Below are positions 1-64,000 of a DNA stretch of 64,000 bases, piece after piece. This DNA comes from Candidatus Latescibacterota bacterium. Its GTDB lineage: Bacteria > Latescibacterota > UBA2968 > UBA8231. Location of the stretch: NCBI GenBank assembly GCA_965208105.1, contig OZ242318.1, forward strand, positions 501,731-565,730, written 5' to 3'. The position numbers were made by a program, and so were the translations under genes. Position 1 is the stretch's first letter, and the number at the start of each line of letters is the position of its first letter. A model generated the notes under the pieces. The model made no database searches. It saw nothing but the letters and a program-made list of their open reading frames with translations, and was not told the DNA's origin.

Positions 1-1467
1 AAAGGTGCGCACTTCAAGGCGCAGATCCCGCAGGCGGTCCTTGAGTGCCTGGCCGAACTCGTCCATACCGGCGAAAAGTTCAGGGTCGTCGAGGGCGCGG
101 TGCAGGATCCTCTGGAGCAGGGCGATCTGTCGCTCCAGGTTGCCGAGGTTCACCTTCCCGGGACGGTCCAGGGGAGTATCCAGGTTGAACCGTCCGTCGT
201 GCACGGTGACGAAGGCCAGGGAGACGATCCCGGCCGCGTGGGCCATCTCGCTGTTGACCGGGGCGCCCTGGGGCACGAAAGAGGACCATCCCAACCCCTT
301 GATCGGGCTGATGCCGTTGACGAGGACTTCATTGCCATGCCTGCCCAACAGCGGCGCCATTTGCCTGGCGTAGGCGGTAAACCTGCGGCCGAAGGGGGCA
401 TAGAAGCGCCGCAAATCGGCGTTGTGGGTACTGTTCCACAGGCCCAGAAGATCGCTTTGGCTGGAAAGATCCAGGCTTATGAAGAGCTTCACCTGGAGGG
501 GGTCCGCGACCCGTCCGACGTAATCCTCGTGGAGGCGGGCGTGGCGCTCGAGAAAATCCACCATCCCCTGCATGGCCTGAAAATGAGCCGAAGTGGCAGC
601 CAGAACCACGGTGCGGGCCGGCGGATGCGCCTTCAGGTGGCGGGCAAGCTCCAGAAGGGCGGTTATGCTGCAGGCGGCCTCGGCACTGGGGGCCAGCGCC
701 GGCACCACCGAAGTGCCGTCGTAATAGGCCTCTACCACGATAATTTCGCGATTCAGCTCCGGGTGCGCCCCCGCAATCCTGCCGACGATATTCCAGGCAG
801 GCCTCTCCTCCCAGTCCATCCTTCCCCGCAGCAGCCCTTCAACCTCGCCGCCCTGCCGGAGACGCTGGAGCAGGCTCAGGCCCGCATTCCGCCCGATCCA
901 GAACCGCGGAATATCCAGGGGCGCTTCAACAAATTTGTCGTTTGCCTGTCTCCAGGTGGAGCTCTCGGGCTCAATGAAGATTACCGCCCTTGCTCCCAGG
1001 GCCGCGGCGTGCAGCCATCGGTCCTCGCTGTTGAATTCGAGCAGGGCGATGCGCCCCTCCACCTGCCGGCCGTTGAACTCGGACCAGTCGCCGTGCCCGC
1101 CATAAATCATGGGCGCTCTCACCCCCTCCGCAGGCAGTGTAGAGGTGCGCACCAGGTTGGGCCACAAACTCCAGATCTCGAAGACCCTGCCTTCCACCGT
1201 CAGCAGGAAGCCCCGGTCCATGGGCACCACCACCCCGTACTCCTCCCGGCGCAAATCCTCCACTCCGATGGCACCCAGTTCGGCCTCTACATAATCCGCC
1301 GCCAGAGCACAGCCAGGATAGCCCACCACTCTCGAGCCCGGCGCACTGAAGCGCTCGATGACACCGCGCAGATGGTCCACGTCGGCACCGGCGCAGGCAT
1401 GCGCAATCAGAAGCCCGGAAGCTACCCGGAGAAGAAAAAATGCTCGCAAGGGAAATTTTTTCGGCAT
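1..1467 (-). CDS. Secreted PA-domain / M28-like peptidase family protein; C-terminus lies beyond the window start
   Basis: Absent from the supplied ORF track because it has no stop inside the window. My reverse-strand translation from ATG (rc of 1465-1467) stays open to base 1 (489 codons). It begins MPKKFPLRAFFLLRVASGLLIAHACAGADVDHL (signal-peptide-like). It contains GRIALLEFNSEDRWLHAAALGARAVIFIEPE (PA-domain-like) and IIVVEAYYDGTSVVPALAPSAEAACSITALLELARHL (M28-like core, metal-ligand motif not canonical). The + strand ORF 100..1590 is its antisense shadow. Confidence 0.6.
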   Translation of the reverse strand, partial: MPKKFPLRAFFLLRVASGLLIAHACAGADVDHLRGVIERFSAPGSRVVGYPGCALAADYVEAELGAIGVEDLRREEYGVVVPMDRGFLLTVEGRVFEIWSLWPNLVRTSTLPAEGVRAPMIYGGHGDWSEFNGRQVEGRIALLEFNSEDRWLHAAALGARAVIFIEPESSTWRQANDKFVEAPLDIPRFWIGRNAGLSLLQRLRQGGEVEGLLRGRMDWEERPAWNIVGRIAGAHPELNREIIVVEAYYDGTSVVPALAPSAEAACSITALLELARHLKAHPPARTVVLAATSAHFQAMQGMVDFLERHARLHEDYVGRVADPLQVKLFISLDLSSQSDLLGLWNSTHNADLRRFYAPFGRRFTAYARQMAPLLGRHGNEVLVNGISPIKGLGWSSFVPQGAPVNSEMAHAAGIVSLAFVTVHDGRFNLDTPLDRPGKVNLGNLERQIALLQRILHRALDDPELFAGMDEFGQALKDRLRDLRLEVRTF

Positions 1468-1674
1468 GGAGCTTTCCCGGGGGCCATTCAGAATTTCTAT
1501 CTATTGAAAGCGGGCCCGGCCCCGCTGCCCGGCGGACCCTCCTCAAACGCGAAAAGGCACCCTGGCAACCTCGAGCAAACGCGGATTTGATCGGCTCCCA
1601 CCGGTTTAGTATAGTAAACTATAATCCGACCGTCCCACCCCCATTCAACCCCGGCAGGAGAGGAGAGTCTCCAG

Positions 1675-2988
1675 ATGGAACTGAAAAAGAGCGGCGGCGC
1701 CACCGACTGGTTCGTCCACGACCGATTCGGTCTCTTCATCCACTGGGGTCTCTACGCCCTTCCCGCGCGCCACGAGTGGGTCAAGCAACGCGAGGAAATT
1801 GCGGACGAAGCCTACGACCGCAAGTACTTCTCGCGCTTCGATCCCGACCTCTACGATCCGGACTCCTGGGCAGAGGCCGCCGCAGCCGCCGGCATGAAAT
1901 ATTTCGTGGTCACCAGCAAACACCACGAGGGCTTCTGCCTTTGGGATTCGCAGCTTACCGACTACAAGGCGACCAGGACGCCCGCTGCACGCGACCTCCT
2001 GAAACCCATGGTCGAGGCCTTTCGCCGGCGCGGCATGAAGGTCGGGTTCTACCACTCCCTCATCGACTGGCATCACCCGGACTTCGTCATCGACGACCTG
2101 CACTCAATGCGCAACCACCCCGACCGCGAACGGCTCAACGCCGGGCGCCGGCAGAAAAGCTACATCGAGTATCTGCACGGCCAGGCGCGGGAGCTGTTGA
2201 CCCGGTTCGGCCGCGTCGACCTGCTGTTCTACGATTTCAGTTACCGGCCAGGAGAGCGGGGCCGCTCCCCGGATCTCACCGGCAAGGGACGCGACGACTG
2301 GAACAGCCGCGACCTCATTGCGTTGACCCGCAAGCTGCAGCCCGACATCCTCGTCAACGACCGGCTGGACCTGCACGAAGTGGAGGGAGGCTGGGACTAC
2401 ATGACCCCCGAGCAGTTTCTGCCCCGGGACCCGGTCACAGTTGGCGGCCGGCCGGTGTTGTGGGAAACATGCCAGACCTTCTCCGGCTCTTGGGGCTACC
2501 ACCGCGACGAGACCTCCTGGAAGAGCGTCGAACAACTGATTCGCATGCTGATCGAGGTGGTGAGCAAGGGGGGGAACCTCCTCCTGAACGTGGGCCCCAC
2601 CGCCCGCGGGGAGTTCGACGACCGCGCCCTGGAGCGCCTGCGCGGGATGGGCGAATGGATGAAGCGTCACGGGCGCTCGATCTACGGCTGCACCATGGCA
2701 CCTGGAGAGTTCGCCGCGCCACCGGACTGCCGCCTCACCTACAATGCGCGCACCCGCCGGATCTATCTCCACGTCTTTGCCTGGCCGTTCAGGCAACTTC
2801 ACCTCGACGGCTTTGCAGGAATGGTCGATTACGCCCAGCTACTCAACGATGGTTCGGAGATACTCATCAGTGAAGATCCAGGCCACTACCGCAGCGGCGA
2901 CCGCCACCAGCGGCAGACCCTGACCCTTGAACTTCCAGTGGAGAAACCGCGCGTCGCAGTGCCCGTGGTAGAGCTCTTTCTGAGCTGA
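1675..2988 (+). CDS. alpha-L-fucosidase (glycoside hydrolase family 29)
   Basis: 437-aa ORF with GH29-typical N-terminal motifs DWFVHDRFGLFIHWGLYALPA and YFVVTSKHHEGFCLWDS. Balanced amino-acid composition, unlike the overlapping shadow ORFs. Confidence 0.9.
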   Translation: MELKKSGGATDWFVHDRFGLFIHWGLYALPARHEWVKQREEIADEAYDRKYFSRFDPDLYDPDSWAEAAAAAGMKYFVVTSKHHEGFCLWDSQLTDYKATRTPAARDLLKPMVEAFRRRGMKVGFYHSLIDWHHPDFVIDDLHSMRNHPDRERLNAGRRQKSYIEYLHGQARELLTRFGRVDLLFYDFSYRPGERGRSPDLTGKGRDDWNSRDLIALTRKLQPDILVNDRLDLHEVEGGWDYMTPEQFLPRDPVTVGGRPVLWETCQTFSGSWGYHRDETSWKSVEQLIRMLIEVVSKGGNLLLNVGPTARGEFDDRALERLRGMGEWMKRHGRSIYGCTMAPGEFAAPPDCRLTYNARTRRIYLHVFAWPFRQLHLDGFAGMVDYAQLLNDGSEILISEDPGHYRSGDRHQRQTLTLELPVEKPRVAVPVVELFLS

Positions 2989-3021
2989 GCCGGGGAGACA
3001 CCCTCCGGCGGCCGGGGCGGC

Positions 3022-3447
3022 TCACTCTCCTGATTTGCGCGCCTCCAACAGGCGGACCGCCACATAGGCCAGGAGCGCGAAAACGAAGAAGACGAGCAGC
3101 ATCCATGCAATCCCCTGCAGGGTTTCGATGATGGTGCGGTAGACTTCGAGGACCCAGCGCTCGGTGGTCAGGGCCAGCGCGAACGCCTCTCCGGTCCCAC
3201 CCTTCCGCAACCCGGGCTGGGCCAGGGAACGCGGCGTTATGTAGCGCTCCAGCTCCCAGACCCGCACTCCCTTGGAAATTCCCACCACATAGATGGCGAA
3301 GCGCATGTACCTCACCCAGGCGGAGCTGATCTCCTCGGCGATGATGCGCTGCACAATCCCGGCGATCGGCCCATTGAAGAGGTGGGCGACCAGAGCCGAA
3401 ACCCCCAGGGCGATCAGGAACGTCACCAGCAGCAGTGTGATGAACAC
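3022..3447 (-). CDS. small membrane protein, unknown function
   Basis: GTG at 3447 is preceded by AGGAGGAGG (rc of 3451-3459). 141 aa with two hydrophobic helices (FITLLLVTFLIALGVSALVAHL and IAWMLLVFFVFALLAYVAV). The ORF-track start at 3564 is probably too far upstream. Confidence 0.5.
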   Translation of the reverse strand: MFITLLLVTFLIALGVSALVAHLFNGPIAGIVQRIIAEEISSAWVRYMRFAIYVVGISKGVRVWELERYITPRSLAQPGLRKGGTGEAFALALTTERWVLEVYRTIIETLQGIAWMLLVFFVFALLAYVAVRLLEARKSGE

Positions 3448-3567
3448 CTTCCTCCTCCTTTCACGAAGGGACAACGATGCCGCAACCTGGACCAGGCCGA
3501 ACACTGGCGGACCCAGGACGGATTTCAACGCGGAAGCGGCCTTCCACCTCTCTTCCCGATGCACCGT

Positions 3568-4611
3568 TCAATGGACCGTGCGTTCCCACAGCACCACGCG
3601 CTCGGGGTCGACCAGGGGAAGGACGGTATCTCCCGGCCGCCAGGACGGCTCTCTGGCGGCAAGGACATGGATCTGGCATCCCGCCCACTCTACGAGAAGA
3701 ATCCTGTGGTGCCCCGCGTCTTCGATCACCCGCACCAGGCCAGGGTCCTCCCCGCCGGCGAGGGCGATGTCTTCGGGCCTTATTCCCAGAAGCATCTCGC
3801 CCTTCCTCCCCCCAGCGGGCATTACCCGCGTGCCCCCGGCGGCCACCCAGTAGCCCTCGAACTCCCGGACTTCGAGAATATTCATGGGTGGACGGCCCAA
3901 CTGCCTGGCCACCACGGGTGACAGGGGCCGGAGATAGATCTCTTTCGCTCCACCCGTCTGGAGCACCCGGCCGCCCTCCAGCACGGCAATGCGGTCGCCC
4001 ATGGACATGGCCTCGGCCTGGTCGTGGGTTACGTAAATCATGGGAATCCCCAGCTCGCGCTGGAGCACGACCAACTCCACCCGCAAAGCCTCGCGCAGTT
4101 TGGCATCCAGATTGGTGAGAGGCTCGTCCATGAGAAAGAGGCGCGGCCGCCTGACAACGGCGCGGCCAATGGCGACGCGCTGCATCTCTCCGCCGGACAG
4201 TTGTTCGACCCTGCGCTCCAGGAGATCTCCGATCCGCAGCAGAGACCCCGCCCATTGGATCCGCTCCTCGATCTCGGCCGCCTTCAATCGGCGGCCGGGA
4301 GCCCTCAAAGGGAACTCCATGTTGCGGCGCACGGTCCAATCCGGGTAGAGGGAAAAATTCTGAAAGACCAATGCCACGTCGCGCCCGGGAGGCAGCCGGT
4401 GGGTTATGTCCTCTCCGCCCATTTCGATACGGCCGGCTTCGGGCATCTCCAGTCCGGCAATGGTCCGTAGAAGGGTCGTTTTTCCGGCTCCGGTGGGTCC
4501 CAAAACCACCAGGAGCTCGGAAGGGCCCAACTCCAGGCTGACGGAGCGCAGAGCCTCGACGCGGCCGAAGCGCTTGCAAACACCCAGAAGCCGGAGAAAT
4601 CCGTTTTTCAC
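3568..4611 (-). CDS. sugar ABC transporter ATP-binding protein (MalK/UgpC-like), second of two
   Basis: Walker A GPTGAGKTT, signature LSGGEMQRV, Walker B LFLMDEPLTNLD, and a C-terminal regulatory/TOBE-like region. GTG start at 4611 overlaps the upstream stop (GTGA, 4608-4611). The 661-aa track ORF to 5553 is an out-of-frame extension through the upstream gene. Confidence 0.85.
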   Translation of the reverse strand: MKNGFLRLLGVCKRFGRVEALRSVSLELGPSELLVVLGPTGAGKTTLLRTIAGLEMPEAGRIEMGGEDITHRLPPGRDVALVFQNFSLYPDWTVRRNMEFPLRAPGRRLKAAEIEERIQWAGSLLRIGDLLERRVEQLSGGEMQRVAIGRAVVRRPRLFLMDEPLTNLDAKLREALRVELVVLQRELGIPMIYVTHDQAEAMSMGDRIAVLEGGRVLQTGGAKEIYLRPLSPVVARQLGRPPMNILEVREFEGYWVAAGGTRVMPAGGRKGEMLLGIRPEDIALAGGEDPGLVRVIEDAGHHRILLVEWAGCQIHVLAAREPSWRPGDTVLPLVDPERVVLWERTVH

Positions 4612-5672
4612 AGAGCCTCGCCCGTATCCGGGTCGAAGCAGCGAATGTGTCGCAGGTCGAAGCCCAGGGAAACCTCCTCGCCGCGTCGATACGAGCCACC
4701 CCCACCCACCTGCATGGTCAGGCGGCCCGACCCCGTATCCAGGTAGACATTGCGGCAGAATCCCAGGTACTCCTCCGTCAGCACCCTGGCTTCGAGGAGC
4801 CCCGGAAAAGCCGGGCGCACGAACTCCGGACGCACCCCCAGGACAGCCCTGCCCACGCGAAGGGGACGCGGCAAGGGAAGATCCCACCCTCCGGCTGACG
4901 GGGTGAAGCGGCAATCCTCCCCTTCCCCAGCCACCTCTCCCTCGATCAGGTTCATTGCCGGACTGCCGACGAAATGGGCAACGAAGAGGCCGGCAGGCCG
5001 ATCGTAGACTTCGGCGGGGGTACCGCTTTGTCTGATGCGCCCCTCGTCCATCACCACCACCTGGTCGGCGAGGGACATGGCTTCCTCCTGGTCGTGAGTG
5101 ACGTAGATGGTGGTCACTCCCATTTCCAGTTGCCGGGAGCGGATCCACTCGCGCATCTCCAGGCGCAGGTCGGCGTCGAGCGTGCCCAGGGGCTCGTCCA
5201 TCAGGTAGAGCCGCGGCCTGCGCACCATCGCCCTCGCCAGGGCTACCCGCTGCTGGTCCCCCCCGCTCAACTGGGGCGGATACAGGTCGGCCAGTGCTTC
5301 GAGCCCGAGGCGCGCGAGGATCTCGGCGACGCGCTCGCGGCGCTGGCGGGGGACACCCTCCATGCTCTCCAGGGGGAAGGCGATATTGTCGCGCACCGTC
5401 AGGTGGGGATAGAGCGAGTAGAACTGAAAGACGAAACCCACATCCCGCGCCGCCGGGGACATGGCGCTGACGTCGGCTCCGGCCACTTTGATCTGTCCCC
5501 CGGTGGGGACCTCGAGCCCGGCGATCATGCGCAGAGTGGTGGTCTTGCCGCACCCGGAGGGCCCGAGAAGTACCACGAACTCCCCTTCCTCGCAGCGCAA
5601 GTCGATGCCTTTGACCGCTGCGGTACCCTCCGCATAGATTTTGCTGAGGCGGTTCAGTTCCAGGAAGCTCAT
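4608..5672 (-). CDS. sugar ABC transporter ATP-binding protein (MalK/UgpC-like), first of two
   Basis: Starts at MSFLELNRLSKIYAEG (ATG, rc of 5670-5672). Walker A GPSGCGKTT, signature LSGGDQQRV, Walker B LYLMDEPLGTLD. Confidence 0.85.
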   Translation of the reverse strand: MSFLELNRLSKIYAEGTAAVKGIDLRCEEGEFVVLLGPSGCGKTTTLRMIAGLEVPTGGQIKVAGADVSAMSPAARDVGFVFQFYSLYPHLTVRDNIAFPLESMEGVPRQRRERVAEILARLGLEALADLYPPQLSGGDQQRVALARAMVRRPRLYLMDEPLGTLDADLRLEMREWIRSRQLEMGVTTIYVTHDQEEAMSLADQVVVMDEGRIRQSGTPAEVYDRPAGLFVAHFVGSPAMNLIEGEVAGEGEDCRFTPSAGGWDLPLPRPLRVGRAVLGVRPEFVRPAFPGLLEARVLTEEYLGFCRNVYLDTGSGRLTMQVGGGGSYRRGEEVSLGFDLRHIRCFDPDTGEAL

Positions 5673-5884
5673 GTGTGTTCGTAGATTTCCATCAGGGGAC
5701 CGGTTGGAGCACCAACCGGATAGATAGTAACTTCCCGATGCGCGCTTGACGCCTGAGCAGGGGGAATTACAGGTCAAAACTACGATTCAATCGCCGATCT
5801 GCAAAAGATCGAAGACCTGCCATCTGCCTTGACCGGAAAACCGGAAGGTTCTTTAAATGTCTGTACTGGAATCCACCTCGTCCG

Positions 5885-6303
5885 CTACCCCGAAAGTTTT
5901 TGGTCCAGACCTCACCGAGTCGGAGGACATGATGCCAATCGTTCAATTGGAACTTGTGATTCGAGGTAATTTCGAGCGAATCAGCGGCGACACCCTGCAG
6001 GACCTCGCCGACGAACTCGGTGAATATTTCCAGACGGACAGGGCCGCCACCTGGGTCAAGGTCGGCTACCTTCCATTCGAGCAATATGCGGAAAATCGGA
6101 CCGCGCTTGGAGGCGAGGTAAGGCCCACCCTGGTCTACGTGCTGAAATACCGGCTTCCCCCACGGGACCAACTAGCACAGGAAGCAAAGGACCTGTCGCG
6201 GATCGTGGCGAAACGCCTGCAGCGCCCCGAAGAAAACACTCACATAATTTTCGAGCCGGACGGGATAGGGCGGGTCGCTTTCGGCGGCGAACTGGTCACC
6301 TGA
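5885..6303 (+). repeat. direct repeat copy 1 (tautomerase-like gene plus ~45 nt upstream); partner at 32785..33203
   Basis: My hand alignment with 32785..33203 shows colinear similarity across the whole CDS and ~45 nt upstream. I estimate roughly 85-90% nt identity (not computed). Similarity ends at the stop codon in both copies. Confidence 0.8.
5932..6303 (+). CDS. tautomerase-superfamily-like protein (tandem 4-OT-like halves), copy 1
   Basis: MPIVQLELV N-terminus (Pro directly after Met, hallmark of the 4-oxalocrotonate tautomerase superfamily). C-terminal half ends THIIFEPDGIGRVAFGGELVT, resembling a 4-OT C-terminus. GGAGGA lies 4 nt upstream of ATG 5932. 123 aa. Confidence 0.55.
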   Translation: MPIVQLELVIRGNFERISGDTLQDLADELGEYFQTDRAATWVKVGYLPFEQYAENRTALGGEVRPTLVYVLKYRLPPRDQLAQEAKDLSRIVAKRLQRPEENTHIIFEPDGIGRVAFGGELVT

Positions 6304-6365
6304 TGCTTTTCAGCACTCCGCCGACGCCTTGTCGAGTTTCGATGCAATTGTCCTGAAGGAGGCGG

Positions 6366-6680
6366 TTATACTACGGAAAGCGGTTCGATCCGGGCTAGTT
6401 CGTCTCGATACTGTTGCTTCAAATCCCAAAGATCCCTGGCATGTTGGGCTTGCAGCCAAAATTCAGGAGAGTTCTTGAACACGCGGGCTAGTTTCAACGC
6501 CATGATGGGCGAAACAGCACGCCGCTCGCGCACCAGTTCGTTAACGGTTTGACGAGAAACGCCCAATGCGGCAGCCAAAACAGTCGTCGTCAGACCATAA
6601 TCGGGAAGAAAGTCTTCTCGCAACATCTCCCCAGGATGGGTAGGGGGAATGTTGCGTTTTTGCTTATTTGCAATAGCCAT
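6366..6680 (-). CDS. higA: HigA-family antitoxin (XRE helix-turn-helix)
   Basis: 104 aa. HPGEMLREDFLPDYGLTTTVLAAALGVSRQTVNELVRERRAVSPIMALKLARVF is a typical HigA/VapI HTH. Lies directly downstream of the higB remnant (toxin-first order). Confidence 0.9.
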   Translation of the reverse strand: MAIANKQKRNIPPTHPGEMLREDFLPDYGLTTTVLAAALGVSRQTVNELVRERRAVSPIMALKLARVFKNSPEFWLQAQHARDLWDLKQQYRDELARIEPLSVV

Positions 6681-6690
6681 GGATTATTCC

Positions 6691-6971
6691 TTAATGGTAA
6701 TCCGTGATTTCAACGTCGTAGGCCTCTCCGTCGACGAAGCGAAAACAGATGCGCCATTGGTCATTGATCGATATTGAATGTTGTCCTTTGCGGTCCCCTT
6801 TCAAGGGATGCAGGCGGTTGCTCGGCGGTACCCTCAAATCGTTCAATGTACGAGCGAGATCGATGTATTCCAATCGCCGTATGGCTCTTCGAATCAGATG
6901 GCGGATAATCGTTTGAATTGTCCCGTGGTATAGAGCTGTTGAGTTGCTCTATCGGCGAATGTTTTGATCAC
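6691..6971 (-). pseudogene. higB: HigB-family (RelE/ParE-fold) toxin gene, frameshifted
   Basis: From GTG (rc of 6969-6971), frame A reads VIKTFADRATQQLYTTGQFKRLSAI then stops. Frame B continues LIRRAIRRLEYIDLARTLNDLRVPPSNRLHPLKGDRKGQHSISINDQWRICFRFVDGEAYDVEITDYH. Together they make a full-length HigB-like protein if one base is restored near 6896-6902. The span is 281 nt (3n+2). Confidence 0.75.
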
Positions 6972-7069
6972 AGGTCAATTGTAACGTGCCACGTGATAAT
7001 TGTCAATTCCGGTTAGGGTTCATCCCCGCGTAGGCGGGGCAGCCTCTAACACCGGTGAGTGTATATATA

Positions 7070-7092
7070 TACTGAACTATTGCAAACTTCGG
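7070..7092. repeat. IS left terminal inverted repeat
   Basis: See IS entry. 18/23 match to the reverse complement of 10426-10448. Confidence 0.6.
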
Positions 7093-7607
7093 CTGTGTGT
7101 CCAGCGAAGGCTGGCGTGTTCAGCAGGAGACAGTCCTGCCGGGGTAAGAGTCAGCAGCCCCGTAGCTTGGATAGCAGGGTGGCGGGAAACCAACATCCTG
7201 AAGCCTATCGACAGAGTCTCCCTGGGGAGACTGCGAGTCATTGGGCCGTAACGAAAGTGAACGCAGAGGTGGCCTCGAAAGTGCAAAGCCCCGAAGGCCG
7301 AGCCGACAACCGGACGGCGAAGGCAGCATGGGCAGCCGAAGGCTGAATGAGACGGCTGCTTTACTTCGGCGGGTTGGTAGCGACGGCACGATGGCAAGGA
7401 CATGCCGAGCAACTGGAGAAGCCCTCCTCGCCCCGGCGCGAAATCGCCGGAGCAGGGTAGGTCCTATAACCGGAGACACCGGGAAGGGGACCGAAGGCGA
7501 GAGGGTGGCGGATGGGTGCATAGTAGCGAGGAAGCGGGGTAACGCCCGTGGAGCGAAGGCGCCCTGCTGTTGAACATTCTCCGACAACAACGGGAGGCAC
7601 GGGTGGA

Positions 7608-8909
7608 ATGATAAAAACGCCCATCACGGTGCAGGACCTGAGAAGGAGAATATACCTCAAGGCGAAGGCTGACAAGGCCTGGCGTTTCTGGGGACTGTAC
7701 GTCCATGTATGCAAGAGGGAAACACTCCACGAGGCCTACAAGGCGGCCAAGCGCAATAACGGAGCCCCGGGTATTGATGGCATGACGTTTGCGGCCATCG
7801 AGCAGTCCGGCGTGGAGACGTTTCTGGAAGGCCTACGTGATGAACTGATCTCCGAGACCTATCGGCCCATGAGGAATCGTCGGGTGGAAATTCCCAAGGG
7901 AGAGGGTACAACCCGTACTCTGGGGATACCCAGCATACGAGACCGCGTGGTCCAGGGGGCGCTCAAGCTGATTCTGGAGCCTGTCTTCGAGGCTGATTTC
8001 CAACCGGGGTCGTATGGGTACCGGCCGAAGCGCACGGCCCATCAGGCCATTCAGCGGGTGGCGCAAGCGGTGGTTCAGAACAAGACCACGGTAATAGACG
8101 TGGACCTGGCTTCGTATTTCGACAGGATCCGCCATGACATTTTGTTGAGGAAAGTGGCGGAACGGGTTGATGACCAGCAGGTTCTGAGGCTGCTGAAGTC
8201 CATTCTCAAGACCGGCGGCCGACGCGGCGTTCCTCAAGGGGGTGTCCTTTCCCCGTTGCTCAGCAACCTCTATCTCAACGGGGTAGACCAGATGCTGGAG
8301 CGGGCGAAGCGCGCCACTCGACGAGGGCGGTATACTTATATCGAGTATGTGCGGTTTGCTGATGATGTTGTGATCCTGGTCGACGGCTATCGGCGGTGGA
8401 AGTGGCTCGCCGCGGCGGTCGACCGACGACTTCGGGAAGAATTGGCCAAGCTCGATGTAGCGCTCAATCACGACAAGACGCGTCGAATCGACCTGACCCG
8501 AGGCGAACACTTCGGATTCCTGGGGTTTGACTCTCGTCGAACCAGGACTCGGCGGGGGGTATGGGGCGTGCGCAACGTGCCGACGATGAAGGCACGTACG
8601 GCGCTTCTGCGCAAGCTCAAGGAGCTTTTTCGACGTTTTCGCTCCCAACCGATCGATCGGGTCATCGGCCTGATCAACCCGGTGTTGCGCGGATGGGTCA
8701 ACTACTTCCGTGTGGGGCAGTCGAATCGATGCTTCAGGTATGTGAAAAACTGGGTTGAGAAGAAGATCAGACGCCATCTGATGCGCGCGCGCCAAGGTCA
8801 GAGTTTTGGCTGGAAGAGGTGGAGTAGCCGGTGGTTATACAAAGAGCTCGGGCTATTCTCCGAGTATCGGGTGGCCTACCACCGGCCGAAAGCCCCTCCG
8901 GTACAATAG
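7608..8909 (+). CDS. group II intron reverse transcriptase/maturase (intron-encoded protein)
   Basis: Start MIKTPITVQDLRRRIYLKAKADKAWRFWGLYVHVC is typical of bacterial IEPs. RT motifs RVEIPKGEGTTRTLGIPSIRDRVVQ, GYRPKRTAHQA, GVPQGGVLSPLLSNLYL and RFADDVVILV (FADD in place of YADD). Maturase/X domain INPVLRGWVNYFRVG. Confidence 0.9.
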   Translation: MIKTPITVQDLRRRIYLKAKADKAWRFWGLYVHVCKRETLHEAYKAAKRNNGAPGIDGMTFAAIEQSGVETFLEGLRDELISETYRPMRNRRVEIPKGEGTTRTLGIPSIRDRVVQGALKLILEPVFEADFQPGSYGYRPKRTAHQAIQRVAQAVVQNKTTVIDVDLASYFDRIRHDILLRKVAERVDDQQVLRLLKSILKTGGRRGVPQGGVLSPLLSNLYLNGVDQMLERAKRATRRGRYTYIEYVRFADDVVILVDGYRRWKWLAAAVDRRLREELAKLDVALNHDKTRRIDLTRGEHFGFLGFDSRRTRTRRGVWGVRNVPTMKARTALLRKLKELFRRFRSQPIDRVIGLINPVLRGWVNYFRVGQSNRCFRYVKNWVEKKIRRHLMRARQGQSFGWKRWSSRWLYKELGLFSEYRVAYHRPKAPPVQ

Positions 8910-8941
8910 GTCCCATAGCCCTTGAGAGGAAATCAACAGGA

Positions 8942-8975
8942 AAGCCCGGTGCGGGAAATCCGCATGCCGGGGTTT
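8942..8975 (+). ncRNA. candidate group II intron domain V
   Basis: AAGCCCGGUGCGGGAAAUCCGCAUGCCGGGGUUU has an AGC triad at the 5' base, two helices separated by a 2-nt bulge on the 3' strand, and a GAAA-type loop. One extra G makes the lower helix imperfect. Confidence 0.5.
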
Positions 8976-9081
8976 GACGTGGCGGGAGTTGGAAACGTGA
9001 TCAGGGGAGCCGGACTGAGGCCCATCGCGAAAGCGGTGGAATCGTCACCGGACCCTACCGTTGGCGCGCCAGCTCTCGACC

Positions 9082-10311
9082 CTACCAGGCCAGCTCAAGA
9101 TATGTGACGATGCGCTGCTGATTCCACCCCAAAGTTGTAGCCTGTTCGACGGCCCAATGGATGGTCTTACTGAGCGTTTCCCGCGACACGGCTCGACAGG
9201 CTTGGCCGATGGTCGTCAGCACACCATGTGGCCAGTCACGCGCACGGCCCTGCCCCATTTGGGCTATGAGGAGACTGTGCGCCAGCATCGCCAGATACAG
9301 GTGCCGGGTCTGGCCCTTGGCGCTGCGTAGCTGACAGTCTCCCATGCCCAGATGTTGCTTGCCGTCCCGGTGAAAGGTCTCCGTGCCCGTCCAGCGTTTG
9401 CGGTAGACGTTCAATATACGGCTGATCTCCCAATACACCCGGTTGGTCACCAGGTACTTGACCGGCTTCCTGCCGTTCTTGCGATCCCACAGAATCACCA
9501 GGCGGACGGGGTGATCGAGGTGGGGAAGACGCACGGTTCGGGTGTAATACCACTGTTTGCGATCGCCGATGTCGACCCGTTTGCGCTCCTCGGGGGCGAC
9601 CCCGGCGGCCCACTCGACCGCCTTCATCTCACCGCCCTTGAAACGCACCTTGCGGTTGCTCTTCAAATCCCCCACGTAGCCGCGCGTATGGCCTTGGATA
9701 TGGTTGAGACTCTCGGCACTGGTGAAGTAGCAGTCAAAGGCGAAATCCCCGGGAATCTCTCGCTCCACCACCCCGTCCACCAACTCCTTGAACAGGTCCG
9801 TGTGATTCTTGAAGGGCTCGGCCGACTCGCCTTCGACGCCCTCTTCCCGCTTGCGAAAACGACGAAACTCCAAAGGATAATGTTTCCCCGACGAACACAC
9901 GTAGTTGGCGATCACGTAGTCGTGCGCAATCAGATGGCGCCCCTCGGCATGGTCCCAGAACCAACCCGCGCCCTCGATCATCTCCCCGCTATGGCCGACC
10001 AGGGTGTTGTCGATGGCGATCACCCCCCGCGCTGAATAGCGGGTCGAAGAATGACCCTGCAGCCAGGCCAAACGATGTTCGTTGAGTTGTTCCACGTCCC
10101 ACGGCACCTGGGTGATCCAACGGTTCAGGCAGGATTGATCCGTGGTCTGGGCAAACTCGGCGTTGATCGCCGAAACGTTCTTGCGCTCGGCGACCATCAG
10201 CCCGGTCAGATACTCGGCAAAATGCCAGCGCTCCGGGGTGTTGGCGAACATCCAGCCGAATTCGTCCACGGTTTTCTCGACTATCGTAGGAAAAGAAATA
10301 ATACCCGGCAT
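9082..10311 (-). CDS. IS701-family (IS4-like DDE) transposase
   Basis: 409 aa. The C-terminal region YLVTNRVYWEISRILNVYRKRWTGTETFHRDGKQHLGMGDCQLRSAKGQTRHLYLAMLAHSLL matches the conserved DDE/RW..E.F..K...G pattern of IS701/IS4-type transposases as I recall it. Confidence 0.8.
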   Translation of the reverse strand: MPGIISFPTIVEKTVDEFGWMFANTPERWHFAEYLTGLMVAERKNVSAINAEFAQTTDQSCLNRWITQVPWDVEQLNEHRLAWLQGHSSTRYSARGVIAIDNTLVGHSGEMIEGAGWFWDHAEGRHLIAHDYVIANYVCSSGKHYPLEFRRFRKREEGVEGESAEPFKNHTDLFKELVDGVVEREIPGDFAFDCYFTSAESLNHIQGHTRGYVGDLKSNRKVRFKGGEMKAVEWAAGVAPEERKRVDIGDRKQWYYTRTVRLPHLDHPVRLVILWDRKNGRKPVKYLVTNRVYWEISRILNVYRKRWTGTETFHRDGKQHLGMGDCQLRSAKGQTRHLYLAMLAHSLLIAQMGQGRARDWPHGVLTTIGQACRAVSRETLSKTIHWAVEQATTLGWNQQRIVTYLELAW

Positions 10312-10425
10312 GAACCCCTCTCACAGCGTCAGGGGACGTGCAAGGCGGGGGAGACCTTGCCTCGCCAATATACTCAGGTGGGCGACATATCTGCTACCGA
10401 AAACCTGGACTCATCAGCGGGAAAT

Positions 10426-10448
10426 CCTCATTTTGCAAAAGTCCAGTA
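10426..10448. repeat. IS right terminal inverted repeat
   Basis: See IS entry. Confidence 0.6.
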
Positions 10449-10676
10449 GTTCATGCAAATTCACCGCTGCTTGCGGTGGAAAGATTACCTCTACTTCTTT
10501 GATACCTCTTCATCTTTCCATATATTGGATATTAATAGTTAGTTTTGTGGCCCAAAGCAACGCTGGTCGAAACGGCAAAGGGCAACCGACCAGGGCAGAG
10601 CACCATAGGGTCATTTCCAAGCTGATGTGGCCCTGTCTCTCCTAGTTCTATATCCCAGGAAAGGAGTGAGTTTAAA

Positions 10677-11822
10677 TTGGAGCGGTCGCACTACGCCGAA
10701 GAAAAACCCGGGAGAAGACGACCCGCGCGTTTGGCTTCCCCGCAAGCAAAACAGGGAAAAAACAGGGAGGAAGGGACGCTCTATCGCGACCTCTTTGAAG
10801 AATCCCACGAGGCCCTCATCATCACCGAGCGAGACGGGAAAATCGTCGATGCCAATAACGCTGCCAGCGCTCTGTTTGGCTACGCACGCGCCGAGCTGGT
10901 GGGCATGAATATCCGCTTCGTCTACTTGAACGCGGAAGACCGAGAGCGCTTTCAGGAAAAGGTCGAGAAGCAGGGATTTGTGCGCGATTTTGAACTGGCT
11001 TTTCACACCAGCAATGGACGTCGACTCGACTGCTTGGTGACGACCACCGTGCGGCGAGCTACAGACGGTACCGTAGCAGGCTATCAGGGCATCATCTTCG
11101 ACATTTCCGAGCGCAAGCGCATGGAAAAAAAACTGCACAAGTATCAGCGAAAGCTCCAGTCGTTAACGGTAGAACTTTCCAGAAACGCAGAGCATGAACG
11201 GCGGTGTCTTGCCGATAACCTCCACGATGGCCTCGGGCAGGACTTGGTGCTGGCGCAGTTAAAGCTCGAAACCCTGCGGCATGCCAACGATAGTGATCAC
11301 AAGGCTCTGATCGCCGATCTGCAGGCTGTGCTCGACCGGATGAGTCTCTACCTCCGCTCCGTGACCTTTGATCTCACCCCCCCCATGCTCCACGACCTAG
11401 GGCTCATACCGGCCCTGGAGTGGCTCAGTGAACATATCGAGCAGGACTACGGATTGAAGGTGGAACTAAAAACCAATGGCGACTGCGAAGTCCCTGATCA
11501 AAATACACGTGACCTGACGTTCAGATGCATTCGCGAGTTGTTACACAATGCCGCACGGCACGCCAATACGGATCTGGCCACAGTGTCGTTGTGTCCTGGC
11601 TCGACGCATTTGCAGGTGCTGGTAGAGGACACCGGACAGGGCTTTGACCTTGTGCAGTTGGACCCTGAGAAGGATAATTCTCATTTCGGCCTGTTCAGCA
11701 TTCGCGAGCACCTGACCTATATCGGTGGCCATTTCGCCATCGAGTCGAGCTTGGGACAAGGCACGAGTTGTCTGCTGACAATTCCGTTTTCCCTCTCCGG
11801 CCAAGAGGATAATTCCCAATGA
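10677..11822 (+). CDS. PAS-domain sensor histidine kinase (HisKA_3 / NarX-type, cytoplasmic)
   Basis: PAS region: YRDLFEESHEALIITERDGKIVDANNAASALFGY...GIIFDISERKRME. H-box: ERRCLADNLHDGLGQDL. HATPase_c: LHNAARHANT...VEDTGQGF...GGHFAIESSLGQGTSCLLTIPF. TTG start 9 nt after AGGAGTG. The stop overlaps the RR start (ATGA). Confidence 0.85.
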   Translation: MERSHYAEEKPGRRRPARLASPQAKQGKNREEGTLYRDLFEESHEALIITERDGKIVDANNAASALFGYARAELVGMNIRFVYLNAEDRERFQEKVEKQGFVRDFELAFHTSNGRRLDCLVTTTVRRATDGTVAGYQGIIFDISERKRMEKKLHKYQRKLQSLTVELSRNAEHERRCLADNLHDGLGQDLVLAQLKLETLRHANDSDHKALIADLQAVLDRMSLYLRSVTFDLTPPMLHDLGLIPALEWLSEHIEQDYGLKVELKTNGDCEVPDQNTRDLTFRCIRELLHNAARHANTDLATVSLCPGSTHLQVLVEDTGQGFDLVQLDPEKDNSHFGLFSIREHLTYIGGHFAIESSLGQGTSCLLTIPFSLSGQEDNSQ

Positions 11823-12466
11823 CTTCGCGTGTTCTTCTGGTGGACGATCACCAGATAGTGCGTCAGGGGCTGCGCTTGCTGCTCGAAAGAGAAAGCGATA
11901 TCGAGATGGTCACCGAGGCCGGAGACGGCCAGACGGCCATCAACTTGGTCCTGGCCTCTCCACCTGACCTTGTGGTCATGGATATCGGCATGCCCGGCTT
12001 GAACGGCGTCGAGGCCACGCGCCAGATTCGAGCCAAGAACCCCCAGGTGCAAGTAATAGCCCTGTCGATACACGCCGACAAGCGCTTTGTGGCCGCCATG
12101 CTGCAGGCGGGGGCCTCGGGCTTTTTGCTAAAAACGGAGGCCGCCCGCGATCTGGTGGAAGCGATCCGGACGGTAATGGCCGGCCACAAGTACCTGAGCC
12201 CGCGATTGATTGATCCCCTCGTTGACGATTACGTGGAGCACCTCGTCGACCAAGGCGACCCATCCCTCCTGACCGCACGCGAGCGCGAGGTGTTGCAGCT
12301 CATCGCCGAAGGAAAGACAACGGCGCAAATAGCCAATCAACTCATGGTAAGCGAGAAAACCGCCGCCACTCATCGCCAGCATATCATGGAAAAGCTCAAC
12401 CTGCATAATGTGGCCGAGTTGACCAAATACGCGATCAAAGAAGGGCTCACTGGACTGGATGAGTGA
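11819..12466 (+). CDS. LuxR/NarL-family response regulator (REC + HTH)
   Basis: REC: VLLVDDHQIVRQGLRLLLE...DLVVMDIGMPGLNG. LuxR HTH: LTAREREVLQLIAEGKTTAQIANQLMVSEKTAATHRQHIMEKLN. Confidence 0.9.
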   Translation: MTSRVLLVDDHQIVRQGLRLLLERESDIEMVTEAGDGQTAINLVLASPPDLVVMDIGMPGLNGVEATRQIRAKNPQVQVIALSIHADKRFVAAMLQAGASGFLLKTEAARDLVEAIRTVMAGHKYLSPRLIDPLVDDYVEHLVDQGDPSLLTAREREVLQLIAEGKTTAQIANQLMVSEKTAATHRQHIMEKLNLHNVAELTKYAIKEGLTGLDE

Positions 12467-12677
12467 TCCTTTGGGCTGGGTGGCCGCTTCGCTTCGTCCA
12501 ACCAGGTGTCCTTGAACTATTACCTCCTCGACCTCGCCGGCAAGATACGGTAAATCCGTCGGCGCAAAAGACGGTCCTTGCTCTTGGAAGGATGGGCAGG
12601 TGTGATCGCGCAATTGAAAACATGCCCCATTGGCTTCCTGCTCTTAGCTATTGACGCTCTTTGAGGAGGCCTGAGAA

Positions 12678-14021
12678 ATGTTCAAAAATGCACACTGGCT
12701 ATGGAGGATCGGAGCACTTTGTATCTCCAGCGTCCAGGCTGAAGAGGCTGCCAAGCTCGACTTGGACTACTGCCTTGAAGCGGCCATGGAGCACAACCGC
12801 GAGTTGATTCAGGCGCGCGGAAAAATCCGCCAAGAAGAGAGCAATGGAGTCATGGTCCACTCCCGCTTCATGCCCAGTCTGGACCTGAGATCCAACTACA
12901 ATGCCAGCCGCACGGAAGCGCAGGGAAAGACCGAAGATCATGTCGCCAGCCATCTGCGTTTTTCCCAACGCCTCTTCGAATTTGGCCCCGAATTAGCCCA
13001 TGACGTGCAGCAGCGCGAGAACCTGCGCAAAGCTATCTATGCCTACCAAGACCAGGTCTACCGGGTGCTTTCCCAGGTGTGGCAAACCTTTCATTTAATC
13101 CTGCTGCAGGAGCGTCAGATCGCCACTCGCCACCGGTCTCGCCAGGACTTTCAAGAGGATTACGAGCGCAAGCAAGCCCGTTTCGAGCGCCGCCTCGCCG
13201 GCGAAGAAGAGGTGCTCAGCGCCTATCTCAACGTCCTCAACGAGGAGTTGGCCATCAACAATCTGGAGCGCGAGCAGTTCAACGACGAGATGACCCTGCT
13301 GCGCCTCATCGGCCAGCCCATCGGCCTCCACCTGCGGCTTTCGAGCGCGCATGTGAATTTCACCCTGGAGCCGGAGCAGGCCGTGAAGCTAGCTCTCGAA
13401 AACAGCGTGCCAATCGCTTTGGCCGCTTGGCGCCTTGAGGAGCAGCAGCGCATTCTGCGCGAGATCGACTGGGAGTACAGCCCGGATCTGTCCTTTGGCA
13501 CCGGCGTGGAGGACGGTCGGCGCAATGCCAAGGTGAGCCTCGACAGAGACGGCGGGACCTGGGGAATGGATCTGTCTTCGGAACTCCAACTCCGCGAGGA
13601 GCAGCCGGAGGACCCGGCATTCAGCGACGAGACCCGCTGGTTCGCACAAGTCGAGGCGCGCATCCCCATCTTTGAAGGAGGCTTGCGTCTGGGTCTGGAG
13701 CGCCGTGAGAAAGCGCGCTTGCACCAGATCGAAGTCGAGTTGGGCGACCTACGCGCCAGCGCCGAGCTGCAGGTGCGCCAGGCCTACCAGTCCATGCTCG
13801 AGGCCGAGGGCCGCCAGCGCATCCAACAGGAACGAGTGCGCATTGCCCGCCGCCGCCTGGAGATCAACCAGATTCTCATGGACAAAGGCCAAGCCGACGA
13901 GAGCAAACTGGAGCAGCTCCGCAGCCAGTTCTTCCAGGCTCAGGACGTGCTTTTTCAGAACCAGGTAACTTACATCATCCAGCAGGCCACCTTGCGCCGC
14001 TTCATGGGATATTTTAAGTGA
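12678..14021 (+). CDS. TolC-like outer-membrane efflux protein (OEP family)
   Basis: 447 aa. The N-terminal LDLDYCLEAAMEHNRELIQARGKIRQEE and a second-half repeat with LRLGLERREKARLHQIEVELGDLRASAELQVRQAYQSMLEAE are typical of the two OEP repeats. The stop overlaps the next gene start (14018-14021). Confidence 0.8.
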   Translation: MFKNAHWLWRIGALCISSVQAEEAAKLDLDYCLEAAMEHNRELIQARGKIRQEESNGVMVHSRFMPSLDLRSNYNASRTEAQGKTEDHVASHLRFSQRLFEFGPELAHDVQQRENLRKAIYAYQDQVYRVLSQVWQTFHLILLQERQIATRHRSRQDFQEDYERKQARFERRLAGEEEVLSAYLNVLNEELAINNLEREQFNDEMTLLRLIGQPIGLHLRLSSAHVNFTLEPEQAVKLALENSVPIALAAWRLEEQQRILREIDWEYSPDLSFGTGVEDGRRNAKVSLDRDGGTWGMDLSSELQLREEQPEDPAFSDETRWFAQVEARIPIFEGGLRLGLERREKARLHQIEVELGDLRASAELQVRQAYQSMLEAEGRQRIQQERVRIARRRLEINQILMDKGQADESKLEQLRSQFFQAQDVLFQNQVTYIIQQATLRRFMGYFK

Positions 14022-15532
14022 AATCCTGGTTCCTCTTTATTTTTTCCGGCCTTACCGTCTTCGCTCCGGCCCATGCCGCTGAACAGGGCCTGACAAAAGA
14101 GCAGCAACTCAGCAAGCTCCGTCTCCAGGAGCGTCTCCTATCGCTCGAGGAGCGCCGAACCCGCCTCCAGACTCACAGAGAGGAACTGGACGCCACCCGC
14201 GAACTCTTCGACCAAGGCTTCATCGCTCCGCAGAAATTCAAGCAGACCCAAAACCATTACGAACGGGCGCGCTTGGACCACGAGCGGGCCGAGATCCTGC
14301 TCGAAGAGGCCAAACTAGACTTGCTGAAGACGGCCACCCACATCATTGTGGCCGAGGCGCGCAAGTACAAAACCGAAGACGGCAAGATCATGGTGGACAT
14401 TACTCTGGAGAACGCCTCGGATATCCGCGATGCTCTGTTAGTAGACGCAGCCCTTACCGAGGAGGAGGTGCGCATTCTGCTCAAGGTAGAGAATATCTTC
14501 GTCTCCCTGCGTAACGGCCCCATCGTCGGCGAGCCCTACGAGATCCGCGTTCCCGCCCTCGCCGTGGGCGAGCGCCGCCAACTCACCTACCGCCTCCTCA
14601 GTGATAAAAACGCCGTCATCGTCGGCCTCAGCTACTTGGACATCAAGGACGAAAAGCCCGTCATCCTCAAAAAGGGAAGCCAGCAGGAACTGCCCAGCAT
14701 CAACTCGGCCCAGTTCTCGCAGGAAGGCGAATTGAACCAGAAGGTCCACTTTGGGCTCACCCTGCAGCGCCTGGCCGAGGAGGAGCGCAATTTTGCCTTG
14801 GCCGTGGTAGGCTTGCCGCAGCGCATCAACTACGCCTTTGTCAATCGGGGTGCCAAAGTGAACCAGGTCAAATTCGACGAAAACATTTCGGAGGTCGACC
14901 TGGCCCTGGAACTGGAAATTCCCGAGAAGCTGAACGGCCGCTTCATCGGGATCACCCGGACTTTCTTCGCTCTCGTCATTCAGCCTGGAGAGTACGCCCG
15001 CATCAACGCCCTCAAGGCCCGTTACGGCGATGCTCCCCTGCCCGAAAAGGAGGTCAAAGAACTCAAGGCCAACTACGTCAAGCTGGAGTTGGTTCCCGTG
15101 GGCATCGGCAAGCTCGAAGTTCTGATCTCCAACCGCTACCAGGAAATCCAGGCAGGAGAAGGCCTGCAGATCCAGGTCGAGTTTCTCAACCGCGGCACCG
15201 CGGCTGTACAGAACATCAAGGCCGAACTCGACCTGCCCTACGAGTGGGACAGCAGGGTGGAGCCCGCGCTCGTCAAGCTGCTCCAGCCAGGCGAAAGCAC
15301 TCCGGTGCAGATCTGGGCGCGGCCTCCAGAGCACATCGCCGTGGGCGACTACGAAGTGGGATTGGAGGCTCAGGGCCAGGTGGGCACCGAGAATATCGAG
15401 TCTTTGGAGAAGAACATTACCATCCGCATCAGCGCCCGCTCGAATATTACCGGCAATGCCATCCTCATCGGCGTCCTCGTCCTGCTGGTTCTGGGCATTG
15501 GCGTGGCCAGTATAAAAATCAGCCGCAAATAG
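14018..15532 (+). CDS. secreted coiled-coil + NEW3/CARDB-like beta-sandwich protein with C-terminal TM anchor (paralog 1)
   Basis: Signal peptide MKSWFLFIFSGLTVFAPAHAAEQ. About 100 aa heptad-rich region (LDATRELFDQGFIAPQKFKQTQNHYERARLDHERAEILLEEAKLDLLK). C-terminal NEW3-like segment (LQIQVEFLNRGTAAVQNIKAELDLPYEWDSRVEP...GDYEVGLEAQG). TM tail NAILIGVLVLLVLGIGVASIKISRK. Confidence 0.75.
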   Translation: MKSWFLFIFSGLTVFAPAHAAEQGLTKEQQLSKLRLQERLLSLEERRTRLQTHREELDATRELFDQGFIAPQKFKQTQNHYERARLDHERAEILLEEAKLDLLKTATHIIVAEARKYKTEDGKIMVDITLENASDIRDALLVDAALTEEEVRILLKVENIFVSLRNGPIVGEPYEIRVPALAVGERRQLTYRLLSDKNAVIVGLSYLDIKDEKPVILKKGSQQELPSINSAQFSQEGELNQKVHFGLTLQRLAEEERNFALAVVGLPQRINYAFVNRGAKVNQVKFDENISEVDLALELEIPEKLNGRFIGITRTFFALVIQPGEYARINALKARYGDAPLPEKEVKELKANYVKLELVPVGIGKLEVLISNRYQEIQAGEGLQIQVEFLNRGTAAVQNIKAELDLPYEWDSRVEPALVKLLQPGESTPVQIWARPPEHIAVGDYEVGLEAQGQVGTENIESLEKNITIRISARSNITGNAILIGVLVLLVLGIGVASIKISRK

Positions 15533-15534
15533 AT

Positions 15535-17067
15535 ATGGCTTTCTTCTACCTTGCCATTGCCGCCGCTCTCCTGCTCTTCACTCCGCCGGCTACGGCCGCC
15601 AAGGATCTACGCACCAAGGAGCAGCGCCTTTACGATATTCAGCTACGCAACGCCCAGTGGCAGATAGACAAGGCGCGGCTCGACATGGAAATCAAGCGGA
15701 GCGATTACGATGAGATCCAGGAACTCTTCGACCAGAAGATCAGTACCCTGGAGGCACTCAACGAGGCGCGACGCCACTACCAGCAAGCCAAGCTCAAATA
15801 CGATCAGGCCGTGATCAACCTCGAGTCGAGACGCCTCTCCTTTCTCAGGGACGCCACCCACATCTCGATTGTCGAGGCCAAGAAGTACCGCACCCCTGAG
15901 GGTTACCGCCAGGTGGAGATCACCTTGGAGAATGCCTCTAACCTCAACCAGGCCGCCTCGCTCAATCCCGACAAGAGCCTGGACGAGGTGAAGGCTCTGC
16001 TCGAAATCCAGAATGTCCGGATATCCGTGCGCCAGAACAATGACCTGATCATCGGCGACCCCTACGAGATTCTCGTACCCTCCTTCAGACTAGGCGAGCG
16101 CAAAAACCTGGTCTTTCGTTTGCTCAATGACTTGGACGATGTGAATATATCTTTGATCCTGCGCGACAACCAGCGGGAAGACTTCAGGATTGTGCTGCGT
16201 AAGGAGTCTCCCCAGGATATCCCCACCATTAATTCCGTGCAGTTTTCCCAAGAGGGCAACCTCAACTCCCGGGTCCACTACGACCTCATCTTGGAGCGTC
16301 TGGCCGAAGACGAGAAGACCTTTCACTTGAACGTCATCAACCTACCGCGCGAGATCGACTTCGCCTTTCTCGACAAGGCCACCAACGCCAGCCTCACCCA
16401 GGTGAAGTTCAGCGAAGAGGTCACCCGTCAGCAACTCGAACTCGAGATCCAGATCCCCGAAAAACTCAGCCGGCACTACGTTGACCAGACTATCGAGTTC
16501 TACGTCTTTGCCACCGACCAGGAAGGCTTCCAGCAGGTCAGCCAGTTGAACCGCAAGTACGGCGTCAAACGCATGGAATTGGAGGACATCAACTCCATCA
16601 AGGGGAACAAGGAGCGCTTTGAATTGATTCCCCGGGGACAAGGCGCCCTGGAGACGATCATCGCCAACCGCTACCAGGAGATCAGGGTGGGCGAAGAGGT
16701 CACCGTGCGACTCGACCTGCTCAATACGGGGACCCTTGAGGTCGAGGCGGCGCACTTGATTTTGACCCCCCCGTTGGGGTGGAGCCGTGAGGTCGCGCCC
16801 GATACCATCGCCCGCATCATCCCCGGCGAGAAAGAGCCCGTCAATATCATTCTCTCCCCCCCAGCCGAAATAGATGTAGGCGAGTACGGCGTCCGGGTGG
16901 AGGCGGCTGGCTACGTGGGCAGCGAGAAGGTCGAGGCCGAGGAAAAGGACATCACCATCCGGGTCGAGGCGCGCGCGCGTATCGTGCGCAATGCCCTCAT
17001 CGTCGTCGCGGTAATCGCCTTGGTGGTGAGCGTGGCTGTCTGGAGCATCAAGGTCAGCCGCCGATAA
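15535..17067 (+). CDS. secreted coiled-coil + NEW3/CARDB-like protein with C-terminal TM anchor (paralog 2)
   Basis: ATG at 15535, 3 nt after the previous stop. Signal peptide MAFFYLAIAAALLLFTPPATAAKD. Same domain order as 14018..15532 (VTVRLDLLNTGTLEVEAAHLILTPPLGWSREVAP...GEYGVRVEAAG; TM tail NALIVVAVIALVVSVAVWSIKVSRR). The track ORF start at 15244 runs through the upstream gene. Confidence 0.75.
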   Translation: MAFFYLAIAAALLLFTPPATAAKDLRTKEQRLYDIQLRNAQWQIDKARLDMEIKRSDYDEIQELFDQKISTLEALNEARRHYQQAKLKYDQAVINLESRRLSFLRDATHISIVEAKKYRTPEGYRQVEITLENASNLNQAASLNPDKSLDEVKALLEIQNVRISVRQNNDLIIGDPYEILVPSFRLGERKNLVFRLLNDLDDVNISLILRDNQREDFRIVLRKESPQDIPTINSVQFSQEGNLNSRVHYDLILERLAEDEKTFHLNVINLPREIDFAFLDKATNASLTQVKFSEEVTRQQLELEIQIPEKLSRHYVDQTIEFYVFATDQEGFQQVSQLNRKYGVKRMELEDINSIKGNKERFELIPRGQGALETIIANRYQEIRVGEEVTVRLDLLNTGTLEVEAAHLILTPPLGWSREVAPDTIARIIPGEKEPVNIILSPPAEIDVGEYGVRVEAAGYVGSEKVEAEEKDITIRVEARARIVRNALIVVAVIALVVSVAVWSIKVSRR

Positions 17068-17072
17068 AGAGA

Positions 17073-17147
17073 AAACCTGCGAAACTCCAAGCGGCCGAAT
17101 TGACCAAGTACGCGATCAAAGAAGGACCCGCTGGACCAGAGAAATAA
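17073..17147 (+). pseudogene. remnant of the 3' end of a LuxR-type response-regulator gene
   Basis: AACCTGCGAAACTCCAAGCGGCCGAATTGACCAAGTACGCGATCAAAGAAGGACCCGCTGGACCAGAGAAATAA aligns with the last ~70 nt of the RR gene at 12395-12466 (...VAELTKYAIKEGLTGLDE versus AELTKYAIKEGPAGPEK). No upstream coding part is present. Confidence 0.7.
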
Positions 17148-17164
17148 CCCCTGGGTCCGGTGCC

Positions 17165-17245
17165 TCTCCGCCGCAAAATCAGCTTTTCTGAAGGCAAAAA
17201 TCAGGTGTTTGCCCGATTGAAAAGCACCGTCTCCGTCTCTAATTT
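17165..17245 (+). promoter_or_regulatory. operator/promoter module copy A (upstream of the ABC ATPase)
   Basis: Palindrome GGCAAA-N9-TTTGCC at 17193-17213. Preceded by AAAATCAG (17175) and AAAATCAG (17197), 22 bp apart. Followed by TTGAAA (17217-17222), a 17-nt spacer and TAATTT (17240-17245). ATG of the next gene at 17290 with GAGGGAGG RBS. Homologous copies at 18685-18763 and 32180-32257. Confidence 0.6.
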
Positions 17246-17289
17246 AATTTGAACGACTCAACAACTTCTTACCCTGAGGGAGGTATATC

Positions 17290-18012
17290 ATGCTTGAAAT
17301 CATCTCCATGTCCAAGCACTACGGCGAGGTGCAGGCGGTCGACGAGCTCAACCTCACCATCCGCCCCGGTGAAATCTTTACTATGCTGGGGGCAAATGGC
17401 GCCGGCAAGACCACTACTCTTATGGTATCCCTTGGCTTTACCGAGCCGACGGCAGGCACGGTGAAGATCTGCGGCGTCGACGTGACCAGGGATCCCTTGG
17501 AGGCCAAAAAACACGTGGCTTACGTGTCAGAAAACGTCATGCTCTACGGCAATTTCACCGCCCGTCAAAACCTGGATTTCTTCGCCAAGTTAGGGGGGCG
17601 CAAGGACGCCACCGACGAAGAGTACGAGCGCATCATGGAGCGGGTGGGTCTGCAGGCGGACGCCTTCAACCGGAGGGTAAAAGGCTTTTCCAAAGGCATG
17701 CGCCAGAAGCTGGGCATCGCCATTGCGATCGTCAAAAACGCCGAGGTCATTTTGCTGGACGAGCCCACTTCAGGGCTGGATCCCCAGTCAGGGACCGAGT
17801 TTTTGCAGCTTTTGACCGAACTCAGGCACGAAGATAAAACCATCTGGATGACCACGCACGATGTCTTCCGCGCCAAGGCCATCGCCGACCGGGTGGGGAT
17901 CATGGTGAAGGGCAAGCTGGTAAAGACCTTTACGCGCGAGGAGTTGGAACGCGAGGATCTGGAGAAGATCTACGTGGAGTATGTCAGCCAGGAGGTGGGA
18001 CAGGCCGCCTGA
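17290..18012 (+). CDS. ABC-2-type transporter ATP-binding protein (no intact cognate permease adjacent)
   Basis: Walker A GANGAGKTT, signature FSKGMRQKLGIA, Walker B ILLDEPTSGLD. 240 aa, single NBD. Confidence 0.9.
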   Translation: MLEIISMSKHYGEVQAVDELNLTIRPGEIFTMLGANGAGKTTTLMVSLGFTEPTAGTVKICGVDVTRDPLEAKKHVAYVSENVMLYGNFTARQNLDFFAKLGGRKDATDEEYERIMERVGLQADAFNRRVKGFSKGMRQKLGIAIAIVKNAEVILLDEPTSGLDPQSGTEFLQLLTELRHEDKTIWMTTHDVFRAKAIADRVGIMVKGKLVKTFTREELEREDLEKIYVEYVSQEVGQAA

Positions 18013-18097
18013 GCACAACTCAGAAGTACTTACTTGTGATCGCCAAAAAAGAGATTGTCCACAATATCCTGAGTTTCAGGTCTGTGGCGATCCATGG
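18009..18097 (+). pseudogene. stub of an ABC-2 permease gene (first ~28 codons only)
   Basis: The frame overlapping the ATPase stop reads (L)STTQKYLLVIAKKEIVHNILSFRSVAIHG. This resembles the N-termini of the intact permeases at 24966/26383/27802 (MFKTILFKEIKGQLGTVTF). It has no ATG (CTG at the position of the usual ATGA overlap). Similarity ends near 18097. Confidence 0.55.
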
Positions 18098-18102
18098 GTT
18101 GC

Positions 18103-18196
18103 CAGTGGCAGTTTCGCGATCGAGTCAACGCCGGGGCAAGGCACGCGCTGCCTGCTGGCGGTTCCATTTTTATATCCAAGCCGGAGGGGACCCTCC
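18103..18196 (+). pseudogene. 3'-terminal remnant of a second sensor-kinase gene
   Basis: Encodes SGSFAIESTPGQGTRCLLAVPF, colinear with the C-terminus GGHFAIESSLGQGTSCLLTIPF of the kinase at 10677..11822. Nothing upstream of the G2 box is present. The reading frame runs into the next ATG without its own stop. Confidence 0.7.
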
Positions 18197-18628
18197 ATGA
18201 ATACGCAGGTGTTATTAGTAGAGGACCACGAGGCCGTGCGCCAGGAGCTGCGCTTGTTGCTTGAGCAACAAAGCGGAATTGAGGTAGTCGCCGAGGCCGG
18301 CGACGGCCGCACGGCCGTCGCCTTGGCCTCCACCTGTCTACCCGACATTGCGGTCATGGACGTTGGCCTGCCCCACCTGAATGGCATTGAGGCGACGCGA
18401 CAGATACGCGTCAAGGCGCCGGGCGTGAACGTGGTGGCGCTGTCGGTGCACGCGGACCGGCGTCTTGTAGACGGCATGTTTCAAGCAGGGGCTTCGGCGT
18501 ATGTGTTGAAAACGGCGGCTACCCGCGAGTTGGTGGAAGCGATCCGGCAGGTACAGGCCGGCCGCAAGTTCGTAAGTCCCGAATTGATCGCCCTCTTCGG
18601 CGAGGACTATGGCGCGTCTTCCTTCTGA
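18197..18628 (+). CDS. REC-only response regulator (LuxR-type paralog lacking the HTH domain; possibly a truncated gene)
   Basis: 143 aa. MNTQVLLVEDHEAVRQELRLLLEQQSGIEVVAEAGDGRTAVALAS...DIAVMDVGLPHLNGIEATRQIR is colinear with the RR at 11819..12466 up to ...SPELIALFGEDY, then diverges and stops. GGAGGGG RBS 7 nt upstream. Confidence 0.7.
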   Translation: MNTQVLLVEDHEAVRQELRLLLEQQSGIEVVAEAGDGRTAVALASTCLPDIAVMDVGLPHLNGIEATRQIRVKAPGVNVVALSVHADRRLVDGMFQAGASAYVLKTAATRELVEAIRQVQAGRKFVSPELIALFGEDYGASSF

Positions 18629-18684
18629 CGGCGCATTACAGAGAAAGATTCACCGAACTGGTGTTGTGAATCTCTCAGACACTC

Positions 18685-18763
18685 AGGCCGCAAAATCAGC
18701 TTCTCTGAAGGCAAAAATCGGGTGTTTACCCGATACCGACCAACCTGTCCTGTTGCTTAATTT
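18685..18763 (+). promoter_or_regulatory. operator/promoter module copy B (upstream of the peptide operon)
   Basis: AAAATCAG (18692) and AAAATCGG (18714) are 22 bp apart. Palindrome GGCAAA-N9-TTTACC. Conserved TAATTT at 18758-18763. The -35 position reads ACCGAC (poor), suggesting activator dependence. The first operon ATG is at 18860. Confidence 0.55.
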
Positions 18764-18859
18764 ATCCTTAAGAGTTGCGTCGATTTTTAACAAGTTGGAC
18801 AAGCAGCACTGGACGCCGAGGTAGTCGACCTACCGCCGCAAGCCTGGAGGAGAGATCGA

Positions 18860-20854
18860 ATGAAAAACATGAACATTAATAATGTATGCCTCTTCCTCGT
18901 GGGTATAATAGTATGGCCAACCTGTGGGACGGCAAGTTGGCACCTGAAGGCGTCCGGATATGAAGTTTCCAAGGTAAGGTATTCGATTTTCGGCGAAGGG
19001 TTGAAACAACACCGAGGATACTACTTTCCCGAATACCTGCCCGCAGACCGCGCGTTACATGTCGGATTCAAGCCCATCCGCTTCCAGAAATTTTCCGCCC
19101 TGGCCGAAGCTCTCGGCGCGAAAAGCGAAAAAATCCACGCTTGGAAAACCGAATTTGAGTCTCCTGTCAGGTGCTTGGACCAGATCACCTTCTTGTATCG
19201 CCGCATATATGCCAGGAACGTCAGTGAATACACAATTTATCTCCAATCCCCTCAGACTGAACAGTGGTACAGAAAAAGGATAATAATCCCTTTTAAGGGG
19301 TACCAGATCCCTTCATACGACGCGATTTCGCAATGGGAACCGTTGGTAGACGACGGCTCCGAAGAGGTATCCCAGTTTTTGAGCGAGGTTAACCATTTCG
19401 ATAAAATTGGCCAATTGGCGATCGTGGTTACTCCCTCGGATACGGACTTCGATTTTGTCATCGGAGACTTGCAAATAGTGGACCGGGAAATCGGCTATGC
19501 CGATTTCCATCATCCTTTTTTCGACCCGATTTTGAGCGAGGATTCCGCCCAGTACATCGAAAGAGATTCCTTTTACAATGCCTCAGGTATTCCCGCCCTG
19601 CTCCTTCCCATCAGTTGTTATGCCATGCACAGGAATTACGGGTCGGTTTTCCATTTCGACCCAGGGAATCGGGAAGTGGATGCCGGAGACATCAGGGACC
19701 TGAAAGTCAACGTTATCAAGCGAATTTTAGAGCTGTACTCATTCTATGAAGAACGCGGATTGGATAGGAAAAGCGCCCTGAACAGGTTTGCCTTCATCGA
19801 GAATTACGGGCTGGACAGAGAAGCTTTCGAGGACAGCGTCCGCGCTTTATTGGCAGATTTTCATGATGCCCATCTATCCGTAGCAAACAACGCCCATCTA
19901 TCCATAGCAAACAAGAAGAACAGATGCGCTTTCAATCATCCATTGGCGCTGTACAATATCGGCGGCAAAGTCTACGTGGCGGCGGTGTTCGACTCCCTAC
20001 TCGCGGACGATATAGAAGTGGGTATGAAGGTGCTCAAATTTGATGGAGTACCTGTGATTGAAGCGATAGACAGGGAAAGCGAGCATTACCGGGGCAGCAG
20101 CAAAATAAGAAGAAGGAAAGCGACGAGAAACCTGCTCGCATGCAGGCGAGACGAAAGGGCAACATTGAAACTTGCATCTGTTGATGGGGCAGTTAAAGAC
20201 GTCCTGATTGAAGACAGGAAAGTGCGGATTCCGTCGAATCTCGTGCCGCGACACGGAGAATTCAGGGTAGAAAGTGGGATAGTGTATTTTCGTATCCGCC
20301 AATGGACCTATGACGTGTGGATCCGGTTTTTGAACCATGCGGATGAACTCGAAAGCGCGAAGGGCCTGATCATCGATTTGAGGTCCAACGGTGGAGGTGA
20401 CGGCGGCACGGTGCTAAGGATGGTATCGGCGTTCATAGACGAGAACGCGCTATGTGGGAGCGAGTACTGTCCCGCCGACGGCAGAATCGAGAGCATGGTG
20501 ATAAGACCCAACGACAAATTCCATTTCGATCTGCCCGTCGTCATCCTGGCCAATGAGGCGACTGCCTGCGCAAGCGAGAACTTCATCGATATAATGAGAT
20601 CTACCAATCGGGCCATCATGGTGGCGGATAGTCACACACAGGGCCTTTTTTCGTCCAGGATCGACTTGATATTCCCGGACGGGATGAGGATTCATACCAA
20701 TAGCTTATCCAAACCGTTGAGACCCGATGGTTCTTCATACGAGGTAAAGGGGCTCGAGCCAGACATCTGGGTACACTTGAACACAATTGATGATCTGGCA
20801 CATCGGGAAGACAAGATACTGCGAACCGCAAATCATCTGCTGGAAGCGCAGTAG
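18860..20854 (+). CDS. S41-family (C-terminal processing / tail-specific type) peptidase with PDZ-like domain, N-terminal signal/anchor
   Basis: 664 aa. N-terminal hydrophobic segment VCLFLVGIIVWPTCG. PDZ-like GGKVYVAAVFDSLLADDIEVGMKVLKFDGVPV. S41 motifs GLIIDLRSNGGGDG and VVILANEATACASENF (Ser motif). The usual G-K-G lysine motif is not evident (DSHTQGLFSS). Lower-GC codon usage. Confidence 0.7.
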   Translation: MKNMNINNVCLFLVGIIVWPTCGTASWHLKASGYEVSKVRYSIFGEGLKQHRGYYFPEYLPADRALHVGFKPIRFQKFSALAEALGAKSEKIHAWKTEFESPVRCLDQITFLYRRIYARNVSEYTIYLQSPQTEQWYRKRIIIPFKGYQIPSYDAISQWEPLVDDGSEEVSQFLSEVNHFDKIGQLAIVVTPSDTDFDFVIGDLQIVDREIGYADFHHPFFDPILSEDSAQYIERDSFYNASGIPALLLPISCYAMHRNYGSVFHFDPGNREVDAGDIRDLKVNVIKRILELYSFYEERGLDRKSALNRFAFIENYGLDREAFEDSVRALLADFHDAHLSVANNAHLSIANKKNRCAFNHPLALYNIGGKVYVAAVFDSLLADDIEVGMKVLKFDGVPVIEAIDRESEHYRGSSKIRRRKATRNLLACRRDERATLKLASVDGAVKDVLIEDRKVRIPSNLVPRHGEFRVESGIVYFRIRQWTYDVWIRFLNHADELESAKGLIIDLRSNGGGDGGTVLRMVSAFIDENALCGSEYCPADGRIESMVIRPNDKFHFDLPVVILANEATACASENFIDIMRSTNRAIMVADSHTQGLFSSRIDLIFPDGMRIHTNSLSKPLRPDGSSYEVKGLEPDIWVHLNTIDDLAHREDKILRTANHLLEAQ

Positions 20855-20903
20855 AATCCATAGGCTTTGGAAGGCGACAAACTGTAAGAAAGGAGAACAT
20901 GCC

Positions 20904-21062
20904 ATGAAAGAGCTCATTAAGCCCAACTTGACTGAGGAAGAGTGCGAGAATAACGAGGTCGCGGCATATTGCGACCTTTATTCCTGCGCGCCCGTGAGTT
21001 GCAACCTTTGGTCGTGTCAACCCGTTTCGGGTGATGACGAGTCCGGGGACATTCTGTTCTAA
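20904..21062 (+). CDS. Cys-rich precursor-peptide candidate (52 aa) with four C-X3-S pentads
   Basis: AAGGAG (20889-20894) lies 9 nt before ATG 20904. MKELIKPNLTEEECENNEVAAYCDLYSCAPVSCNLWSCQPVSGDDESGDILF. It sits immediately upstream of a radical SAM/SPASM gene. The 91-aa track ORF from 20787 overlaps the end of the upstream gene and is less likely. Confidence 0.75.
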   Translation: MKELIKPNLTEEECENNEVAAYCDLYSCAPVSCNLWSCQPVSGDDESGDILF

Positions 21063-21248
21063 TTGCCAATTGTTCAGCGGAGGCCATAACAGCGAAGGAC
21101 CATTCGCCTGGAACACGTCTCTTGACCGTTTGACCCCATAACTACTTTTCGATCAGTTTGTCGCCTTCCACGTCTTTCAGAAGCCGTCTTAGACCCTCGG
21201 TGAGGATCACTAGGAACTTTAAGGAGGCTTCTTAAAAAGGAAAATGAG

Positions 21249-22730
21249 ATGTTTAAGTTGAGCTATTATACCTTCATCATCCCCGTAACCGAGAAGGGGA
21301 TGTACCTCGCCTATAATTCATTTACCAATGCATTGCTGGAATTGGAGTGGCATGAAGGCAAGAAGATGCTGGAGTGGAAAAAGAAGGATGCCATTCCCTC
21401 TTCGGAACTCGACAGCGAAGAAAAGCGCTTTGTAAACGCTTTGCTCAACAATCACTTTCTGGTAGACGAGGGGGTTGATGAGAAAGAGCGCTTGCATCGC
21501 CGCATTTCTACCCAGAAAGAAAGGTTCTGGAGAGAACCAGCGACCATGGCGCTCACCATATTGCCGACTATCTCGTGCAATATGGGTTGTTCCTATTGTT
21601 TTGAGGGATACAAGCCGTTCGGCAAGGTTATGAACAATGAGGTCATGGACGATATAGCCGAATTCGTGGTAAGAGAAATCAAGCAAAGCACTGTCGTCAG
21701 TTCCTTCAAAAAAATGTTCATCCAGTGGTACGGGGGGGAGCCCCTGCTGCAACCACATGTCGTCGATAGACTTTCGGAAAAATTGTACCGAATCGCCGAC
21801 GACAACCAAATCCCCTATACTTCGATGATCATTACGAACGGAACCTATCTAACGCCCGCTATATGGGATCTGTTAAAGGAAGCGAGAATTGACCGGATAC
21901 AAGTGACCATTGATGGCCACAAGGACTCCCACAACAGGCAACGCCCCCTCACCTTGCCGATCATCGGCCAGGAAATAGAGGCGGGTAGCTATGACACCAT
22001 ACTGGAAAACCTGAAGTATTTTCCGGACAAGATGGCTCTTAATATCCGGATAAATTCGGATAAGAATATAATCAATTCCCTGGGCGACCTCCTGGACGAC
22101 CTGGAGGAAATTGGCCTGTGGCCTCAGCAGGCTAGCCATGTGAGCCTGACCCTCGCCCATAAGGAAACTCCTTATGAAGAGTCGGGAGTAGTAGACATCG
22201 AGTCTCAGTACTTGAGCCTCAAGCAGCAAACCAAGGCGCAGAAGATATTCCAGGACATGAAGCTCAATCACTACAACAATTGGGCCTCCAAAAATAACAG
22301 GGTTTTGGCCAGGAAGCGTCTGGCCTACCCTGAACCGGCAACTTTTGTATGTGGGACTGCCTCGCTGCCTTACAGTTTTTCCATAAGTTACGACGGGCAT
22401 ATTCACCAGTGCATGGAGCAAGTCAACGATCCTAAAGCTAAGTCACATTACATTGGCGATACCTACAATATCCACGATCCCCTGCGGAAAATTTTCCTGA
22501 ACTGGGATAAATTCCTTCACCATCCAATGTGCACTGATTGCAGGGTACTGCCCATATGCGACATGGTTTGTCCTCACAAGGACCCGCCCGAAGCGTGCTG
22601 TGATTGGAAGGTAGACCTCAAATCGCGGTTGAAGGAGCAGTATATCGCGTCCATTGATACGCCCCACCTAATTGAGTCTTTCGACGCAGTAGAACAACAG
22701 CGGCAGAAAGATTTCACCCTCGTGATATAG
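21249..22730 (+). CDS. radical SAM / SPASM-domain peptide maturase
   Basis: CNMGCSYC (CxxxCxxC, 21576-21599). GGEPLL motif. SPASM 7-Cys pattern CGTASLPYSFSISYDGHIHQC ... CTDCRVLPICDMVC (C-x2-C-x5-C-x3-C). About 100-aa N-terminal extension that could be a leader-recognition (RRE-like) domain. Confidence 0.9.
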   Translation: MFKLSYYTFIIPVTEKGMYLAYNSFTNALLELEWHEGKKMLEWKKKDAIPSSELDSEEKRFVNALLNNHFLVDEGVDEKERLHRRISTQKERFWREPATMALTILPTISCNMGCSYCFEGYKPFGKVMNNEVMDDIAEFVVREIKQSTVVSSFKKMFIQWYGGEPLLQPHVVDRLSEKLYRIADDNQIPYTSMIITNGTYLTPAIWDLLKEARIDRIQVTIDGHKDSHNRQRPLTLPIIGQEIEAGSYDTILENLKYFPDKMALNIRINSDKNIINSLGDLLDDLEEIGLWPQQASHVSLTLAHKETPYEESGVVDIESQYLSLKQQTKAQKIFQDMKLNHYNNWASKNNRVLARKRLAYPEPATFVCGTASLPYSFSISYDGHIHQCMEQVNDPKAKSHYIGDTYNIHDPLRKIFLNWDKFLHHPMCTDCRVLPICDMVCPHKDPPEACCDWKVDLKSRLKEQYIASIDTPHLIESFDAVEQQRQKDFTLVI

Positions 22731-22744
22731 GGCCCCTAATACCC

Positions 22745-24640
22745 ATGCGAATAGCAATCATAGACAGCGGAATAGATGCGGGACACAAGCGTCTCAAGAA
22801 TTGCGTGTGCAGCGGCGTTTCGCTGCGGTGCGGCGAAGAAAAACCCACCCTTAGCTACGAATACGGCGACTGCCTGGGCCACGGGACCGCCTGTGCGAGC
22901 CTCGTGCACAAGGTGGACCCGCAGGCGGAAATAGTGGCGGTGAAGATATTTCACCGCGAGCTATCCGCCAAAGAGGAGCTACTTTGTGAAGGTATCAGAT
23001 GGTGTTTGGGCAACGACATCGACGTCATCAACCTGTCCCTCGGAATCCTGACGGATAGCCCCTCGCAAGCGCTGATCGGCCTGCTCGAAGAGGCCTTTGT
23101 GAAAAACGTCGTCGTCGTCTCGGCGGCGCACAACGACTTGAGGCTGGAATGCTACCCGGCGCATTTCCACACCGTGTTCGGCGTGACCTGGGGAAAGGTG
23201 GACCATCACTGCTTGTATGGTTATCTGCCCGACTCGGCCATCGAATTCATCGCCAAGGGGACGATACAGCGGGTCGCATGGAAAGACGGGGGCTATTCCC
23301 TATTGAGCGGAACGAGTATGGCCTGTGCCCATTTCACCGGCATCACCGCGGGCGTACTAAGGCAGAGCCCCTCTATGTCGGTCGGGGAACTCAGGAGCCA
23401 CCTTATCGGGAAGGCGGACGCGAATATTCGGGCGCTGCAACCTGGCAGCAAAATTCAGGGAGCCTTCCCGAGGATCATCAGCGGCGATCTGGACGAGGCG
23501 GGACGGAGGCTGTTCCGCTGGGAGGAAAAGATGGATTGGCTGGGGGACCTGGCCCTTTTTCCCGCCAGCGAAAAGGAGATGAGCGGCTTTGTCGAATTTC
23601 CCGGCTATTGTACGCAAAAGATAGCGAAGTACATTGACTACCCAAGAAACATGAAGAGGCAGGCCCCAAACGGCAGCGGCAAAAGCGATGCTATCAAAAC
23701 ATACGACAAGATGCTGGACGCGGCGGCTTGCGAAGACTTCGACACGATGGTTCTGGGATATTTTTTTGATCAACTCTTTGAGGCGAATATCCGCTTCGGC
23801 AACGACTTGCTGGCCGTGTGCATGGAGGCCCAAAAGAACCTCTACGTGTACGACCCCAGGTTGAAAGCTCATATCGATAGCCTGAACGGAAGTGCCAAGC
23901 CTTTGTTTCGGCTGTATATGCCGGAGGTCAATGGCCGGTTGCACGACCGTGTCATGCAGTTTCGCCATCTGCCCAGGGTACGGGTGCCCGTCATGGCAGT
24001 GATGGGCACGAGCAACCGCCAGGGGAAGTTCACCGCGCAACTCCGGCTCAAAGACATCCTCAACAGAGAGGAATACAAAGTCTGCCACCTATCCACTGAG
24101 CCCCAGGGTGAGTTGTTCGGGGCGGATTTCAGTTTTCCCTATGGCTATAACGGGACAGTTTCCATCCACCGCAAAAAGTGGTCGATGTTCCTCCGCACCC
24201 TGCTCAAAGCCGTCCAGGAATACAACAGACCCCATATCATCCTGACCGGGACACAAGGCATGACGATTCCCCGGGCACCCAACCAAGCCCCGCTGGGAAA
24301 TGAATGCGACAGCCTGGAATTCATGTACGGTGTCCATCCTGATGCTTTAGTTTGCGCCATAAATCCCCAGGATTCCATCGAACTGGTCGTCGACGCGTGC
24401 CAGGCGGCCCGGATATTCTGCGGGGCGGAACCCTTGTTTTTCATCATGACTCCCTGGATGAGAGACTACACGCGCGCCGGCAACGGCCGCATGGTACGCC
24501 ATCACCGATACCTGCATAAGGAAGAGATGGCGGAGAAAATGAACCATTTCCAGGAGGTATTGCACAAGCCGGTCATCGATATCATGGATTTGAACAATGA
24601 CAAGCTAATCTTGGACGCCATCCAGGATTTCTTTTCGTGA
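22745..24640 (+). CDS. S8 subtilisin-like serine peptidase fused to a ~400-aa C-terminal P-loop (DUF1611-like?) domain
   Basis: Catalytic triad contexts IAIIDSGIDAGH (Asp), CLGHGTACASLV (His), LLSGTSMACAHF (Ser), all within the first ~230 aa and with no signal peptide. The C-terminal part contains VMAVMGTSNRQGKFT (G-x5-GK-type loop). Confidence 0.75.
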   Translation: MRIAIIDSGIDAGHKRLKNCVCSGVSLRCGEEKPTLSYEYGDCLGHGTACASLVHKVDPQAEIVAVKIFHRELSAKEELLCEGIRWCLGNDIDVINLSLGILTDSPSQALIGLLEEAFVKNVVVVSAAHNDLRLECYPAHFHTVFGVTWGKVDHHCLYGYLPDSAIEFIAKGTIQRVAWKDGGYSLLSGTSMACAHFTGITAGVLRQSPSMSVGELRSHLIGKADANIRALQPGSKIQGAFPRIISGDLDEAGRRLFRWEEKMDWLGDLALFPASEKEMSGFVEFPGYCTQKIAKYIDYPRNMKRQAPNGSGKSDAIKTYDKMLDAAACEDFDTMVLGYFFDQLFEANIRFGNDLLAVCMEAQKNLYVYDPRLKAHIDSLNGSAKPLFRLYMPEVNGRLHDRVMQFRHLPRVRVPVMAVMGTSNRQGKFTAQLRLKDILNREEYKVCHLSTEPQGELFGADFSFPYGYNGTVSIHRKKWSMFLRTLLKAVQEYNRPHIILTGTQGMTIPRAPNQAPLGNECDSLEFMYGVHPDALVCAINPQDSIELVVDACQAARIFCGAEPLFFIMTPWMRDYTRAGNGRMVRHHRYLHKEEMAEKMNHFQEVLHKPVIDIMDLNNDKLILDAIQDFFS

Positions 24641-24954
24641 ACGGGCGTGAGGACGGCACCATGAGAGAAGCTATCGAGCAGCGATTGTACGAACTGATAG
24701 GGACGTTTGGAGACCAACCGATCAACTGCTCTGTTGAGAGCGAAGTGCGAAGGATGCTCCATATCATCTTGAGCGAGTCCATACAAGCGATGGAATTCGT
24801 CATCGCCATTGAGAACGAATTCGAGATCGAGTTCGACGACGAAGACATCTCCATCCAATTCTTCCTCGACCCGGATCATATCATCCAATCCGTGCTGAGA
24901 GGTCTGGCGCGGAAGGAGGCGGATGGCCTAACATCATCAAGTGCTGTCACCTGA
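24637..24954 (+). CDS. acyl-carrier-protein-like small protein
   Basis: LHIILSESIQAMEFVIAIENEFEIEFDDEDI aligns with the ACP helix II region (DSL replaced by ESI, Ser retained). GTG 24637 overlaps the upstream stop (GTGA). Alternative ATG at 24661. Confidence 0.6.
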   Translation: MNGREDGTMREAIEQRLYELIGTFGDQPINCSVESEVRRMLHIILSESIQAMEFVIAIENEFEIEFDDEDISIQFFLDPDHIIQSVLRGLARKEADGLTSSSAVT

Positions 24955-24965
24955 GGAGGTCTGCC

Positions 24966-26366
24966 ATGTTCAAGACCATTCTGTTCAAGGAAATCAAGGG
25001 CCAATTAGGCACGGTGACATTCGCCGTCTGGATGGGCGTCTCGTGCTTTCTGGTCTGGATGGCCCTGGAGAGCGGTTATTCGAGATACGAGCACAAGCAT
25101 CAGCAATACCTCGATATGGACAGGGTGGTCAAAGACGGCCTCAGCAAAGAATACGACGTCAACAAGGCGGAAGAGGAGCTCTTCCGGGTTTTGCGGCAGC
25201 CGTCGGTGTTGAGCGCAGTTGTCTACGGGCTGGAAGGCAAGATGCCGATCTATATGAGTGTCAATCCCAACGGCGTACGCTCCGGTTCGGGGTCAGGCAC
25301 GGAAGAATCCGTATTGAGCCTGTTCGGGGAGCTGGATTTTCTCCTGGTCATCGAGCTGATTCTCGGGCTGATGGCCGTGGTGCAGGCGGCCAGTCTGGTG
25401 TCTTCGGAGAGGGAAAACGGCACTCTGAAGCTGATATTGGCCAACCCGGTTTCCCGCAGCACCGTCTTGCTGGGCAAGTGTATGGGCGGATACGCTGTCG
25501 TCGCCTTCGTCTTTGTGTTTTCCTCCTTTATCGGGTTTTTGCTTCTCTCGATCAGGGGGTTTCCACTTTTCGAGTCGGACGTGCTCGCGCCGATACTCCT
25601 GATCTTGGCCGGGAGCCTGGTCTATTTGCTGTGCATCTTTCTGGTGGGGATGGTCGGTTCTATCCTGTTCCTGAACACTCAAACGGCCTTGATATTGAGC
25701 GTGTCGATCTGGGCCGCGCTGTCTTTTCTCGTTCCCAAAAGCGCCCGGATCGCGGCCGAGTTGATCCGCCCGGTAGAGGACGAGCGGACGGTTTACTTGC
25801 GTCAGAAGCACGCCCGTGAAGACCTGATCAGGGCCCAGCATGAGGAAATGAGCGAGAATTACCGCCAGGAGTTGACTCCAGAATGGCTGATGGCCAACTT
25901 CGCGACCTTGGCAGAGGAAGGCGCGGCAGTTTGGAAGAAATACAGCGACCGGATCTCCAAAGACCTGACCACCATCGCCGAGGACCACCACCGGGAGAAG
26001 AAAGCGCAGGAATCTCTGGGTAAGGTGCTGTCCCGGGTATCCCCCGCGGGCAGTTTCCGGCTGCTCTTGGCGAATTTGTCCGGTACGGGCGACCAGGTGA
26101 AGTGGGAATTACTGCAAGTGGCCTGGAACTACCAGAAAACGGTCAATGACAAGGTCTTCGCCAAAAAACCCTTGATCGCTGTCCAGAATATGAGTTTCCC
26201 CCATGATATGGGTACAGAGGATCCGCCGCCCCCACCTCTGGTCATGGCGCCGCCCCTCGGCAGTGTCTTGACCGAATCCGCGCTAGACACAGCCTTATTA
26301 TGCGTCTATGCCGTCATGTTGTTCATGCTGGCCTATATGCTGTTCCTGCGGCGCTCTATCGTGTAA
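24966..26366 (+). CDS. ABC-2-family permease-like membrane protein with long C-terminal extension, paralog 1
   Basis: MFKTILFKEIKGQLGTVTFAVWMGV. Conserved SSERENGTLKLILANPVSRSTVLLGK. Multiple TM helices. Pro-rich stretch and terminal TM helix near the C-terminus. Confidence 0.8.
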   Translation: MFKTILFKEIKGQLGTVTFAVWMGVSCFLVWMALESGYSRYEHKHQQYLDMDRVVKDGLSKEYDVNKAEEELFRVLRQPSVLSAVVYGLEGKMPIYMSVNPNGVRSGSGSGTEESVLSLFGELDFLLVIELILGLMAVVQAASLVSSERENGTLKLILANPVSRSTVLLGKCMGGYAVVAFVFVFSSFIGFLLLSIRGFPLFESDVLAPILLILAGSLVYLLCIFLVGMVGSILFLNTQTALILSVSIWAALSFLVPKSARIAAELIRPVEDERTVYLRQKHAREDLIRAQHEEMSENYRQELTPEWLMANFATLAEEGAAVWKKYSDRISKDLTTIAEDHHREKKAQESLGKVLSRVSPAGSFRLLLANLSGTGDQVKWELLQVAWNYQKTVNDKVFAKKPLIAVQNMSFPHDMGTEDPPPPPLVMAPPLGSVLTESALDTALLCVYAVMLFMLAYMLFLRRSIV

Positions 26367-26382
26367 TAGAGGAGTCATCCCC

Positions 26383-27786
26383 ATGTTCAAGACTATTCTG
26401 TTCAAGGAAATCAAGGGCCATTTAGGCACGGTGACATTCGCCGTCTGGATGGGCGTCTCGTGCCTGGTGGTATGGATGGCTCTGGAGAGCGGCTATTCGA
26501 GATACGAGCACAAGCATCAGCAATACCTCGATCAGGAACGAGAGGCGAAAAAAAGCCTCAGTAAAGAATACTTTGCGTTCTGGCCGGAAGAGGAAATATT
26601 CCGGGTGCTGCGCCAGCCGTCGGTGTTGAGCACCATCGTCTATGGGCTTGAAGGTGAGCTGCCGGTTTATCTGAGCGTCAACCCCAACGGCGTCCGGTCC
26701 GGTTCGAAGGGGATGGGTGGAGCTATGTCGCGCCTGTTGGGAGAGCTGGATTTTCTCCTGGTCATCGAGATGGTGTTCGGGCTGATGGCCGTCGTGCTGG
26801 CGGCCACTCTGGTGTCGTCGGAGGGAGAAAACGGGACGCTCAAGCTGATATTGGCCAACCCGGTCTCCCGCAGCACGGTCTTGTTGGGGAAGGGGCTGGG
26901 CGCCTTCGCCATCATCGCCTTTGTCTTTGTGTTTTCCACTTTTATCGGGCTTTTGTTCCTGTCGGTGAAGGGGTTTCCCCTCCTCGAACGGGAGGTGCTC
27001 GCGTCACTGCTCGTGATTGTGGCGGGAAGTCTGGTTTATTTGCTGTGCGTTTTCCTGGTGGGGATGATCTGCTCCATCCTGTTTTTGAACACCCGGGTGG
27101 CCTTGGTGCTGAGCGTCTTGCTGTGGGCGGTGCTGTCTTTTCTGCTGCCCAAAAGCGCCGGGACTGCGGCGGAGTTGATGCGCCCGGCAGAAGACGGTTG
27201 GACCGTTTACTTGCGTCAGAAATCCGCCCGTGAAGCCCATCTCAAGGCCCACCACGAGGAAGTGAACAAGCATTACCCCCATCTGGGTCCAGCCCCGGAC
27301 TCGAGGGATCTGGACTACCCAGGGATTACGGAGACTGCCGTAGCGGCTTGGGGGAAGTACAGCGACCGGATCGCCAAAGAAGTGACCACCATCGCCGAGG
27401 ATCACAATCGCAACAAGCAAGCCCAGGAAGCCCTGGGGAAGGTGCTGTCCCGGCTATCCCCCGCAAGCAGTCTCCGCCTGCTGTTGGCCAATGTGGCCGG
27501 CACGGGCGACCAGGTGAAGCGCAACTTCCTGCAAGCGGCCTGGAACTATCAGAATACGGTTGACGACAAAGTCTTCTCAAAAAGAATCCATATCACTATC
27601 AGGAAGAATCAGGGTTGGCCCTGGGACATGGGTGCAGAGCGACCGCCGCCCCTGCCCCCGCTCCTGCCGCCGTCTCTCGAGAGTGTCTTGGTGGAGTCGG
27701 CGTTAGAAATCGCTTTATTGTTCGTCTATTCCGTCTTCCTGTTCATGCTGGCCTATATGCTTTTCATTCGTCGATCCATCGCGTAG
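26383..27786 (+). CDS. ABC-2-family permease-like membrane protein, paralog 2
   Basis: ATG 26383 after GAGGAG. The first ~150 nt are nearly identical to paralog 1. SSEGENGTLKLILANPVSRSTVLLGK. Confidence 0.8.
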   Translation: MFKTILFKEIKGHLGTVTFAVWMGVSCLVVWMALESGYSRYEHKHQQYLDQEREAKKSLSKEYFAFWPEEEIFRVLRQPSVLSTIVYGLEGELPVYLSVNPNGVRSGSKGMGGAMSRLLGELDFLLVIEMVFGLMAVVLAATLVSSEGENGTLKLILANPVSRSTVLLGKGLGAFAIIAFVFVFSTFIGLLFLSVKGFPLLEREVLASLLVIVAGSLVYLLCVFLVGMICSILFLNTRVALVLSVLLWAVLSFLLPKSAGTAAELMRPAEDGWTVYLRQKSAREAHLKAHHEEVNKHYPHLGPAPDSRDLDYPGITETAVAAWGKYSDRIAKEVTTIAEDHNRNKQAQEALGKVLSRLSPASSLRLLLANVAGTGDQVKRNFLQAAWNYQNTVDDKVFSKRIHITIRKNQGWPWDMGAERPPPLPPLLPPSLESVLVESALEIALLFVYSVFLFMLAYMLFIRRSIA

Positions 27787-27801
27787 TAATGGAGTCTTAT
27801 C

Positions 27802-29229
27802 ATGTTCAAGACCATTATGTTCACGGAAATCAGGAGTCGCTTGGGCACGGTAACTTTCTCCCTGTGGCTGGGCGTCTCGTGCTTGGTGGTATGGATGGCT
27901 CTCGAGAGCGGCTACTCGAGATACGAGCACAAGCATCAGCAGTACCTCGATCTGAAACGGGCGGCCCAAGATGGCCTCAGCAAAGCATACATGCCGGTCG
28001 TAGCGGAAGAGGACATATTCCGGGTTCTGCGTGAGCTCTCCGTGTTGAGTGCCATCGTCTACGGGCTGGAAGGCGAGATGCCGGTCTATATGAGCGTCAA
28101 TCCCAACGGCGTACAGCCCGGGGCGGGGATAGCGGATAAATCCTTGTTGGACCTGTTGGGAGAGTTGGATTTTCTCCTGGTCATCGAGCTGATTCTCGGG
28201 TTGATGGCCGTGGTGCAGGCAGCCACTCTGGTGTCGTCGGAAGAGGGAAACGGGACGCTCAAACTGATGTTGGCCAACCCGGTCTCTCGCAGCACCGTCC
28301 TGTTGGGGAAGGGGCTGGGCGCCTTCGCCGTCATCGCCTTCACCCTTTTGTTTTCCACCCTTTTCGGACTTTTTTTGCTCTCGGTCCGGGGATTTCCGCT
28401 CTTCGAGGCAGCGGTGCTCGCGCCGATACTCTTGATCTTGACGGGGAGCCTGGTCTATCTGCTCGTCATCTTTCTGATCGGGCTGACCTGCTCTATTCTG
28501 TTTCTGAATTCCCAGGTAGCTTTGATCCTGAGTGTCTCGCTCTGGGCTGCGCTGTCTTTTCTCGTGCCCCAAAGCGCCTGGACTACGGCGGAGTTGATCC
28601 GCCCGGCAGAGAACGAGCGGACGGTTTATGTGCGGCAGAAATACGCCCGCGAAGCCCATCTCAATGCCTACCACGAGGAATTGAACAAGCGTTACCCCCA
28701 CCTGCAACCTGACGCAGAGGGCAATGCGGACTGGTCGGGGGTCAACCAGACCGAGTTGACGAAGGACGCGGTGGCGGTTTGGGCGAAATACAGCGACCGG
28801 ATCGCCAAAGAAGTGACCACCATCGCCGAGAACTACCACCGGAACAAGCAAGCGCAGGAAGCCCTCGGTAGGGTGCTGTCCCGGGTCTCCCCCACCGGCA
28901 GTTTCCGCCTACTCTTGGCCAACCTGGCCGGTACGGGCAACCAGGTGAGGTGGAAATTCTTGCAAGCGGCCTGGGACTACCAGAATATGGCAAACGATAA
29001 AGTCTTCTCAAAAGATCCCATGATCACTATCGGACCCTCGAGTTGGTGGCCCAGTATTATGCGGGGTGCAGATAACCCTCCTCCCCCACCTCCCCCACCA
29101 CCGGTCATGGTTCCGTCCCTCGGCAGCGTCTTGACAGAGTCGGCCTTGGACATGGCCATGCTGTTCATTTACGCCGTCGTGCTCTTCATGTTGGCGTATT
29201 CGCTGTTCATGCGTCGGTCCATTGTATAG
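27802..29229 (+). CDS. ABC-2-family permease-like membrane protein, paralog 3
   Basis: MFKTIMFTEIRSRLGTVTFSLWLGV. SSEEGNGTLKLMLANPVSRSTVLLGK. PPPPPPPPP tract before the last TM helix. Confidence 0.8.
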   Translation: MFKTIMFTEIRSRLGTVTFSLWLGVSCLVVWMALESGYSRYEHKHQQYLDLKRAAQDGLSKAYMPVVAEEDIFRVLRELSVLSAIVYGLEGEMPVYMSVNPNGVQPGAGIADKSLLDLLGELDFLLVIELILGLMAVVQAATLVSSEEGNGTLKLMLANPVSRSTVLLGKGLGAFAVIAFTLLFSTLFGLFLLSVRGFPLFEAAVLAPILLILTGSLVYLLVIFLIGLTCSILFLNSQVALILSVSLWAALSFLVPQSAWTTAELIRPAENERTVYVRQKYAREAHLNAYHEELNKRYPHLQPDAEGNADWSGVNQTELTKDAVAVWAKYSDRIAKEVTTIAENYHRNKQAQEALGRVLSRVSPTGSFRLLLANLAGTGNQVRWKFLQAAWDYQNMANDKVFSKDPMITIGPSSWWPSIMRGADNPPPPPPPPPVMVPSLGSVLTESALDMAMLFIYAVVLFMLAYSLFMRRSIV

Positions 29230-29266
29230 TCCGCCGCTCCCATTGCATGAGGATGAGTTGAGAGTT

Positions 29267-31015
29267 ATGAAACGCGTTCCTGACTCGGAACCTGGGATGA
29301 TCAGAGCTACACTGAAGAGAATCGGATTATACCGCGCAATTATGGCCAACGGACTGAATATATTGCTTCTGTGTATTATCGCCGCGGCAGTGGTAACGTT
29401 GACCATAGCCAAGCCCATCGTGTTTTCCAGGATAATTGACAAGGGAATCCTCAGTGAGGACTGGAGCGTGGTCCGCTCGCACTGCGTCTACTTCCTCATT
29501 ATTGCATTGGGCTTGAGTCTTTTCGGGTTAGCTCACTCTTTAGTCGCGTCGGTAATACACAACAAAATATCCTTGATAATCAAACAGGTTCTCCTGGAAC
29601 GGATCTTTCTCCTGGACGCCGGATTCTTCCACACGAACAAGACCGGAGACGTCATTACCAAGCTGGACAACGACGTATCGAGCATCCAGACCTACATCAT
29701 GTCGGTCCTGAACGCCTCCATGAACAATTTTATCAGCTTTCTAGGGGCGATGATCTATATCGGCTACGTGCAATGGAGGATGTTGATCGTCGGGTTCCTG
29801 GTGACCCCGTTTGTGGGTCTGGCCATTTACGCGTTCCGCAACGTGTTATACTCCAAGGACAAGAAGACCCGGGAGCGGAAGTCCGACGTAAATGACGCGA
29901 TAATAAACGCCGTCGACCATCAGCTTTACCTGAGGAAGGTCGGATTGGACTCGAGATCGCTGTCGAAGTGCAAATGGACCTTGGACCAGTACCGGGTCGC
30001 ATCCATCTTTTACGACCTATGGCGCGGCGGCAGCGGGTCGCTAAACAACCTCCTCCTTGCCGTCGGCTATATTGTTACCATCGGCTACGGTTCGTGGCTG
30101 GTCTTCAAAGGCATGCTCAGCGTCGGCAATCTTTTCGCATTTCTAACCCTGCGCACCATGTTCCTTGCCCCGCTGACGGTCTTCAAGGAAATCTACAGTG
30201 GGTACTTTTCGACTAAATCCGCATTCAAGCGCCTGGACGATTTCTTCTGCCATCGGATCGAGAAGGGTCTGGAACGCATGGACAACTCGAAACCCGAATC
30301 GTTTGGAGAGATCTGTTTGAGCAACGTATCGTTTGCCTATCCAGGGCAACACTGTCTGTTGAACCACATTGACGTTGAATTCGGCAGGGGCTGGAATATC
30401 CTGGCGGGTAGAAACGGTGCGGGGAAATCGTCATTGATCGACCTGCTCATGAAGATTTCGTCTCCAAGGGAGGGGCGCATCTTGGTCGACGGCGTAGATA
30501 TTGGCTCGCTCAACAATCAGTCATGGAGGTCCAACATCAGTGCCATGCCTCAAACCACGTACTTGTTCAAAGGGTCGTTGCGGGAGAACATTCGCCTGTA
30601 TGACGAGGGCATAACCGACGGTCGAATTCAGGCCGTGCTGAACCGCCTGAGCTTCGATTTCGATCCCGAAAAGCTACCAGCAGGGCTCGATACGAACATT
30701 ATGGAGGGAGGGACCAATTTTTCTGGGGGCCAGCGCCAAAAAATCGCGATCGCCAGGACCGCCCTCAAAGACACCCCTATCTACATCTTCGATGAACCCC
30801 TGTCCAGTCTGGATATGCGTTCGCGCGGCCTGGCCTTGGAGTACTTAAAAAAGGCGCTCAAAGGCAAGATCGTCCTAATCGTTTCACACGATGACATGGG
30901 CGAATATACGGATCGGGAGTACAGAATGAAAGACGGGGCCATCGTGACCACCGCCGCAAACGGGTTGGATCGTGTTCCAGAGGAGGGTTCCAATACTTTG
31001 CATATATCAGTCTGA
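29267..31015 (+). CDS. ABC exporter, fused transmembrane + ATP-binding domains (type I exporter, no C39 peptidase domain)
   Basis: ATG 29267. N-terminal 6-TM-type domain. Walker A GRNGAGKSS, signature FSGGQRQKIAIART, Walker B IYIFDEPLSSLD. Confidence 0.85.
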   Translation: MKRVPDSEPGMIRATLKRIGLYRAIMANGLNILLLCIIAAAVVTLTIAKPIVFSRIIDKGILSEDWSVVRSHCVYFLIIALGLSLFGLAHSLVASVIHNKISLIIKQVLLERIFLLDAGFFHTNKTGDVITKLDNDVSSIQTYIMSVLNASMNNFISFLGAMIYIGYVQWRMLIVGFLVTPFVGLAIYAFRNVLYSKDKKTRERKSDVNDAIINAVDHQLYLRKVGLDSRSLSKCKWTLDQYRVASIFYDLWRGGSGSLNNLLLAVGYIVTIGYGSWLVFKGMLSVGNLFAFLTLRTMFLAPLTVFKEIYSGYFSTKSAFKRLDDFFCHRIEKGLERMDNSKPESFGEICLSNVSFAYPGQHCLLNHIDVEFGRGWNILAGRNGAGKSSLIDLLMKISSPREGRILVDGVDIGSLNNQSWRSNISAMPQTTYLFKGSLRENIRLYDEGITDGRIQAVLNRLSFDFDPEKLPAGLDTNIMEGGTNFSGGQRQKIAIARTALKDTPIYIFDEPLSSLDMRSRGLALEYLKKALKGKIVLIVSHDDMGEYTDREYRMKDGAIVTTAANGLDRVPEEGSNTLHISV

Positions 31016-31023
31016 TATTCAGA

Positions 31024-32082
31024 ATGAGCTACCAGATGTCGACTAAAGAGTTATACTTACCGCTCAATCCCAATCCTCCGATTAGAGTCTATCTGCATCA
31101 TGCCTACCCTCTGTCAATTTTATCAAGTACCGAAGAGTATTTGCCCTGGTTCCGAAGCAACTTTGTTCAACTGTATAGCGGGGGTCCCGATCATATCGAT
31201 TTCCTCGTACCCATGCTTACACACGCAGACCATCCTCAGATCTACTATTCTCCTCTTCTGAACGTGGTTCGGCTCAATAGAAAAATCGTCGATTTGATAA
31301 ATGCCGATTCTGAAATCTGGAGATTCATTGTCGACTGTATAACAGAGGGCTTCTACGTCGATATCGAGGTTGATGAATATCACGTTCCTTTTACTCGCGC
31401 ATTCCATAATTTTCATACTGGACATTCTCTTCTGATTCATGGCTACAATACTGCTCAGGAAAAATTCAGTGCCATCGGTTACGATCGAAACGGCAAATAC
31501 GGCATCCAGCTTGTCGATTTTGCCAGCACACTCAAAGCTTACGGTAGCCGGGAAAGTAAAAATCACATGGCAATAGTGTCTCATGCTTTAAGACAGAAAA
31601 CGGGCCGCGATAGCAACATCCAGTGCGAATTCACGCTCGAGTTGGTGGTTGACATGCTCAAGGACTACATCCACTCAATCAACACGCTTGACCGGTTGAA
31701 GTTGGTTTTGAGATCGAACTATAGATCGAATTCCCTGCGTTTTGGAATTGAGGCCGTCAGAAAATTGCGATTTGAACCTAGTGCGGCGAATGCGCCTTTG
31801 GATCTGCGTCCTTCTCACTGTCTCTGGGAGCATAAGAAATGTATGGCCGAGAGGGTTCAGTACCTGGTAGAAAACGGATATTTGGACAAGGTTGGAAATT
31901 TGGTATTTGAGTTCGGAAAAATTGCTAAAATGGCGGAATCACTCAGGCTGCTGGCAATCAAGTACAACTTGCAGAAACAACGAAAAATACTCCATAAAAT
32001 GGACAACCTGAGAAACAAAATAGTTGAGGGTGAGAAATTCCTCATAAAAAATTTACTGGACCGACTACCGTCATGCCCATGA
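31024..32082 (+). CDS. hypothetical protein (orphan, last gene of the lower-GC operon)
   Basis: 352-aa ORF, AT-rich codon usage like its neighbours, 8 nt after the exporter stop. No motif I can assign with confidence. Confidence 0.6.
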   Translation: MSYQMSTKELYLPLNPNPPIRVYLHHAYPLSILSSTEEYLPWFRSNFVQLYSGGPDHIDFLVPMLTHADHPQIYYSPLLNVVRLNRKIVDLINADSEIWRFIVDCITEGFYVDIEVDEYHVPFTRAFHNFHTGHSLLIHGYNTAQEKFSAIGYDRNGKYGIQLVDFASTLKAYGSRESKNHMAIVSHALRQKTGRDSNIQCEFTLELVVDMLKDYIHSINTLDRLKLVLRSNYRSNSLRFGIEAVRKLRFEPSAANAPLDLRPSHCLWEHKKCMAERVQYLVENGYLDKVGNLVFEFGKIAKMAESLRLLAIKYNLQKQRKILHKMDNLRNKIVEGEKFLIKNLLDRLPSCP

Positions 32083-32179
32083 ATAGCTTTACCAATTTGC
32101 AAAAAATTCATAAGACAGTCCGTTCGCGACCCGTAACCTGATGCCGGCGGCGCTTCCGATCCTTTAACCGGAAAGGCCG

Positions 32180-32257
32180 CTCCGCCGCAACATCAGTTTT
32201 CCGAAGGCAAAATCAGGTGTTCGCCCGATTGAGAAGCACCGTTGCCGTCGCTATGTT
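32180..32257 (+). promoter_or_regulatory. operator/promoter module copy C (at the distal end of the lower-GC operon)
   Basis: AACATCAG (32189) and AAAATCAG (32209). GGCAAA-N8-TTCGCC. TTGAGA (32229-32234), 17-nt spacer, TATGTT (32252-32257). No intact gene follows. Confidence 0.5.
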
Positions 32258-32784
32258 AGATAGCGAAAGGTCACTCAGGTCCGCGCAGCATCCCGCCTCA
32301 GCGGGGCAGCCTGATTGAAAAGGAGACGGTTCGTGCCCTCCAGTGCTTTCATCCTGTCTCGTTTCCAGCCGAACCACGCCCCAGAGGTCACGGCGTTTCT
32401 CAACCTGTCGCAACAGCATCAGTGGATGAGACGAGCCCTCCCCGAACGCCGGTGGAGTACGCCGGTGAGGTGGACCTGGTCGTGCACGGCCAGGTCCACC
32501 TGAACTTTGGCGAGAACATACCCGGTATAGGCCTGGTGCTCTGAATGGGCTTCTCCCTGGAGGGAGCACCTTGCTGATCACCGACGGCATCGGCAAACAA
32601 GCTCTTGAATCAGCCGTGTGGGCAGGTACATCCGCACGTTCGGGCGCCTCGGACGAGGGCGCGGCGAGTATTTCTCTACCGGAAGTTTGAAGGAGACGAT
32701 ACCGTGCAAGCGAGGTGTCATTGGCCCTAGATTTAGATTGCAGATAATCCGGTGTCACCTGATTTCGGAAGGGCTGATGAGGCG

Positions 32785-33203
32785 CGGGAGAATGCTTTTT
32801 CTGGGCAAACCTTGCCGAGTTGGAGGACGCGATGCCGATCGTTCAATTGGAACTTGTGATTAGGGGGAATTTCGAGCGCATCAGCGGCGACACCCTGCAG
32901 GAGCTTGCCGATGAGCTCGGCGAGTATTTTCAGACGGACAGGGGCGCTACCTGGGTCAAGGTCGACTACCTTCCATTCGAGCAATATGCGGAAAATCGCG
33001 CCGAGCTCGGAGGCGAGGTAAAGCCCACCCTGGTCTACGTGCTTAAATACCGGCTGCCGCCACGGGATCGACTGGCGCAGGAAGCGAAGGATCTGGCGCG
33101 GATCGTTGCAAGGCGCCTGCAACGCCCCGAAGAAAACACCCATATAATTTTCGAACCTGACGGGGTCGGAAGGGTGGCTTTCGGCGGCGAGCTGGTCACC
33201 TGA
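32785..33203 (+). repeat. direct repeat copy 2 (partner of 5885..6303)
   Basis: See copy 1. Confidence 0.8.
32832..33203 (+). CDS. tautomerase-superfamily-like protein, copy 2
   Basis: MPIVQLELVIRGNFERISGDTLQELADELGEYFQTDRGATWVKVDYLPFEQYAENRAELGGEVKPTLVYVLKYRLPPRDRLAQEAKDLARIVARRLQRPEENTHIIFEPDGVGRVAFGGELVT. 123 aa, about 90% identical to copy 1 by eye. GGAGGA 4 nt upstream. Confidence 0.55.
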   Translation: MPIVQLELVIRGNFERISGDTLQELADELGEYFQTDRGATWVKVDYLPFEQYAENRAELGGEVKPTLVYVLKYRLPPRDRLAQEAKDLARIVARRLQRPEENTHIIFEPDGVGRVAFGGELVT

Positions 33204-33372
33204 GGGTTCGCGAGGTTCCGCCGGGGGTATGGGAGGTGACGATGTGGAGCAAGGTGAAAACCGCGGTTGCCCCGAACCCCCAACCCAGACCCCCACCCCA
33301 CCACGGCTGCAGCATGAGCACCACACCCAGGACCATCCCCAGCCGCGCAATCAGGTCGGCCCAGCGGATCAT
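33196..33372 (-). CDS. possible small membrane protein translationally coupled to the permease gene
   Basis: ATGA overlap with the permease stop (33369-33372). MIRWADLIARLGMVLGVVLMLQPWWGGGLGWGFGATAVFTLLHIVTSH has two hydrophobic segments. Its 3' end overlaps the convergent tautomerase-like gene by 8 nt. Could also be non-coding. Confidence 0.35.
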   Translation of the reverse strand: MIRWADLIARLGMVLGVVLMLQPWWGGGLGWGFGATAVFTLLHIVTSHTPGGTSRTLR

Positions 33373-34250
33373 CTCTTGACGGTCCCGAAGGTGACGCCGC
33401 GCAGCAGGTGTTTGCGCACGAGAACGGTGAACGCGATGATCGGCGCCACGAAGATCAGAATGCCGGCGCTGATCTGGGGCCAGGGCAATCCCCGCACGTT
33501 GCCCTGCAGGCCGGCAAAGTAAACCGGAACGGTTATGGCGTCCTGGTTGTTGAGGGTCATGGCGAATCCGTACTCGTTCCAGGCCGAGATCAGGCAGAAA
33601 ACCGCGGTGACCGCCATGCCTCCGGCGGCGCGGGGCAGGACGATGCAGCGGAAGACCTGGAGGCGGGAATAGCCATCCACAAGCGCCGCTTCCTCGTAAG
33701 CCGGGGGGATCTCGTCGATGAATCCCTTCATCAGCCACACCGCCAGGGAAAGGTTGAACGAAGTGTAGAGCACAACGAGCCCCAGGTGGGTGTTCTCCAG
33801 GTCGAACTGGCGGTACATCACCAGGACGGGAACGACCACGGCAAGAGGAGGGAGAAATCGGGTCGAGAGGATGAAAAAGAGCCAGTCCCTGGCTCCCCCC
33901 ACCCGGAAGCGGCTGAAGCCGTAGGCACAGCAGGTCCCTATCAGGACCGCCGCCAGAGTGCTGAACAGACCTACTACAATGCTGTTGCCGAGGTAGTGAA
34001 GAAAAGCTCGACTGGTTCCGGCGTAGACTTGGGAGAGTTGTCTGTAGCCGTCGAGATTGGGCTCGAAGTAGATGCTGGCTGGAGCCAAGTCACTACTGAA
34101 TGCCGGCGCCAGCTTCGGCCGGATGCTGATGCTGTCGGCCTTGCTCTTGAACGAAGTCAATACCAGCCAGGCCAGGGGCAGGGTGGAAGCCGCGAGGTAG
34201 GACAGGATGAAGAGCCAGCGCAGGAGCTTCACCTCAGACAGCCTCCTCAT
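33369..34250 (-). CDS. sugar ABC transporter permease (MalG/UgpE-like)
   Basis: 293 aa. EAA-loop region IDEIPPAYEEAALVDGYSRLQVFRCIVLPRAAGG. Confidence 0.9.
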   Translation of the reverse strand: MRRLSEVKLLRWLFILSYLAASTLPLAWLVLTSFKSKADSISIRPKLAPAFSSDLAPASIYFEPNLDGYRQLSQVYAGTSRAFLHYLGNSIVVGLFSTLAAVLIGTCCAYGFSRFRVGGARDWLFFILSTRFLPPLAVVVPVLVMYRQFDLENTHLGLVVLYTSFNLSLAVWLMKGFIDEIPPAYEEAALVDGYSRLQVFRCIVLPRAAGGMAVTAVFCLISAWNEYGFAMTLNNQDAITVPVYFAGLQGNVRGLPWPQISAGILIFVAPIIAFTVLVRKHLLRGVTFGTVKR

Positions 34251-35133
34251 GTTTCTTTTGCAGTGAGCCCAGGTAGCGGATGAACAGGCTGGCGAGGGCG
34301 ATCACCAGCACCAGTATCACGTAGGAATAGGATGCTCCCAGGCCCACCCTGCCGTCGCGAAACACGACCTGGTAGAGGAGGGCGCTCAGGGTCTGGGTAG
34401 CCCCGTCGTTGGGTCCGGTCACCGCCGCGACCAGGTCGAACTGCTTGAGGGCGTCGGTAGCCCTGAGCAGCACGGCCAGGCCCAGGAGTGGGGCGCACAT
34501 GGGAAGGGTAATCCGGCGAAACACCCTCCACGGCGAAGCGCGGTCGATGGCCGCCGCTTCGTAGATCGAGGGCGGGATGGCGTTGAGCCCGGCCAGGGAG
34601 ATGAGCATCATGAACGGGGTCCACATCCACACGTCGATGAGGAGGATGGAAAAGAACTTGAGGTCCGGGTCGGTGATCCACTGGGGCTGGAACAGGTGCC
34701 AGGCTCCCAAGACCTGGTTGAGGATGCCGTAGTTGCCGTTCAGGACCAGTTTCCAGTAGAGACCCATCACCGCCTGGGGCAGCATCATGGGCACCAGCAG
34801 CACGGTGAGGACGAAAGCCCTGCCCTCGAAGCGCCGGCGCAGTGCCAGTGCCAGGCCGAATCCCAGGACCAGCTCGATGGTGACCGCCAAAACCACGAAG
34901 AGGGCGGTAGTGCGCAGGGCGGCGGCGTACTTGGCCGCCGAGAATACGACTTCGTAGTTGAGGACGCCGATGACCTGGTAGGCTCCGCCGACCAGGTCGG
35001 CATTGGTGAAACTGAGGAATATGCTGTAAAGCAGGGGAAAGACGTTGAAGGCGATGAGAACCAGGAGGGCAGGTCCCACGAATCCGTACTTTATCCAGTC
35101 GCGGCCCGGGCCCTGTTCTCCCCTGCGCGCCAA
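34234..35133 (-). CDS. sugar ABC transporter permease (MalF/UgpA-like)
   Basis: 299 aa. LNAIPPSIYEAAAIDRASPWRVFRRITLPMCAP. Confidence 0.9.
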   Translation of the reverse strand: MARRGEQGPGRDWIKYGFVGPALLVLIAFNVFPLLYSIFLSFTNADLVGGAYQVIGVLNYEVVFSAAKYAAALRTTALFVVLAVTIELVLGFGLALALRRRFEGRAFVLTVLLVPMMLPQAVMGLYWKLVLNGNYGILNQVLGAWHLFQPQWITDPDLKFFSILLIDVWMWTPFMMLISLAGLNAIPPSIYEAAAIDRASPWRVFRRITLPMCAPLLGLAVLLRATDALKQFDLVAAVTGPNDGATQTLSALLYQVVFRDGRVGLGASYSYVILVLVIALASLFIRYLGSLQKKHEEAV

Positions 35134-35142
35134 TCCAGCCTC

Positions 35143-36444
35143 CTAGCGGCGCAGGCCCGCCTGCATCATTATCAGCTCGTGTTCCTCGGCCATCTGGTCG
35201 AGGGCCTCCTGGGGCGTCTTGACCCCGTCCAGGGCCTCCCCCAGGTGGCGCTGGGAGGACGCCAGGAGCTCGTTGTAGGCCGGCACGTTCCAGAAGTCCT
35301 GCAGGTAGTCCAGGGAGTTGGCGAAGGTGGCGTTGTATGGCGAGGCCTCTCTGAATTCTTCGCTGGCCAGAAGCGCCGTATTGGCTGTGAATGCGCCGGG
35401 ATAGGTGATCCACTTCTTCTGCACCTCGGTCTGCTGAAACCAGGCGATGAACTGCTTGGCCAGCTCCTGCTGCCGCGGCGGGATCTTGGTCGAGATGCTG
35501 AACCCCTGGCCGCCAAGGCTGATGGCGCGGAGCTCCCCCCGCGCCGGGACCACGAAAAAACCGACCTTGTCGCCCATGCTGCGGACGATGCCAGGATAGA
35601 AGGGAAAGTAATCCAGCACCATGGCCGTGGACCCGTTCATGAACACGTCGTTGTTGTAGAAGTAGTCGGCGCTGTTGCCCCCCGGCGGGGTGAAGCGGAG
35701 CAAATCCTTCATGAAGGTCAGGGCAGCCACCGCCTCGGGGCTGTTGAGGTGCCCCTTCACCGCAAAGGTCTCGGGGTCCCCCCAGGACCCTCCCCAGGAC
35801 CAGAGAAAGGGCTGAAAGCCCATGGTTATGCCGTCGTAGCCGCGTCCGGCGAGAATCGAGCACCCGTAGCGCTTTTGCCCGGGGCGCTGGAAGAACTCGG
35901 CGATATCGCGAAACTCCTCCCATGTATCCGGCACTTGCAGGTCGCGGCCGTACTTCTCCCTGAAGGCGGCCTGCTCGCGCGGATCTTCGAACCAGTCCCT
36001 GCGGTAGGCAAAGCCGATGGCGTCGGTCTCGCAGGGCGCCGCGTAGAATCTACCGCTGCCCGCCGGATATTCGCAGAGATAGCGCGCCGCGCGTGGATGG
36101 ATGGTCTCGATGTCCACCGCCTGGGACAGCCAGTCGGTCAGCTCCAGGTAGAGACCCCGCGTCGCACCGCGGCCGATCCACTGGCTGTCACCCACCACGA
36201 TGTCGAAGCTGGTCTGCTTGTTTCCGAAGTTGAGGAAGACCTGGTCGTGATAGGAAGGCCAGGGGATCTGGTGCACCACCACCGAAATCCCGGTCTCCTC
36301 CTCGAAGTCGGCAGCCAGCTCCTGCAGCCCTGCCGCCGGATCCCATTGAGCCCACCAGATGGTGATGGATCCGGCCTCGCCGTGGCCTGCCCGGGCCAGG
36401 AAGGCGACCGCCAGGACCGCCAGGAACATTTTGCGGTTTCTCAT
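35143..36444 (-). CDS. extracellular solute-binding protein, family 1 (sugar ABC SBP)
   Basis: 433 aa. Signal peptide MRNRKMFLAVLAVAFLARAGHG. ITIWWAQWDPAAGLQELAADFEEETGISV is typical of CUT1 SBPs. Confidence 0.85.
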   Translation of the reverse strand: MRNRKMFLAVLAVAFLARAGHGEAGSITIWWAQWDPAAGLQELAADFEEETGISVVVHQIPWPSYHDQVFLNFGNKQTSFDIVVGDSQWIGRGATRGLYLELTDWLSQAVDIETIHPRAARYLCEYPAGSGRFYAAPCETDAIGFAYRRDWFEDPREQAAFREKYGRDLQVPDTWEEFRDIAEFFQRPGQKRYGCSILAGRGYDGITMGFQPFLWSWGGSWGDPETFAVKGHLNSPEAVAALTFMKDLLRFTPPGGNSADYFYNNDVFMNGSTAMVLDYFPFYPGIVRSMGDKVGFFVVPARGELRAISLGGQGFSISTKIPPRQQELAKQFIAWFQQTEVQKKWITYPGAFTANTALLASEEFREASPYNATFANSLDYLQDFWNVPAYNELLASSQRHLGEALDGVKTPQEALDQMAEEHELIMMQAGLRR

Positions 36445-36529
36445 TATTTCCTCCTCTTCGTGGAACCGTTAAGGTACCTTCCCCGCCTGGCCTTGGCAAC
36501 CGGGGAAGCCGGCCAGGGGACCTCCTTCA

Positions 36530-38281
36530 TCACTCCACCAGCTCAAGCCTGACCCAGCGCCTCAGGGAGTTGATCAGGTACAGTTCCTCCGCCCGGCGCA
36601 CCTCCTCCACCGACAAAACGCACTCGCGCAGCTCGCCGCGGGAGAGCAGGTCTGCACGGTAGGTACCGGGCAAAAGCCCGCTGGAGACCGGCGGGGTGCG
36701 CTTCTCTCCCCCGATGACGGCGACCAGATTGCCGATACAGCATTCGGTTGCCTCGCCGCGCTCGTTCTGCATGACGACATCGCCGCAGCCGGGATGAAGG
36801 CGGCGCTGGCCCTCGTAGAGGCGGCGATGGGTGGTCTTGTGAAAGAGCATTGGATCGCTGCTGTCCACCGCTGCGGCGGAAATGGCCGCCTTGAGGCTGT
36901 CCGGCCCCCGCGGCAGGGGAGAACTGCCGACCTCGACCTCGCCGCTGCGGCCAAGGGTCAGCCGCACCCGGTAGTCGCGCGCCCCGAACCCGGCCGCCTC
37001 CTGATTCAGAGCCCGGACTATCGCCTCGGCATCGCACCTGAAACCGAAGTAATCCGCCGAGGCGCGAAGACGCTGCAGGTGACGGTCGAGGAGAAAGTAG
37101 CCTCGGCCGGCTTCGAACAGCATGGTCTCCAGCAGGGCGAACCGCGGCCGGGGCGCCTTCAGCACCCTGGCCTTGACCAGGCATTCTGCGTACTCCCCAT
37201 GAGGAGAGGAATCGCCGGTGATGCCACCTCCTACCCCGAACTCGGCGAGGCCGTAGTGACGGTCGATCAGCACCGTGCGAATGGCCACGTTGAAGCGCGC
37301 CACCGGGCCGGGTGAGACGAAGCCGATACAGCCGGTGTAGATCCCGCGGGGAGAATCCTCCAGAGAGGCGATGATCTGCGTGGTCCGGATCTTCGGGGCT
37401 CCTGTCACCGAGCCGCAGGGGAAGAGAGCGGTGAGGAGTTGCACAAGTCCTACCCCGGCCCGCAGGCGCGAGCGCAGGGTCGAGGTCAGCTGCAGCACGG
37501 TCTCGTAGCGCTCCACCTCCCACAGCCGGAGCACCTTCACGCTGCCGGCCTCCGACACCCTGCCCATGTCGTTGCGCAGCAGGTCGACGATCATCACGTT
37601 CTCGGCGCGCTCCTTGGCCGCGGTGCGCAGGTCTCGGGAAAGTTGCGCATCCTCGCCTGCCCAGCGCCCGCGGCGGCGCGTGCCCTTCATGGGCCGCGCC
37701 GTCAGCACCCCGTTCCCGAGGCCGAAGAACAGTTCGGGGGAAGCCGAGAGGATCTGGTGCCTGCCCAGGTCCAGAAAGGCGCAATATGGCGCTCGCTGGG
37801 AGAGGCACAGGTCGCGGTAGAGGGCCCGCTCGTCCCCGCGAAAGGAGGCGCGCAGGCGGAAGGTGTAGTTGACCTGGTACGTGTCCCCTGCCTCGATGTA
37901 CTGCCCGATCGCCTCCATGGCTTCGGCGTAGGCTCGACGGGAAATCGACGGCTCCCAGGGGGACATGGAATAGCTGCCGCACCTCGGCAGCCCCCCGCAG
38001 GCAACCCGCTCGCGGTGGGCGAAGAGCCCGAACCAGACAAGGGGCAGCTCGCAGCGCCCGCTGGTTTCGAGTTTGGCGCCGAGGCCCGGTGCAGCCTCGT
38101 AGGCCAGGTACCCGGCGGCGTGCAGCCCATCCTCCACCGCCTCCTCGACGGCAGCCAGGGCCGGCTGCACCTCTTCAGGCCGGTGGGCTGCGATCTCCCC
38201 GCGCAATCCGTTGAACGCATAGGAAGCCGTGTCCCTCTCGGAGGAATAGGACTCCAGCAGGACCAGGGGTTCGGAACTCAA
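36530..38281 (-). CDS. aminodeoxychorismate synthase component I fused to an aminodeoxychorismate-lyase-like (class IV aminotransferase fold) domain
   Basis: Chorismate-binding motifs SASPELFF, RPMKGTRRRG, MIVDLLRNDMGRV, PCGSVTGAPKIRT, GIYTGCIGF, GGGITGDS. The C-terminal ~200 aa (FALLETMLFEAGRGYFLLDRHLQRLRASADYFGF...) is PabC/IlvE-like. TTG start. Confidence 0.8.
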   Translation of the reverse strand: MSSEPLVLLESYSSERDTASYAFNGLRGEIAAHRPEEVQPALAAVEEAVEDGLHAAGYLAYEAAPGLGAKLETSGRCELPLVWFGLFAHRERVACGGLPRCGSYSMSPWEPSISRRAYAEAMEAIGQYIEAGDTYQVNYTFRLRASFRGDERALYRDLCLSQRAPYCAFLDLGRHQILSASPELFFGLGNGVLTARPMKGTRRRGRWAGEDAQLSRDLRTAAKERAENVMIVDLLRNDMGRVSEAGSVKVLRLWEVERYETVLQLTSTLRSRLRAGVGLVQLLTALFPCGSVTGAPKIRTTQIIASLEDSPRGIYTGCIGFVSPGPVARFNVAIRTVLIDRHYGLAEFGVGGGITGDSSPHGEYAECLVKARVLKAPRPRFALLETMLFEAGRGYFLLDRHLQRLRASADYFGFRCDAEAIVRALNQEAAGFGARDYRVRLTLGRSGEVEVGSSPLPRGPDSLKAAISAAAVDSSDPMLFHKTTHRRLYEGQRRLHPGCGDVVMQNERGEATECCIGNLVAVIGGEKRTPPVSSGLLPGTYRADLLSRGELRECVLSVEEVRRAEELYLINSLRRWVRLELVE

Positions 38282-38344
38282 CTGGCGGGAATCTCCTGGG
38301 TAGGACCGGGAAGGGGTTGCGGCCGCGGCCTGGGCCCGCCGGCG

Positions 38345-39628
38345 CTAAAGCAATTCGTCGGCGCAGGCTGCCACTTTGCGAAAGGCCCCGGCGTACTCGC
38401 GAATGACCTGGGGCCGATAGTGCTTGAACCAGGGAATCGAGAAACAGCGCTGGGGCAGACTCTCGGTCACGGGCAAGCTTCCCCGCGGCTGCCTCAGCTC
38501 CCTGTCAGCCCGGGCGATGCGGGTCGGCCTGCCGTGGCCGTAAACATCCACGTCGTTCAGCACCGGGTGCAGGTGCATGAGAGGGTTTGCTCCGGGATTC
38601 ACCAACCATGGTCCCGAGGCGCACTCGGCATTGACCGCGGCGCAGAAGCGCGCCAATGGCAAGTCGCCGAGCTCTTCGGGCGCATAGAGCCCGTGGGCCG
38701 CGTACCAACCTCCCATGGTGCTGCCCGAGCCCGGAGGCGGACGGTGCGCGCGCAGTCCGGGCACCCCCTCCAGCAAATCCCAGAAATAGTCCATGGCCCG
38801 CTGTATCTGTGCCATGCGCTGGTCGTAGTGCCTGAGCTGCACCCGGCCGACGGCTGCCGAGAGCTGATGCATGCGGAATTTGCAGCCTCCCAGGGGAATG
38901 CCGGCGGAACCACGGAGCTCCGGGCACTCCAACTCGCTGCCGCGCTCGTAGTGCCCGAAGGCCAGGGCGCGCTGGTGGATTGCGGCGTCCCTGGTGAGAA
39001 GCAGCCCTCCTTCGCCGCAGGCAAGGGATTTGCCCGTCATCATGGACATGGCGGCCACGTGACCGATGGTTCCCACCAGGCGGCCTTTGTAGCGTCCCCC
39101 ATGGGCGTGCGACGCGTCCTCGATGACCTTGATGCCGTGTTTTGCCGCAATCTCCATGATGGGGTCCATGTCCGCCGGGTAACCGCAGTAGTGCACCACG
39201 ACGATGGCCTTGGTGCGCCCGGTGATGCGGCGCTCGATATCACCTGGGTCCAGAGTCAATGTAGCGGGATCCATCTCGGCAAAGACCACCGTGCCGCCAA
39301 GGGAGAACACCTGGAGAACCGATCCCCAGTAGGTCATGCTCTGGCAGATGACCTCGTCGCCCCGCCGCACCCCGCATGCCCACATGGCCGCCTGGATGGC
39401 CGCCGTTCCGGAATTGTGGCACAGGGCAAATCCGCCGCCGAACCAATCTTCCAGTTCGCTCTCGAAGCGGCGGGTCACGTCCATCTTCGACATGGCCCGC
39501 CGGCGCAGGACCTCGAGCACGGCGCCCTCGTCCTCGGCGGTGATGATGGGCCAGTCGAAGACATCACCGGGGTTCGTGCGCAGGGCCCTGTCACCCCCGT
39601 TTATCGCCAATCTGCTTGCGTGGACCAC
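38345..39628 (-). CDS. DegT/DnrJ/EryC1/StrS-family PLP-dependent aminotransferase
   Basis: 427 aa. NSGTAAIQAAMWACGVRRGDEVI, VIEDASHAHGGRYKGRLVGTIGHVAAMSMMTGKSL (Lys in the expected context). Confidence 0.8.
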   Translation of the reverse strand: MVHASRLAINGGDRALRTNPGDVFDWPIITAEDEGAVLEVLRRRAMSKMDVTRRFESELEDWFGGGFALCHNSGTAAIQAAMWACGVRRGDEVICQSMTYWGSVLQVFSLGGTVVFAEMDPATLTLDPGDIERRITGRTKAIVVVHYCGYPADMDPIMEIAAKHGIKVIEDASHAHGGRYKGRLVGTIGHVAAMSMMTGKSLACGEGGLLLTRDAAIHQRALAFGHYERGSELECPELRGSAGIPLGGCKFRMHQLSAAVGRVQLRHYDQRMAQIQRAMDYFWDLLEGVPGLRAHRPPPGSGSTMGGWYAAHGLYAPEELGDLPLARFCAAVNAECASGPWLVNPGANPLMHLHPVLNDVDVYGHGRPTRIARADRELRQPRGSLPVTESLPQRCFSIPWFKHYRPQVIREYAGAFRKVAACADELL

Positions 39629-39654
39629 CCTGGTTGCTCCCCCGCTCCCCGCGG

Positions 39655-40617
39655 TCAGGATCCTTCACCATCGACGTCGGCGGCACCGACGGCCTCTTTC
39701 AACTCCTCCGCCGAGGGCATCTCGAAGTACTCCCATACAGTCCGTACTACGCCGTTGCGCACGAAGGCCAGTCGCGGATAGCCATGCTTGTAGGTGAGAC
39801 GCCGAAAGTCGGTCATGGAAATGCTGGCGATGAGGTAGCGGGGCTGCAGCTGACTCTTGAAGTCCGCCATGGCCTGGGAGTTCTGCGGAAAACTGCTCAG
39901 TGCGACCAGGGACGGCAGATCGCGGCGCGCATTCAGCTTGTTGAGGAAGGGCACCTCCTCCTGGCAGCGACCGCATCTGGGGCTGAAAAGAGCGACAAGA
40001 TAGTCCCCCTCCATCAGGTCGAGGTCCGGTCCCTTCAAGGGAAGACCGACCAGCTTGACCCCCGGCTGCAAATCAGAATTTTCGAGGCGATAGGCATCCG
40101 GAAAGAATCTGATCCCGGCGACCACCAGTGCCAGCAGCGTACCTCCCGCCATCAGTCGGGCGCTCGCCGCCAAAGCCGGGGAGGGCCGGGAGCGGGTTCC
40201 CCACCAGCCGAATACCAGCATTCCCAGCATGATCAGGTCCTCGACCGCCGCTTCTCCCGGGCTGCGGTTGACCAGGGTACCAAAGCAGCCGCAGTCTTCG
40301 GTGGCGCCGAGGCGCCAGGCATAGGTCATCAGCCCCACAAAAAAAGCCATCAACGCCGTTGCCGCGGGGAAAACCAGCCGAGGCCTCCAGTTGAGCAGCA
40401 ACCCCAGTCCCAGGCTGCACTCCAGGGGGCCGAGGAGCAGGGCGAGACGGGTAGCCGCCTTCAGCACCTCGAGGTCCTTCCCCAGCAACAGCTTGGAAAA
40501 GGGCATGGCCTCCCAGTAGAACAACACCGGTTCCCACACCTTGATGAGTCCGGACACCAGCAGGATGAGCCCCATGACCATTTGCCCGGTCCGCGCTGCC
40601 TTCGCAATTCCGCTCAT
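39655..40617 (-). CDS. MauE/DoxX-like membrane domain fused to a thioredoxin-like CxxC domain
   Basis: N-terminal 4-5 TM helices with a CGCFG motif (EDCGCFGTL, MauE-like). The C-terminal domain has FSPRCGRCQEE. The start overlaps the glnE stop (ATGA, 40614-40617). Confidence 0.65.
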   Translation of the reverse strand: MSGIAKAARTGQMVMGLILLVSGLIKVWEPVLFYWEAMPFSKLLLGKDLEVLKAATRLALLLGPLECSLGLGLLLNWRPRLVFPAATALMAFFVGLMTYAWRLGATEDCGCFGTLVNRSPGEAAVEDLIMLGMLVFGWWGTRSRPSPALAASARLMAGGTLLALVVAGIRFFPDAYRLENSDLQPGVKLVGLPLKGPDLDLMEGDYLVALFSPRCGRCQEEVPFLNKLNARRDLPSLVALSSFPQNSQAMADFKSQLQPRYLIASISMTDFRRLTYKHGYPRLAFVRNGVVRTVWEYFEMPSAEELKEAVGAADVDGEGS

Positions 40618-43600
40618 GGTCTCCCCTCTCGCCTGGCGAAGTGCCCTATTGTCCTGGTGAAGATGCCCCGTGTCTCATGCATCAAGGTTCTGACCTCCTC
40701 CTCGAGCTCACCGGGTTCCCGCCTTCCGGCGGCGCGTGCGAGAAGCTCCAGATCGCGGCCCCGGGGCAGCACGTTCGGGGCCTGCTCGCTGGAAATGCGC
40801 ATGCACTTCTCAATCCCTCTGAGCCGCTCGTAAGCATCCAGGAGAAAACGCCCTTCCCGATCATCAAGGTACTGCATTGCCATTAATTGGGAAAGTATCC
40901 GCCTGGTGCTGGTCCTCCTCAGCTCTCTGTGCTTTCGTCCCCAACGCAGCACCCCGAACTGGGCGATGAACTCGATGTCGACGATTCCTCCCGTGCCGCG
41001 TTTTATGTCCACCTGAAGAGCCCGGCCGCGCGCTGCAGGGGGTTCCATCCTCATTCGCAGATCCACCGTCTCCTCGGCTAGCAACCGGTCCACGGGCGCG
41101 CGAAAAACGAAGCGCTGAATGGCGCGTTGCACCCGCTCGCCCAACTCCGGATCACCGGCCACCCTGCGGGCGCGGGTAAGAGCCAGTCGCTCCCAGGTCG
41201 CGGCCCGCCCTTTCAGATAGCGCCGGTAGGCAGCCAGGGACAGAGCAGCGGGCGCGTTACGTCCTTCGGGGCGCAGACGCGGGTCGACCTTGTAGAGCCC
41301 TCCATCCTGGAGCAACTGGATGATCTTCTGAACCAGCTCGCTGAAAAAGGCGCTGTTCGCCGTTCCCGTGCGGCCGGTCCTTCCCTCCCCGGCATAGACG
41401 AAAAACACATCGAGGTCAGCGCCGAAATCCATCTCGCGGCCGCCGAATTTACCGCCTGCAACGCAAACGCCTTCGACCTCCTCCCCGCTCCGGTTGCGCG
41501 GCTTGCCGTGGCGCTGCACGAGGCGGCGCCGGCACAGCTCGTAGGCCGCCCCCAGAATGTCCTCGGCGAGATCCGACAGGCGCAGAAAGGTCTCTTCCTG
41601 AGAGGTCAGCCCCAGCAGGTCATCGGTGCCAATGCGCAACAGTTCCTGGTTGCGGTGGCGTTGGATGGCTCGCTGATCCCGGCGCCATTCGGCTCGTTCA
41701 CCGGCTCCGACATCGATGTCCGGCGTAACCAGCCCATCCAGGAGGCCGGGGTCGCGCTGAATCAGTTCAGCCAGAAAGCGGCTGCTGCCGCAAATCGCCA
41801 GCAGCAGCCTGCGGAATCCCGCATGGGTATGGAGCAGTTCGAATAGAGGGCCGGGAGCTCCATAGGCGGCGACCATCTGGGTAAATCGCACCAGCCCCTG
41901 ATCGGGGTCCGGCTCGGCGGCCAGAGACACAACCAGCTCGGTAAGCAACTCCTCGAGGTGCTGGCGGGCGGTGCTGGTCAGCATTCCCGCGTTGCTCAAC
42001 TGCAGCAAATTGCGGTGCGCCGCCGCCCCATCTGCAAAACCCCGTTCCTGAAGGGCTTGCCGCGCCCTGAGGCTTCCGGGCTCGGCCTCGAGGAGCCAGT
42101 TCAGCCCCTGAACGGGGACCTCATCCCCGTAGAAGAAGCCATCGAAGATGGCGCGCACCTGCTTGAGGTGCACATCCACTGCAGCCGCCAGGTCCTCCGC
42201 TCCGGACAAGCCCAGAATCCGGGCAAGGCCATCTTGTTCGGCGCGCCCCTCAGGCAGGGCGTAGGCCGATCTCCCCGCCTCGATCTGCAGGAGATTCTCC
42301 AGGCGGCGGTAGAACTTGTAGGCTGCTTCCAGGCTGTCAGCTTCGCTGGAAGCGAGGCCTCCGGCCTGGCGCAGGGAGGAGATCGCTTCCAGGGTGCCCT
42401 GGGTGCGCACCTGTGGATTCACACAACCGTTGAGCAACTGCAGACACTGGAGAATGAACTCGATGTCGCGAATTCCTCCGGCTCGCAGCTTGATGTTGTT
42501 GTCCCGCGCCGGGCGCTCCAGGATCCGGGCTTCGATGCGTTCCTTGATCTGGCGGATCTCATGGCGCGGGCTGATACCGAAGTGGGCAGGGTAGATGAAC
42601 CTTGCCAGCATATCTCTGAACCGCTTCCACAAGGGTCCCGATCCGGCGGCACAGCGTGCCTTGATGAGCATCTGCCGCTCCCAGGTCTCTCCCCGGGTCT
42701 CGTAATAGATCCAGTAGCTCCTCAGTGAGCGCACGAGGAGACCGGTCTTGCCCTCCGGCCGCAGCCTCATGTCCACCGGGTAGAGGGAGCCTTCCCGGGT
42801 GGAAGCACTCAGAATCTGGATGATGCGTTCCCCCAGGCGCTGAAAGAACTCCTTGTTGTCGATCCCGGCACCCCGCCGCCCGGGACGGGTCCGTCCATCT
42901 CCATCGTAGACGAACATCAAGTCGATGTCCGAACGGAAGTTCAATTCCCTGCCTCCGTGCTTGCCCAGGCAGACGATGCAGAATTTGGCCACGCGCCCGC
43001 GGTCGTCCCGCGGTCTGCCGTAGCGCCCCACCATTTCCGCCATGGCCAGTTCAAGGACCACCTTCAGAACCGCGTCGGCCAGATTGGACAGCTCCCGGCC
43101 GACCTCCTCGACATCCCCGGCCCCCAGTATCTCAACCGCGCCGAGGCGCAGAAGTTCGCGCCTCTGTGCCCGTCGCAATGCATTGAGCCGATCCTCCGTC
43201 GAGGAGGTCCCTTCCATCTCCCGGCGCAGCCTTCGGCGCAGGGAATTCTGGTCCGGGGACTTGCTCAGGGACTCGGTTCCTGCCAGGACCTGGAGGAGGA
43301 ACTGGGGATTGCGTACAAGGATTTCCGTTAGAAAACGGCTGTGGGACAGCACCTGCAGCAGGCGCTGCTGCAGGGCGGGATCTGCGGAGAGACAGGCCAG
43401 GAGAGAGGGCCCGGAGTCCAAGGCTTCCACCAGCCTCTCAAGGTGATGAAGCCCGCGGTCCGGACGGCTTGTTTTCACCGCGGCCAGAAGTATCCCGGCG
43501 GAAAGGGCAACTGACCCCGCTGCCGAGCCGGCCACGCGGTCCAGGGTCTGCAGGGCTCGTTGCGGATCATCGAACCCCATGCGGGTCAAGGCCTTCAGCG

Positions 43601-43676
43601 CTGCTGCTCCGCTTCGGGTCAGGGCCTGGTGCGCCAGTTTCTTCAGTTCGCGGTTGCTTCCAGGACGCATTGCCAT
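40614..43676 (-). CDS. glnE: bifunctional glutamine synthetase adenylyltransferase / adenylyl-removing enzyme
   Basis: 1020 aa with two nucleotidyltransferase modules (GKHGGRELNFRSDIDLMFVY and GKFGGREMDFGADLDVFFVY) plus GlnE-specific helical repeats. Confidence 0.9.
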   Translation of the reverse strand: MAMRPGSNRELKKLAHQALTRSGAAALKALTRMGFDDPQRALQTLDRVAGSAAGSVALSAGILLAAVKTSRPDRGLHHLERLVEALDSGPSLLACLSADPALQQRLLQVLSHSRFLTEILVRNPQFLLQVLAGTESLSKSPDQNSLRRRLRREMEGTSSTEDRLNALRRAQRRELLRLGAVEILGAGDVEEVGRELSNLADAVLKVVLELAMAEMVGRYGRPRDDRGRVAKFCIVCLGKHGGRELNFRSDIDLMFVYDGDGRTRPGRRGAGIDNKEFFQRLGERIIQILSASTREGSLYPVDMRLRPEGKTGLLVRSLRSYWIYYETRGETWERQMLIKARCAAGSGPLWKRFRDMLARFIYPAHFGISPRHEIRQIKERIEARILERPARDNNIKLRAGGIRDIEFILQCLQLLNGCVNPQVRTQGTLEAISSLRQAGGLASSEADSLEAAYKFYRRLENLLQIEAGRSAYALPEGRAEQDGLARILGLSGAEDLAAAVDVHLKQVRAIFDGFFYGDEVPVQGLNWLLEAEPGSLRARQALQERGFADGAAAHRNLLQLSNAGMLTSTARQHLEELLTELVVSLAAEPDPDQGLVRFTQMVAAYGAPGPLFELLHTHAGFRRLLLAICGSSRFLAELIQRDPGLLDGLVTPDIDVGAGERAEWRRDQRAIQRHRNQELLRIGTDDLLGLTSQEETFLRLSDLAEDILGAAYELCRRRLVQRHGKPRNRSGEEVEGVCVAGGKFGGREMDFGADLDVFFVYAGEGRTGRTGTANSAFFSELVQKIIQLLQDGGLYKVDPRLRPEGRNAPAALSLAAYRRYLKGRAATWERLALTRARRVAGDPELGERVQRAIQRFVFRAPVDRLLAEETVDLRMRMEPPAARGRALQVDIKRGTGGIVDIEFIAQFGVLRWGRKHRELRRTSTRRILSQLMAMQYLDDREGRFLLDAYERLRGIEKCMRISSEQAPNVLPRGRDLELLARAAGRREPGELEEEVRTLMHETRGIFTRTIGHFARREGRP

Positions 43677-43715
43677 CCCGGTCCAATGCCGATTACATTC
43701 TGGGGTGCTTGCGCA

Positions 43716-44063
<348 letters not shown>

Positions 44064-44276
44064 TCATATATCTCCTCCACCTGAAACCGGGGCTGGAGAT
44101 CTGCCTGGACTGAACAGCATGCGGCCTGACAAGGAGGCGGATTGTTTTTGCCATCGCGCCTCCATTGAGCTTTATTACAATCTCGCGCGCCGTGCAATGA
44201 GACCATTATAGAATCCGGCGCGTCTCGTCACAAACCACATGAACTCTTCTCGGCAAAGGGCTTTGGGGGAGAAAAA

Positions 44277-44567
44277 ATGGCATCGAACATCGAAGAGCTG
44301 ACCATCCACTACGAGGAGGAGGGCCAGGTCCTGCGCAAGGAACTGGCCAAGGAAGTCCTGAGCAAAGGCTCCTGGACCACCATCATGTTCCTCTACCAGG
44401 ATCTCAATCGCAGAAGCGGGGAATACGGCCCGTGCAAAATCTCCATCCGCCGCTATCAGAAGCGCGAAGGAACCTATCTGCCGCGAAGCAAATTCGAGAT
44501 CTCGAGCGCCAACCAGGCCAGGGCGATAAGCGCCAAGATTGCGGACTGGTTCCCGGGCCAGGAGTGA
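44277..44567 (+). CDS. small hypothetical protein
   Basis: 96-aa ORF with balanced composition and a GGGGGAGAAAAA purine-rich tract before the ATG. No recognisable motif. Confidence 0.5.
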   Translation: MASNIEELTIHYEEEGQVLRKELAKEVLSKGSWTTIMFLYQDLNRRSGEYGPCKISIRRYQKREGTYLPRSKFEISSANQARAISAKIADWFPGQE

Positions 44568-44680
44568 TCTTTCGGGGCCATCTCTCCCTCATCGCAATTC
44601 TTCCCTTCCCCTTCCCGCGCCGCAGAGCTGCGAAGGTCGGCACGGGGAACCGCTCACTTCCAGCCGGCAAAGACCAAAGG

Positions 44681-45820
44681 CTAAGTGGCGGAAGCACTCT
44701 CAACGTCCACGGGCACCCGATGCCATCCCGTGCGCCCGTCGTAGAGATCCACCCCCTCGTCCTCCATTGGCTGAGTTCCCCCCTGGTCGTCCATTGCCCG
44801 CGCCACAATTTCGTAGCGCCCGCTTGCCGGCAGCGGCCAGCGGTAACTCCAGGTCAGCCATTGATTCGGCAGCGATTGGGTCATGAGTTGCGCCTCCTCC
44901 CAGGACGCCCCGCCGTCGGCGCTCACCTCCACCATTTCCACCCGGCGCTCGCCGGCCATGGCGATTCCGTGAATCAGGAACTCCTCGCCCAACTCGCCCC
45001 GAACGGTCTGCAACTCCACCGTGACACCTCCATTGGCAGGATCCACTACGTCGTCCCATAGAGATGTGGGGGAGTCGACCCGGGAGTTCACCGTTGCAAT
45101 GGCGTCGTCGGACCACTTGAATGGCTTGTTCTTGGGAAGGCTCTCCCAATGGCCCAGGTGGACGAAGTCGATCAGTTCAATATGAGTGATCCACTTGGGC
45201 ATTTTCTGCCCGTAGTGCCCGGGGTTGATCAAGCGCACCGGGAACCCGTGCTTGGATGGCAGCACCTTACCGTTCATCTCCCACACCAGCAGGACCTCGT
45301 CGCGCAGGGCCCTTTCCAGGGGTACCGAAGTATGGTAGCCGTCGACGCTGGTGAACCGCACCCGGATGGCCTCACCGCGCACGCCGACCATGTCCATCAG
45401 GTTGTTGAACGGGGTTCCTCCCCACTCAGCGTTGCCAACCAGGGGCCCCCCTATCCAGTTTCCGATGCACTGCATGGTCAGGACCTGGCGCTGCAGCGGC
45501 ATTGCCACAATCTCTTCATAGGCCATGGCGCGGACGGGATTGTCCACAAGTCCGTCGATTCTCAATCGCCAGCGCTCGACGTTGACCTTGGGATCGTAGT
45601 TCTTGCCGTTGATCGACTGCAGGTAAAACCGTTCGTTCGGCGTGATCGGCGGCAGCGGCAACTCTCCGGCAGGCGTCCCGGGAGGCACCGCCGGTTCCGG
45701 TCCCATGGGGATGCGGCGGAACTTCACTTCGTGGCTCTCGCACCCCAGGCCCGGCACAATGGCGGCTATTGTCACCAGGCCGCCGGCTTTCAAAAAGTTG
45801 CGTCTGTCCTGCTTTTTCAT
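44681..45820 (-). CDS. molybdopterin-dependent oxidoreductase, sulfite-oxidase family, Tat-exported
   Basis: Tat-like MKKQDRRNFLKAGGLVTIAAI. Mo-ligand Cys context LTMQCIGNWIGG. C-terminal Ig-like dimerisation-type domain. Confidence 0.75.
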   Translation of the reverse strand: MKKQDRRNFLKAGGLVTIAAIVPGLGCESHEVKFRRIPMGPEPAVPPGTPAGELPLPPITPNERFYLQSINGKNYDPKVNVERWRLRIDGLVDNPVRAMAYEEIVAMPLQRQVLTMQCIGNWIGGPLVGNAEWGGTPFNNLMDMVGVRGEAIRVRFTSVDGYHTSVPLERALRDEVLLVWEMNGKVLPSKHGFPVRLINPGHYGQKMPKWITHIELIDFVHLGHWESLPKNKPFKWSDDAIATVNSRVDSPTSLWDDVVDPANGGVTVELQTVRGELGEEFLIHGIAMAGERRVEMVEVSADGGASWEEAQLMTQSLPNQWLTWSYRWPLPASGRYEIVARAMDDQGGTQPMEDEGVDLYDGRTGWHRVPVDVESASAT

Positions 45821-45840
45821 GGTTGAAAACCTTTCTCTTC

Positions 45841-46689
45841 TCACCGATAGCTGTAGGAGACCCCGATGCCCCAGGATTTACCCGCGCCGATATTCTCCCC
45901 GGCAACGAGGCTTTCCCACAAAACTTCCACCCATACCGGACCCCCTGCGTGCAAGGCGACGTTTACCCCGGCCTTGGTATAATCTCCCTCGGAAACCTGG
46001 ACCGAAGCTCCCACAACACCGGCGCTTTCTTCCTCGGCGGCAGTCAAGGTGTTCTTGCCATCCAGGTAGGCCTTGGCGAACACCCTGGGGTGCGGCGTCG
46101 CCCCCACCTCGAGGAAATAGGGGACCTGGTTGGAGTATGGCCCGCCGCGCAGGCGCAAACCACTCTCGGCGCCAATGTATAGAGGCCAGGGATAGAGTGA
46201 GCGCGCCGCAAGCATTCTGAACTCCAGGTCCGCTTCACCAGTGCCCAGGGTAGGATCGCGCTTCTGGTCGTATCCGGTGGGAAGCTTGAAGCTCATCATG
46301 GGAGCGAGCACGATCGGGTCGTCCACCAGTTGGTACCTGCCACCCAGGTCGACATCGCCCGTACCCCTGGTCCTTCGCCACTTCACCACCAGGGTGTCCT
46401 GGAAGACCAGCTCGCCCGCGTTCATCTGGGCGACGAGGGTAAGCCTGTCCAGCAGGCCGTATTCCAGATAGAAGAATCCCTGCCGCGATTCGAACCTGTC
46501 CTCGTCCGTTCCCAATGGGTCCCGCTTTCCCATGTCATTGTAGACCTCATCGGAAGAGTAGAAGATCCCCGAAAACTTGGCGTAGTAGCTGCCCTTTGCC
46601 TGACTCCAGGCACCAGCCCAGGCCGGAGAGCCAACTCCCATGGGAAGAGAGAGAAAAATGGCCAGGGTGAGGAGCCAACGGCAACTCAT
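45841..46689 (-). CDS. outer-membrane beta-barrel protein (MetA-pathway/transporter-like family?)
   Basis: Start ATG (rc of 46687-46689) overlaps the upstream stop (ATGA). Signal peptide MSCRWLLTLAIFLSLPMGVGSPAWA. Alternating hydrophobic pattern to the C-terminus GIGVSYSYR. Confidence 0.6.
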   Translation of the reverse strand: MSCRWLLTLAIFLSLPMGVGSPAWAGAWSQAKGSYYAKFSGIFYSSDEVYNDMGKRDPLGTDEDRFESRQGFFYLEYGLLDRLTLVAQMNAGELVFQDTLVVKWRRTRGTGDVDLGGRYQLVDDPIVLAPMMSFKLPTGYDQKRDPTLGTGEADLEFRMLAARSLYPWPLYIGAESGLRLRGGPYSNQVPYFLEVGATPHPRVFAKAYLDGKNTLTAAEEESAGVVGASVQVSEGDYTKAGVNVALHAGGPVWVEVLWESLVAGENIGAGKSWGIGVSYSYR

Positions 46690-47864
46690 TTTCCCTTCCT
46701 TTCCGGCGTGAAAACCCGATCGTAAAGGGCCAGGAGCTTTTGGGCTTCTCCCGCCCAGTTGAATCTGTCTTCGACCATGATCTGCCCTCGTTCCCCCTTT
46801 TCCCGGGCAACGGCGGGATGGTCGAGCAGGAACCCGATGGCCCTGGCGTGAGCCCTTGCATCCGCAGGTTCGACCAGAATGCCCCAATCCGCCTCGGCGT
46901 GAAAGGCGCGGATGGATGGCAGCGCGCTGGCAACCACCGGAATTCCACAGGCAAGGTATTCAAAAAGCTTGGTGGGGACAAACGGCCGGAGATTCTTGAG
47001 GGATACCTGGCCCGGGATCAAGCCCACCCTGCTCTCGCGAATGAGTTCCCCCAACTGTTCGTATGGCACCGGCTCCGACCGGCACACAACCCGTTCCTCA
47101 AGCCCGTACTCCTCCAGCTTCTGCAAGAACAATTTCTCGATGTTGGCAGAGTGAAACTTTCCCTGACTCAGCAGCCGTACGGCGGGATGGGTCTGCCCCA
47201 GGACCCGCATGATCTCGAGCAGAAAGATGCCTCCGCGTTCGGTAGAGAGCGAGCCCACGTGGACGAGTTCGCAGCCCATGCCGGAAGCCGATCTGCCATT
47301 GCCCGCGAACAGTTCCATGCGGGGATAGTTCTTCACGGCGGCGAAGGGACGGCGTTCGAATCGGCTTCCCTGCTCTTCCACCACCCCTACCACGGCACTG
47401 AGGCAGCGGGAAAGCCACTGCTCTCCGGCATCAACCAAAACGGACAACGGACGTCTCAACCCGTCCGGGACCCATGGCCGCACATGAGCCACTTGCGGAA
47501 AATGCTCGTGGACGTCGTAGATCACCTTCTTGCCCCTCAACCACAAGACCACTCCAAGAAGCAGAAGTTCCGCATCGTGAAAATGGTATATGTCCGCATT
47601 GGCTCTCAAGCTCCTTTTCAATAGCCGAACGATGTTCAACAGCCGCTGGCTCAGGGATCTGGCGCGCGGAATTGTCTCGATGCGCACCCCTCCTCTCTCA
47701 CCCGCCAGCTCGGGGGCGCCCGGTCCGATGATGGTCACTTCGTAGCCTGCCTCGGCCAGGCTCATAGCCTGCTTGTAGTAGATCCTCGGATCGAGAGGGC
47801 TGTGGACATTGGTCAACTTGCAAACCCTAAGTCCCAAAAAGCACCTCCCTGCTCGCGTCACCAC
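46686..47864 (-). CDS. glycosyltransferase, GT4 (GT-B fold)
   Basis: NVHSPLDPRIYYKQAMSLAEAGYEV, FHDAELLLLGVVLWLRGKKVIYDVHEHF, EYLACGIPVVAS. The exact start is uncertain. Confidence 0.75.
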   Translation of the reverse strand: MVTRAGRCFLGLRVCKLTNVHSPLDPRIYYKQAMSLAEAGYEVTIIGPGAPELAGERGGVRIETIPRARSLSQRLLNIVRLLKRSLRANADIYHFHDAELLLLGVVLWLRGKKVIYDVHEHFPQVAHVRPWVPDGLRRPLSVLVDAGEQWLSRCLSAVVGVVEEQGSRFERRPFAAVKNYPRMELFAGNGRSASGMGCELVHVGSLSTERGGIFLLEIMRVLGQTHPAVRLLSQGKFHSANIEKLFLQKLEEYGLEERVVCRSEPVPYEQLGELIRESRVGLIPGQVSLKNLRPFVPTKLFEYLACGIPVVASALPSIRAFHAEADWGILVEPADARAHARAIGFLLDHPAVAREKGERGQIMVEDRFNWAGEAQKLLALYDRVFTPERKGK

Positions 47865-48531
47865 AATTGAGCAACAGATCCAGCACGCTCATATTCGCCT
47901 CGAACCCGGGAAAGCACTGTGCATATTCAGGATGCCTGAAAGCGGTGAACCGGCATTCGATCCCAGCCTCGTGAAAATATCGTTCATCGAGATAATCACG
48001 GGAGCCGCCGTCGCCCGAAAGATAGACATCGCAACCGCAAACGGCTGCCATGTCGATCAGCCGCAGATTGCGCTCAGGTCTGAGGTCCAGCTCCGAACCC
48101 ATGCAAATCTTCACTTCGATTCCCATTCGGCGCATGAGGTAGCGGATCATCTCCAGGTTGACGTCTACCAGACGGCGCCAGGTGTGGCGGTAGAAGCACT
48201 CGAGAAATTCGGCGTGATCCTCGAAAAAGGAGGCATTGCGGTAGTTCCAGCGCAAGGCCTCCCAGTGTTTGCGCTGCCAGGTGCTGGCAGGATCGATCTC
48301 CACCTCGCAGATGCGCTGCAGACCCCTTCCCCGGGTGAGAACTGGAACCGTCAACCACTGCCAGCCTTCCAGGGTGCGAATGCGGTTGCGATTGGTCAAG
48401 CCGTGGCGCGAGTACTGCACGTCGTCGGCGATCACCCATACGTCGGCCTGCCCGATTTTGTGGAACATGCCCAACCAGGGGAGGTAGTTGGGCTGGTGCG
48501 CCGCCAGCACCCGGCTCACGACAGTACCCAT
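47827..48531 (-). CDS. WbqC-family protein
   Basis: VLAAHQPNYLPWLGMFHKIGQADVWVIADDVQYSRHGLTNRNRIRT is the WbqC N-terminal signature as I recall it. Start taken at MGTVVSRV (48531), overlapping the upstream gene by 16 nt. Confidence 0.7.
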   Translation of the reverse strand: MGTVVSRVLAAHQPNYLPWLGMFHKIGQADVWVIADDVQYSRHGLTNRNRIRTLEGWQWLTVPVLTRGRGLQRICEVEIDPASTWQRKHWEALRWNYRNASFFEDHAEFLECFYRHTWRRLVDVNLEMIRYLMRRMGIEVKICMGSELDLRPERNLRLIDMAAVCGCDVYLSGDGGSRDYLDERYFHEAGIECRFTAFRHPEYAQCFPGFEANMSVLDLLLNCGDASREVLFGT

Positions 48532-49145
48532 CGCAGAACATCGAAGGCCTCGGCGTAGTCCACCGAGATCTGGCCGCCGCGGCTCCGCGCCCAGCTCCAG
48601 ATGAAATCCTCCTTGCTGTAGGGCCGTTGCTGCTGGGACCTGTAGCACTTGAGGGCTTCGATCTTGGTGCGCACGTGATCTTCGCGCAGCACGACGAAAT
48701 GCCGGTAGTCGAAGCTCAGGTTGTTCCAGGGAAGTTCGTATCCCAGGACTGTGACCATCTTGAAGGCCCTCAGGCCTTCCATGTAGACCGTCTGGTGGTC
48801 CTGGTGCAGATCCTGGCTGCTGGGCAGAAAGACCACCGCCGGATCTATCTCCTTTTTGAGGCGCACCAACTCCTCGAGAATCTCCTGGCGCACGTGAGGA
48901 AGATGGCGGACTGCGTATTTGTAGACCAGGAGATTCTCTGGAGGGATCCCCAGAATACGGGTACCCGCCCTGACCTCCCGCTCGAGAATGTCAGGGGGAA
49001 ACTGTTCGGGCACGGACTCCTCGGCGGTGGAGAAAGCCACGTAGAATACTTCCCTGCCCTCTTCGATAAAACGCCTTATGGTTCCGCCACAACCGAACTC
49101 GCCATCGTCCGTATGGGGCGCAAGGACAAGTATCCTGTGGTTCAT
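48516..49145 (-). CDS. PIG-L/LmbE-family deacetylase
   Basis: ILVLAPHTDDGEFGCGGTIRRF (PHxDD motif). HQDH further on. Confidence 0.8.
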   Translation of the reverse strand: MNHRILVLAPHTDDGEFGCGGTIRRFIEEGREVFYVAFSTAEESVPEQFPPDILEREVRAGTRILGIPPENLLVYKYAVRHLPHVRQEILEELVRLKKEIDPAVVFLPSSQDLHQDHQTVYMEGLRAFKMVTVLGYELPWNNLSFDYRHFVVLREDHVRTKIEALKCYRSQQQRPYSKEDFIWSWARSRGGQISVDYAEAFDVLRWVLS

Positions 49146-49378
49146 CGAAGTTCCTCGAACTGCACTCGAAGAAAATGGCTGACGCCGCTTTGCGGACCTC
49201 CCGCCTCGCTCCTGTATCCCCGGATACGGCTACTCACAGAGCTAAAAAATATGCAGCCTGTCCATTGAGGCAAAAGAGGCGCCTCCCGCAGGATGGAGCC
49301 CGGCGGACTCACAGGGTCTCGTCCTCGGTCGAATCTATTCTCCCGTCCATGGCATCGGGGAGGCCCCGCCGCCGCAGG

Positions 49379-50254
49379 TCATGGGGATTCATCCAGGAGC
49401 CGTCGCAGATAGGCGCAGTAGGGATTCTCGTCTGAATGAGCCGCCACTTCGAGAACTTGATCGCGGGTGATGTAGCCTTTTCTGAAGGCGATCTCTTCCA
49501 GACAGGCGATCTTGAGGCCCTGGCGGTGCTCGATGGTCTGGACGAAATTGCTGGCCTCCAGCAGGCTTTCGTGGGTACCTGTATCGAACCAGGCAAATCC
49601 TCGGCCCAGCACCTGTGCCCGCAGCTGCCGGCGATCGAGATAGACATTGTTGAGATCGGTGATTTCAAGCTGACCCCGGGCCGACGGCCTCAGCGACCTG
49701 GCAATCTCCACCACCTGCTCGTCGTAGAAATAGAGCCCCGTCTGGGCGTAGCTGGACCTCGGACTGCGCGGCTTCTCCTCGATGCTGAGGACATCCAAGT
49801 CCCCGTCGAACTCCACCACTCCATAACGTTCGGGATCGCGAACCTTGTAGGCAAATACCAGGCCCCCCTGCCTAAGCTTTCCCGCCTCTTCCATGATCTC
49901 CGTGAGCCCGTGCCCGTAGAACAGGTTGTCGCCGAAAATCAAAGCGCAGGGCCCGCCCTTGACGAAGTCGGCGCCGATGAGAATGGCCTGCGCCACGCCG
50001 CCGTCGGCCTTTTCCTGGACGGTGTAGCTGCATTGCAGACCCAGCCGGCTGCCATCGCCGAAAAGCTGCTCGTACAAGCCGATGTGCTGTGGGGTCGAGA
50101 TGATCAGGTACTCCCTTATCCCCGCCAGCATGAGGACGGACAGGGGATAGTAGATCATGGGCTTGTCGAAAACCGGGATAATTTGTTTGGAAAGAGAAAT
50201 GGTCTGGGGGTACAGACGGGTGCCGAGACCTCCGGCGAGAATTATCCCCTTCAT
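49379..50254 (-). CDS. rfbA: glucose-1-phosphate thymidylyltransferase
   Basis: MKGIILAGGLGTRLYPQTISLSKQIIPVFDKPMIYYPLSVLMLAGIREYLIISTP is near-canonical RmlA. Confidence 0.9.
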   Translation of the reverse strand: MKGIILAGGLGTRLYPQTISLSKQIIPVFDKPMIYYPLSVLMLAGIREYLIISTPQHIGLYEQLFGDGSRLGLQCSYTVQEKADGGVAQAILIGADFVKGGPCALIFGDNLFYGHGLTEIMEEAGKLRQGGLVFAYKVRDPERYGVVEFDGDLDVLSIEEKPRSPRSSYAQTGLYFYDEQVVEIARSLRPSARGQLEITDLNNVYLDRRQLRAQVLGRGFAWFDTGTHESLLEASNFVQTIEHRQGLKIACLEEIAFRKGYITRDQVLEVAAHSDENPYCAYLRRLLDESP

Positions 50255-50321
50255 GAACACTACCTCATTCTATGGTTTGGGTGGCCCCAAATCCTGGACA
50301 CCGCCCGTGAAGGCGCACCGA

Positions 50322-51215
50322 TCAGCCGACAGTGCCGAATTTCGGGGTGGTGAAGCGCAGGTGGGTGTGGCCGCGCGCCAGGATATGCTGATAATTGGCC
50401 GCTCCATCCTTGAATGCTCCGTGTCCCCACGGGACCCAGGAGCGGGCGTTGCAATAGTGGTTCACGAATGCCCTGCGCCAGCGTTCACGGCTTCGGTTCG
50501 GATGCGAGCGGTGGAGGAGATGCGAATGAAAAAAGACCACGTCACCCGGGTCCACCACCACTGGCAGCGACGACTCGTACCTCTCTGCAACCCTCGACAG
50601 GGTGTTGACCCCGTCGTCCAGGTCACTGGCCTTCTCCACCGTATCCAGGTCCTCGAAGACTCCTTCCGCGTGAATCAGACTGCCGCGCTCGCGGTCCGGA
50701 TAAACGGGCTCGTGGTTGGATCCCGGCACCACCCACAGGCAACCAGTCTCCTCATCGGCCCTGTCCAGGGCCAGCCAGGCGCCCACCAGGGAATCGGGAT
50801 AGGTGGTGATGTAGAAGGAATCCTGGTGCCATCCCTGGCCTCCCATCCCTGGTCCGTTGAAGAATAGCATGGTCTGCAAAGCTAGGACGTCAGGCCCCAC
50901 CAGCGCCTCCACCACGTCCAGGATCCGGGGATGCAGCAAAAATCGCTCGCTCAACGGATCGCGCCGGTGCAGCATGTGAACCCTCGCAACCCTCCGGCGC
51001 AATTCCTCCAGGCTGGCTCCTGGTTCTGGCGGCTCCATCCCTTCCATTCGCACCCGGCCTTCCAGTAAATCCATGGCGTGGTCCTTCAGCTCACCCACCT
51101 CATCCTGCTCTACCAGAGCGGGAACCACGAGGAATCCATTTCTCTGGTATTCCCTGTACTGGCGCACCGCCACTTTGTAGCGGTCGATTCTCTCCCCTGC
51201 CACCGATTTGTACAT
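50322..51215 (-). CDS. phytanoyl-CoA dioxygenase (PhyH) family Fe(II)/2-oxoglutarate oxygenase
   Basis: GWHQDSFYITTYPDSLVGAWLALDRADEETGCLWVVPGSNH and FFHSHLLHRSHPNRS (His-x-Asp ... His pattern). Confidence 0.75.
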   Translation of the reverse strand: MYKSVAGERIDRYKVAVRQYREYQRNGFLVVPALVEQDEVGELKDHAMDLLEGRVRMEGMEPPEPGASLEELRRRVARVHMLHRRDPLSERFLLHPRILDVVEALVGPDVLALQTMLFFNGPGMGGQGWHQDSFYITTYPDSLVGAWLALDRADEETGCLWVVPGSNHEPVYPDRERGSLIHAEGVFEDLDTVEKASDLDDGVNTLSRVAERYESSLPVVVDPGDVVFFHSHLLHRSHPNRSRERWRRAFVNHYCNARSWVPWGHGAFKDGAANYQHILARGHTHLRFTTPKFGTVG

Positions 51216-51521
51216 CGGGTGTCCCCTGCCTTGCCTTGCGATTTCGACGGCGGCAATCCGGGCTGGAACCGGCGCCGGCGCCCAAGACGGTTTTTAATCT
51301 AAACAAAATTCTGCAGGGGTGGAGCCCGGACGGGCGCGGTTTGCCGGGATCTGACGTCATCCCATATATTCTTCACCCGCTGCCTGCGGTCCCTTAGGAA
51401 CTGCCCCCAGCCCCAATCACCATGTATGGAATCGGGATCGAAACAGCAACCCGCGGCAGCCGCATAGCCTGACAGATCCCGGCGCTAACCTTTCAGAGGC
51501 GAACCTCTCTACAGGGAAATA

Positions 51522-52589
51522 ATGTACTCATACCAGCGGCTCAAATCCTTTGCGCGATCGATTTTTTGCAAAATCGGCTGCCCTGAAAATGACGCGGAAT
51601 CGGCCGCTGATTCCCTGCTCGCGGCCGATCTGCGCGGCGTCGATTCTCATGGCGTCGCCCGCCTTTCGGGCTATGTGCGCCTTTGGGAAATCGGACGGAT
51701 CAACCCCAGGCCTGAAACTAAACTGGTTCACCAGACACCCAGCACCGCGGTAGTGGACGGAGACAGGGGGCTGGGCCTGGTGGTCGCACCTCGCGCCATG
51801 GAAATCGCCGTGGAAAAGGCCTCCGCCTGCGGCAGCGGCTGGGTTGCGGTGAGAAACGGCACCCATTTCGGTATTGCCGGCTACCATGCCATGATCGCCC
51901 TAAAAAACGACATGGTGGGTCTGGCCATGACCAATGCCACCCCGACTACCGCCCCCACTTTTTCCACCGAGAGACTGCTGGGAACCAATCCGATTGCCGT
52001 GGCAGTCCCCGCCGGCGACGAGCCTCCCTTCGTGGCTGACTTCGCGACCACCACGGCAGCACACGGCAAGCTTGAAATTCTCCAACGGCAGGGAGAGAGC
52101 GCCCCGCTTGGCTGGGTCCAGGACAGCAGGGGGCGTCCGACTGCCGATCCGCATGCTTTGCGGCACGGAGGCGCCTTGCTTCCGCTGGGCGGAGACCCCG
52201 AACACGGGAGCCACAAGGGTTTCTGTCTGGGGTCCACAGTCGACATCCTCTCGGCGGTTCTTTCCGGCGCCAACTATGGTCCCTGGGCGCCGGCATTCGG
52301 AGGCTTCCTGGCCACTGCAGAGGAGGAGGTGGGCGCGGGTCTGGGCCATTTTCTGGGAGCTCTGCGCATCGATGCCTTCAGGCCCGCGGGCGAGTTCAAA
52401 ACCCATATGGACGGTTGGATAAGGAGATTCAGGAGTTCGGCCACCGTTCAGGGCCAGGACCGGGTGGTGATTCCCGGAGACCCGGAAAGGGAATGCGAAA
52501 AGAAAAGAATCAAGGAGGGAATTCCCCTGGACCCGGAGGTGGAGCAGGATTTAAGGGAGTTGGCCGAGAAGTTCAAGGTCGAACTATAA
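51522..52589 (+). CDS. Ldh_2-family (malate/L-lactate dehydrogenase type 2) oxidoreductase
   Basis: LLAADLRGVDSHGVARLSGYVRLW, NGTHFGIAGYHA, GSHKGFCLG. Confidence 0.8.
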   Translation: MYSYQRLKSFARSIFCKIGCPENDAESAADSLLAADLRGVDSHGVARLSGYVRLWEIGRINPRPETKLVHQTPSTAVVDGDRGLGLVVAPRAMEIAVEKASACGSGWVAVRNGTHFGIAGYHAMIALKNDMVGLAMTNATPTTAPTFSTERLLGTNPIAVAVPAGDEPPFVADFATTTAAHGKLEILQRQGESAPLGWVQDSRGRPTADPHALRHGGALLPLGGDPEHGSHKGFCLGSTVDILSAVLSGANYGPWAPAFGGFLATAEEEVGAGLGHFLGALRIDAFRPAGEFKTHMDGWIRRFRSSATVQGQDRVVIPGDPERECEKKRIKEGIPLDPEVEQDLRELAEKFKVEL

Positions 52590-52725
52590 AGCACCAGGCG
52601 ACCCGGGTGGCGGTGGCACGAGCTCCGGACCTGTCAGTCCCCGTGTCCTCCCTCCCCACCGCGACGGCCGAATCGATCCTCGCAAAGATCACCATACTTT
52701 TTGAACTTATTCGTGGGACACAACA

Positions 52726-54288
52726 CTATACCTGGTAGGCGAACACCTTGGCGCGGAACATCCTGATCCGCATGCAGATGGTATCTCCCACGCTGGAGAT
52801 GTCGCTCCGTCCGTTCCAGGTCACGACCTTCTCGCTTTCGTCACCGAGGATCCAGTCACATTCCGCAAAAGTCAGGCCCGGCCTACCCTCTGCATCGGGG
52901 TATTTTCGCGACGGCACCGAATTCAGCACCTCCACCTTGATCCACCCTCCGTTCTCGCAGCGATAGTTCAGGCGCAGCTCGCTCCTGGTGCGCCTGAGGG
53001 TCGGAACCGTGAAACGCCCCTCGGTTGCAGCGGCGATGCCGCAGAACCGCAGCGGCTCCCAGCGCGCCCAGCGCATCTGCAGCGGTTCCCGGTCCATCGG
53101 CATGCCCGGATGGAACCCATTGTGCAGACTGGTGCCTCCGACAAACGGCACCGCCCAGAAACCGTCCGGCAGCTCCACAATCCCTCCCTGGGCATATACC
53201 GCGCCTTCGCATCCGCTTCCCGCCGCACCGACGGGTACCGCCGCCCGGCGCTCGGGGCGGTCCCAGATAAGGCCGTCGCGGCTGAATGCGATCTGGTTGT
53301 CCACGTGGCCGCTGATCTGATCGAAGACGTGCACCAGCATGCAGTGAATCCCCATGCTGCCAGGGAAGGGAAAGTAGAATCCACCGTAGAACGATACCTG
53401 GGGCCCGTCGTGGGCATCGGGATGGAGAACCAGCTTGGGCGGCGGCCAATCGCAGAAATCACGGGTGCGGGTAAAGCCTATGCAGCGCCGAGCCGAGTCC
53501 CGCTCCGGAGTACTGTGGGCAAGGGTCTGAAACTCGCCCTGCTCCAATCCATGCACCCGGACATAGGTAAAGTAGGTGCTGGTCTCCGGCTCGAAGGTGG
53601 GATTGCCTCCGGTCCCGTCGGAGGGCATGTTGGCGACGGGGCGCTCGATCGGGGTCCAGTGCATGGCGTCGGGGGAGGTATAACCGCGGACAAACGCCCG
53701 CATCACCATCCGTGGCCCCTTGTAGTCACTTCCCCCGAACTGCATCTCTCCCATGCGCTTCAGACCTTCTTCGCCCTCCAGCTCCTCCCCCGTGTCCGGG
53801 TCGAACATGCCTGCCACTTCCACCATTCCCTTGAAGCGCTCCCGGGGTGGAGCATGGGGGTCCTTCATCACGGGGCCGACGCACTGGTCGCAGATCAGGT
53901 TGTTCCTGGTCGAACCCCCGAACTCGATCCTGCCGATTTCTGGCAGAGTCCAGTCGTAGCCGTCCTCGCTTTGAGCGTAGGCGGTGCCACCGGTGTCGCG
54001 GTAGAGGATGCGGTAGAGGCCATCCTCCTTCCACGCGTACAGCGGCAGCAGTCCCCCCTGGCGATCGGATGTCTCGGCAAAGAGCACCGGTGAGACCTTC
54101 GCCTCCTCCACCTGCAGCCGAATTCCGGCCGGAGAATCGAAAAGCCCGAACTGGCCGTGGCGGTCCTTCCAGCGGTTTCCCGCATAAACGTCGAACCAGT
54201 CGATCAGGGGATGCCATTCTCCCGAGTTTTCCCTGGCCTCGCGCCCGAACGGCGCTCCCGGCAGCATAACTTTCTCTTTTTCGGTCAC
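52726..54288 (-). CDS. hypothetical protein, probable beta-propeller glycoside-hydrolase-like fold
   Basis: GTG 54288 with AGGAGA 5 nt upstream. 520 aa with balanced composition. Repeated W/D/G-rich strands (SEDGYDWTLPE, FSRDGLIWDRPE). The family is not identified. The track start at 54570 is an upstream extension. Confidence 0.55.
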   Translation of the reverse strand: MTEKEKVMLPGAPFGREARENSGEWHPLIDWFDVYAGNRWKDRHGQFGLFDSPAGIRLQVEEAKVSPVLFAETSDRQGGLLPLYAWKEDGLYRILYRDTGGTAYAQSEDGYDWTLPEIGRIEFGGSTRNNLICDQCVGPVMKDPHAPPRERFKGMVEVAGMFDPDTGEELEGEEGLKRMGEMQFGGSDYKGPRMVMRAFVRGYTSPDAMHWTPIERPVANMPSDGTGGNPTFEPETSTYFTYVRVHGLEQGEFQTLAHSTPERDSARRCIGFTRTRDFCDWPPPKLVLHPDAHDGPQVSFYGGFYFPFPGSMGIHCMLVHVFDQISGHVDNQIAFSRDGLIWDRPERRAAVPVGAAGSGCEGAVYAQGGIVELPDGFWAVPFVGGTSLHNGFHPGMPMDREPLQMRWARWEPLRFCGIAAATEGRFTVPTLRRTRSELRLNYRCENGGWIKVEVLNSVPSRKYPDAEGRPGLTFAECDWILGDESEKVVTWNGRSDISSVGDTICMRIRMFRAKVFAYQV

Positions 54289-54317
54289 GATTTCTCCTGG
54301 TTTCCGGGAAGCCGGTG

Positions 54318-55577
54318 TCAGTTCCGGCGCTGAAGAATGGCGAAGTGGACCTCGGAGTAATCCCGGGAGAAGCAGCCGGTTCCCTTGACCCCGCGGGTCC
54401 AGGTCAGCGCCGGCGCCTCGGGCGCCTCCTGGTGAAAGCTCGAAACCATCTCCAGGGAGGGCTGCCAGCAGGGCAGCCGATCTCCGCGCCTGGAGATCTG
54501 GCTGGCGCTGAAGTTGCGCCCGCCGTCCTCCGAAAACAGGAGCACCACCTCGGCGCCATCCGATCCCCAATCGCCCACCTTAGCCGATGTCTGCAGGGCG
54601 ATGTAGAGGCCGCCGTGGCGATCGAAGGTGAGCGTGCCGTCGGCGGCGATGAACCCCTCCGGCCTGACCTGGCGCACCTCCTCCAGAAGGAGCCTCCTGT
54701 TCCAGCAGCGGCCATCGTGCCACAGGAGCAGGGCGTCGCCGTCCTCCCGGTCCACTACGATGGTGTAGGGGCGGTCGCTGCTGTCGCATGCCACGTTGGT
54801 GACCCTGATGTATCCCTGCTCCACCTCTTCGAGGACCTCGAAAGTATTCTTTCCAGTTGGAATGGGAACCTGCTCGCCGTCGCTTCTGGTCCAGGTGGAT
54901 CCGGCGCTTTCGGAGCGCAGATAGCCGACCCGAAGACCGCGCTCGACCGGGTGTCCTTCAATCATGTGAAAAACCATGTGAATACGGTTGCGGCGGTCGA
55001 TGCACAGCGAGTTGCCGTACTGGGTGTAGCCGTAGGGCTCCTCGGTGCGCACGAGCTCGGCGGCGGGCAGCCAGTCTCCCCCCTCTGCGCGGGCGCGCTG
55101 GTACATCAGGTGGGAAGCGGGGGCGTGCTCCATCCATTCGACCTTGGAGGCGCAGCCGCGGTAGGCCAGGTGCAACTGGTCGTCGCGGTCGCAGACGAGG
55201 CTGGGATAGGTGGGCCCGTCGCCGACGGGCCTGTAGTGCTGCCACTCCGACTGATCCATCGGGTCGCGGCTTCGGCGGTGTTGAAAGGGACTGAAGCCAT
55301 GGGAACCGGTGACCACGTGGAGGTAGCCGGAACTGTCCATGGCGAGGGCGGGACCGCAGTGATTGTCCACCCCGCAGCCCACGGTGTCGGTGTCGCTCCA
55401 GTCGCCGGTGGCGCGGTCGAGGGTTTTGATCTGGTTGGCGGCGAGATAATCCTGCCAGGTGACGAAGGTCCTGCCCTCCTGGGTCAGGATCTTGCTGGTC
55501 CAGTTGTAGAGGGTCGCCCTGGTGGATCCTCTCGTCGAAAGGAGGGTGTGGGAAACAAGGTCTACGGCCGTGGACAT
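54318..55577 (-). CDS. BNR-4 / sialidase-like beta-propeller family protein (tentative)
   Basis: 419 aa. VDNHCGPALAMDSSGYLHVVTGSHG, SESAGSTWTRSDG and FSEDGGRNFS are BNR/Asp-box-like. Confidence 0.5.
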   Translation of the reverse strand: MSTAVDLVSHTLLSTRGSTRATLYNWTSKILTQEGRTFVTWQDYLAANQIKTLDRATGDWSDTDTVGCGVDNHCGPALAMDSSGYLHVVTGSHGFSPFQHRRSRDPMDQSEWQHYRPVGDGPTYPSLVCDRDDQLHLAYRGCASKVEWMEHAPASHLMYQRARAEGGDWLPAAELVRTEEPYGYTQYGNSLCIDRRNRIHMVFHMIEGHPVERGLRVGYLRSESAGSTWTRSDGEQVPIPTGKNTFEVLEEVEQGYIRVTNVACDSSDRPYTIVVDREDGDALLLWHDGRCWNRRLLLEEVRQVRPEGFIAADGTLTFDRHGGLYIALQTSAKVGDWGSDGAEVVLLFSEDGGRNFSASQISRRGDRLPCWQPSLEMVSSFHQEAPEAPALTWTRGVKGTGCFSRDYSEVHFAILQRRN

Positions 55578-55843
55578 GGGCTCAACTCCTGGGCAGCGGG
55601 GCGGTTGAGTGGTGGCTGCGGACCAGCCCCGCGGCCTGGAACAGGTAAGGTATCAACCCATACCAGGCAAGCGGGCAATACCGGAAGCAGGGGAATTATA
55701 CAGGCAGCATTACACCTGGTCAAGGAGATGGGGCCGGTGGTCCGCACATTCAGGGAGAGGTAGCCCCGCATCTTGCAGCCGGGTTGGGGCCTGGGTATTT
55801 TACCCCTTCCCGCACACCCGATAGAGGACAGAGGAAAGAGGAA

Positions 55844-57643
55844 ATGTCTGATTTTACCACCCGACCGGTCATCATGGGCACCCGCGGGCTCGTTGCCTCG
55901 GGCCACTACCTGGCCACCGCCGCCGGCTTCCGGATCATGGAGCAGGGTGGCAACGCCATCGACGCGGCGGCGGCCATGTGCTTCTGCCTCAATCTCCTCG
56001 AGCCCCAGAGCAACGGCATCGGTGGAGAGGTCCCGACCCTTGTCTTCTCCGCCGAGGAGAATAAGGCATTTGCCGTCAGCGGCATGGGCTGGTCGCCCAT
56101 GGCCTTCACCACGGACTGGTGCCGCGAGCACGGCATCGACCTCATTCCGGGAGACGGCTACCTGCCGGCCTGCGTCCCAGCGGTGGTGGGAACCTGGGCA
56201 GTGGCGGTGGCGCGCTTCGGCACCATGAGCTTCGCCCAGGTCCTGCAGCCGGCCATCGAGCTGGCCCGAAACGGGTTTCCGATATACCCGGGCCTGCACC
56301 AGACGCTGGCGAATCTGCAGGCCAGGTTCACAGAGCGCTATCCCACCAGCGCCGAGATCTACTGCCCGGGGGGAAGGGTGCCGCAGGTCGGCGAGATCCT
56401 GCGCAACGCCGACCTGGCGGGGGTCCTGGAGCAGATGTGCAGAGCAGAGGAAGGGGCGGGGCACAAGGGCCGGGTTGCCGGGATCGAGGCGGCCTGCGCC
56501 ATGTTCTACCGGGGTGAGATCGCCGCCGCCATGGTCGATTTCATCAGCGCCAATCCGGTGGAGGACGCCAGCGGCTCGGCCCACGCGGGGCTGCTCTCCT
56601 GCGATGATTTGGCGGCGTGGGAGGCCCGGGTGGAGGATCCCCTCGTCTTCAACTATCGCGGCCTGGACGTCTGCAAGTGCCCGTCGTGGACCCAGGGACC
56701 GGTGTTCCTGCAGCAGCTGGCCATGCTGCAGGGATTCGATCTGCAAGAAATGGGCCACAACTCCACCGAGTATCTGCACACCTGCATCGAGTGCGCCAAG
56801 CTCGCCTATGCCGACCGCGAGGCCTACTACGGTGACCCGGTCTTCGACGAAGTCCCCCTGGATGTCCTGCTGTCACCGGAATACGGCGCTGAGCGGCGCC
56901 AGCTTATAGGAGCCGAGGCTTCCGGACTGATGCGGCCGGGCGACACCGGGGGCGGGGTGCCCTCCCATGCACTGGAGGAGGTGGCCGATGACAACCGCCG
57001 CGCCCTGGAGCTGGAGGCGCGCCAGGTGCGCGACCTCGGCATAGGCCATGCCCACATGGGGGACACCACCCATCTGGACGCCGTGGACCGGCAGGGCAAC
57101 ATGGTGGCGGCGACCCCGAGCGGAGGCTGGATCGGAACTTCCCCCGTGATCGAAGGACTGGGATTCCCGCTGGGCACGCGGGGACAGATGTTCTACCTCA
57201 ACCCCCGGCGGCCCAACGCCCTCGAGCCGCGCAAGCGCCCGCGTGCCACCCTGACCCCTTCCCTGGTGTTGCGGGACGGACAACCCTTCATGGTTTTCGG
57301 CACCCCGGGCGGCGATATCCAGGACCAGGTGACCCTGCAGTTTTTCCTGAACTACGTCGAGTTCGGCATGAACCTCCAGGAGGCCCTGGACGCGCCGACG
57401 GCCTACACCGCCCACTTCCCCTCTTCCTTCTATCCGCGCCGGGCATTTCCCGGAAAGGTCGTGGTCGAGGGGCGAATCGATCCCGGGGTGGTCGCCGGGC
57501 TGGCACGCCGCGGCCACCAGGTAGAGGTGGGAGGCGACTGGTCACAGGGCAAGGTCATGGGTATCCGCTGCGACCGCGACCGCGGGGTCATGGAGGGAGG
57601 GGTGTCCCCCAGGGGCAACATTGGCTACGCCCTGGGCTGGTAG
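55844..57643 (+). CDS. ggt: gamma-glutamyltransferase family protein
   Basis: VASGHYLATAAGFRIMEQGGNAIDAAAA. Autoprocessing nucleophile context MGDTTHLDAVD. GTPGGDIQ near the C-terminus. Confidence 0.85.
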   Translation: MSDFTTRPVIMGTRGLVASGHYLATAAGFRIMEQGGNAIDAAAAMCFCLNLLEPQSNGIGGEVPTLVFSAEENKAFAVSGMGWSPMAFTTDWCREHGIDLIPGDGYLPACVPAVVGTWAVAVARFGTMSFAQVLQPAIELARNGFPIYPGLHQTLANLQARFTERYPTSAEIYCPGGRVPQVGEILRNADLAGVLEQMCRAEEGAGHKGRVAGIEAACAMFYRGEIAAAMVDFISANPVEDASGSAHAGLLSCDDLAAWEARVEDPLVFNYRGLDVCKCPSWTQGPVFLQQLAMLQGFDLQEMGHNSTEYLHTCIECAKLAYADREAYYGDPVFDEVPLDVLLSPEYGAERRQLIGAEASGLMRPGDTGGGVPSHALEEVADDNRRALELEARQVRDLGIGHAHMGDTTHLDAVDRQGNMVAATPSGGWIGTSPVIEGLGFPLGTRGQMFYLNPRRPNALEPRKRPRATLTPSLVLRDGQPFMVFGTPGGDIQDQVTLQFFLNYVEFGMNLQEALDAPTAYTAHFPSSFYPRRAFPGKVVVEGRIDPGVVAGLARRGHQVEVGGDWSQGKVMGIRCDRDRGVMEGGVSPRGNIGYALGW

Positions 57644-57651
57644 GGCGAGGC

Positions 57652-57680
57652 TTGACAGTACGGGAAGTTGGATCTAATTT
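57652..57680 (+). promoter_or_regulatory. sigma-70-like promoter upstream of the thrS leader
   Basis: TTGACA (57652-57657), 17-nt spacer, TAATTT (57675-57680). Confidence 0.5.
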
Positions 57681-57879
57681 TTTGAGGATTGTCACTCAAC
57701 CTGGAGGTATCCTTCCGATGTTCGCTCTCTCTCCGGTCGCGCCGCCCCCGTCCTGGCAGCGCTTGGTTGTCGCCCCGGCGGAGGCGTCGTCTGCCCCATC
57801 CACCTCCCGCCTCGCAACTGCGACGTCATACCCTGGAGACAGCTGAACTGGACAGACTATCTTTTGCATCGGTCATTTC

Positions 57880-57918
57880 GAGCCCACTGTCTTGCGGCAG
57901 TGGGCTCTTTTTGGTTTT
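57880..57918 (+). terminator. intrinsic terminator-like hairpin 20 nt upstream of the thrS start
   Basis: GAGCCCACTG-tcttgcgg-CAGTGGGCTC (perfect 10-bp stem) followed by TTTTTGGTTTT. Confidence 0.7.
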
Positions 57919-57938
57919 GAACCGCCTGGAGAAACGAA

Positions 57939-59861
57939 ATGATTATCATACTTCCTGAAGGAAAAAGGCTGGAGCACGAGGGCGGCGGCACGCTGAAGGA
58001 AATCCTGCTCGCCGAAGACAGAAAGCTGCTCAAGTCCTTCGTCGGCGCCCTGCGCGGCGGCGAGCGCATCGATTTTCACGCCCACCTGCCGGCCGATGCC
58101 GAGGTGGAACTGATTCCCTGGGACGGCGAGGAGGCGGCATGGATCTTCCGTCACAGCATGGCCCACGTCCTCGCCCAGGCCGTCCTGCGCCTCTTTCCCG
58201 CCGCCAGGCTGGCCATAGGTCCGGCCATCGCCGACGGCTTCTACTACGATTTTGACGTGGACACTCCTTTCACCCCGGAGGATTTGCGGAGGATCGAAAA
58301 GGAGATGAAGCGGGTCGTCAGGGAAAACCACAAGTTCGAGCGCTCTGAAGTAACCCGGGAAGAGGCCCGGTCCCTGGTCGGCGACGACCCCTACAAAGTC
58401 GAGCTCCTCGCCGACATCGAGGAGGGCCAGCCCCTGTCCTTCTACCGCGACGGAGAATTCGTCGACCTCTGCCGCGGACCGCACATGCTGGGCACCGGCC
58501 AGATCAGGAACTTCAAGCTGCTCAGCGTCGCCGGCGCCTACTGGCGCGGAGACGAAAACCGCAAGATGCTGCAGCGCATATACGGAACAGCCTTCGCCAC
58601 CCGCGAAGCCCTGGACCGCCATCTGCGCCTCTTGGAAGAAGCGAAGAAGCGCGACCACCGGCGGCTGGGCCAGGAGCTGGAGCTGTTCATCTTCGACGAC
58701 GAGATTGGACCTGGCCTTCCCCTGTGGCAGCCGCGGGGGGCGGTGCTGATCGAAGAGCTGGAGCAGCTGGCCAAGGAGACCGAGCGCAATGCCGGCTACA
58801 AGCAGGTGCGCACTCCCCATATCTGCAAGGACGTGGTCTACGAGCGCACCGGCCACCTGCCCTACTACGCCGAATCCATGTACCCGCCCATGGAAATGGA
58901 GGGGGTGAAGTACTACCTGAAGCCGATGAACTGCCCACACCATCACAAGATCTATGCCTCCATGCCGCGCTCCTACCGCGATCTGCCCCTGCGGCTCTCC
59001 GAGTACGGCACCTGTTACCGCTACGAGAAGTCCGGGGAGCTCTTCGGTTTGATGAGGGTGCGCTCCATGCAGATGAACGACGCCCACATCTACTGCACGC
59101 TGGACCAGTTCGAGGAGGAATTTCTAGCCGTATGCCGCATGTACCTGGACTATTTCGAACTCCTGGGGATCGACAAATACCTGATGCGCTTCAGCACCCA
59201 CGACCCGGCAGGCCTCGGCAGGAAGTACGTGGACGAGCCCCGGTTGTGGAGGCGCACCGAGGACATGGTGCGGCACACTCTCGACAAGGGCGGCATCAAC
59301 CATGTGGAGGTCGCCGGCGAGGCCGCCTTCTACGGTCCCAAGATCGATGTCGAGGTGTGGAGTGCCATCGGGCGCGAGTTCTCTCTTTCGACCAACCAGG
59401 TGGACTTCGCCGTGCCCAGGCGGGTCGGACTGGTCTATACCAATGACCGCGGCGAGGAGGAAACCCCCTTGTGCATCCACCGCGCCCTGCTGGGCACACA
59501 CGAGCGCACCATCGGATTCTTGATCGAGCACTACGGCGGCGCTTTTCCGGTGTGGCTGGCGCCGGTACAGGCGGTGGTGCTGCCCATCGCCGCCCGCCAT
59601 CAGGACTACGCCGGCCAGGTGCACCAGCAGTTGCTGGCCGCGAATGTCCGCGCCGAGATCGAGGGAGACAATACTCTCAACTACCGCATCCGCCGCGCCC
59701 AGATGCTGAAGGTGCCCTACATGATGGTGGTCGGAGACCGCGAAATGGAGAAGGAACAGGTGTCCGTGCGCCTGCGCTCAGGCCAAAACCTGGAGGCCCG
59801 GTCCACCGCCGAGATCATCGCCATGATCGCCGGCAAGATAGCCGCGCGTGAGCAGAATTGA
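57939..59861 (+). CDS. thrS: threonyl-tRNA synthetase
   Basis: 640 aa. TGS-like N-terminus. HSMAHVLAQAV, class II motifs (RVRSMQMNDAHIY, GEAAFYGPKID), anticodon-binding C-terminus. Confidence 0.95.
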   Translation: MIIILPEGKRLEHEGGGTLKEILLAEDRKLLKSFVGALRGGERIDFHAHLPADAEVELIPWDGEEAAWIFRHSMAHVLAQAVLRLFPAARLAIGPAIADGFYYDFDVDTPFTPEDLRRIEKEMKRVVRENHKFERSEVTREEARSLVGDDPYKVELLADIEEGQPLSFYRDGEFVDLCRGPHMLGTGQIRNFKLLSVAGAYWRGDENRKMLQRIYGTAFATREALDRHLRLLEEAKKRDHRRLGQELELFIFDDEIGPGLPLWQPRGAVLIEELEQLAKETERNAGYKQVRTPHICKDVVYERTGHLPYYAESMYPPMEMEGVKYYLKPMNCPHHHKIYASMPRSYRDLPLRLSEYGTCYRYEKSGELFGLMRVRSMQMNDAHIYCTLDQFEEEFLAVCRMYLDYFELLGIDKYLMRFSTHDPAGLGRKYVDEPRLWRRTEDMVRHTLDKGGINHVEVAGEAAFYGPKIDVEVWSAIGREFSLSTNQVDFAVPRRVGLVYTNDRGEEETPLCIHRALLGTHERTIGFLIEHYGGAFPVWLAPVQAVVLPIAARHQDYAGQVHQQLLAANVRAEIEGDNTLNYRIRRAQMLKVPYMMVVGDREMEKEQVSVRLRSGQNLEARSTAEIIAMIAGKIAAREQN

Positions 59862-60042
59862 GAGGGCCGCGCCTTCATCGGGGTACTTCCGCCGGAGCGG
59901 CTGAGTCAGCTGGCACTTGCCCTGGGCAGATTAGCTCGAGCTCCATGCCCGCGAATCTACCGGGGACCTCCCAGGTCTTGTGCGGCTTTCCAGGTATCTC
60001 GACGGATCTTAGATTGATGCGAATACCCGCGGTTCCCCAGCC

Positions 60043-61113
60043 ATGAAGAGAGTCCCGTATTTTGCACCGCCGGACCTGCCTGCGCCGCAGCTGGTGAATC
60101 GGATCCTCAGCTTCGCCAGCTGCGCCGCGACCGCATGTGTTCTCGCCCTGGTGCTCATCTCCGGCACCCCCCTTCCCGGTCTCCCCTCCCCAACCGATGC
60201 GCAGGTCCTCACCCGGATCGCCCTCGGCTCGTGCAGCAAGGAAGACCTCGAGCAGCCCCTGTGGGAGGCCGTCCTCCGCAGCCAGCCGGAGCTGTGGATC
60301 TGGCTGGGAGACATCGTCTATGCAGACACCGAGGACATGGAGGTCATGCGCCGCAAATACGAGAGGCTGAAGCAACGTCCACAGTATCTATTGCTGCTGC
60401 GATCCTGTCCGGTGATAGGGGTCTGGGACGATCATGACTACGGCGAGAACAACGCCGGCAAGGACTACCTAAAAAAGGCGCAAAGCCAGCAGGTCCTGCT
60501 CGACTTCCTCGACGAGCCGGAGGACAGTCCCAGGCGGAGCCGGGAGGGAGTTTACGCCTCCTATACCTGGGGACCCGCGGGCAGGCAGGTAAAAACGATC
60601 CTCCTGGACACCCGCTACCACCGCGACCCGCCCGGAGTCGATGGTGACGTCCTGGGACCGGAGCAGTGGTCCTGGCTTGAGAAGGAACTGCTCAACAGCG
60701 ATGCCCAGGTACATCTCATCGGATCCAGCATCCAGGTGCTGGCGGAGGAGCACCCCTACGAGAAGTGGGCGAATTTCCCCCGATCGAGAGAGAGGGTGCT
60801 GCAGTTGATCGGGAGCACCCGGGCAAAGGGGGTGATATTCCTCAGCGGAGACCGCCACATCGCCGAGATCGCCAGGTTGAACCACCCTGCCATTGACTAC
60901 CCGCTCCACGAGCTTACCTCGAGCGGCATGACCCACAGCTATGCCAGCCTCCGGGACGAGCCCAACCGCCATCGCCTGGGGACCTTCTTCAACCAGCTCA
61001 ACTTCGGCCTCGTCGAAATCGACTGGCTGCCGGAGAAGGTGGCGGTTCACCTGCAGATCCGCGACCGCCAGGGCGCCGTCGCCCGACAGCAGATCATCGA
61101 GTGGGTGCGATGA
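60043..61113 (+). CDS. PhoD-like alkaline phosphatase / metallophosphatase family protein
   Basis: IALGSCSKEDLEQPLWEAV, WIWLGDIVYAD, GVWDDHDYGENNAG, FLSGDRHIAE. Confidence 0.8.
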   Translation: MKRVPYFAPPDLPAPQLVNRILSFASCAATACVLALVLISGTPLPGLPSPTDAQVLTRIALGSCSKEDLEQPLWEAVLRSQPELWIWLGDIVYADTEDMEVMRRKYERLKQRPQYLLLLRSCPVIGVWDDHDYGENNAGKDYLKKAQSQQVLLDFLDEPEDSPRRSREGVYASYTWGPAGRQVKTILLDTRYHRDPPGVDGDVLGPEQWSWLEKELLNSDAQVHLIGSSIQVLAEEHPYEKWANFPRSRERVLQLIGSTRAKGVIFLSGDRHIAEIARLNHPAIDYPLHELTSSGMTHSYASLRDEPNRHRLGTFFNQLNFGLVEIDWLPEKVAVHLQIRDRQGAVARQQIIEWVR

Positions 61114-61820
61114 TGGCGGTGTTTCAGCGAATCCGCTCCGTTCTCGGCCTCTGTTGGCATTTCCGCTATTACTTCGCGGCAGCCTTCCTGGCGCTGGCCT
61201 TCTGGGACACCCTGCTGATCAAGCCCTTCCGGCTCTTCGTGGTCCTCGTGCACGAGGTATGTCACGCCGCTGCCGCCCTCGCCACCGGAGGAGCGGTGAT
61301 CGAGATGCGCACCAATCTGGACGAAAGCGGCCACACCCTTACCGAGGGCGGCTTCTTTCCCCTGATCAGCAGCGCCGGCTACGTGGGCTCCGCGCTGGCA
61401 GGGGCGTTGCTGATCTATACCGGGATCAGGCCCGGTTTGCAGCGCCTGGCCCTCGTCCTGGTGGGAGCGGCGTGCGCCGGCATGACCCTGGTTTACACAC
61501 CTCGCGGAGGGGTGGATTTCTACCTGGGCATCTTCGGGGGCCTGGCCCTGGTGTTCCTTGCCCTGAAATCGCGGCGCGGAGCCCGGGCCGGTGCCGTGTG
61601 GATGGGGATCATGCTGTGCCTCTACAGCCTCCATGATTTTCGCACCGATCTGTGGCTTCACCCCGAAATGACGGACGCCGGAATCCTGGCGCGCTATTGG
61701 GGCTGGTTCTGGGCCTGGCCCCTGGGACCCTACCTGGTCGCCGCGGTCTGGGTGGGGTTCTCCCTTTTCTGCATGTACCGCGCCATGCGCGCACTGGTCC
61801 GCCGGCAGGGCTCCCGCTGA
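61101..61820 (+). CDS. M50B-like membrane metallopeptidase family protein
   Basis: VLVHEVCHAAAALATGG (HExxH within a TM region). 6-7 TM helices. Confidence 0.65.
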   Translation: MGAMMAVFQRIRSVLGLCWHFRYYFAAAFLALAFWDTLLIKPFRLFVVLVHEVCHAAAALATGGAVIEMRTNLDESGHTLTEGGFFPLISSAGYVGSALAGALLIYTGIRPGLQRLALVLVGAACAGMTLVYTPRGGVDFYLGIFGGLALVFLALKSRRGARAGAVWMGIMLCLYSLHDFRTDLWLHPEMTDAGILARYWGWFWAWPLGPYLVAAVWVGFSLFCMYRAMRALVRRQGSR

Positions 61821-61914
61821 GACCGGCACGAGGCTCTTCCTTGACAGAGCAAGGCCGGGAAAGGAGCTTCCCCTGCTCCCGTGCACGACGGATAGAAAGC
61901 CTTGAGCCTGCACC

Positions 61915-64000
61915 TTGAATCTTCCCTCGTCCATCATTAAAACCTCGGCTGTGTTGGCGCTGCTGACCCCTGTCCTGGCGCGGGCCACTCCCGAGGTCGA
62001 GGCCCGGCGCACCCTCGCGCCTCCCGGCATCGACGGCCGCCTCGACGATGCCGTCTGGCTTCAGGCCCCGCCCATGTCCTCCTTTTTTCAGCGCGAGCCG
62101 CTGGAAGGGGCCCCTCCCAGCGAGCGGACCCAGGTCCGCATCCTCTTCGACGACGACCATCTATACCTCGGCCTGCGCTGCTTCGACAGCCAGCCCCTCC
62201 GCCTGGTGGCCAACCACATGCGGCGCGACGCCGACCTTGAGGAGAACGACAACATCCAGATAATCCTCGATCCCTTCAACGACCGCCGCGGCGGATTTTT
62301 CTTCAGCATCAATCCCCTGGGAGCGCGCCAGGACCTGCTGCTCACCGACGAGGGCCGAACCCGCAACCTGGCCTGGGACGGGGTCTGGCAGGGCAGCACC
62401 TCCATCGACAGCCTGGGCTGGAGCGCCGAAGTGGCCATCCCTTTCGACCAGCTGCGCTACCCTGACACGGAAGAGGGGGTTTGGGGCATCAACATCGGCC
62501 GCGCCATCCGCCGCAAAAACGAGGAGGTCTTCATCGCCCCTCCACCCCAGTCCTTCGGTTTCAGGGGACGCTACCGGACCTCGCGCCTCGCCGCCCTGAA
62601 GGGACTGGGCAAGCTTCGGAGCCGCCCGCCCCTGGTTCTGGTCCCCTACCTGCTGAGCGCCACGCGGAGGGACATCAGCGCCGGCAACTCCGCCGAGAAC
62701 AACCTGGACCCGGGGCTGGACATCAAGTACGGTCTCTCCCCCTCCCTGACTCTGGACCTGTCCTACAAGACCGACTTCGCCCAGGTGGAAGCCGACCAGG
62801 AGCAGGTCAACCTTACCCGGTTCAGCCTCTTCTTTCCCGAAAAGAGGGATTTCTTCCTCGAAGGATCGGGAATTTTCGAATTCGGCGAGCGGGTCGAGAG
62901 GCAGGGCCGCGGAGGCCGGCCGCCAACCATTCTTTTTTACAGCCGCCGCATCGGCATCGAGGAGGGACATATTCTGCCGGTGGTGGCAGGAGGCAAGTTT
63001 ACCGGCCGTGCGGGACCCTACCAGGTGGGCACCCTGCGCATGACCACCCGGGCCATGACCTTCGTGGAGGAAGCCGAGGAGGACCGCTTCGTCACCGCGG
63101 AAGGCGAACTGCTCGACGCCGCGCAGGTGGAGTCGAGCGAGGACAGCATCGTCGATACCTTGCAGTTTGATGTCCCCGACACCCTGCAGGTCGCCCGGAC
63201 CGACTTCACCGTTCTGCGCCTCAAGCGCGACTTCCTGGGCAGCTCGAACCTCGGCTTCATCGCCGTCGACAAGCAGCCCGGGTCCGCGGCCGCCTACAAC
63301 CGCACCGCCGGCGTGGACTTCAACCTGTCCCTGATGCAGGCCTCCTTCAACCTGCGCGGCTATGCCGCCAGGACATGGGATCCCGATTTGGATGGCCGCG
63401 ACGGATCCGGGTTGGTGGAGCTGGACTACCGCCGAGGCCGGTTCGAGACCCGCCTGGGCTACCTGGACGTAGAAGAAAACTTCTCGCCCGAGGTCGGATT
63501 CGTTCCTCGCAGCGGCATACGCCGCTTCAAGGGAAGCTGGCGCTACCGGCCGCGGCCGGCCACCGAGTGGATCCGCCTGGTCTCCATGGGACCCCGCATC
63601 ACCCACCTGAACCGACCAGGACAACTCCCTGCAGAGCCGCGACATGGAACTCTCCGCCTTCGTCAACCTGGAATCAGGCGACTGGTTCGGAGGCCGGGTG
63701 AAGCGGCGCTACGAGCACCTCGACGAGCCCTTCTCCATCCACGACGGCCACGACATTCCCCCGGGCTCCTACGAATTCGACACCTACCAGATCAACCTCA
63801 TCGCCGATCGGAGCCGACGTCTCGCAGGCCGGACTGTCTGTGCCTACGGCGGCTTCTTCAACGGCACGCGCCTTCGCCTGTCCCTCGAGTCGGTCTGGCG
63901 CCCTCTCGCCCGCCTGGGCCTGGAGAGCAGATACGAATTCAACCACATCAGCCTGCCCGACGGCGCCTTCGACACCCACCTGCTGGGACAGCGGTTCCAT
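61915..64000 (+). pseudogene. CBM9-like + DUF5916-family outer-membrane protein gene with a +1 frameshift at about 63610; 3' end beyond the window
   Basis: Not in the ORF track as one ORF. My translation from TTG 61915 begins (M)NLPSSIIKTSAVLALLTPVLARA (signal peptide). It contains PPGIDGRLDDAVWLQAPPMSSFFQREPLEGAPPSERTQVRILFDDDHLYLGLRC (CBM9-like). After ...GPRITHL (63609) the protein-like sequence continues only in the +1 frame (TDQDNSLQSRDMELSAFVNLESGDWFGGRVKRRYEHLDEPFSIHDGHDIPPGSYEF...), which has a TGA just upstream. The original frame becomes Arg/Pro-rich. Confidence 0.7.

Follow-up and report, generated by a model that had tools for sequence, protein, structure and literature searches.

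A 27.1-kb island beside a duplicated tautomerase-fold gene as a likely allele of an integration hotspot in Latescibacterota

Introduction

How did a long segment of accessory DNA come to lie between two direct copies of one gene, in the middle of a sugar transporter locus? The question is raised by a stretch of 64,000 nucleotides (the window) from contig OZ242318.1 of a Candidatus Latescibacterota bacterium (GenBank assembly GCA_965208105.1). A sequence-only reading had noted the two copies and suggested that the segment was acquired either by homologous recombination with an incoming copy of the gene or by duplication of the gene followed by insertion. The bacterium is uncultured and sponge/coral-associated, and the population sample available for comparison is a handful of metagenome contigs.

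Results

The two copies of the tautomerase-fold gene

Both of the 123-aa genes that had been predicted in the same orientation, here T_L (5932–6303, forward strand) and T_R (32832–33203, forward strand), were confirmed as open reading frames. They start 26,900 nt apart, with 26,528 nt between them, and are 87.9% identical at the nucleotide level, within the 85–90% estimated by eye, and 91.9% identical in amino acids (BLAST E ~1e-139). Both copies are intact; 32 of the codon differences between them are synonymous and 10 non-synonymous, and the longest exact runs shared by them reach 33 nt. The similarity ends at the stop codon, as had been described, with identity back to background no more than ~10 nt beyond it, but upstream it extends for only ~27 nt rather than ~45 nt, in-register identity starting to rise at ~5905/32805.

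No Pfam match was found for either copy and the family has no curated model. The label "tautomerase-like" is supported by the predicted fold. The AlphaFold model (pLDDT 91.8) had MIF, cis-CaaD/Cg10062 and fused 4-OT as its top Foldseek matches (TM 0.70–0.74), and shares with this superfamily a predicted two-unit beta-alpha-beta fold and a conserved N-terminal proline, which is nearly invariant after Met1. However, the sequence identity to superfamily members is just 12–17%.

The two copies have different relationships. T_R is 94.4–95.4% identical to the single copy in the related contigs L012, L147 and L149, while T_L is 90.1% identical to that of L012, 90.3% to L011 and 88.4% to L147. A phylogenetic tree, which had been proposed as a test for a foreign origin of one copy, recovered T_R with its orthologues from L012 and L013 in a clade with 100% bootstrap support, and T_L fell outside it. 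Sequence relationships thus identify T_R, which is contiguous with the right flank, as the resident orthologue and T_L as a member of a lineage ~10–12% diverged; T_L was probably imported. The donor lineage was not found, as no contig other than those of the window's own strain carried a gene with fewer than 7 amino acid differences from T_L. Among ~60 other loci of the family, none carries the gene twice.

That T_L and T_R lie on one molecule is seen only in the assembly of the window, which comes from a metagenome where several strains co-occur. Two haplotypes could have been joined in a long contig such that the copies never coexist on one chromosome; short-read contigs do break inside the repeat, and the k-mer depths of neighbouring Logan contigs differ by up to two-fold (7.6 to 15.4). 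We regard such an artefact as most improbable: both junctions were found again, at 99.9–100% identity, in assemblies and samples independent of this one (L005 and L010, both from a Tara sample, and Logan contigs of runs X1, X4 and X5), and the window reads through the island without interruption, within a contig of 4.85 Mb.

The locus in related strains

The left flank contains an alpha-L-fucosidase gene (1675–2988, forward strand; PF01120, E 5e-89), which is syntenic in L011, L012, L016, L017, L147 and L149, followed by two MalK-like ABC ATPase genes on the reverse strand, ATPase 2 (3568–4611; ABC_tran and TOBE_2, coordinates fixed by colinearity with 347-aa genes of the relatives) and ATPase 1 (4608–5672; ABC_tran, OB_MalK and TOBE_2). 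To the right of T_R, also on the reverse strand, are a 58-aa ORF overlapping the T_R stop codon (33196–33372), two BPD_transp_1 permease genes (33369–34250 and 34234–35133) and a SBP_bac_1 solute-binding protein gene (35143–36444), in an order identical in all relatives. The Pfam matches agree with the genes originally assigned to the two sides of the segment.

Five related metagenome contigs, with flanks 85–98% identical to those of the window, are free of the island. Nucleotide identities to the left and right flanks are 98.4% and 97.4% for L147 and 97.0% and 97.6% for L149, and overall ~95% for L012, ~90% for L016 and ~85% for L011. All five have the fucosidase gene, two ATPase genes, one copy of the tautomerase-fold gene, the 58-aa ORF, two permease genes and the solute-binding protein gene. 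The ATPase genes, single copy and permease genes are contiguous in L147, L149, L012 and L016, the arrangement that the earlier reading had put forward as a check, and L011 differs by one extra AAA_14 gene. The segment is therefore an insertion or an allelic replacement, and not an ancient two-copy arrangement. The island does lie between the two halves of the transporter, as had been stated, but it is not what parted them. In every relative the single gene, in opposite orientation, already splits the ATPases from the permeases, so the island widens an existing gap and breaks no operon.

Cargo differs between strains on both sides of the gene. Directly 5' of it are an AAA_14/DUF4143 gene in L011 and an RND-pump gene with AAA_14 remnants in the L006–L009 type, and directly 3' of it, right after the stop codon, L017 has a DUF3800 gene. 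This makes the site a two-sided hotspot. The segment 5673–32814 (27.1 kb) probably represents one allele of this hypervariable integration hotspot around the gene, which in a CUT1-like sugar transporter locus has the ATPases on one side and the permeases on the other.

Limits of the island

Homology to L147, L149 and L012 breaks at window positions 5672 and 32815, and to L016 at 5696 and 32809. The left limit for the first three coincides with the start codon of ATPase 1 (5670–5672), so that non-homology to the closest relatives begins 259 nt 5' of T_L. The allele-specific intergenic region there (5673–5931) is unalignable to L012, L147 and L149 over 5673–5904, even though their flanks are 95–98% identical to the window, and only the short stretch 5905–5931 is common to all copies of the gene. 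Part of the region, 5673–5830, resembles the intergenic region of L011 (~80% identity to L011 7850–8279).

At the right end, 32083–32719 includes no recognisable gene (no Pfam matches for its ORFs), but an ~80-nt repeat occurs there for the third time (32176–32253). The 112 nt 5' of T_R (32720–32831) are 100% shared with the L006-type strains, where they come after the AAA_14 gene remnants; from 32720 rightwards L006–L009 are identical to the window, and left of that position they differ. The window and L011 have 32778–32831 in common. No informative microhomology was found at the right joint, either at 32719/32720 relative to the L006 type or at 32814/32815 relative to L147. Breakpoints ~27 nt 5' of the gene and at its stop codon recur in several lineages.

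These joints bear on the possibility of a Campbell-type insertion, in which circular DNA bearing its own copy of the gene entered by a single homologous crossover in the resident copy, duplicating the gene around the cargo. The exact bracketing of the cargo by same-orientation copies, homology that ends at the stop codon and the exact runs of up to 33 nt are all compatible with this, and a crossover at the extreme 5' end of the gene would leave the copies looking unmixed. However, the model predicts reciprocal hybrid copies, and no switch was seen among 45 diagnostic sites, such that no crossover point is visible within the gene. It also predicts native DNA to the left of T_L, where 5673–5904 is unalignable to the relatives, and the sequence 5' of T_R is shared with strains that are island-free or have other cargo (L011 and the L006 type), which places the right joint upstream of the homology between the copies and not within it. 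We consider this route quite unlikely.

An old tandem duplication in situ with cargo inserted between the copies, T_R then being homogenised with the right flank while T_L, insulated by unique DNA, diverged, is unlikely too. It would fit the largely synonymous differences between two intact copies, recombination in the flank would homogenise T_R, and stepwise accretion predicts a compositionally mosaic island, as is found. Yet the position of T_L outside the clade means that the duplication must predate the split from L012, L147 and L149, and each of the five sampled relatives would have to have lost or replaced the island and T_L. The L011-like, foreign-type intergenic region upstream of T_L is also left unexplained. 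The second route suggested by the sequence-only reading is therefore disfavoured.

Recombination in the flanking core genes

The genealogy of the core genes changes beside the island. Away from it, shared-derived sites group the window with L147, the window with L149 and L147 with L149 in the ratio 102:15:7, whereas in 5000–5672 plus 32815–37300 the ratio is 23:30:16 (chi-square p=7.8e-11). In the same two intervals window-private substitutions are 2.3-fold enriched (p=1.4e-5), and L147-private changes are also mildly enriched beside the island (p=0.009). Divergence of ATPase 1 from L147 rises to ~5% across 5251–5672, and on the right the genealogy is disturbed out to ~37300.

The pattern points to whole alleles being exchanged through homologous recombination in the core genes beside the island, and not via the duplicated gene. 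The window may have acquired the island allele, or its relatives an empty one, and in so visibly mosaic a population several events in succession may overlie one another. Given this signal, the lack of a switch at diagnostic sites and non-homology from 259 nt upstream of T_L, the duplicated copies were probably not the crossover substrate. Homologous recombination as first proposed is thus supported, but the incoming copy of the gene as its vehicle probably does not.

Contents of the island

The GC content is 0.44–0.60 within the island, compared with 0.64 in the flanks, and is heterogeneous, giving a compositional mosaic. The contents correspond to the accessory cargo originally listed. On the reverse strand, a higA-like HTH antitoxin gene (6366–6680; Pfam HTH_3, E 5e-9) is accompanied by an apparently 5'-truncated higB-like toxin gene (6691–6873; PF05015, profile positions 18–91 of 91 covered) with an in-frame stop 13 codons 5' of the first start. 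A group II intron on the forward strand (7096–9085, 5' end approximate) was detected with Rfam RF02003 (7121–7256, 117.6 bits) and more weakly with RF00029 (8940–9085, 27.8 bits); it contains a reverse transcriptase/maturase ORF (7548–8909, forward strand; RVT_1 and GIIM) and is multi-copy in run X1. An IS701-family DDE transposase gene follows on the reverse strand (9082–10311; NCBIfam NF033540, 187 bits against a cut-off of 150; Pfam DDE_5).

Apart from this one internal IS and the intron, the island encodes no recombinase. No integrase or relaxase gene was found among the ORFs scanned, no tRNA gene in the segment and no short att-like flanking repeat besides the copies themselves, and site-specific integration, already doubted in the earlier reading, is unsupported. 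An integrative element that has lost its integrase, or movement by the IS701-family element or the intron, is very unlikely, though the recurrent breakpoints on either side of the gene could hint at a preferred target. The IS is internal and present in a single copy, which excludes a composite transposon, and group II introns, as retroelements, do not move 25 kb of other DNA.

The remaining genes, identified with Pfam unless stated otherwise, are all on the forward strand. A two-component system (10677–12466) consists of a PAS histidine kinase (10677–11822) and a LuxR-type response regulator (11819–12466). An export/accessory block (12678–18628), 68% identical at the nucleotide level to the corresponding block in L021/L022, encodes an outer-membrane efflux protein (OEP), two NPCBM_assoc proteins, an ABC ATPase (17290–18012) and a receiver-domain protein (17981–18628). 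The low-GC RiPP-like peptide operon (18860–32082), 80–84% identical to L021/L022, includes a candidate Cys-rich precursor (20901–21062) ending in GDILF, a radical SAM/SPASM maturase (21249–22730), three ABC-2 permeases in a tandem triplication (24966–29229), an ABC exporter (29222–31015) and a BtrH_N-like protein (31024–32082), together with an S41 peptidase and an S8 peptidase-DUF1611 fusion. The L006-type contigs could not be connected to the cluster of L021/L022, which is permuted.

The operon resembles the FlmA/OhkA "DD(I/V)LF"-type orphan RiPP clusters (PMC12703449; NCBIfam NF052472 and NF052473) in pairing a FlmE/OhkG-like maturase with a small Cys-rich peptide matching the FlmA model. 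In contrast to those clusters, both scores are under the curated cut-offs (NCBIfam FlmE/OhkG rSAM, 378 bits against 500; FlmA-family peptide, 28.1 bits against 30), and no peptide arginase gene was present among the ORFs scanned.

Discussion

The explanation we favour, with somewhat better than even confidence, is that the island is a hotspot allele, that alleles are swapped by homologous recombination in the flanking core genes and that the two-copy structure arose when DNA of a diverged relative was joined additively. Island-bearing and empty alleles would be exchanged between strains by RecA-type homologous recombination, with crossovers at ~5000–5672 on the left and 32815–37300 on the right. 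More tentatively, the DNA of the diverged relative may have been joined upstream of the resident gene instead of replacing it. The donor order might have been ATPase, intergenic region, tautomerase-fold gene and higBA onward, with the cargo downstream of the donor's own copy. The join could then have been anchored by homology on the ATPase side and completed on the other side by an illegitimate join or a join within pre-existing cargo; as there is no informative microhomology at the right joint, the illegitimate step is conjecture. The outcome would be an additive, homology-facilitated integration with the donor copy as a passenger, leaving the resident copy and the permease operon intact.

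Illegitimate recombination facilitated by homology, with the resident gene retained, has been described in Vibrio cholerae, for arrays of orphan immunity genes in T6SS clusters (PMC5361080), and in an E. coli conjugation study (PMC3240628). Those cases likewise have a one-sided conserved anchor, DNA added beside a retained resident gene and a diverged duplicate as the scar, but here the illegitimate joint is conjectural and, at 27 kb, the segment is far larger than the fragments used in experiments. The distribution seen today is accounted for just as well by an ordinary double crossover that brought in a pre-assembled allele. Classical genomic islands and ICEs also carry cargo between direct repeats derived from a host gene, with toxin-antitoxin modules and IS inside. 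However, they use the 3' end of a tRNA or protein gene and a short duplicated att, whereas the repeat here is a whole gene plus ~27 nt at 88% identity, and no integrase, excisionase or transfer genes were found.

Chromosomal integration hotspots are known that have no mobile-element genes and whose content is replaced through homologous recombination in the core genes on either side (Oliveira, Touchon, Cury & Rocha 2017, PMC5635113). Like them, this locus is polymorphic in presence and content between the same core genes of close relatives, has no integrase or tRNA gene and a lower GC content, and has a signal of recombination in the adjoining core genes. Unlike them, it has one flanking gene twice, as the resident orthologue and a 12%-diverged copy, and variable cargo on both sides of that gene, in an uncultured organism represented by few metagenome contigs. 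The island, absent from the closest relatives, is otherwise an ordinary case of this well-documented turnover. What the carrier probably gains from the cargo is a Cys-rich peptide of the FlmA/"DD(I/V)LF" precursor type that is modified by a radical SAM enzyme, exported and under regulation, together with ABC-2 immunity-like transporters.

Location of the island and the empty site in relatives

The core genes around the island include a CUT1-type importer set as determined using Pfam, namely SBP_bac_1, two MalF/MalG-type permeases and a MalK-type ATPase that ends in an OB/TOBE domain. On the left are two MalK-like ATPase genes (3568..4611 and 4608..5672, minus strand) and a fucosidase gene, all identified by Pfam. 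On the right, also on the minus strand, are a 58-aa ORF, the two permease genes and the solute-binding-protein gene. The ATPase, permease and solute-binding-protein genes had been recognized from the sequence alone. The adjoining fucosidase suggests that the importer substrate is a fucose-containing glycan. The 58-aa ORF (33196–33372, minus strand) is hydrophobic, lies last in the permease operon and has an 8-nt overlap with the stop codon end of the right copy of the duplicated 123-aa gene, here called T. It is conserved in all of the relatives and has no family match.

Context look-ups identified five related contigs that share this neighbourhood and have one T each. In L147 (nucleotide identity 98.4 % in the left flank and 97.4 % in the right), L149 (97.0 and 97.6 %), L012 (about 95 %) and L016 (about 90 %) the site is empty, with the ATPase genes, T and the permease genes contiguous as the sequence-only reading had predicted. 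In L011, with flanks about 85 % identical, it is near-empty, with one extra gene (AAA_14/DUF4143) found between the ATPase gene and T. When the breakpoints were determined, the homology shared with L147, L149 and L012 was found to end at the ATPase start codon (5672) and to restart at 32815, 17 nt 5′ of the start of the right copy of T. The window therefore contains 27,142 nt (5673..32814) where L147 has an intergenic region of 226 nt. The breaks relative to L016 are at 5696 and 32809.

In every relative, T is oriented opposite to the ATPase and permease genes that lie on either side of it. The island does lie between the parts of one transporter, as first described, but it has not broken an operon, as T already separates the ATPase and permease genes in all of the relatives. 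It enlarges a pre-existing gap.

The duplicated gene

The presence of two same-strand copies, T_L on the left (5932..6303) and T_R on the right (32832..33203), both on the plus strand, was confirmed. Identity between the two is 87.9 % at the DNA level and 91.9 % at the protein level, with 32 synonymous and 10 non-synonymous codon differences. In-register identity begins at approximately 5905 and 32805, about 27 nt 5′ of the ATG and including the ribosome-binding region, and is back at the background level within about 10 nt of the stop codon. The similarity was correctly placed as ending at the stop codons, but its upstream extent is shorter than the approximately 45 nt estimated by eye. This gene pair, about 400 nt and 88 % identical, is the only direct repeat flanking the island.

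Neither copy matched a Pfam or NCBIfam model. However, PF01361 (Tautomerase) was matched by 6 of 31 T homologs (best E value 4.8e-6), and a search of the PDB with the T family profile returned a series of weak 4-OT and MIF matches. An AlphaFold2 model of T built using the 31 homologs (pLDDT 91.8) has the element order E-H-E/E-H-E, corresponding to two fused beta-alpha-beta units, and the best Foldseek matches to it were MIF, cis-CaaD/Cg10062 and an engineered fused 4-OT (E values about 1e-6, TM 0.70–0.74). Members of the tautomerase superfamily have a catalytic N-terminal proline, which becomes Pro1 once the Met is removed. The proline following Met1 is near-invariant across the 31 homologs and is found in both copies in the window. 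Together, the model, its structural matches and the near-invariant proline justify the label 'tautomerase-like' for the predicted fold and the position of the catalytic residue.

The T protein is rare, forming 42 clusters among 5.8 billion sequences, every one of them metagenomic, and the runs containing T sequences are sponge, coral and marine metagenomes. In the GTDB representative genomes all matches are distant (at most 69 % aa), the nearest loci being in MAGs labelled Spirochaetia. A scan of JGI metagenomes with the T family alignment yielded 42 loci, all distant; no two-copy locus was among them, nor any member of the T clade of the window. Two copies of T at one locus were not found in any of approximately 60 other loci of the family.

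Origin of the two copies

T_R is 94.4–95.4 % identical in nucleotide sequence to the single T of L012, L147 and L149, is colinear with the right flank, and grouped with the copies from L012 and L013 with 100 % bootstrap support in a neighbour-joining tree. T_R is the resident copy. T_L is only 88–90 % identical to the copies in L012, L147, L149 and L011 and was placed outside the clade containing T_R, L012 and L013. The phylogeny proposed in the sequence-only reading thus separates the two copies, but the deeper nodes were poorly bootstrapped and do not fix the sister lineage of T_L. At the 45 diagnostic sites that distinguish the two copies, T_R is L012-like and T_L is distinct from start to stop, with no switch point. 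The 259 nt from the ATPase start to T_L could not be aligned to L147, L149 or L012, despite the neighbouring genes being 95–98 % identical, and bases 5673–5830 are about 80 % identical to the matching intergenic region of the more distant L011. The intergenic comparison rests on BLAST, as global alignments gave identity at the shuffled level.

The position of T_L outside the clade, the lack of a switch point and the L011-like upstream region indicate that T_L and the region upstream of it represent a different allele lineage, older than that of the core genome around them. A recent local duplication of T is excluded by the position of T_L outside the T_R clade and by its L011-like upstream region. 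T_L is most likely a passenger, foreign or old, though no donor was found among the sampled sequences. A similarity between T_L and L017 just past the stop codon extends for only about 7 nt and was dismissed as insignificant. An ancient duplication of T in situ, in which the left copy has been insulated from homogenization, is not favoured.

A single, Campbell-type crossover at the extreme 5′ edge of T was also considered. If located within the first 30 nt or so of the gene, such an event would be compatible with the unmixed copies. However, it would be expected to leave two reciprocal hybrids that switch at the same point, which are absent at the 45 diagnostic sites, and the sequence to the left of T_L is not native, as bases 5673–5904 cannot be aligned to L147, L149 or L012. 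A simple single crossover inside T is not favoured.

Gene content of the island

The cargo between the two copies is of the accessory type that had been described, made up of higBA, an IS, a group II intron, a two-component system, export genes and a lower-GC peptide operon. The GC content by block is 0.44–0.60, compared with 0.64 in both flanks. The higA gene (HTH_3, E value 5e-9) is intact and is next to a 5′-truncated higB (PF05015, E value 2.8e-17; 6691–6945, minus strand) that lacks the first 17 or so positions of the profile and has an in-frame stop 13 codons 5′ of the first start codon. HigB may be inactive and the two genes may be a decaying toxin-antitoxin pair. The group II intron is in the 7013–9085 region, directly past a GC hairpin at 7024–7039, and its 3′ end abuts the stop codon of a single-copy IS701-family transposase gene (9082..10311). 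In sequencing run X1 the intron is multi-copy, found with many alternative left flanks and at a contig depth of 100–200 compared with about 8 for neighbouring DNA.

Genes for a PAS histidine kinase and a LuxR-type regulator are followed by those for an outer-membrane efflux protein, two NPCBM_assoc proteins, an ABC ATPase and a receiver protein. The lower-GC operon encodes an S41 peptidase, a radical SAM protein, an S8/DUF1611 protein, three tandem ABC-2 permeases, an ABC exporter and a BtrH_N-like protein. The radical SAM protein (21249–22730) scored 378 bits against the FlmE/OhkG radical SAM/SPASM maturase family, under the cut-off of 500. Just upstream, a 53-aa Cys-rich ORF (20901..21062; MKELIKPNLTEEECENNEVAAYCDLYSCAPVSCNLWSCQPVSGDDESGDILF; ending GDDESGDILF) scored 28.1 bits against the NCBIfam model for FlmA-family RiPP peptides, just under the cut-off of 30. 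The mature products of this 'DD(I/V)LF'-type orphan precursor family are still uncharacterized (PMC12703449). Given the two peptidases, the ABC exporter, the outer-membrane channel, the three ABC-2 permeases with an ATPase and the two-component system, the island most likely encodes the regulated production and export of, and self-protection against, a predicted modified peptide.

The three ABC-2 permease genes (24966–29229) are a tandem triplicate that repeats every 1417 nt or so, its copies being 74–84 % identical in nucleotide sequence; the related cluster in contig L021 has one. A repeat of about 80 nt (17162–17241, 18687–18734 and 32176–32253) containing two AAAATCAG motifs is found 5′ of two of the island operons. 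The third copy is at the right end of the island and is followed only by a 62-aa ORF (32315..32503) with no family match. This repeat, which is absent from L021 and L022, may be a promoter region that binds a regulator.

A permuted form of the peptide cluster, with its two blocks in the opposite order, was found in L021 (bases 1–16857) and L022, from the same samples as contigs L006–L009. There, genes for a sigma-70-like protein, the S41 peptidase, a 49-aa ORF, the radical SAM protein, S8/DUF1611, ABC-2, the ABC exporter and BtrH_N precede those for the outer-membrane efflux protein and NPCBM_assoc. One block is 80–84 % identical to the window in nucleotide sequence and the other 68 %. A protein search found no exact partner linking the L006-type contigs to L021 or L022. 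A homolog of the radical SAM protein (P0046, 81 %) is on an 822-kb contig, and no match was found in the GTDB representative genomes. That set also includes no close relative of the window; for a PabB-like core protein the best matches were about 52 % aa, in Gemmatimonadota and Latescibacterota MAGs.

Variable DNA on both sides of T

L006–L009, from other sponge and coral samples, match the window with 100 % identity between 32720 and the end of T_R. To the left of 32720 they contain degraded remnants of the L011-type AAA_14 gene, preceded by the terminal part of a gene for an RND efflux pump. L011, unlike L012 and L016, also has the 54 nt 5′ of T_R. Gene content at this position therefore differs by strain, with an AAA_14 gene in L011, an RND gene and AAA_14 remnants in L006–L009, and a DUF3800 gene directly 3′ of the T stop codon in L017. 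In L018 and L019, which are from a much more distant genome, DUF4143 gene fragments are found 5′ of T, and T is approximately 8 kb away from a permease-permease-SBP operon, with accessory genes, toxin-antitoxin genes among them, in between. The presence of AAA_14/DUF4143 genes or remnants directly upstream of T (L011 bases 8466–9869; L006 bases 1283–1517) may be a recurrent association; the DUF4143 fragments in L018 (9167–9948) and L019 look unrelated.

T and the 27 nt upstream of it, a unit of about 400 nt, are thus a conserved anchor within a two-sided hotspot. One reading, which we regard as unlikely, is that this unit is a fixed anchor whose boundaries are both prone to insertion, and that the two-copy arrangement is the scar of staggered recombination between two old alleles that carried their cargo on opposite sides of the anchor, one downstream and one upstream. 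If this were true, diverged duplicates of genes flanking hotspots could be a general, datable marker of the additive acquisition of islands from other lineages, and might serve as portable homology arms that move the 27-kb cluster between strains of an uncultured symbiont.

Acquisition of the island

No tyrosine or serine recombinase gene was found in any sizeable ORF of 5673–32831, and the remaining gaps are too short for one. The 64 kb contains no tRNA or tmRNA gene, there are no short near-identical att repeats at the island ends, and no second IS accompanies the single IS701-family gene (9082..10311) to form a composite transposon. These ORF domain, tRNA and repeat scans agree with the sequence-only reading. 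The proposal that the accessory segment was acquired, and not by site-specific integration, is supported by the empty sites and the missing recombinase and att sites. A decayed site-specific element is likewise not favoured.

The possibility that the assembly is chimeric is also not favoured. The left junction was recovered in L005, from a Tara sample, with 99.9 % identity over 1394 nt, and that sample also yielded the right junction, in L010. Both junctions are covered in the Logan contigs of run X1 as well, which break only inside a 27–33-nt stretch that is identical in T_L and T_R, and window-type pieces are also present in runs X4 and X5. No contig with a hybrid T, an empty site or a circular junction was found among the Logan contigs of four runs, which do not report rare forms. 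What the window carries at this hypervariable position is an allele of 27.1 kb that is specific to the strain and has no site-specific machinery.

With L012 as the outgroup, the window, L147 and L149 were compared two at a time and the derived sites common to each pair were counted (four genomes in all). Away from the island (1–5000 and 37300–43000) the counts for window with L147, window with L149 and L147 with L149 were 102:15:7, making the window and L147 sisters. Beside the island (0.7 kb on the left and 4.5 kb on the right) they fall to 23:30:16 (chi-square p=7.8e-11), and substitutions private to the window are 2.3-fold enriched (p=1.4e-5). In the left flank identity to the relatives reaches the ATPase start, with divergence rising over the final 400 nt, which is consistent with a homologous anchor on this side. 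The core genes adjoining the island thus have a disturbed genealogy. This pattern would be expected if whole hotspot alleles, with or without an island, are swapped by homologous recombination in core genes. At hotspots lacking mobile-element genes, alleles are exchanged by homologous recombination in neighbouring core genes (Oliveira et al., PMC5635113), and the flanks at this locus have the same pattern.

The island allele would therefore have been transferred by RecA-type recombination in the flanking genes. Homologous recombination had been proposed from the outset, but it most likely occurred via the flanking core genes and not via T itself. More tentatively, the source may have been DNA from a diverged relative in the order ATPase, intergenic region, T and higBA onward, with the cargo downstream of its own T, and homology on the ATPase side may have anchored the incoming DNA. 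This DNA could then have been joined upstream of the resident T without replacing it, which would be an additive integration facilitated by homology, as discussed previously (PMC5361080, PMC3240628). This last step is a hypothesis, because the right joint (32719/32720 or 32814/32815) has no diagnostic microhomology and no donor was found.

Significance

This locus adds a further case to the well-known class of islands that lie at recombination hotspots and lack an integrase. It is of modest interest and leaves the current understanding of island turnover unchanged. It does provide a clean example, in an uncultured symbiont of sponges and corals, of a 27-kb biosynthetic and export island that can enter and leave a core locus without an integrase. 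The empty sites at 98 % identity fix the limits of the island to the base, and the diverged duplicate of the gene beside it offers a modest hint, though a useful one, of how the allele was first assembled. From the natural-product angle, the cargo would be a strain-variable member of the orphan FlmA/'DD(I/V)LF' RiPP family.

What the first reader, a model, noticed from the sequence alone, without database searches (positions are those of the whole stretch)
12678..18012. TolC-like protein plus two coiled-coil/NEW3-domain, C-terminally anchored paralogs plus ABC ATPase: an atypical tripartite-export layout
The operon starts with a TolC-family gene. Canonical membrane-fusion proteins have an N-terminal anchor and lipoyl and beta-barrel domains. 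In their place are two tandem paralogs (~505 aa each).

Each paralog has a cleavable signal peptide, about 100 aa of heptad-rich sequence reminiscent of the alpha-hairpin that adaptor proteins use to contact TolC, beta-sandwich NEW3/CARDB-like domains, and a single C-terminal TM helix with a basic tail.

NEW3-domain membrane proteins are known neighbours of ABC-2 transporters in monoderms and archaea, with no assigned mechanism as far as I know. Pairing them with TolC suggests they act as periplasm-spanning adaptors of an ABC-2 pump in a diderm.

Given the shared promoter module, this could be the outer-membrane export or immunity route for the peptide.
Basis: inference. Interest (0 to 1): 0.6.

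Follow-up and report, generated by a model that had tools for sequence, protein, structure and literature searches.

The report
Non-canonical TolC adaptors for ABC-2 pump
Two paired membrane proteins next to a TolC-like gene look like a previously undescribed kind of periplasmic adaptor: a TolC-docking helical hairpin on a stalk of Ig-like domains, anchored by its C-terminus, which probably connects an ABC-2 pump to the outer-membrane channel.

Summary
Window 12678-18012 encodes a TolC-family protein, two 39%-identical NEW3 paralogs (504 and 510 aa) and an ABC ATPase.

Each paralog has a signal peptide, an 80-residue helical hairpin, three beta-sandwich domains and a C-terminal TM helix.

Four results support an adaptor role.
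- AlphaFold2 predicts the hairpin confidently.
- Two independent family profiles hit almost only the hairpins of solved membrane-fusion proteins (MexJ, MexA, MacA, TriAB, ZneB).
- Family-wide, the hairpin tip carries the RxxxLxxxxxxS TolC-binding motif in the same register.
- Gene order is conserved. All 35 assessable two-paralog loci have the TolC gene directly upstream. All 26 assessable single-copy loci have the ABC ATPase directly downstream, usually followed by ABC-2 permeases.

No lipoyl, beta-barrel or membrane-proximal domain is present, so these are not canonical membrane-fusion proteins.

- The ATPase is a separate unit behind a response-regulator gene relic and the repeated promoter-like module.
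- That module is not upstream of the TolC gene.
- The window's own paralogs lack the motif's arginine.

Linkage to the radical-SAM peptide cluster recurs in a few related genomes. The substrate is unproven, and physical bridging to TolC was not tested.

The parts
12678..14021 (+). TolC-family outer-membrane factor (OEP), 447 aa. It has a signal-peptide-like N-terminus (…VQA|EE) and no lipobox.
   Evidence: Pfam OEP E=2.8e-30 with two repeats. NCBIfam TolC subfamily E=1.4e-20, below the curated cutoff. A GGAGG motif lies 7 nt upstream of the ATG.
14018..15532 (+). NEW3 paralog A, 504 aa: signal peptide aa 1-20, helical hairpin aa 27-106, beta-sandwich 1 aa 109-216, beta-sandwich 2 aa 227-347, NEW3 beta-sandwich aa 351-472, TM helix aa 477-503, cytoplasmic tail SRK.
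   Evidence: AF2 model with mean pLDDT 87. Pfam NEW3 E=3.2e-13. Hydropathy. The GTG start overlaps the OEP stop.
14096..14335 (+). Alpha-helical hairpin of paralog A. The tip is A59-x3-L63-x6-A70, in register with the RxxxLxxxxxxS motif of membrane-fusion proteins.
   Evidence: L63 is invariant in all 51 sequences of alignment A2.
15535..17067 (+). NEW3 paralog B, 510 aa, with the same architecture as A. Its hairpin tip is E-x3-L-x6-T. The TM helix is near aa 483-509 and the tail is SRR.
   Evidence: 39% identical to A. Pfam NEW3 E=4.1e-13. Hydropathy. Orthologs are 62-78% identical in other genomes and always lie after the A-type gene.
17093..17160 (+). Relic of the 3' end of the LuxR-type response-regulator gene. 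With 12412-12479 it forms a direct repeat that brackets the OEP-A-B block.
   Evidence: 76% identity over 68 nt; alignment.
17170..17246 (+). Repeated promoter-like module with an imperfect palindrome (ATCAGGTGTTTGCCCGAT), upstream of the ATPase. Other copies lie at 18687-18763 and 32182-32258.
   Evidence: The module is absent upstream of the OEP gene.
17290..18012 (+). ABC-2-type (DrrA/GldA-like) ATP-binding subunit, 240 aa.
   Evidence: Pfam ABC_tran E=4.9e-31. NCBIfam drrA subfamily E=3.8e-61. 77-85% identical to the ATPase next to OEP-NEW3-NEW3 in other genomes.
24966..26366 (+). ABC-2 permease 1 (ABC2_membrane_2). It has 6 TM helices, a NosY-like membrane domain and a long helical periplasmic insertion.
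   Evidence: Pfam. AF2 pLDDT 85.6. Foldseek best match is NosY.
26383..27786 (+). ABC-2 permease 2 (ABC2_membrane_2 plus DUF3526), a tandem paralog.
   Evidence: Pfam. 68-69% identical to permeases 1 and 3.
27802..29229 (+). ABC-2 permease 3 (ABC2_membrane_2 plus DUF3526), a tandem paralog.
   Evidence: Pfam; pairwise identities.
10677..12466 (+). PAS histidine kinase plus LuxR-type response regulator, directly upstream of the OEP gene. Candidate regulators.
   Evidence: Pfam. Relic copies lie at 17093-17160 and 17981-18628.

Best explanation
The OEP gene and the two NEW3 genes most likely encode the outer-membrane and periplasmic parts of a tripartite, ATP-driven efflux machine. Its inner-membrane engine is an ABC-2 (type V, NosY-like) transporter.

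Proposed mechanism (inferred):
- Each NEW3 protein is exported by Sec and its signal peptide is removed.
- It stays anchored in the inner membrane by its conserved C-terminal helix, beside the permeases.
- Its three Ig-like domains form a stalk around the permeases' helical periplasmic insertions.
- The N-terminal hairpins of A and B assemble into a ring, most simply A3B3 as in the two-adaptor pump TriABC. The ring meets the periplasmic tip of the OEP trimer tip-to-tip, as MacA, AcrA and MexA do.
- ATP hydrolysis by the 17290-18012 ATPase drives the permeases to push a substrate, taken from the membrane or periplasm, through the adaptor tube and the OEP.

In most genomes the module stands alone and its substrate is unknown. 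In this window and a few relatives it is joined to a radical-SAM peptide (RiPP) cluster that brings its own divergent ABC-2 permeases. Here the likely cargo is that peptide, either for self-protection or for passage across the outer membrane.

Shown here: gene content, predicted architecture, hairpin similarity, the tip motif and conserved gene order.
Inferred: assembly, stoichiometry, OEP contact, direction of transport and substrate.
For: 1. Architecture. The AF2 model of A has mean pLDDT 87. It shows hairpin H27-65/H71-106, three beta-sandwich domains and TM helix 477-503. The cleavable N-terminus and basic C-terminal tail place the whole ectodomain in the periplasm.

2. Hairpin similarity to adaptors.
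- The 51-sequence family profile hits the alpha-hairpin of solved adaptors at residues 26-101. Hits are MexJ 2.6e-4, five MexA sequences about 6e-3, a MacA/MexA chimera 0.01, 4l8j 0.012, ZneB 0.5 and TriAB 1.5.
- The only other hits on that region are two above E=1.
- A profile built only from distant single-copy relatives repeats the result: TriAB 5e-3, MexJ 6.5e-3, 4l8j 0.015, ZneB 0.18.

3. Tip motif.
- Among 109 representatives clustered at 50% identity, the aligned tip columns are R in 53, L in 96 and S or T in 90.
- This is RxxxLxxxxxxS, the motif shown by mutagenesis and binding assays to be the TolC-binding surface of MacA, AcrA and HlyD (PMC3391258).
- The HMM alignments place motif on motif.

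4. Gene order.
- All 35 assessable two-paralog loci have an OEP gene directly upstream. In the window, L010 and the loci the OEP stop overlaps the start of A.
- The ATPase lies within the fetched flank in 22 of the 37 two-paralog loci, in all but three of these with ABC-2 permeases.
- All 26 assessable single-copy loci run NEW3 then ATPase, in most followed by permeases. Two of these also have an OEP gene directly upstream (L040; L045).

5. Tip covariation with OEP linkage. R is kept in 21 of 26 single-copy loci, which have no adjacent OEP. R is absent in all 37 OEP-linked two-paralog loci.

6. The TM helix has nearly invariant residues (L483, V491, S498, R503). This suggests a specific helix contact and not a passive anchor.

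7. Peptide link.
- L010, L070 and L071 carry one co-oriented block: S8/DUF1611, permease(s), ABC exporter, OEP, A and B. The ATPase follows B in L010 and L070; L071 ends at its contig end before that point. L013, cut at its contig start, keeps the block from the exporter onward.
- The window's ATPase and the peptide operon share the promoter-like module.

8. The permease has a NosY-like fold plus long periplasmic helices.
Against: - No multimer model or experiment was available, so OEP contact and ring formation are untested.
- The window's own paralogs lack the Arg of the motif (A is A-L-A, B is E-L-T). The R-to-A change abolished TolC binding in HlyD (PMC3391258).
- The E-values against MFP hairpins are modest (2.6e-4 at best). 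Coiled coils can give spurious matches, and the same region also gives sub-threshold matches to Pfam OEP helices.
- Single-copy operons usually lack an adjacent OEP gene.
- The covariation between tip motif and OEP linkage rests on very few independent lineages.
- pTM is 0.60, so the relative orientation of hairpin and stalk is uncertain.
- The window's permeases are only about 25% identical to those of most related loci. Their pairing with this ATPase and these adaptors is inferred from proximity alone.
- The peptide cluster also has its own classical ABC exporter (29222-31015), so the peptide may not need this pump.
Confidence: 0.62

Rival explanations
1. The NEW3 proteins are accessory periplasmic subunits of the ABC-2 transporter, acting as a scaffold, substrate-capture device or fence in the way NosD or GldG accompany their transporters. 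They do not touch the OEP. The hairpin serves only for oligomerisation, and the OEP works with another partner or only indirectly.
For: - The tightest and widest linkage is NEW3 to ATPase to permeases (26 of 26 assessable single-copy loci). An adjacent OEP gene is mostly confined to one clade.
- The closest solved permease fold, NosY, works with a docked periplasmic protein and no outer-membrane channel.
- The window's tips lack the motif Arg.
Against: - The OEP gene is directly upstream in 35 of 35 assessable two-paralog loci, with its stop overlapping the start of A where this was checked.
- The only solved proteins significantly matching the hairpin are OMF-docking adaptors, in two independent profile searches.
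- The R/L/S tip motif is conserved precisely where there is no dedicated OEP. That is hard to explain if the tip binds nothing.
Confidence: 0.2
2. The hairpin's resemblance to MFP hairpins is chance or convergent coiled-coil similarity. The NEW3 proteins are envelope structural or adhesive Ig-domain proteins whose genes merely neighbour transporter genes.
For: - The Foldseek search of the whole model returns only generic Ig-like arrays such as integrin legs, alpha-2-macroglobulin, S-layer and adhesin domains.
- No Pfam MFP family matches any member.
- The PDB E-values are marginal.
Against: - A C-terminal TM helix with a short basic tail fixes the protein to the inner membrane of a diderm, not the surface.
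- Gene order is conserved across Latescibacterota, Gemmatimonadota, Zixibacteria, Ignavibacteria, Chlorobi, KSB1, Aminicenantes and Phycisphaerales.
- Of the 12 PDB hits on the hairpin region, 10 are adaptors, including every hit below E=1, even though other coiled-coil proteins are also represented among PDB sequences.
Confidence: 0.08
3. In this window the OEP-A-B genes are no longer part of a working pump. Rearrangement separated them from their original permeases, and the ATPase now serves only the peptide cluster's permeases as an inner-membrane immunity transporter of the LanFEG type.
For: - The usual ATPase-permease-permease unit of related genomes is broken here. Gene relics flank the ATPase, and an IS transposase and a group II intron reverse transcriptase lie just upstream.
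- The window's permeases belong to a rare divergent clade.
- The promoter module precedes the ATPase but not the OEP gene.
Against: - OEP, A and B are intact ORFs, 56-78% identical to their orthologs, with no frameshifts.
- The same permease type sits in one co-oriented block with OEP-A-B in L010, L070 and L071, with the ATPase also present in L010 and L070. It lies divergently next to OEP-A-B in L014. So the combination recurs and is conserved.
Confidence: 0.1

Closest known systems
MacAB-TolC (ABC transporter, MacA adaptor hexamer, TolC)
   Same: Both are ATP-driven and tripartite. The adaptor is anchored in the inner membrane by one TM helix. An alpha-hairpin with the RxxxLxxxxxxS tip meets the OMF tip-to-tip. 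The permease has a sizeable periplasmic domain. A MacA/MexA chimera is among the PDB hits to the hairpin.
   Different: MacA has an N-terminal anchor and lipoyl, beta-barrel and membrane-proximal domains. Here the anchor is C-terminal and the body is three Ig-like beta-sandwiches. MacB has the FtsX (type VII) fold, whereas these permeases are ABC-2/NosY-like.
TriABC-OpmH of Pseudomonas aeruginosa (two different adaptors in one pump)
   Same: Two paralogous adaptors are encoded in tandem and both are retained, implying a hetero-oligomeric ring. The TriAB fusion (6vej) matches the hairpin in both profile searches, and both of its hairpins match.
   Different: TriA and TriB are canonical MFPs, and the engine is an RND transporter rather than an ABC-2 transporter.
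ABC-2 transporters with canonical MFPs, such as E. coli YbhGFSR and YhiI-RbbA-YhhJ (from general knowledge, not tested here)
   Same: An ABC-2 type engine is combined with a periplasmic adaptor and, presumably, TolC.
   Different: Those adaptors are ordinary HlyD-family proteins. Here no HlyD-family domain is detectable.
NosDFY(L) ABC-2 complex
   Same: It is the closest solved permease fold (NosY, TM-score to target up to 0.76). The permeases belong to the same Pfam family, ABC2_membrane_2. A periplasmic partner protein docks on the permease.
   Different: NosY is about 270 aa and lacks the helical periplasmic insertion (DUF3526). NosD is a beta-helix protein. No outer-membrane channel is involved.
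NEW3 (NPCBM_assoc, PF10633) and CARDB beta-sandwich domains of glycosidases and COG1470-type membrane proteins
   Same: The third beta-sandwich passes the Pfam NEW3 threshold. PDB hits to that domain are glycosidase accessory domains.
   Different: Those proteins have no N-terminal RLS-type hairpin as far as is known. A relationship to monoderm or archaeal NEW3 membrane proteins could not be established here.
LanFEG/BceAB-type peptide immunity ABC transporters
   Same: An ABC-2-like ATPase and permeases are encoded in or beside a RiPP cluster and near a two-component system. The ATPase matches the 'lantibiotic protection' subfamily at 3.5e-45, below its cutoff.
   Different: Those systems act at a single membrane, without adaptors or an OMF.

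Membership tests
Membrane-fusion protein / periplasmic adaptor protein family (AcrA, MacA, HlyD) | Antiparallel alpha-helical hairpin projecting towards the OMF | tested here: met
   AF2 predicts H27-65 and H71-106 with block-mean pLDDT of 86-97 from residue 31 to 106. Profile hits to the MexJ, MexA, MacA, TriAB and ZneB hairpins are in register.
Membrane-fusion protein / periplasmic adaptor protein family (AcrA, MacA, HlyD) | RxxxLxxxxxxS (RLS/RLT) motif at the hairpin tip | tested here: inconclusive
   Family-wide the motif is present: R in 53, L in 96 and S/T in 90 of 109 representatives, and R in 21 of 26 single-copy loci. The window's paralogs have A-L-A and E-L-T, so L and the small or hydroxyl residue are kept but R is lost.
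Membrane-fusion protein / periplasmic adaptor protein family (AcrA, MacA, HlyD) | Lipoyl (biotinyl-like) domain interrupted by the hairpin | tested here: not met
   No Pfam MFP or lipoyl family matches at E<=0.01 for the whole proteins, at E<=10 for fragments, or at E<=1 in 36 relatives. The hairpin is N-terminal and is followed directly by an Ig-like sandwich.
Membrane-fusion protein / periplasmic adaptor protein family (AcrA, MacA, HlyD) | Beta-barrel and membrane-proximal domains | tested here: not met
   The model has three Ig-like beta-sandwiches. Foldseek returns only Ig-like arrays.
Membrane-fusion protein / periplasmic adaptor protein family (AcrA, MacA, HlyD) | N-terminal membrane anchor (TM helix or lipid) | tested here: not met
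   The N-terminus is a cleavable signal peptide with an AxA site and no lipobox. The only anchor is the C-terminal helix.
Membrane-fusion protein / periplasmic adaptor protein family (AcrA, MacA, HlyD) | Gene linkage to an inner-membrane transporter and an OMF | tested here: met
   An OEP gene is directly upstream in 35 of 35 assessable two-paralog loci. ATPase and permeases are adjacent in most loci.
Tripartite efflux pump (functional class) | Physical bridge from inner-membrane transporter to OMF | not testable with these tools
TolC / OEP outer-membrane factor family (gene 12678-14021) | Two OEP repeats, about 450 aa, signal peptide | tested here: met
   Pfam OEP 106 bits against a cutoff of 22, with two stretches. 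It is below the NCBIfam TolC and NodT subfamily cutoffs, so it is a family member of unassigned subfamily.
NEW3 / NPCBM_assoc domain (PF10633) | Score above the Pfam gathering threshold | tested here: met
   50.1 and 49.8 bits against 24.4, at residues 378-452 of A and about 385-458 of B.
ABC-2 (type V) exporter | Separate DrrA-like ATPase plus six-TM ABC-2 permeases | tested here: met
   ABC_tran and the drrA subfamily match the ATPase. ABC2_membrane_2 matches all three permeases. The AF2 model has six TM helices and NosY is the best structural match.
   A search with the C-terminal 280 aa returned only close relatives. The one locus labelled 'archaeon' (L050) has a tip like the Gemmatimonadota and Glassbacteria loci, so it may be mis-binned.

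The most novel reading that the evidence does not exclude
These proteins define an undescribed class of periplasmic adaptor. An MFP-type, RLS-tipped TolC-docking hairpin sits on an Ig-like stalk with a C-terminal anchor. It serves a distinct tripartite pump built on a NosY-like ABC-2 engine, and is widespread in FCB-group phyla and their relatives. In lineages with a dedicated, operon-encoded OMF the adaptor duplicated into an obligate A/B pair and its tip motif diverged. In this lineage a RiPP cluster captured the pump by supplying its own permeases.
Probability: 0.45. Interest if true: 0.8.

Novelty: new variant of a known kind. Interest (0 to 1): 0.68.

Why it matters
Every periplasmic adaptor described so far shares the lipoyl, beta-barrel and membrane-proximal scaffold. 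This covers RND, ABC and MFS pumps and type I secretion. Models of pump assembly and of adaptor-transporter communication are built on that scaffold.

A family that keeps only the TolC-docking hairpin and replaces the rest with Ig-like domains and a C-terminal anchor would have three consequences.
- It would show that the hairpin is a portable OMF-docking module.
- It would add type V (NosY/ABCG-like) ABC transporters with a non-MFP adaptor to the engines that can be coupled to TolC.
- It would give a function to a family of at least several hundred sequence clusters annotated only as 'NEW3 domain-containing protein', in largely uncultured phyla.

Tip motif appears to track OEP linkage: the generic RLS occurs where no OMF is encoded nearby, and a diverged tip occurs where a dedicated OMF is translationally coupled. 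This offers a natural experiment on adaptor-OMF specificity.

Locally, it suggests how an orphan radical-SAM peptide (DD(I/V)LF-type precursor) is expelled by a diderm producer.

Tried and rejected
- Foldseek of the whole NEW3 model against the PDB gave only generic tandem Ig-like arrays such as integrin legs, alpha-2-macroglobulin and ciliary proteins. It is uninformative about function.
- Single-sequence phmmer against the PDB gave only a non-significant MexJ hit (E=0.32). Profiles were needed.
- Pfam scans of the hairpin and middle fragments at E<=10, and of 36 distant relatives at E<=1, found no MFP hairpin, lipoyl or beta-barrel family. They found only sub-threshold OEP matches to the helices.
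- NCBIfam has no model for the NEW3 proteins.
- A search with the C-terminal 280 aa, meant to reach monoderm or archaeal NEW3 proteins, returned only close relatives.
- Literature searches for NEW3 with ABC transporter, DUF3526, PF10633/COG1470, Ig-like periplasmic adaptors, and ABC-2 with YbhG found nothing on this architecture. A 2026 review of adaptors contains none of the terms ABC-2, YbhG, non-canonical, Ig-like or atypical.
- No RNA-seq run holds the locus, so co-transcription could not be examined.
- P0271 could not be located on a contig.
- The consensus promoter and terminator scan of 12400-19000 was at background level.
- In one search the 'PERM2' query was translated one base out of frame, so those rows should be ignored.
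- I considered that the window's ATPase and permeases might be the ordinary partners of the trio. I rejected this because the permeases are only about 25% identical to those of most related loci, while the ATPase is about 83% identical.
- I considered a mis-assembly at the relic junctions. Independently assembled contigs rule it out.

Full report
**What is in the sequence**

The region 12678-18012 holds four plus-strand genes.
- A TolC-family (OEP) gene, 12678-14021, 447 aa. Pfam OEP E=2.8e-30 with two repeats.
- NEW3 paralog A, 14018-15532, 504 aa.
- NEW3 paralog B, 15535-17067, 510 aa.
- An ABC ATPase, 17290-18012, 240 aa.

A and B are 39% identical over their whole length (E=8e-119). The GTG start of A overlaps the OEP stop codon, and B starts 2 nt after the stop of A. 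GGAGG motifs precede only the OEP and ATPase genes. This fits translational coupling of the first three genes.

Both paralogs have an N-terminal signal-peptide-like segment with an AxA site. Each has one C-terminal hydrophobic helix followed by SRK or SRR. That is a type I topology, with the whole body in the periplasm of a diderm.

The assembly is sound. In each of three runs of one sample, a 14.6-kb contig assembled from that run alone covers 11500-19500 with no differences. A contig from a different study spans the junction after B.

**Corrections to the described layout**

The ATPase does not simply continue the operon. The 222-bp spacer after B contains a 68-nt relic of the 3' end of the LuxR-type response-regulator gene (17093-17160). 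This relic is 76% identical to 12412-12479, so the two copies bracket the OEP-A-B block.

The spacer also contains one copy of a repeated promoter-like module, at 17170-17246. Other copies lie at 18687-18763, before the S41 peptidase and peptide operon, and at 32182-32258. The module is not present upstream of the OEP gene.

Right after the ATPase lies a second relic, a histidine-kinase C-terminus plus a receiver domain without its DNA-binding domain (17981-18628).

The ABC-2 permeases are 7 kb further on. They are three tandem paralogs at 24966-29229, 68-69% identical to one another. They lie beyond an S41 peptidase, a DD(I/V)LF-type precursor peptide, a FlmE/OhkG-family radical-SAM maturase and an S8 peptidase.

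**Structure of the NEW3 proteins**

An AlphaFold2 model of A was built from 51 homologs. Mean pLDDT is 87 and pTM is 0.60. It contains:
- two long antiparallel helices, 27-65 and 71-106, with block-mean pLDDT of 86-97 from residue 31 to 106;
- three beta-sandwich domains, 109-216, 227-347 and 351-472;
- a TM helix, 477-503.

At 1.5 Å per residue the hairpin is about 55 Å long. From general knowledge, that is in the range of the AcrA and MexA hairpins.

Only the third sandwich passes the Pfam NEW3 threshold. Foldseek of the whole model finds only generic Ig-like arrays, so no solved structure shares the overall architecture.

**Is the hairpin an adaptor hairpin?**

A profile of the family was searched against all PDB sequences. 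Residues 26-101 hit the alpha-hairpins of periplasmic adaptors: MexJ (2.6e-4), five MexA sequences (about 6e-3), a MacA/MexA chimera (0.01), 4l8j (0.012), ZneB (0.5) and TriAB (1.5). The only other hits on this region are two above E=1.

A second profile was made solely from distant single-copy relatives. It gave the same answer independently: TriAB (both hairpins, 5e-3), MexJ (6.5e-3), 4l8j (0.015) and ZneB (0.18).

In these alignments the family's tip consensus lies exactly on the RxxxLxxxxxxS motif of the adaptors. In MacA, AcrA and HlyD that motif is the TolC-binding surface by mutagenesis and binding assays (PMC3391258).

Across 109 representatives clustered at 50% identity, the three motif columns are R in 53, L in 96 and S or T in 90.

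The rest of the canonical adaptor is absent. No lipoyl, beta-barrel or membrane-proximal domain is detected by Pfam, in the window proteins or in 36 relatives. The anchor is also at the opposite end of the protein.

**Gene context elsewhere**

The family is large: 1397 clusters at 50% identity with E<1e-3, of which 235 are below 1e-30. It occurs in Latescibacterota, Gemmatimonadota, Zixibacteria, Ignavibacteria, Chlorobi, KSB1, Aminicenantes, Glassbacteria and Phycisphaerales.

Two layouts recur among 69 fetched loci.

Class 1 (identity to A of 42% or more; 37 distinct loci)
- The order is always OEP, A-type, B-type. The OEP gene is present in all 35 loci whose upstream flank exists.
- The ATPase (77-85% identical to the window's in the loci compared) lies within the fetched flank in 22 of the 37 loci, in all but three of these with ABC-2 permeases.
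- They are often transcribed divergently from the OEP promoter region.

Class 2 (about 30% identity; 29 loci)
- There is a single NEW3 gene followed directly by the ATPase in all 26 assessable loci, and in most of them by one or more permeases.
- In the Chlorobiaceae and Zixibacteria loci checked (L054, L058), a PDZ-domain protein lies upstream; a divergent two-component system was confirmed in L054. A similarly sized upstream ORF recurs in other class 2 loci.
- Two class 2 loci have an OEP gene directly upstream (L040, L045).

**A covariation that bears on function**

The motif's Arg is kept in 21 of 26 single-copy loci, which have no OEP next door. It is replaced in every one of the 37 two-paralog, OEP-linked loci. 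There A is [T/A/L]-L-[A/S/P/T] and B is [E/A/I]-L-T. The window has A-L-A and E-L-T.

The three single-copy loci with an adjacent OEP, or closely related to one, have K or N at that position.

One reading is that adaptors using a shared, unlinked OMF keep the generic docking motif, while adaptors with a dedicated co-translated OMF have co-diverged with it. The number of independent lineages is small, so this is suggestive only. It also means the window's own proteins do not fully satisfy the motif.

**The engine**

The ATPase is DrrA/GldA-like.

The permease model (pLDDT 85.6) has six TM helices. Its membrane domain is most similar to NosY of NosDFY, with TM-score to target up to 0.76.

It also has a periplasmic extension of TM1. 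Between TM5 and TM6 there is a helical insertion, with helices 273-298, 305-356 and 376-396 (DUF3526 in the two paralogous permeases). This insertion has no structural match in the PDB.

An ABC-2 engine with a protruding periplasmic domain surrounded by adaptor stalks resembles the MacB/MacA arrangement in logic, though not in fold.

**Relation to the peptide cluster**

In most genomes the module stands among housekeeping genes with no peptide cluster nearby.

The window's permeases belong to a rare clade. Only five close relatives were found, after which identity drops to 29% or less. They are about 25% identical to the permeases of most class 1 loci.

The same rare permeases occur in one co-oriented block in L010, L070 and L071. 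The block runs S8/DUF1611, permease(s), ABC exporter, a 50-aa hydrophobic ORF, OEP, A and B. The ATPase follows B in L010 and L070; L071 ends at its contig end before that point. L013, cut at its contig start, keeps the block from the exporter onward. In L014 they lie divergently next to OEP-A-B.

The window is a permuted version of that block, with gene relics at the junctions. An IS transposase and a group II intron reverse transcriptase lie just upstream.

So in this sub-lineage a RiPP cluster with its own permeases is stably associated with the OEP/NEW3/ATPase set. That supports, but does not prove, export of or immunity to the peptide. The cluster also has a classical ABC exporter (29222-31015), which could carry the peptide across the inner membrane. 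The tripartite pump would then clear it from the periplasm or membrane.

**Verdict**

The adaptor interpretation is the best-supported explanation (confidence about 0.6).

The proteins are not members of the membrane-fusion protein family. They are best described as a new architectural variant of periplasmic adaptor that shares, and may have inherited, the OMF-docking hairpin.

No paper or curated family found in these searches describes this architecture.

The decisive tests are multimer modelling or cryo-EM, tip-grafting binding assays, and knockouts in cultivable Gemmatimonas or Ignavibacteria relatives.

Noticed in passing
window 18860-32082: A RiPP gene cluster. It holds an S41 peptidase, a 54-aa precursor ending ...GDILF (NCBIfam FlmA family; the 'DD(I/V)LF-type' orphan precursor of PMC12703449, whose mature product is unknown) and a FlmE/OhkG-family radical-SAM/SPASM maturase. 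It also holds an S8 peptidase fused to DUF1611, three ABC-2 permeases, a classical ABC exporter and a BtrH_N-like protein. No peptide arginase was seen among the cluster's ORFs scanned against Pfam.
   Followed up: partly
window 17170-17246, 18687-18763, 32182-32258: Three copies of a promoter-like module of about 75 nt with an imperfect palindrome (ATCAGGTGTTTGCCCGAT), plausibly a LuxR/NarL-type regulator site. Two copies follow relics of the response-regulator gene, as if a kinase-regulator-promoter cassette had been duplicated repeatedly. The third copy has no obvious plus-strand gene downstream.
   Followed up: partly
window 12412-12479 and 17093-17160: A 68-nt direct repeat (76% identical), consisting of the 3' end of the response-regulator gene, brackets exactly the OEP-A-B block. 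This suggests the trio was moved in as a cassette.
   Followed up: no
window 17981-18628: A pseudogene-like ORF that joins the last ~40 aa of a histidine kinase to a receiver domain lacking its LuxR DNA-binding domain. Its DNA is 70% identical to 11819-12118. It overlaps the 3' end of the ATPase gene.
   Followed up: no
window 7548-10311: A group II intron reverse transcriptase/maturase (7548-8909) and a DDE transposase (9082-10311, minus strand) lie immediately upstream of the kinase-regulator pair. This fits the local rearrangements.
   Followed up: no
window 24966-29229: Three tandem ABC-2 permease paralogs, 68-69% identical in protein with DNA segments 74-84% identical. Related loci have one or two (L010 two; L070 and L014 one), so this is a recent local amplification.
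   Followed up: partly
L010 8446-8598; L070 7541-7693: A conserved 50-aa hydrophobic ORF lies between the ABC exporter and the OEP gene in related loci. There is no equivalent in the window's 211-bp OEP upstream spacer.
   Followed up: partly
L054 9060-9890, L058 9058-9876 and neighbours: In the Chlorobiaceae and Zixibacteria loci checked (L054, L058), a ~270-aa PDZ-domain protein lies directly upstream of the single NEW3 gene; other single-copy loci have an upstream ORF of similar size. A divergent histidine kinase and OmpR-type regulator was confirmed in L054. This layout is reminiscent of envelope-stress or peptide-sensing modules.
   Followed up: partly
window 24966-26366 (model ma382d8c453fe): The periplasmic insertion of the permease is predicted as a bundle of very long helices, one of 52 residues. 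It has no structural match in the PDB.
   Followed up: partly
window 12678-18012 (runs X4, X6-X10): Near-identical sequence occurs in marine and sponge metagenomes from several studies. The organism is probably a marine or sponge-associated Latescibacterota bacterium.
   Followed up: no
L050: A contig labelled 'archaeon' carries NEW3, an ATPase and six permeases. Its hairpin tip resembles the Gemmatimonadota and Glassbacteria loci, so it is probably a mis-binned bacterial contig.
   Followed up: no

Follow-up and report, generated by a model that had tools for sequence, protein, structure and literature searches.

Closest described systems

The lux box, found in the luxI promoter of Vibrio fischeri and as the tra boxes of TraR, is a dyad of about 18-20 bp that is bound by a dimer of a LuxR-type (GerE) HTH protein; class-II sites of this kind abut or replace a weak -35, have their centre near -42 to -44 and activate a sigma-70-type promoter. 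A module present in three copies (A, B and C) in the window, a 64-kb stretch of DNA from a Candidatus Latescibacterota bacterium, has in common with this system the dyad size, the GerE HTH of the regulator and, by inference, the position of the dyad. It differs in that the regulator encoded in the window (RR1) has a phospho-receiver and not an autoinducer-binding domain, the box sequence is unrelated, and a second box is added upstream.

A PAS (or GAF) HisKA_3 kinase combined with a NarL-type regulator is common to NreBC of Staphylococcus, DosRS/DevRS of Mycobacterium and the window. The half-site of NreC is TAGGG with a GGG-to-CCC spacing of 4 nt, and that of DosR is GGGAC with a spacing of 8 nt; the half-sites seen in relatives (ATAGGG) resemble both, whereas the gap in the module is 6 nt. 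Several RR1 homologues are named 'NreC' by JGI, and Paenibacillus loci with the same 21-mer as the module include an NreA-like GAF gene and an fnr-like target. GC-rich palindromes are bound by NreC-P (PMC8139620). The window departs from these systems in that the module targets are peptide and transport operons rather than nitrate or hypoxia genes, and the translation of its kinase lacks the four-cysteine PAS cluster of NreB.

In BceRS-AB, LnrJK-LnrLMN and the lantibiotic LanRK systems, which serve peptide-antibiotic sensing and immunity, a two-component system stands beside an ABC transporter. The window resembles these in that: 1) a regulator gene lies immediately 5' of the promoter proposed to be under its control; 2) the proposed control extends to an ABC ATPase, to ABC-2 permeases and to an operon for peptide biosynthesis; and 3) one operator is common to several promoters of the cluster. 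However, BceR and LanR are OmpR-type regulators whereas the one here is NarL-type, and the window kinase appears to be of the PAS type and not intramembrane-sensing; its Pfam domains, which report domain content and not topology, include no transmembrane or extracytoplasmic sensor domain. Neither kinase nor regulator reached an NCBIfam equivalog cut-off, and we know of no experimental link between peptide and kinase. The peptide operon itself recalls the DD(I/V)LF-type orphan RiPP clusters flm and ohk (Chembiochem 2025, PMC12703449): the window precursor has ...GDDESGDILF at its C-terminus and, at 28.3 bits, stays below the cut-off of 30 for the FlmA family of NCBIfam, and the maturase, at 378 bits, stays below the cut-off of 500 for the FlmE/OhkG family. 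No peptide arginase was seen. The available portion of PMC12703449 gives no description of how these clusters are regulated.

The repeated module and its parts

The ~80-bp element that the first-pass annotation placed at three positions is present at all of them (Table 1), and the copies are mutually 70-84% identical (A/B 68/83, A/C 70/83 and B/C 59/84 in global pairwise alignment). When the window is compared with itself by blastn, A matches C at 87.5% over 80 nt (17162-17241 and 32176-32253, E 3e-19) and B at 93.8% over 48 nt (17170-17217 and 18687-18734, E 3e-13). An nhmmer profile built solely from intergenic DNA adjoining RR1 homologues of other genomes recovers all three copies with E from 1e-12 to 5e-9. 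Likewise, a box2 weight matrix scores them at 32.4-32.7 bits, against 15.2 for the runner-up site in the 64-kb window and 17.7 as the top score across shuffles, and a 25-mer with up to 3 mismatches has 0.00 expected occurrences in shuffles. Neither matrix nor profile found a further site resembling the module in the window; a weaker fourth relative suggested at about 12470-12530 gave no profile match at E<=10 and a local alignment score within the shuffle range, and is not supported. The cores of the copies are still alike, whereas no similarity is recognisable any longer between their flanks.

Table 1. Features of the module copies and their surroundings in the window
Feature	Position	Strand	Basis or remark
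Sensor kinase, PAS / HisKA_3 / HATPase_c	10677..11822	+	Pfam
RR1, intact NarL/FixJ-type response regulator, receiver + GerE HTH	11819..12466	+	Pfam, tblastn
RR1-like regulator 3' remnant, including stop codon	17071..17147	+	directly 5' of copy A
Module copy A	17162-17247	+	nhmmer profile E 1.2e-12
Copy A, box1; box2	17178-17192; 17200-17217	+	
Copy A, -35-like TTGAAA; -10-like TAATTT	17217-17222; 17240-17245	+	
ABC ATPase, DrrA / lantibiotic-protection type, behind copy A	17290..18012	+	Pfam, NCBIfam
HK', C-terminus remnant of paralogous kinase	18047..18208	+	tblastn
RR', truncated paralogous regulator, receiver domain only	18197..18610	+	Pfam, tblastn
Module copy B	18687-18765	+	nhmmer profile E 4.3e-10
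Copy B, box1; box2	18695-18709; 18717-18734	+	box2 a perfect dyad, ATCGGG-N6-CCCGAT
Copy B, poor -35 ACCGAC; -10-like TAATTT	18735-18740; 18758-18763	+	spacer 23
Peptide (RiPP) operon behind copy B	18860..32082	+	Pfam, ORFs, NCBIfam
Module copy C	32176-32259	+	nhmmer profile E 4.8e-09
Copy C, box1; box2	32192-32205; 32212-32229	+	
Copy C, -35-like TTGAGA; -10-like TATGTT	32229-32234; 32252-32257	+	
Ancestral leader + decayed 5' end of GNAT-like gene	32260..32398	+	blastn, leader alignment
DUF5128 (beta-propeller) gene internal fragment, pseudogene remnant	32422..32670	+	blastn, tblastx

Three copies within 15 kb, with an internal dyad, might be taken for a generic dispersed repeat of the REP or MITE kind bearing no relation to these genes. 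But these sites are the only ones in 64 kb, the complete Latescibacterota chromosomes OY282352.1 and OZ220478.1 yield one 21-mer locus, the metagenome collection gave only 10 matches, and the copies are always oriented towards the downstream gene, which leaves this the least probable of the readings considered here.

The module is a composite of four parts: 1) box1, ATCAGCTTTTCTGAA; 2) box2, an 18-bp dyad of the form ATC(A/G)GG-N6-CCCGAT; 3) a spacer fixed at 22-23 nt; and 4) a -10-like hexamer with the consensus TAnnTT. The fixed distance from this hexamer would put box2 at about -43.5, a class-II activator position. It is this dyad that is conserved, and not the palindrome GGCAAA-N9-TTTGCC proposed earlier, which is perfect in A alone (B has TTTACC, and C an N8 spacer and TTCGCC) and was not found in relatives. 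Of the paired boxes described as about 22 bp apart, those in A (AAAATCAG at 17175 and 17197) and in B (AAAATCAG at 18692 and AAAATCGG at 18714) are indeed separated by 22 nt, but those in C by 20 nt. The -35 and -10 hexamers had been read correctly, with 17-nt spacers between them in A and C; the TAATTT of A and B did not pass a standard sigma-70 scan.

On the minus strand box2 forms a 7-bp stem followed by TTTTTGCC, and a terminator scan includes box2 of A and B, as would suit a signal acting through nucleic-acid structure (an intrinsic terminator of the minus strand, a hairpin or a cis-regulatory RNA, for example) and not through protein binding. However, no minus-strand gene ends at the boxes, the plus strand is without a U-run and has single-sequence z-scores of about 0, and the Paenibacillus box sits between divergent genes. 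With no match in Rfam and an RNAalifold consensus of -3 kcal/mol with zero compensatory pairs, this already disfavoured reading is highly improbable.

Linkage to regulator genes

In all the contexts examined of regulators 58-69% identical to RR1 (11 loci, including several near-duplicates: L055-L057 and L061, which have a PAS kinase, L058-L060, L062, L063 and L064/L065) a homologous module adjoins the regulator gene. Unbiased pattern scans of genome and metagenome collections with AAAATCnGGTGTTnnCCCGAT returned 54 loci; of the 17 matches followed by a TAnnnT at 21-23 nt downstream, 12 have a LuxR-type HTH gene no farther than 1 kb away, as against 2 of the 37 remaining matches with such a gene at any distance in the locus. 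The regulator-linked matches come from Latescibacterota, eight Paenibacillus species, Geobacter and two metagenome contigs. In Latescibacterota, Paenibacillus and Geobacter the 21-mer, at the same distance from the -10, adjoins genes for NarL-type regulators, and in Syntrophobacteraceae a variant one base shorter (N5 spacer) adjoins one such gene. The gap from CCCGAT to TAnnnT is 22 nt in A, C, L006, L008, L023, L034, L055-L062 and Paenibacillus, where the hexamer is the canonical TATGAT, and 23 nt in B. Boxes and -10 are kept while the -35 region varies (ACCGAC, ACAAAA, AGGAGG, ATAAGC and others), as is expected for activator dependence. In relatives, additional modules stand before other transcription units within a cluster (L059 9324-9396, L006 3150-3199, L023 5065-5119).

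Since the module, in this genome and in relatives, adjoins a NarL/LuxR-type regulator gene and precedes peptide and transporter operons, it is probably a regulatory element of an ordinary kind, though well-defined and previously undescribed. Each copy is probably an activator-dependent promoter together with the operator of a regulator of the RR1/RR' family. A phosphorylated NarL/LuxR-type regulator of this family would bind box2 as a dimer, centred some 43.5 bp 5' of the inferred start, and probably also box1 about 23 bp farther upstream. It would thereby act positively, recruiting RNA polymerase to the TAnnTT element mostly without a good -35. Copy A would drive the ABC ATPase and copy B the operon for RiPP biosynthesis, immunity and export, while copy C would formerly have driven the GNAT/DUF5128 unit, now decayed.

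RR1, whose nearest solved structures are VraR, NarL, DesR and DevR, is the sole intact family member and candidate binder within the 64 kb. As had been claimed, regulator remnants precede copies A and B: 17071-17136, before A, aligns locally with 12389-12455 of RR1 (0 of 500 shuffles as good; 88.6% in blastn for 17093-17136 against 12412-12455), and RR', before B, is 61% identical in amino acids to residues 1-138 of RR1, has its HTH deleted and is nearest to the L059 and L063 regulators (66%). The stretch 18639-18661 is a possible, marginal relic of the last RR' codons (28 of 500 shuffles as good). HK' has 39% identity to kinase residues 331-381 in tblastn, and L060 has a similar stretch ahead of its regulator gene.

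As RR' has no DNA-binding domain, only RR1 or an unseen paralogue could act here; RR1 itself belongs to the sister lineage, in which relatives show box2 variants ATGAGG..CCCTAT, so that the cognate pairing in this genome is uncertain. The reading as operator and promoter of a LuxR/NarL-type regulator has the support of comparative evidence. The operator might be real but served by a paralogous NarL-type regulator with its gene elsewhere in the genome or by another LuxR-HTH protein, with RR1 governing other targets. This would accord with the dead RR', with the variant box2 in L055, L057 and L061 of the RR1 lineage, whose boxes are separated by an insert of 25 nt, with boxes adjoining non-receiver LuxR-HTH proteins (L003, L048) and with Latescibacterota copies without a nearby regulator gene (L008, L014, L023, L034). 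It is nonetheless unlikely, given that RR1 alone is intact within the 64 kb, that its like has left a remnant immediately 5' of copy A and that the recognition-helix region is alike across the regulator family.

Among the close relatives L058-L063 the module is 79% identical as compared to 83% at regulator third codon positions, so constraint is not demonstrated among these loci; between window and relatives the figures are 58-74% for the whole module and 60-67% for third positions. Box1 of A and of L060, on the other hand, are identical at 22/22 positions while the regulator genes beside them agree at only 67% of third codon positions, and the conservation signal is block-wise and not global. 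The lack of excess over synonymous sites among close relatives, the homology at A reaching into the regulator 3' end and the strong rearrangement of the locus (remnants, IS, group II intron) could mean that segmental duplication or recombination left the copies behind as inert scars, comprising a regulator 3' end and intergenic DNA carried over together with cassettes and having an incidental likeness to promoters. Yet boxes, spacing and TAnnnT persist beside regulators only 38-58% identical and among unrelated neighbour genes, every copy is correctly spaced and oriented before a gene with an RBS, and it is the flanks and not the cores that have diverged, making inert scars distinctly unlikely.

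Units behind the copies and their origin

Copy A stands in front of the ABC ATPase, as noted previously, whose RBS is GAGGGAGG at 17276-17283. The operon behind copy B starts with an S41 peptidase, the precursor (20904-21062), a radical SAM/SPASM maturase and an S8+DUF1611 protease, and continues with an ACP-like 105-aa ORF, three ABC-2 permeases, an ABC exporter and a BtrH_N-like protein; its GC content is lower, at 0.45-0.52. Copy C had been described as lying past the operon with no intact gene behind it. The sequence there is indeed decayed, but it keeps an ancestral 5' leader and, behind it, the beginning of a GNAT/DUF5128 unit that relatives have directly after the regulator gene. This leader, with AGCGAAAGG at 32262-32270, an RBS at 32320-32326 and the GTG of the GNAT-like gene at 32333, aligns with those of L059, L060, L062 and L063 (84.5% in blastn for 32315-32398 against L062 6809-6892).

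The copies would be paralogues, spread via duplication or recombination at the junction of regulator 3' end and operator. Copy B retains the ancestral left flank, the truncated regulator gene, and copy C the ancestral right flank, the GNAT and DUF5128 remnants, so that the 13-kb peptide operon separates sequences which adjoin each other in relatives; the junction is uninterrupted in L060, L062 and L063. That recombination between modules placed the operon here, as was suggested, is plausible, with circumstantial support from these flanks and from the parallel in L059, where a penicillin-amidase gene has a module on both sides. The same flanks, L059 and the lower GC could further be taken to mean that the repeats are mainly recombinational, serving as docking sites for excision and integration of an operon cassette with promoter activity secondary. 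However, no integrase or site-specific recombinase was found nearby, the sole mobile-element genes, for a DDE transposase and an intron reverse transcriptase, being 7-10 kb off, and direct repeats favour deletion over insertion. Regulation explains the additional copies before each transcription unit equally well, and a primarily recombinational role is very unlikely; with B and C identical at only 59 of 84 positions, any recombination event would be old. The DUF5128 fragment beyond copy C matches L063 7006-7256 at 70.4% in blastn and, in tblastx, the DUF5128 genes of L059, L060, L062 and L063; L006 2058-2292 is a further match.

The three repeat copies and their setting

An element of about 80 bp, hereafter the module, occurs three times in the window (copies A, B and C), and direct inspection of the window sequence found all three copies where the first-pass annotation, which read them as operator plus promoter, had placed them. 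A blastn comparison of the window with itself gave 87.5% identity over 80 nt for A and C and 93.8% over 48 nt for A and B, and the global pairwise identities are 68/83 (A/B), 70/83 (A/C) and 59/84 (B/C, about 70%). With a weight matrix for box2, one of the two conserved blocks of the module, the copies score 32.4-32.7 bits and the next best site in the 64 kb scores 15.2, which is below the highest score obtained from shuffles (17.7); for a 25-mer, allowing up to 3 mismatches, chance would give 0.00 occurrences. The repeat is therefore real, beyond chance and not dispersed in the window. A profile built solely from other genomes, using the neighbors of homologs of RR1, the intact NarL/FixJ-type response regulator of this locus, matches the window at A, B and C alone (E-values of 1.2e-12, 4.3e-10 and 4.8e-09, respectively). 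We rejected a REP- or MITE-like dispersed repeat, as there are only three sites in the 64 kb and, in a genome pattern scan, complete Latescibacterota chromosomes carry one locus each.

A weaker fourth relative, earlier suspected after the intact regulator gene (about 12470-12530), did not survive: the profile has no match at E<=10 across 12467-12600, and that stretch, aligned locally to each of the three copies, scores no better than shuffles. A resemblance between the left flank of C and the region past the RR1 stop codon was likewise discarded, its local alignment lying within shuffle scores. In the window the box2 matrix detects no autoregulatory box above background upstream of the kinase gene, a region occupied by an insertion sequence (IS). 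Pfam and NCBIfam searches together with tblastn yielded the gene map below, in which RR' denotes a truncated paralog of RR1 that precedes copy B. The closest solved homologs of RR1 are VraR, NarL, DesR and DevR. A relic of the last regulator codons before copy B is marginal, with 28 of 500 shuffles scoring as well.

Table. Features of the regulator/peptide locus and its surroundings
Feature	Position	Strand	Remarks
MalK-like ATPase	3568-5553	-	left of island
Group II intron	7121 to about 9000		Rfam RF02003 at 7121-7256, 117.6 bits
Reverse-transcriptase/maturase ORF of the intron	7548-8909
IS, DDE transposase	9082-10311	-	directly upstream of kinase gene
PAS/HisKA_3 kinase	10677-11822
RR1, intact NarL-type regulator	11819-12466
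OEP and two NEW3-domain proteins	12678-17067
RR1-like 3' remnant	17071-17147		88.6% nt identity to RR1 end; 0/500 shuffles as good
Copy A	17162-17247
ABC ATPase	17290-18012
Kinase C-terminal remnant	18047-18208
RR', receiver-only regulator remnant	18197-18610		HTH lost; 61% aa identity to RR1 residues 1-138
Copy B	18687-18765
Peptide operon	18860-32082		S41 peptidase, precursor, maturase, QhpE-like S8+DUF1611 protease, ACP-like ORF, three ABC-2 permeases, ABC exporter, BtrH_N-like protein
Precursor	20904-21062		52 aa, MKELIKPNLTEEECENNEVAAYCDLYSCAPVSCNLWSCQPVSGDDESGDILF, ending GDDESGDILF
Radical SAM/SPASM maturase	21249-22730		FlmE/OhkG-like, 378 bits vs cut-off 500
Three tandem ABC-2 permeases	24966-29229		paralogs
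Copy C	32176-32259
Pseudogene fragments	32260-32670
BPD_transp permease	33369-34250	-	right of island

Anatomy and conservation of the module

Comparison with relatives resolved the module into four parts: 1) Box1, ATCAGCTTTTCTGAA, which belongs to the nearly invariant stretch GCAAAATCAGCTTTTCTGAAGG. 2) Box2, an 18-bp dyad that reads ATC(A/G)GG-N6-CCCGAT in all three copies and is perfect in B; a locus from another genome (L062) has the symmetric variant ATAGGG-N6-CCCTAT, and position 3 of the dyad and its mirror position vary jointly (C..G to A..T). Box2 has the dyad or repeated half-site form and the length (about 16-20 bp) of NarL/FixJ operators. 3) A spacer of 22 nt (23 in B); the distance from box2 to TAnnnT is fixed at 22-23 nt in all copies and relatives. 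4) A -10-like hexamer (TAnnTT), which is TAATTT in A and B and TATGTT in C. If this hexamer is the -10 element, box2 would extend from about -52 to -35 with its center at about -43.5, and box1 would be centered near -67; class-II activator sites center at about -41 to -45, over a weak or missing -35. The -35 region shows no conservation: A has TTGAAA, C TTGAGA and B ACCGAC, and the relatives have ACAAAA, AGGAGG, ATAAGC and others. A sigma-70 scan accepts the hexamer of C and neither of those in A and B; by eye, the module sequence has no GG-N10-GC or GGAAC/CGT pattern of a sigma-54 or ECF-type promoter. The two AAAATCAG boxes of the first-pass annotation are conserved; one is the left half of box1 and the other that of box2. 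The palindrome GGCAAA-N9-TTTGCC that it also described is perfect in A only and unconserved in B, C and every relative; as the conserved core it gives way to the dyad ATCRGG-N6-CCCGAT.

Global conservation has limits as an argument. Among the closely related loci L058-L063 the regulator genes share 87% nucleotide identity (83% at third positions) and the module 79%, so that no purifying selection on the module is demonstrable in this set; the comparison is uninformative because these genomes are too close. Between the window and the same loci the module is 58-74% identical and third positions 60-67%. Box1 of A and of L060 are identical at 22/22 positions, and the boxes recur beside regulators of 38-58% amino acid identity with unrelated neighboring genes. 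Hence, the case for the module rests on block-wise conservation, invariant spacing and distant recurrence.

Readings of the repeat at the RNA level fared poorly. A cis-regulatory RNA or Rfam family was rejected, as Rfam gave no match near the copies (the gathering scan found just a group II intron elsewhere), the RNAalifold consensus of the module has -3.0 kcal/mol with 0 compensatory pairs, and single-sequence folding z-scores on the plus strand run from -0.9 to +1.0. Box2 forms a hairpin followed by a T-run on the minus strand only; an intrinsic terminator was rejected, since the plus strand lacks a U-run and no minus-strand gene ends at a box2 match.

Linkage to a family of NarL-type regulators

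A scan with the pattern AAAATCnGGTGTTnnCCCGAT, one genome per species, recovered 44 loci, and a narrower metagenome scan added 10. Of the 17 matches that have TAnnnT 21-23 nt downstream, 12 have a gene for a LuxR-type HTH protein within 1 kb (about 5/10 once Paenibacillus is collapsed to one lineage); of the 37 remaining matches, 2 have such a gene anywhere in the fetched locus. The element finds its closest matches in metagenome-assembled genomes of Candidatus Latescibacterota, where the homology reaches past the pattern (L006, L008, L014, L023, L034) and the box is tandem, at spacings of 32 nt and 21 nt, with 22 nt separating it from TAYTTT. The 21-mer, 22 nt and TATGAT are kept in eight Paenibacillus species (L022, L026 and six others), upstream of an fnr-like Crp/Fnr gene and divergent from an operon for a GAF protein resembling NreA, a NarL-type regulator and a PAS kinase, with pyruvate formate-lyase genes adjacent; these loci are probably an anaerobic switch built on the same type of operator. 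The 21-mer also adjoins NarL-type regulators in Geobacter (L010) and on contigs L046 and L048.

Homologs of RR1 form a large family (56-69% identity), and the module adjoins the regulator gene in every context fetched through them. Three arrangements occur: 1) PAS kinase, regulator, module, then hypothetical genes and S8 peptidases (L055-L057, L061); 2) regulator, module and variable cargo (L058-L060, L062, L063); and 3) dCache kinase, module, a 105-aa gene and a regulator 58% identical to RR1 in Syntrophobacteraceae (L064/L065), where the N6 of box2 is shortened to 5 nt. One module stands before each transcription unit, and relatives have extra copies before further units (L059 9324-9396, L006 3150-3199, L023 5065-5119). 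The 'orphan' regulator genes of L058-L060 and L063 have common upstream neighbors (GFO_IDH_MocA, ogt-like, MscS, Uma2), their downstream cargo varying between NRPS, penicillin amidase, DUF5128 or IS elements; in L060 the kinase remnant of the window can still be aligned to the sequence immediately 5' of the regulator. Downstream of the regulator and module, after DUF5128 genes, relatives also encode small Cys-containing peptides of 68-88 aa with the N-terminus M..LIKKPxxRR.SL..AY (L062 9058-9303, L063 8142-8348, L060 8122-8346, L059 11705-11968), which look like a second, distinct precursor family under the same type of regulator.

We regard the repeat as a genuine regulatory module with clear limits, unsurprising in principle and likely to be an operator/promoter. 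We propose that it works in the manner of lux-box/LuxR-type class-II activation and of NarL-family operators (NreC, DosR); phosphorylated NreC binds GC-rich palindromes (PMC8139620). A dimer of the phosphorylated regulator would bind box2, and probably also box1, and would activate transcription in class-II fashion. Identity with NreBC itself was rejected: unlike NreB, whose PAS domain has a four-cysteine Fe-S cluster, the kinase of the window has a single Cys in its PAS region, and neither kinase nor regulator of the window reaches an NCBIfam equivalog cut-off. Because RR' is truncated, RR1 with its PAS kinase is taken as the candidate acting regulator in this genome, and we give RR1 specifically about an even chance of being the binder. 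A and B might be under common control, in which case the three ABC-2 permeases and the products of the biosynthetic genes behind B would be made along with the orphan ABC ATPase behind A. C may be a relic, still promoter-like, in front of dead genes.

The module offers a testable cis-regulatory code (box1, box2 dyad, 22-nt spacer, -10) for widespread, uncharacterized NarL-type two-component regulators, and connects this family, in uncultured bacteria, with operons for orphan peptides (RiPPs) and for transporters. It also gives a way into orphan RiPP clusters: in a heterologous host, pairing a phosphomimetic regulator with module promoters could activate cryptic clusters of the DD(I/V)LF type and those associated with DUF5128.

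The peptide operon and the history of the locus

The closest counterpart of the peptide cluster is the DD(I/V)LF-type orphan RiPP family (PMC12703449), with scores under the curated cut-offs; the precursor has a C-terminal DILF motif and scores 28.3 bits with the FlmA family against a cut-off of 30. The mature products of this orphan type are uncharacterized (PMC12703449). The three permease paralogs (about 67% amino acid and 77% nucleotide identity, with a period of 1417-1431 nt) have no adjacent ATPase, the sole unpaired ATPase being that behind copy A, 7 kb upstream. The GC content of the operon is 0.45-0.52, versus 0.54-0.60 locally and 0.63-0.68 outside the island in which it lies. Its S8/DUF1611 protease and ABC exporter are just 23-32% identical to their counterparts in L062 and L063, and it is therefore not their ortholog but another cluster of the same broad type.

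The gene order in L060, L062 and L063 runs regulator, module, (GNAT), DUF5128, small Cys-containing peptide and 230-aa protein, followed by ABC exporter, rhodanese and S8/DUF1611. In the window these elements appear on both sides of the peptide operon: copy B follows RR', which most resembles the regulators of L059 and L063 (66% amino acid identity), and 3' of copy C there are a conserved leader (AGCGAAAGG...), an 84-nt stretch with 84.5% identity to the beginning of the first post-module gene of L062, and a 250-nt DUF5128 gene fragment 70% identical to L063. Thus, the 13.4-kb operon and one copy of the module separate sequences that are adjacent in relatives. The OEP/NEW3 segment is similarly flanked by the 3' end of RR1 and the 88.6%-identical duplicate of that end, and in L059 a penicillin-amidase gene is bracketed by two modules. 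The locus records duplication of a regulator-linked promoter around inserted operons.

The earlier proposal that the repeats served as recombination junctions gains from the split ancestral flanks, the duplicated regulator end and the L059 amidase; against it stand the lack of a recombinase nearby and the identity of only about 70% between B and C. Between 3.5 and 36 kb of the window we found no integrase or site-specific recombinase, the sole mobile-element genes there being the DDE transposase and the group II intron reverse transcriptase, and an att/attC-like recombination site was discarded for want of an adjacent integrase or recombinase. A speculative and rather improbable extension is that the junction of regulator 3' end and operator doubles as a recombinase-free docking site, at which module-bearing cassettes integrate and excise by homologous recombination. 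It is suggested by the placement of OEP-NEW3-NEW3 between two copies of the regulator 3' end and of the RiPP operon between B and C, by the L059 amidase and by the varying cargo behind a syntenic regulator in L058, L059, L060 and L063. If true, peptide, transport or enzyme operons would be swappable under one two-component switch.

A 34-nt near-perfect palindrome (94%) lies at 32468-32501, within the DUF5128 pseudogene fragment. The entire regulator/peptide locus is held in a 26.5-kb lower-GC island flanked by a 398-bp direct repeat (5906-6303 and 32806-33203, 87% identical), each copy of which is a small ORF (MPIVQLELVIRGNFERISGDTLQ...) for which neither Pfam nor NCBIfam gives a match. As the MalK-like ATPase and the BPD_transp permease lie on opposite sides of the island, a sugar ABC operon may be split.
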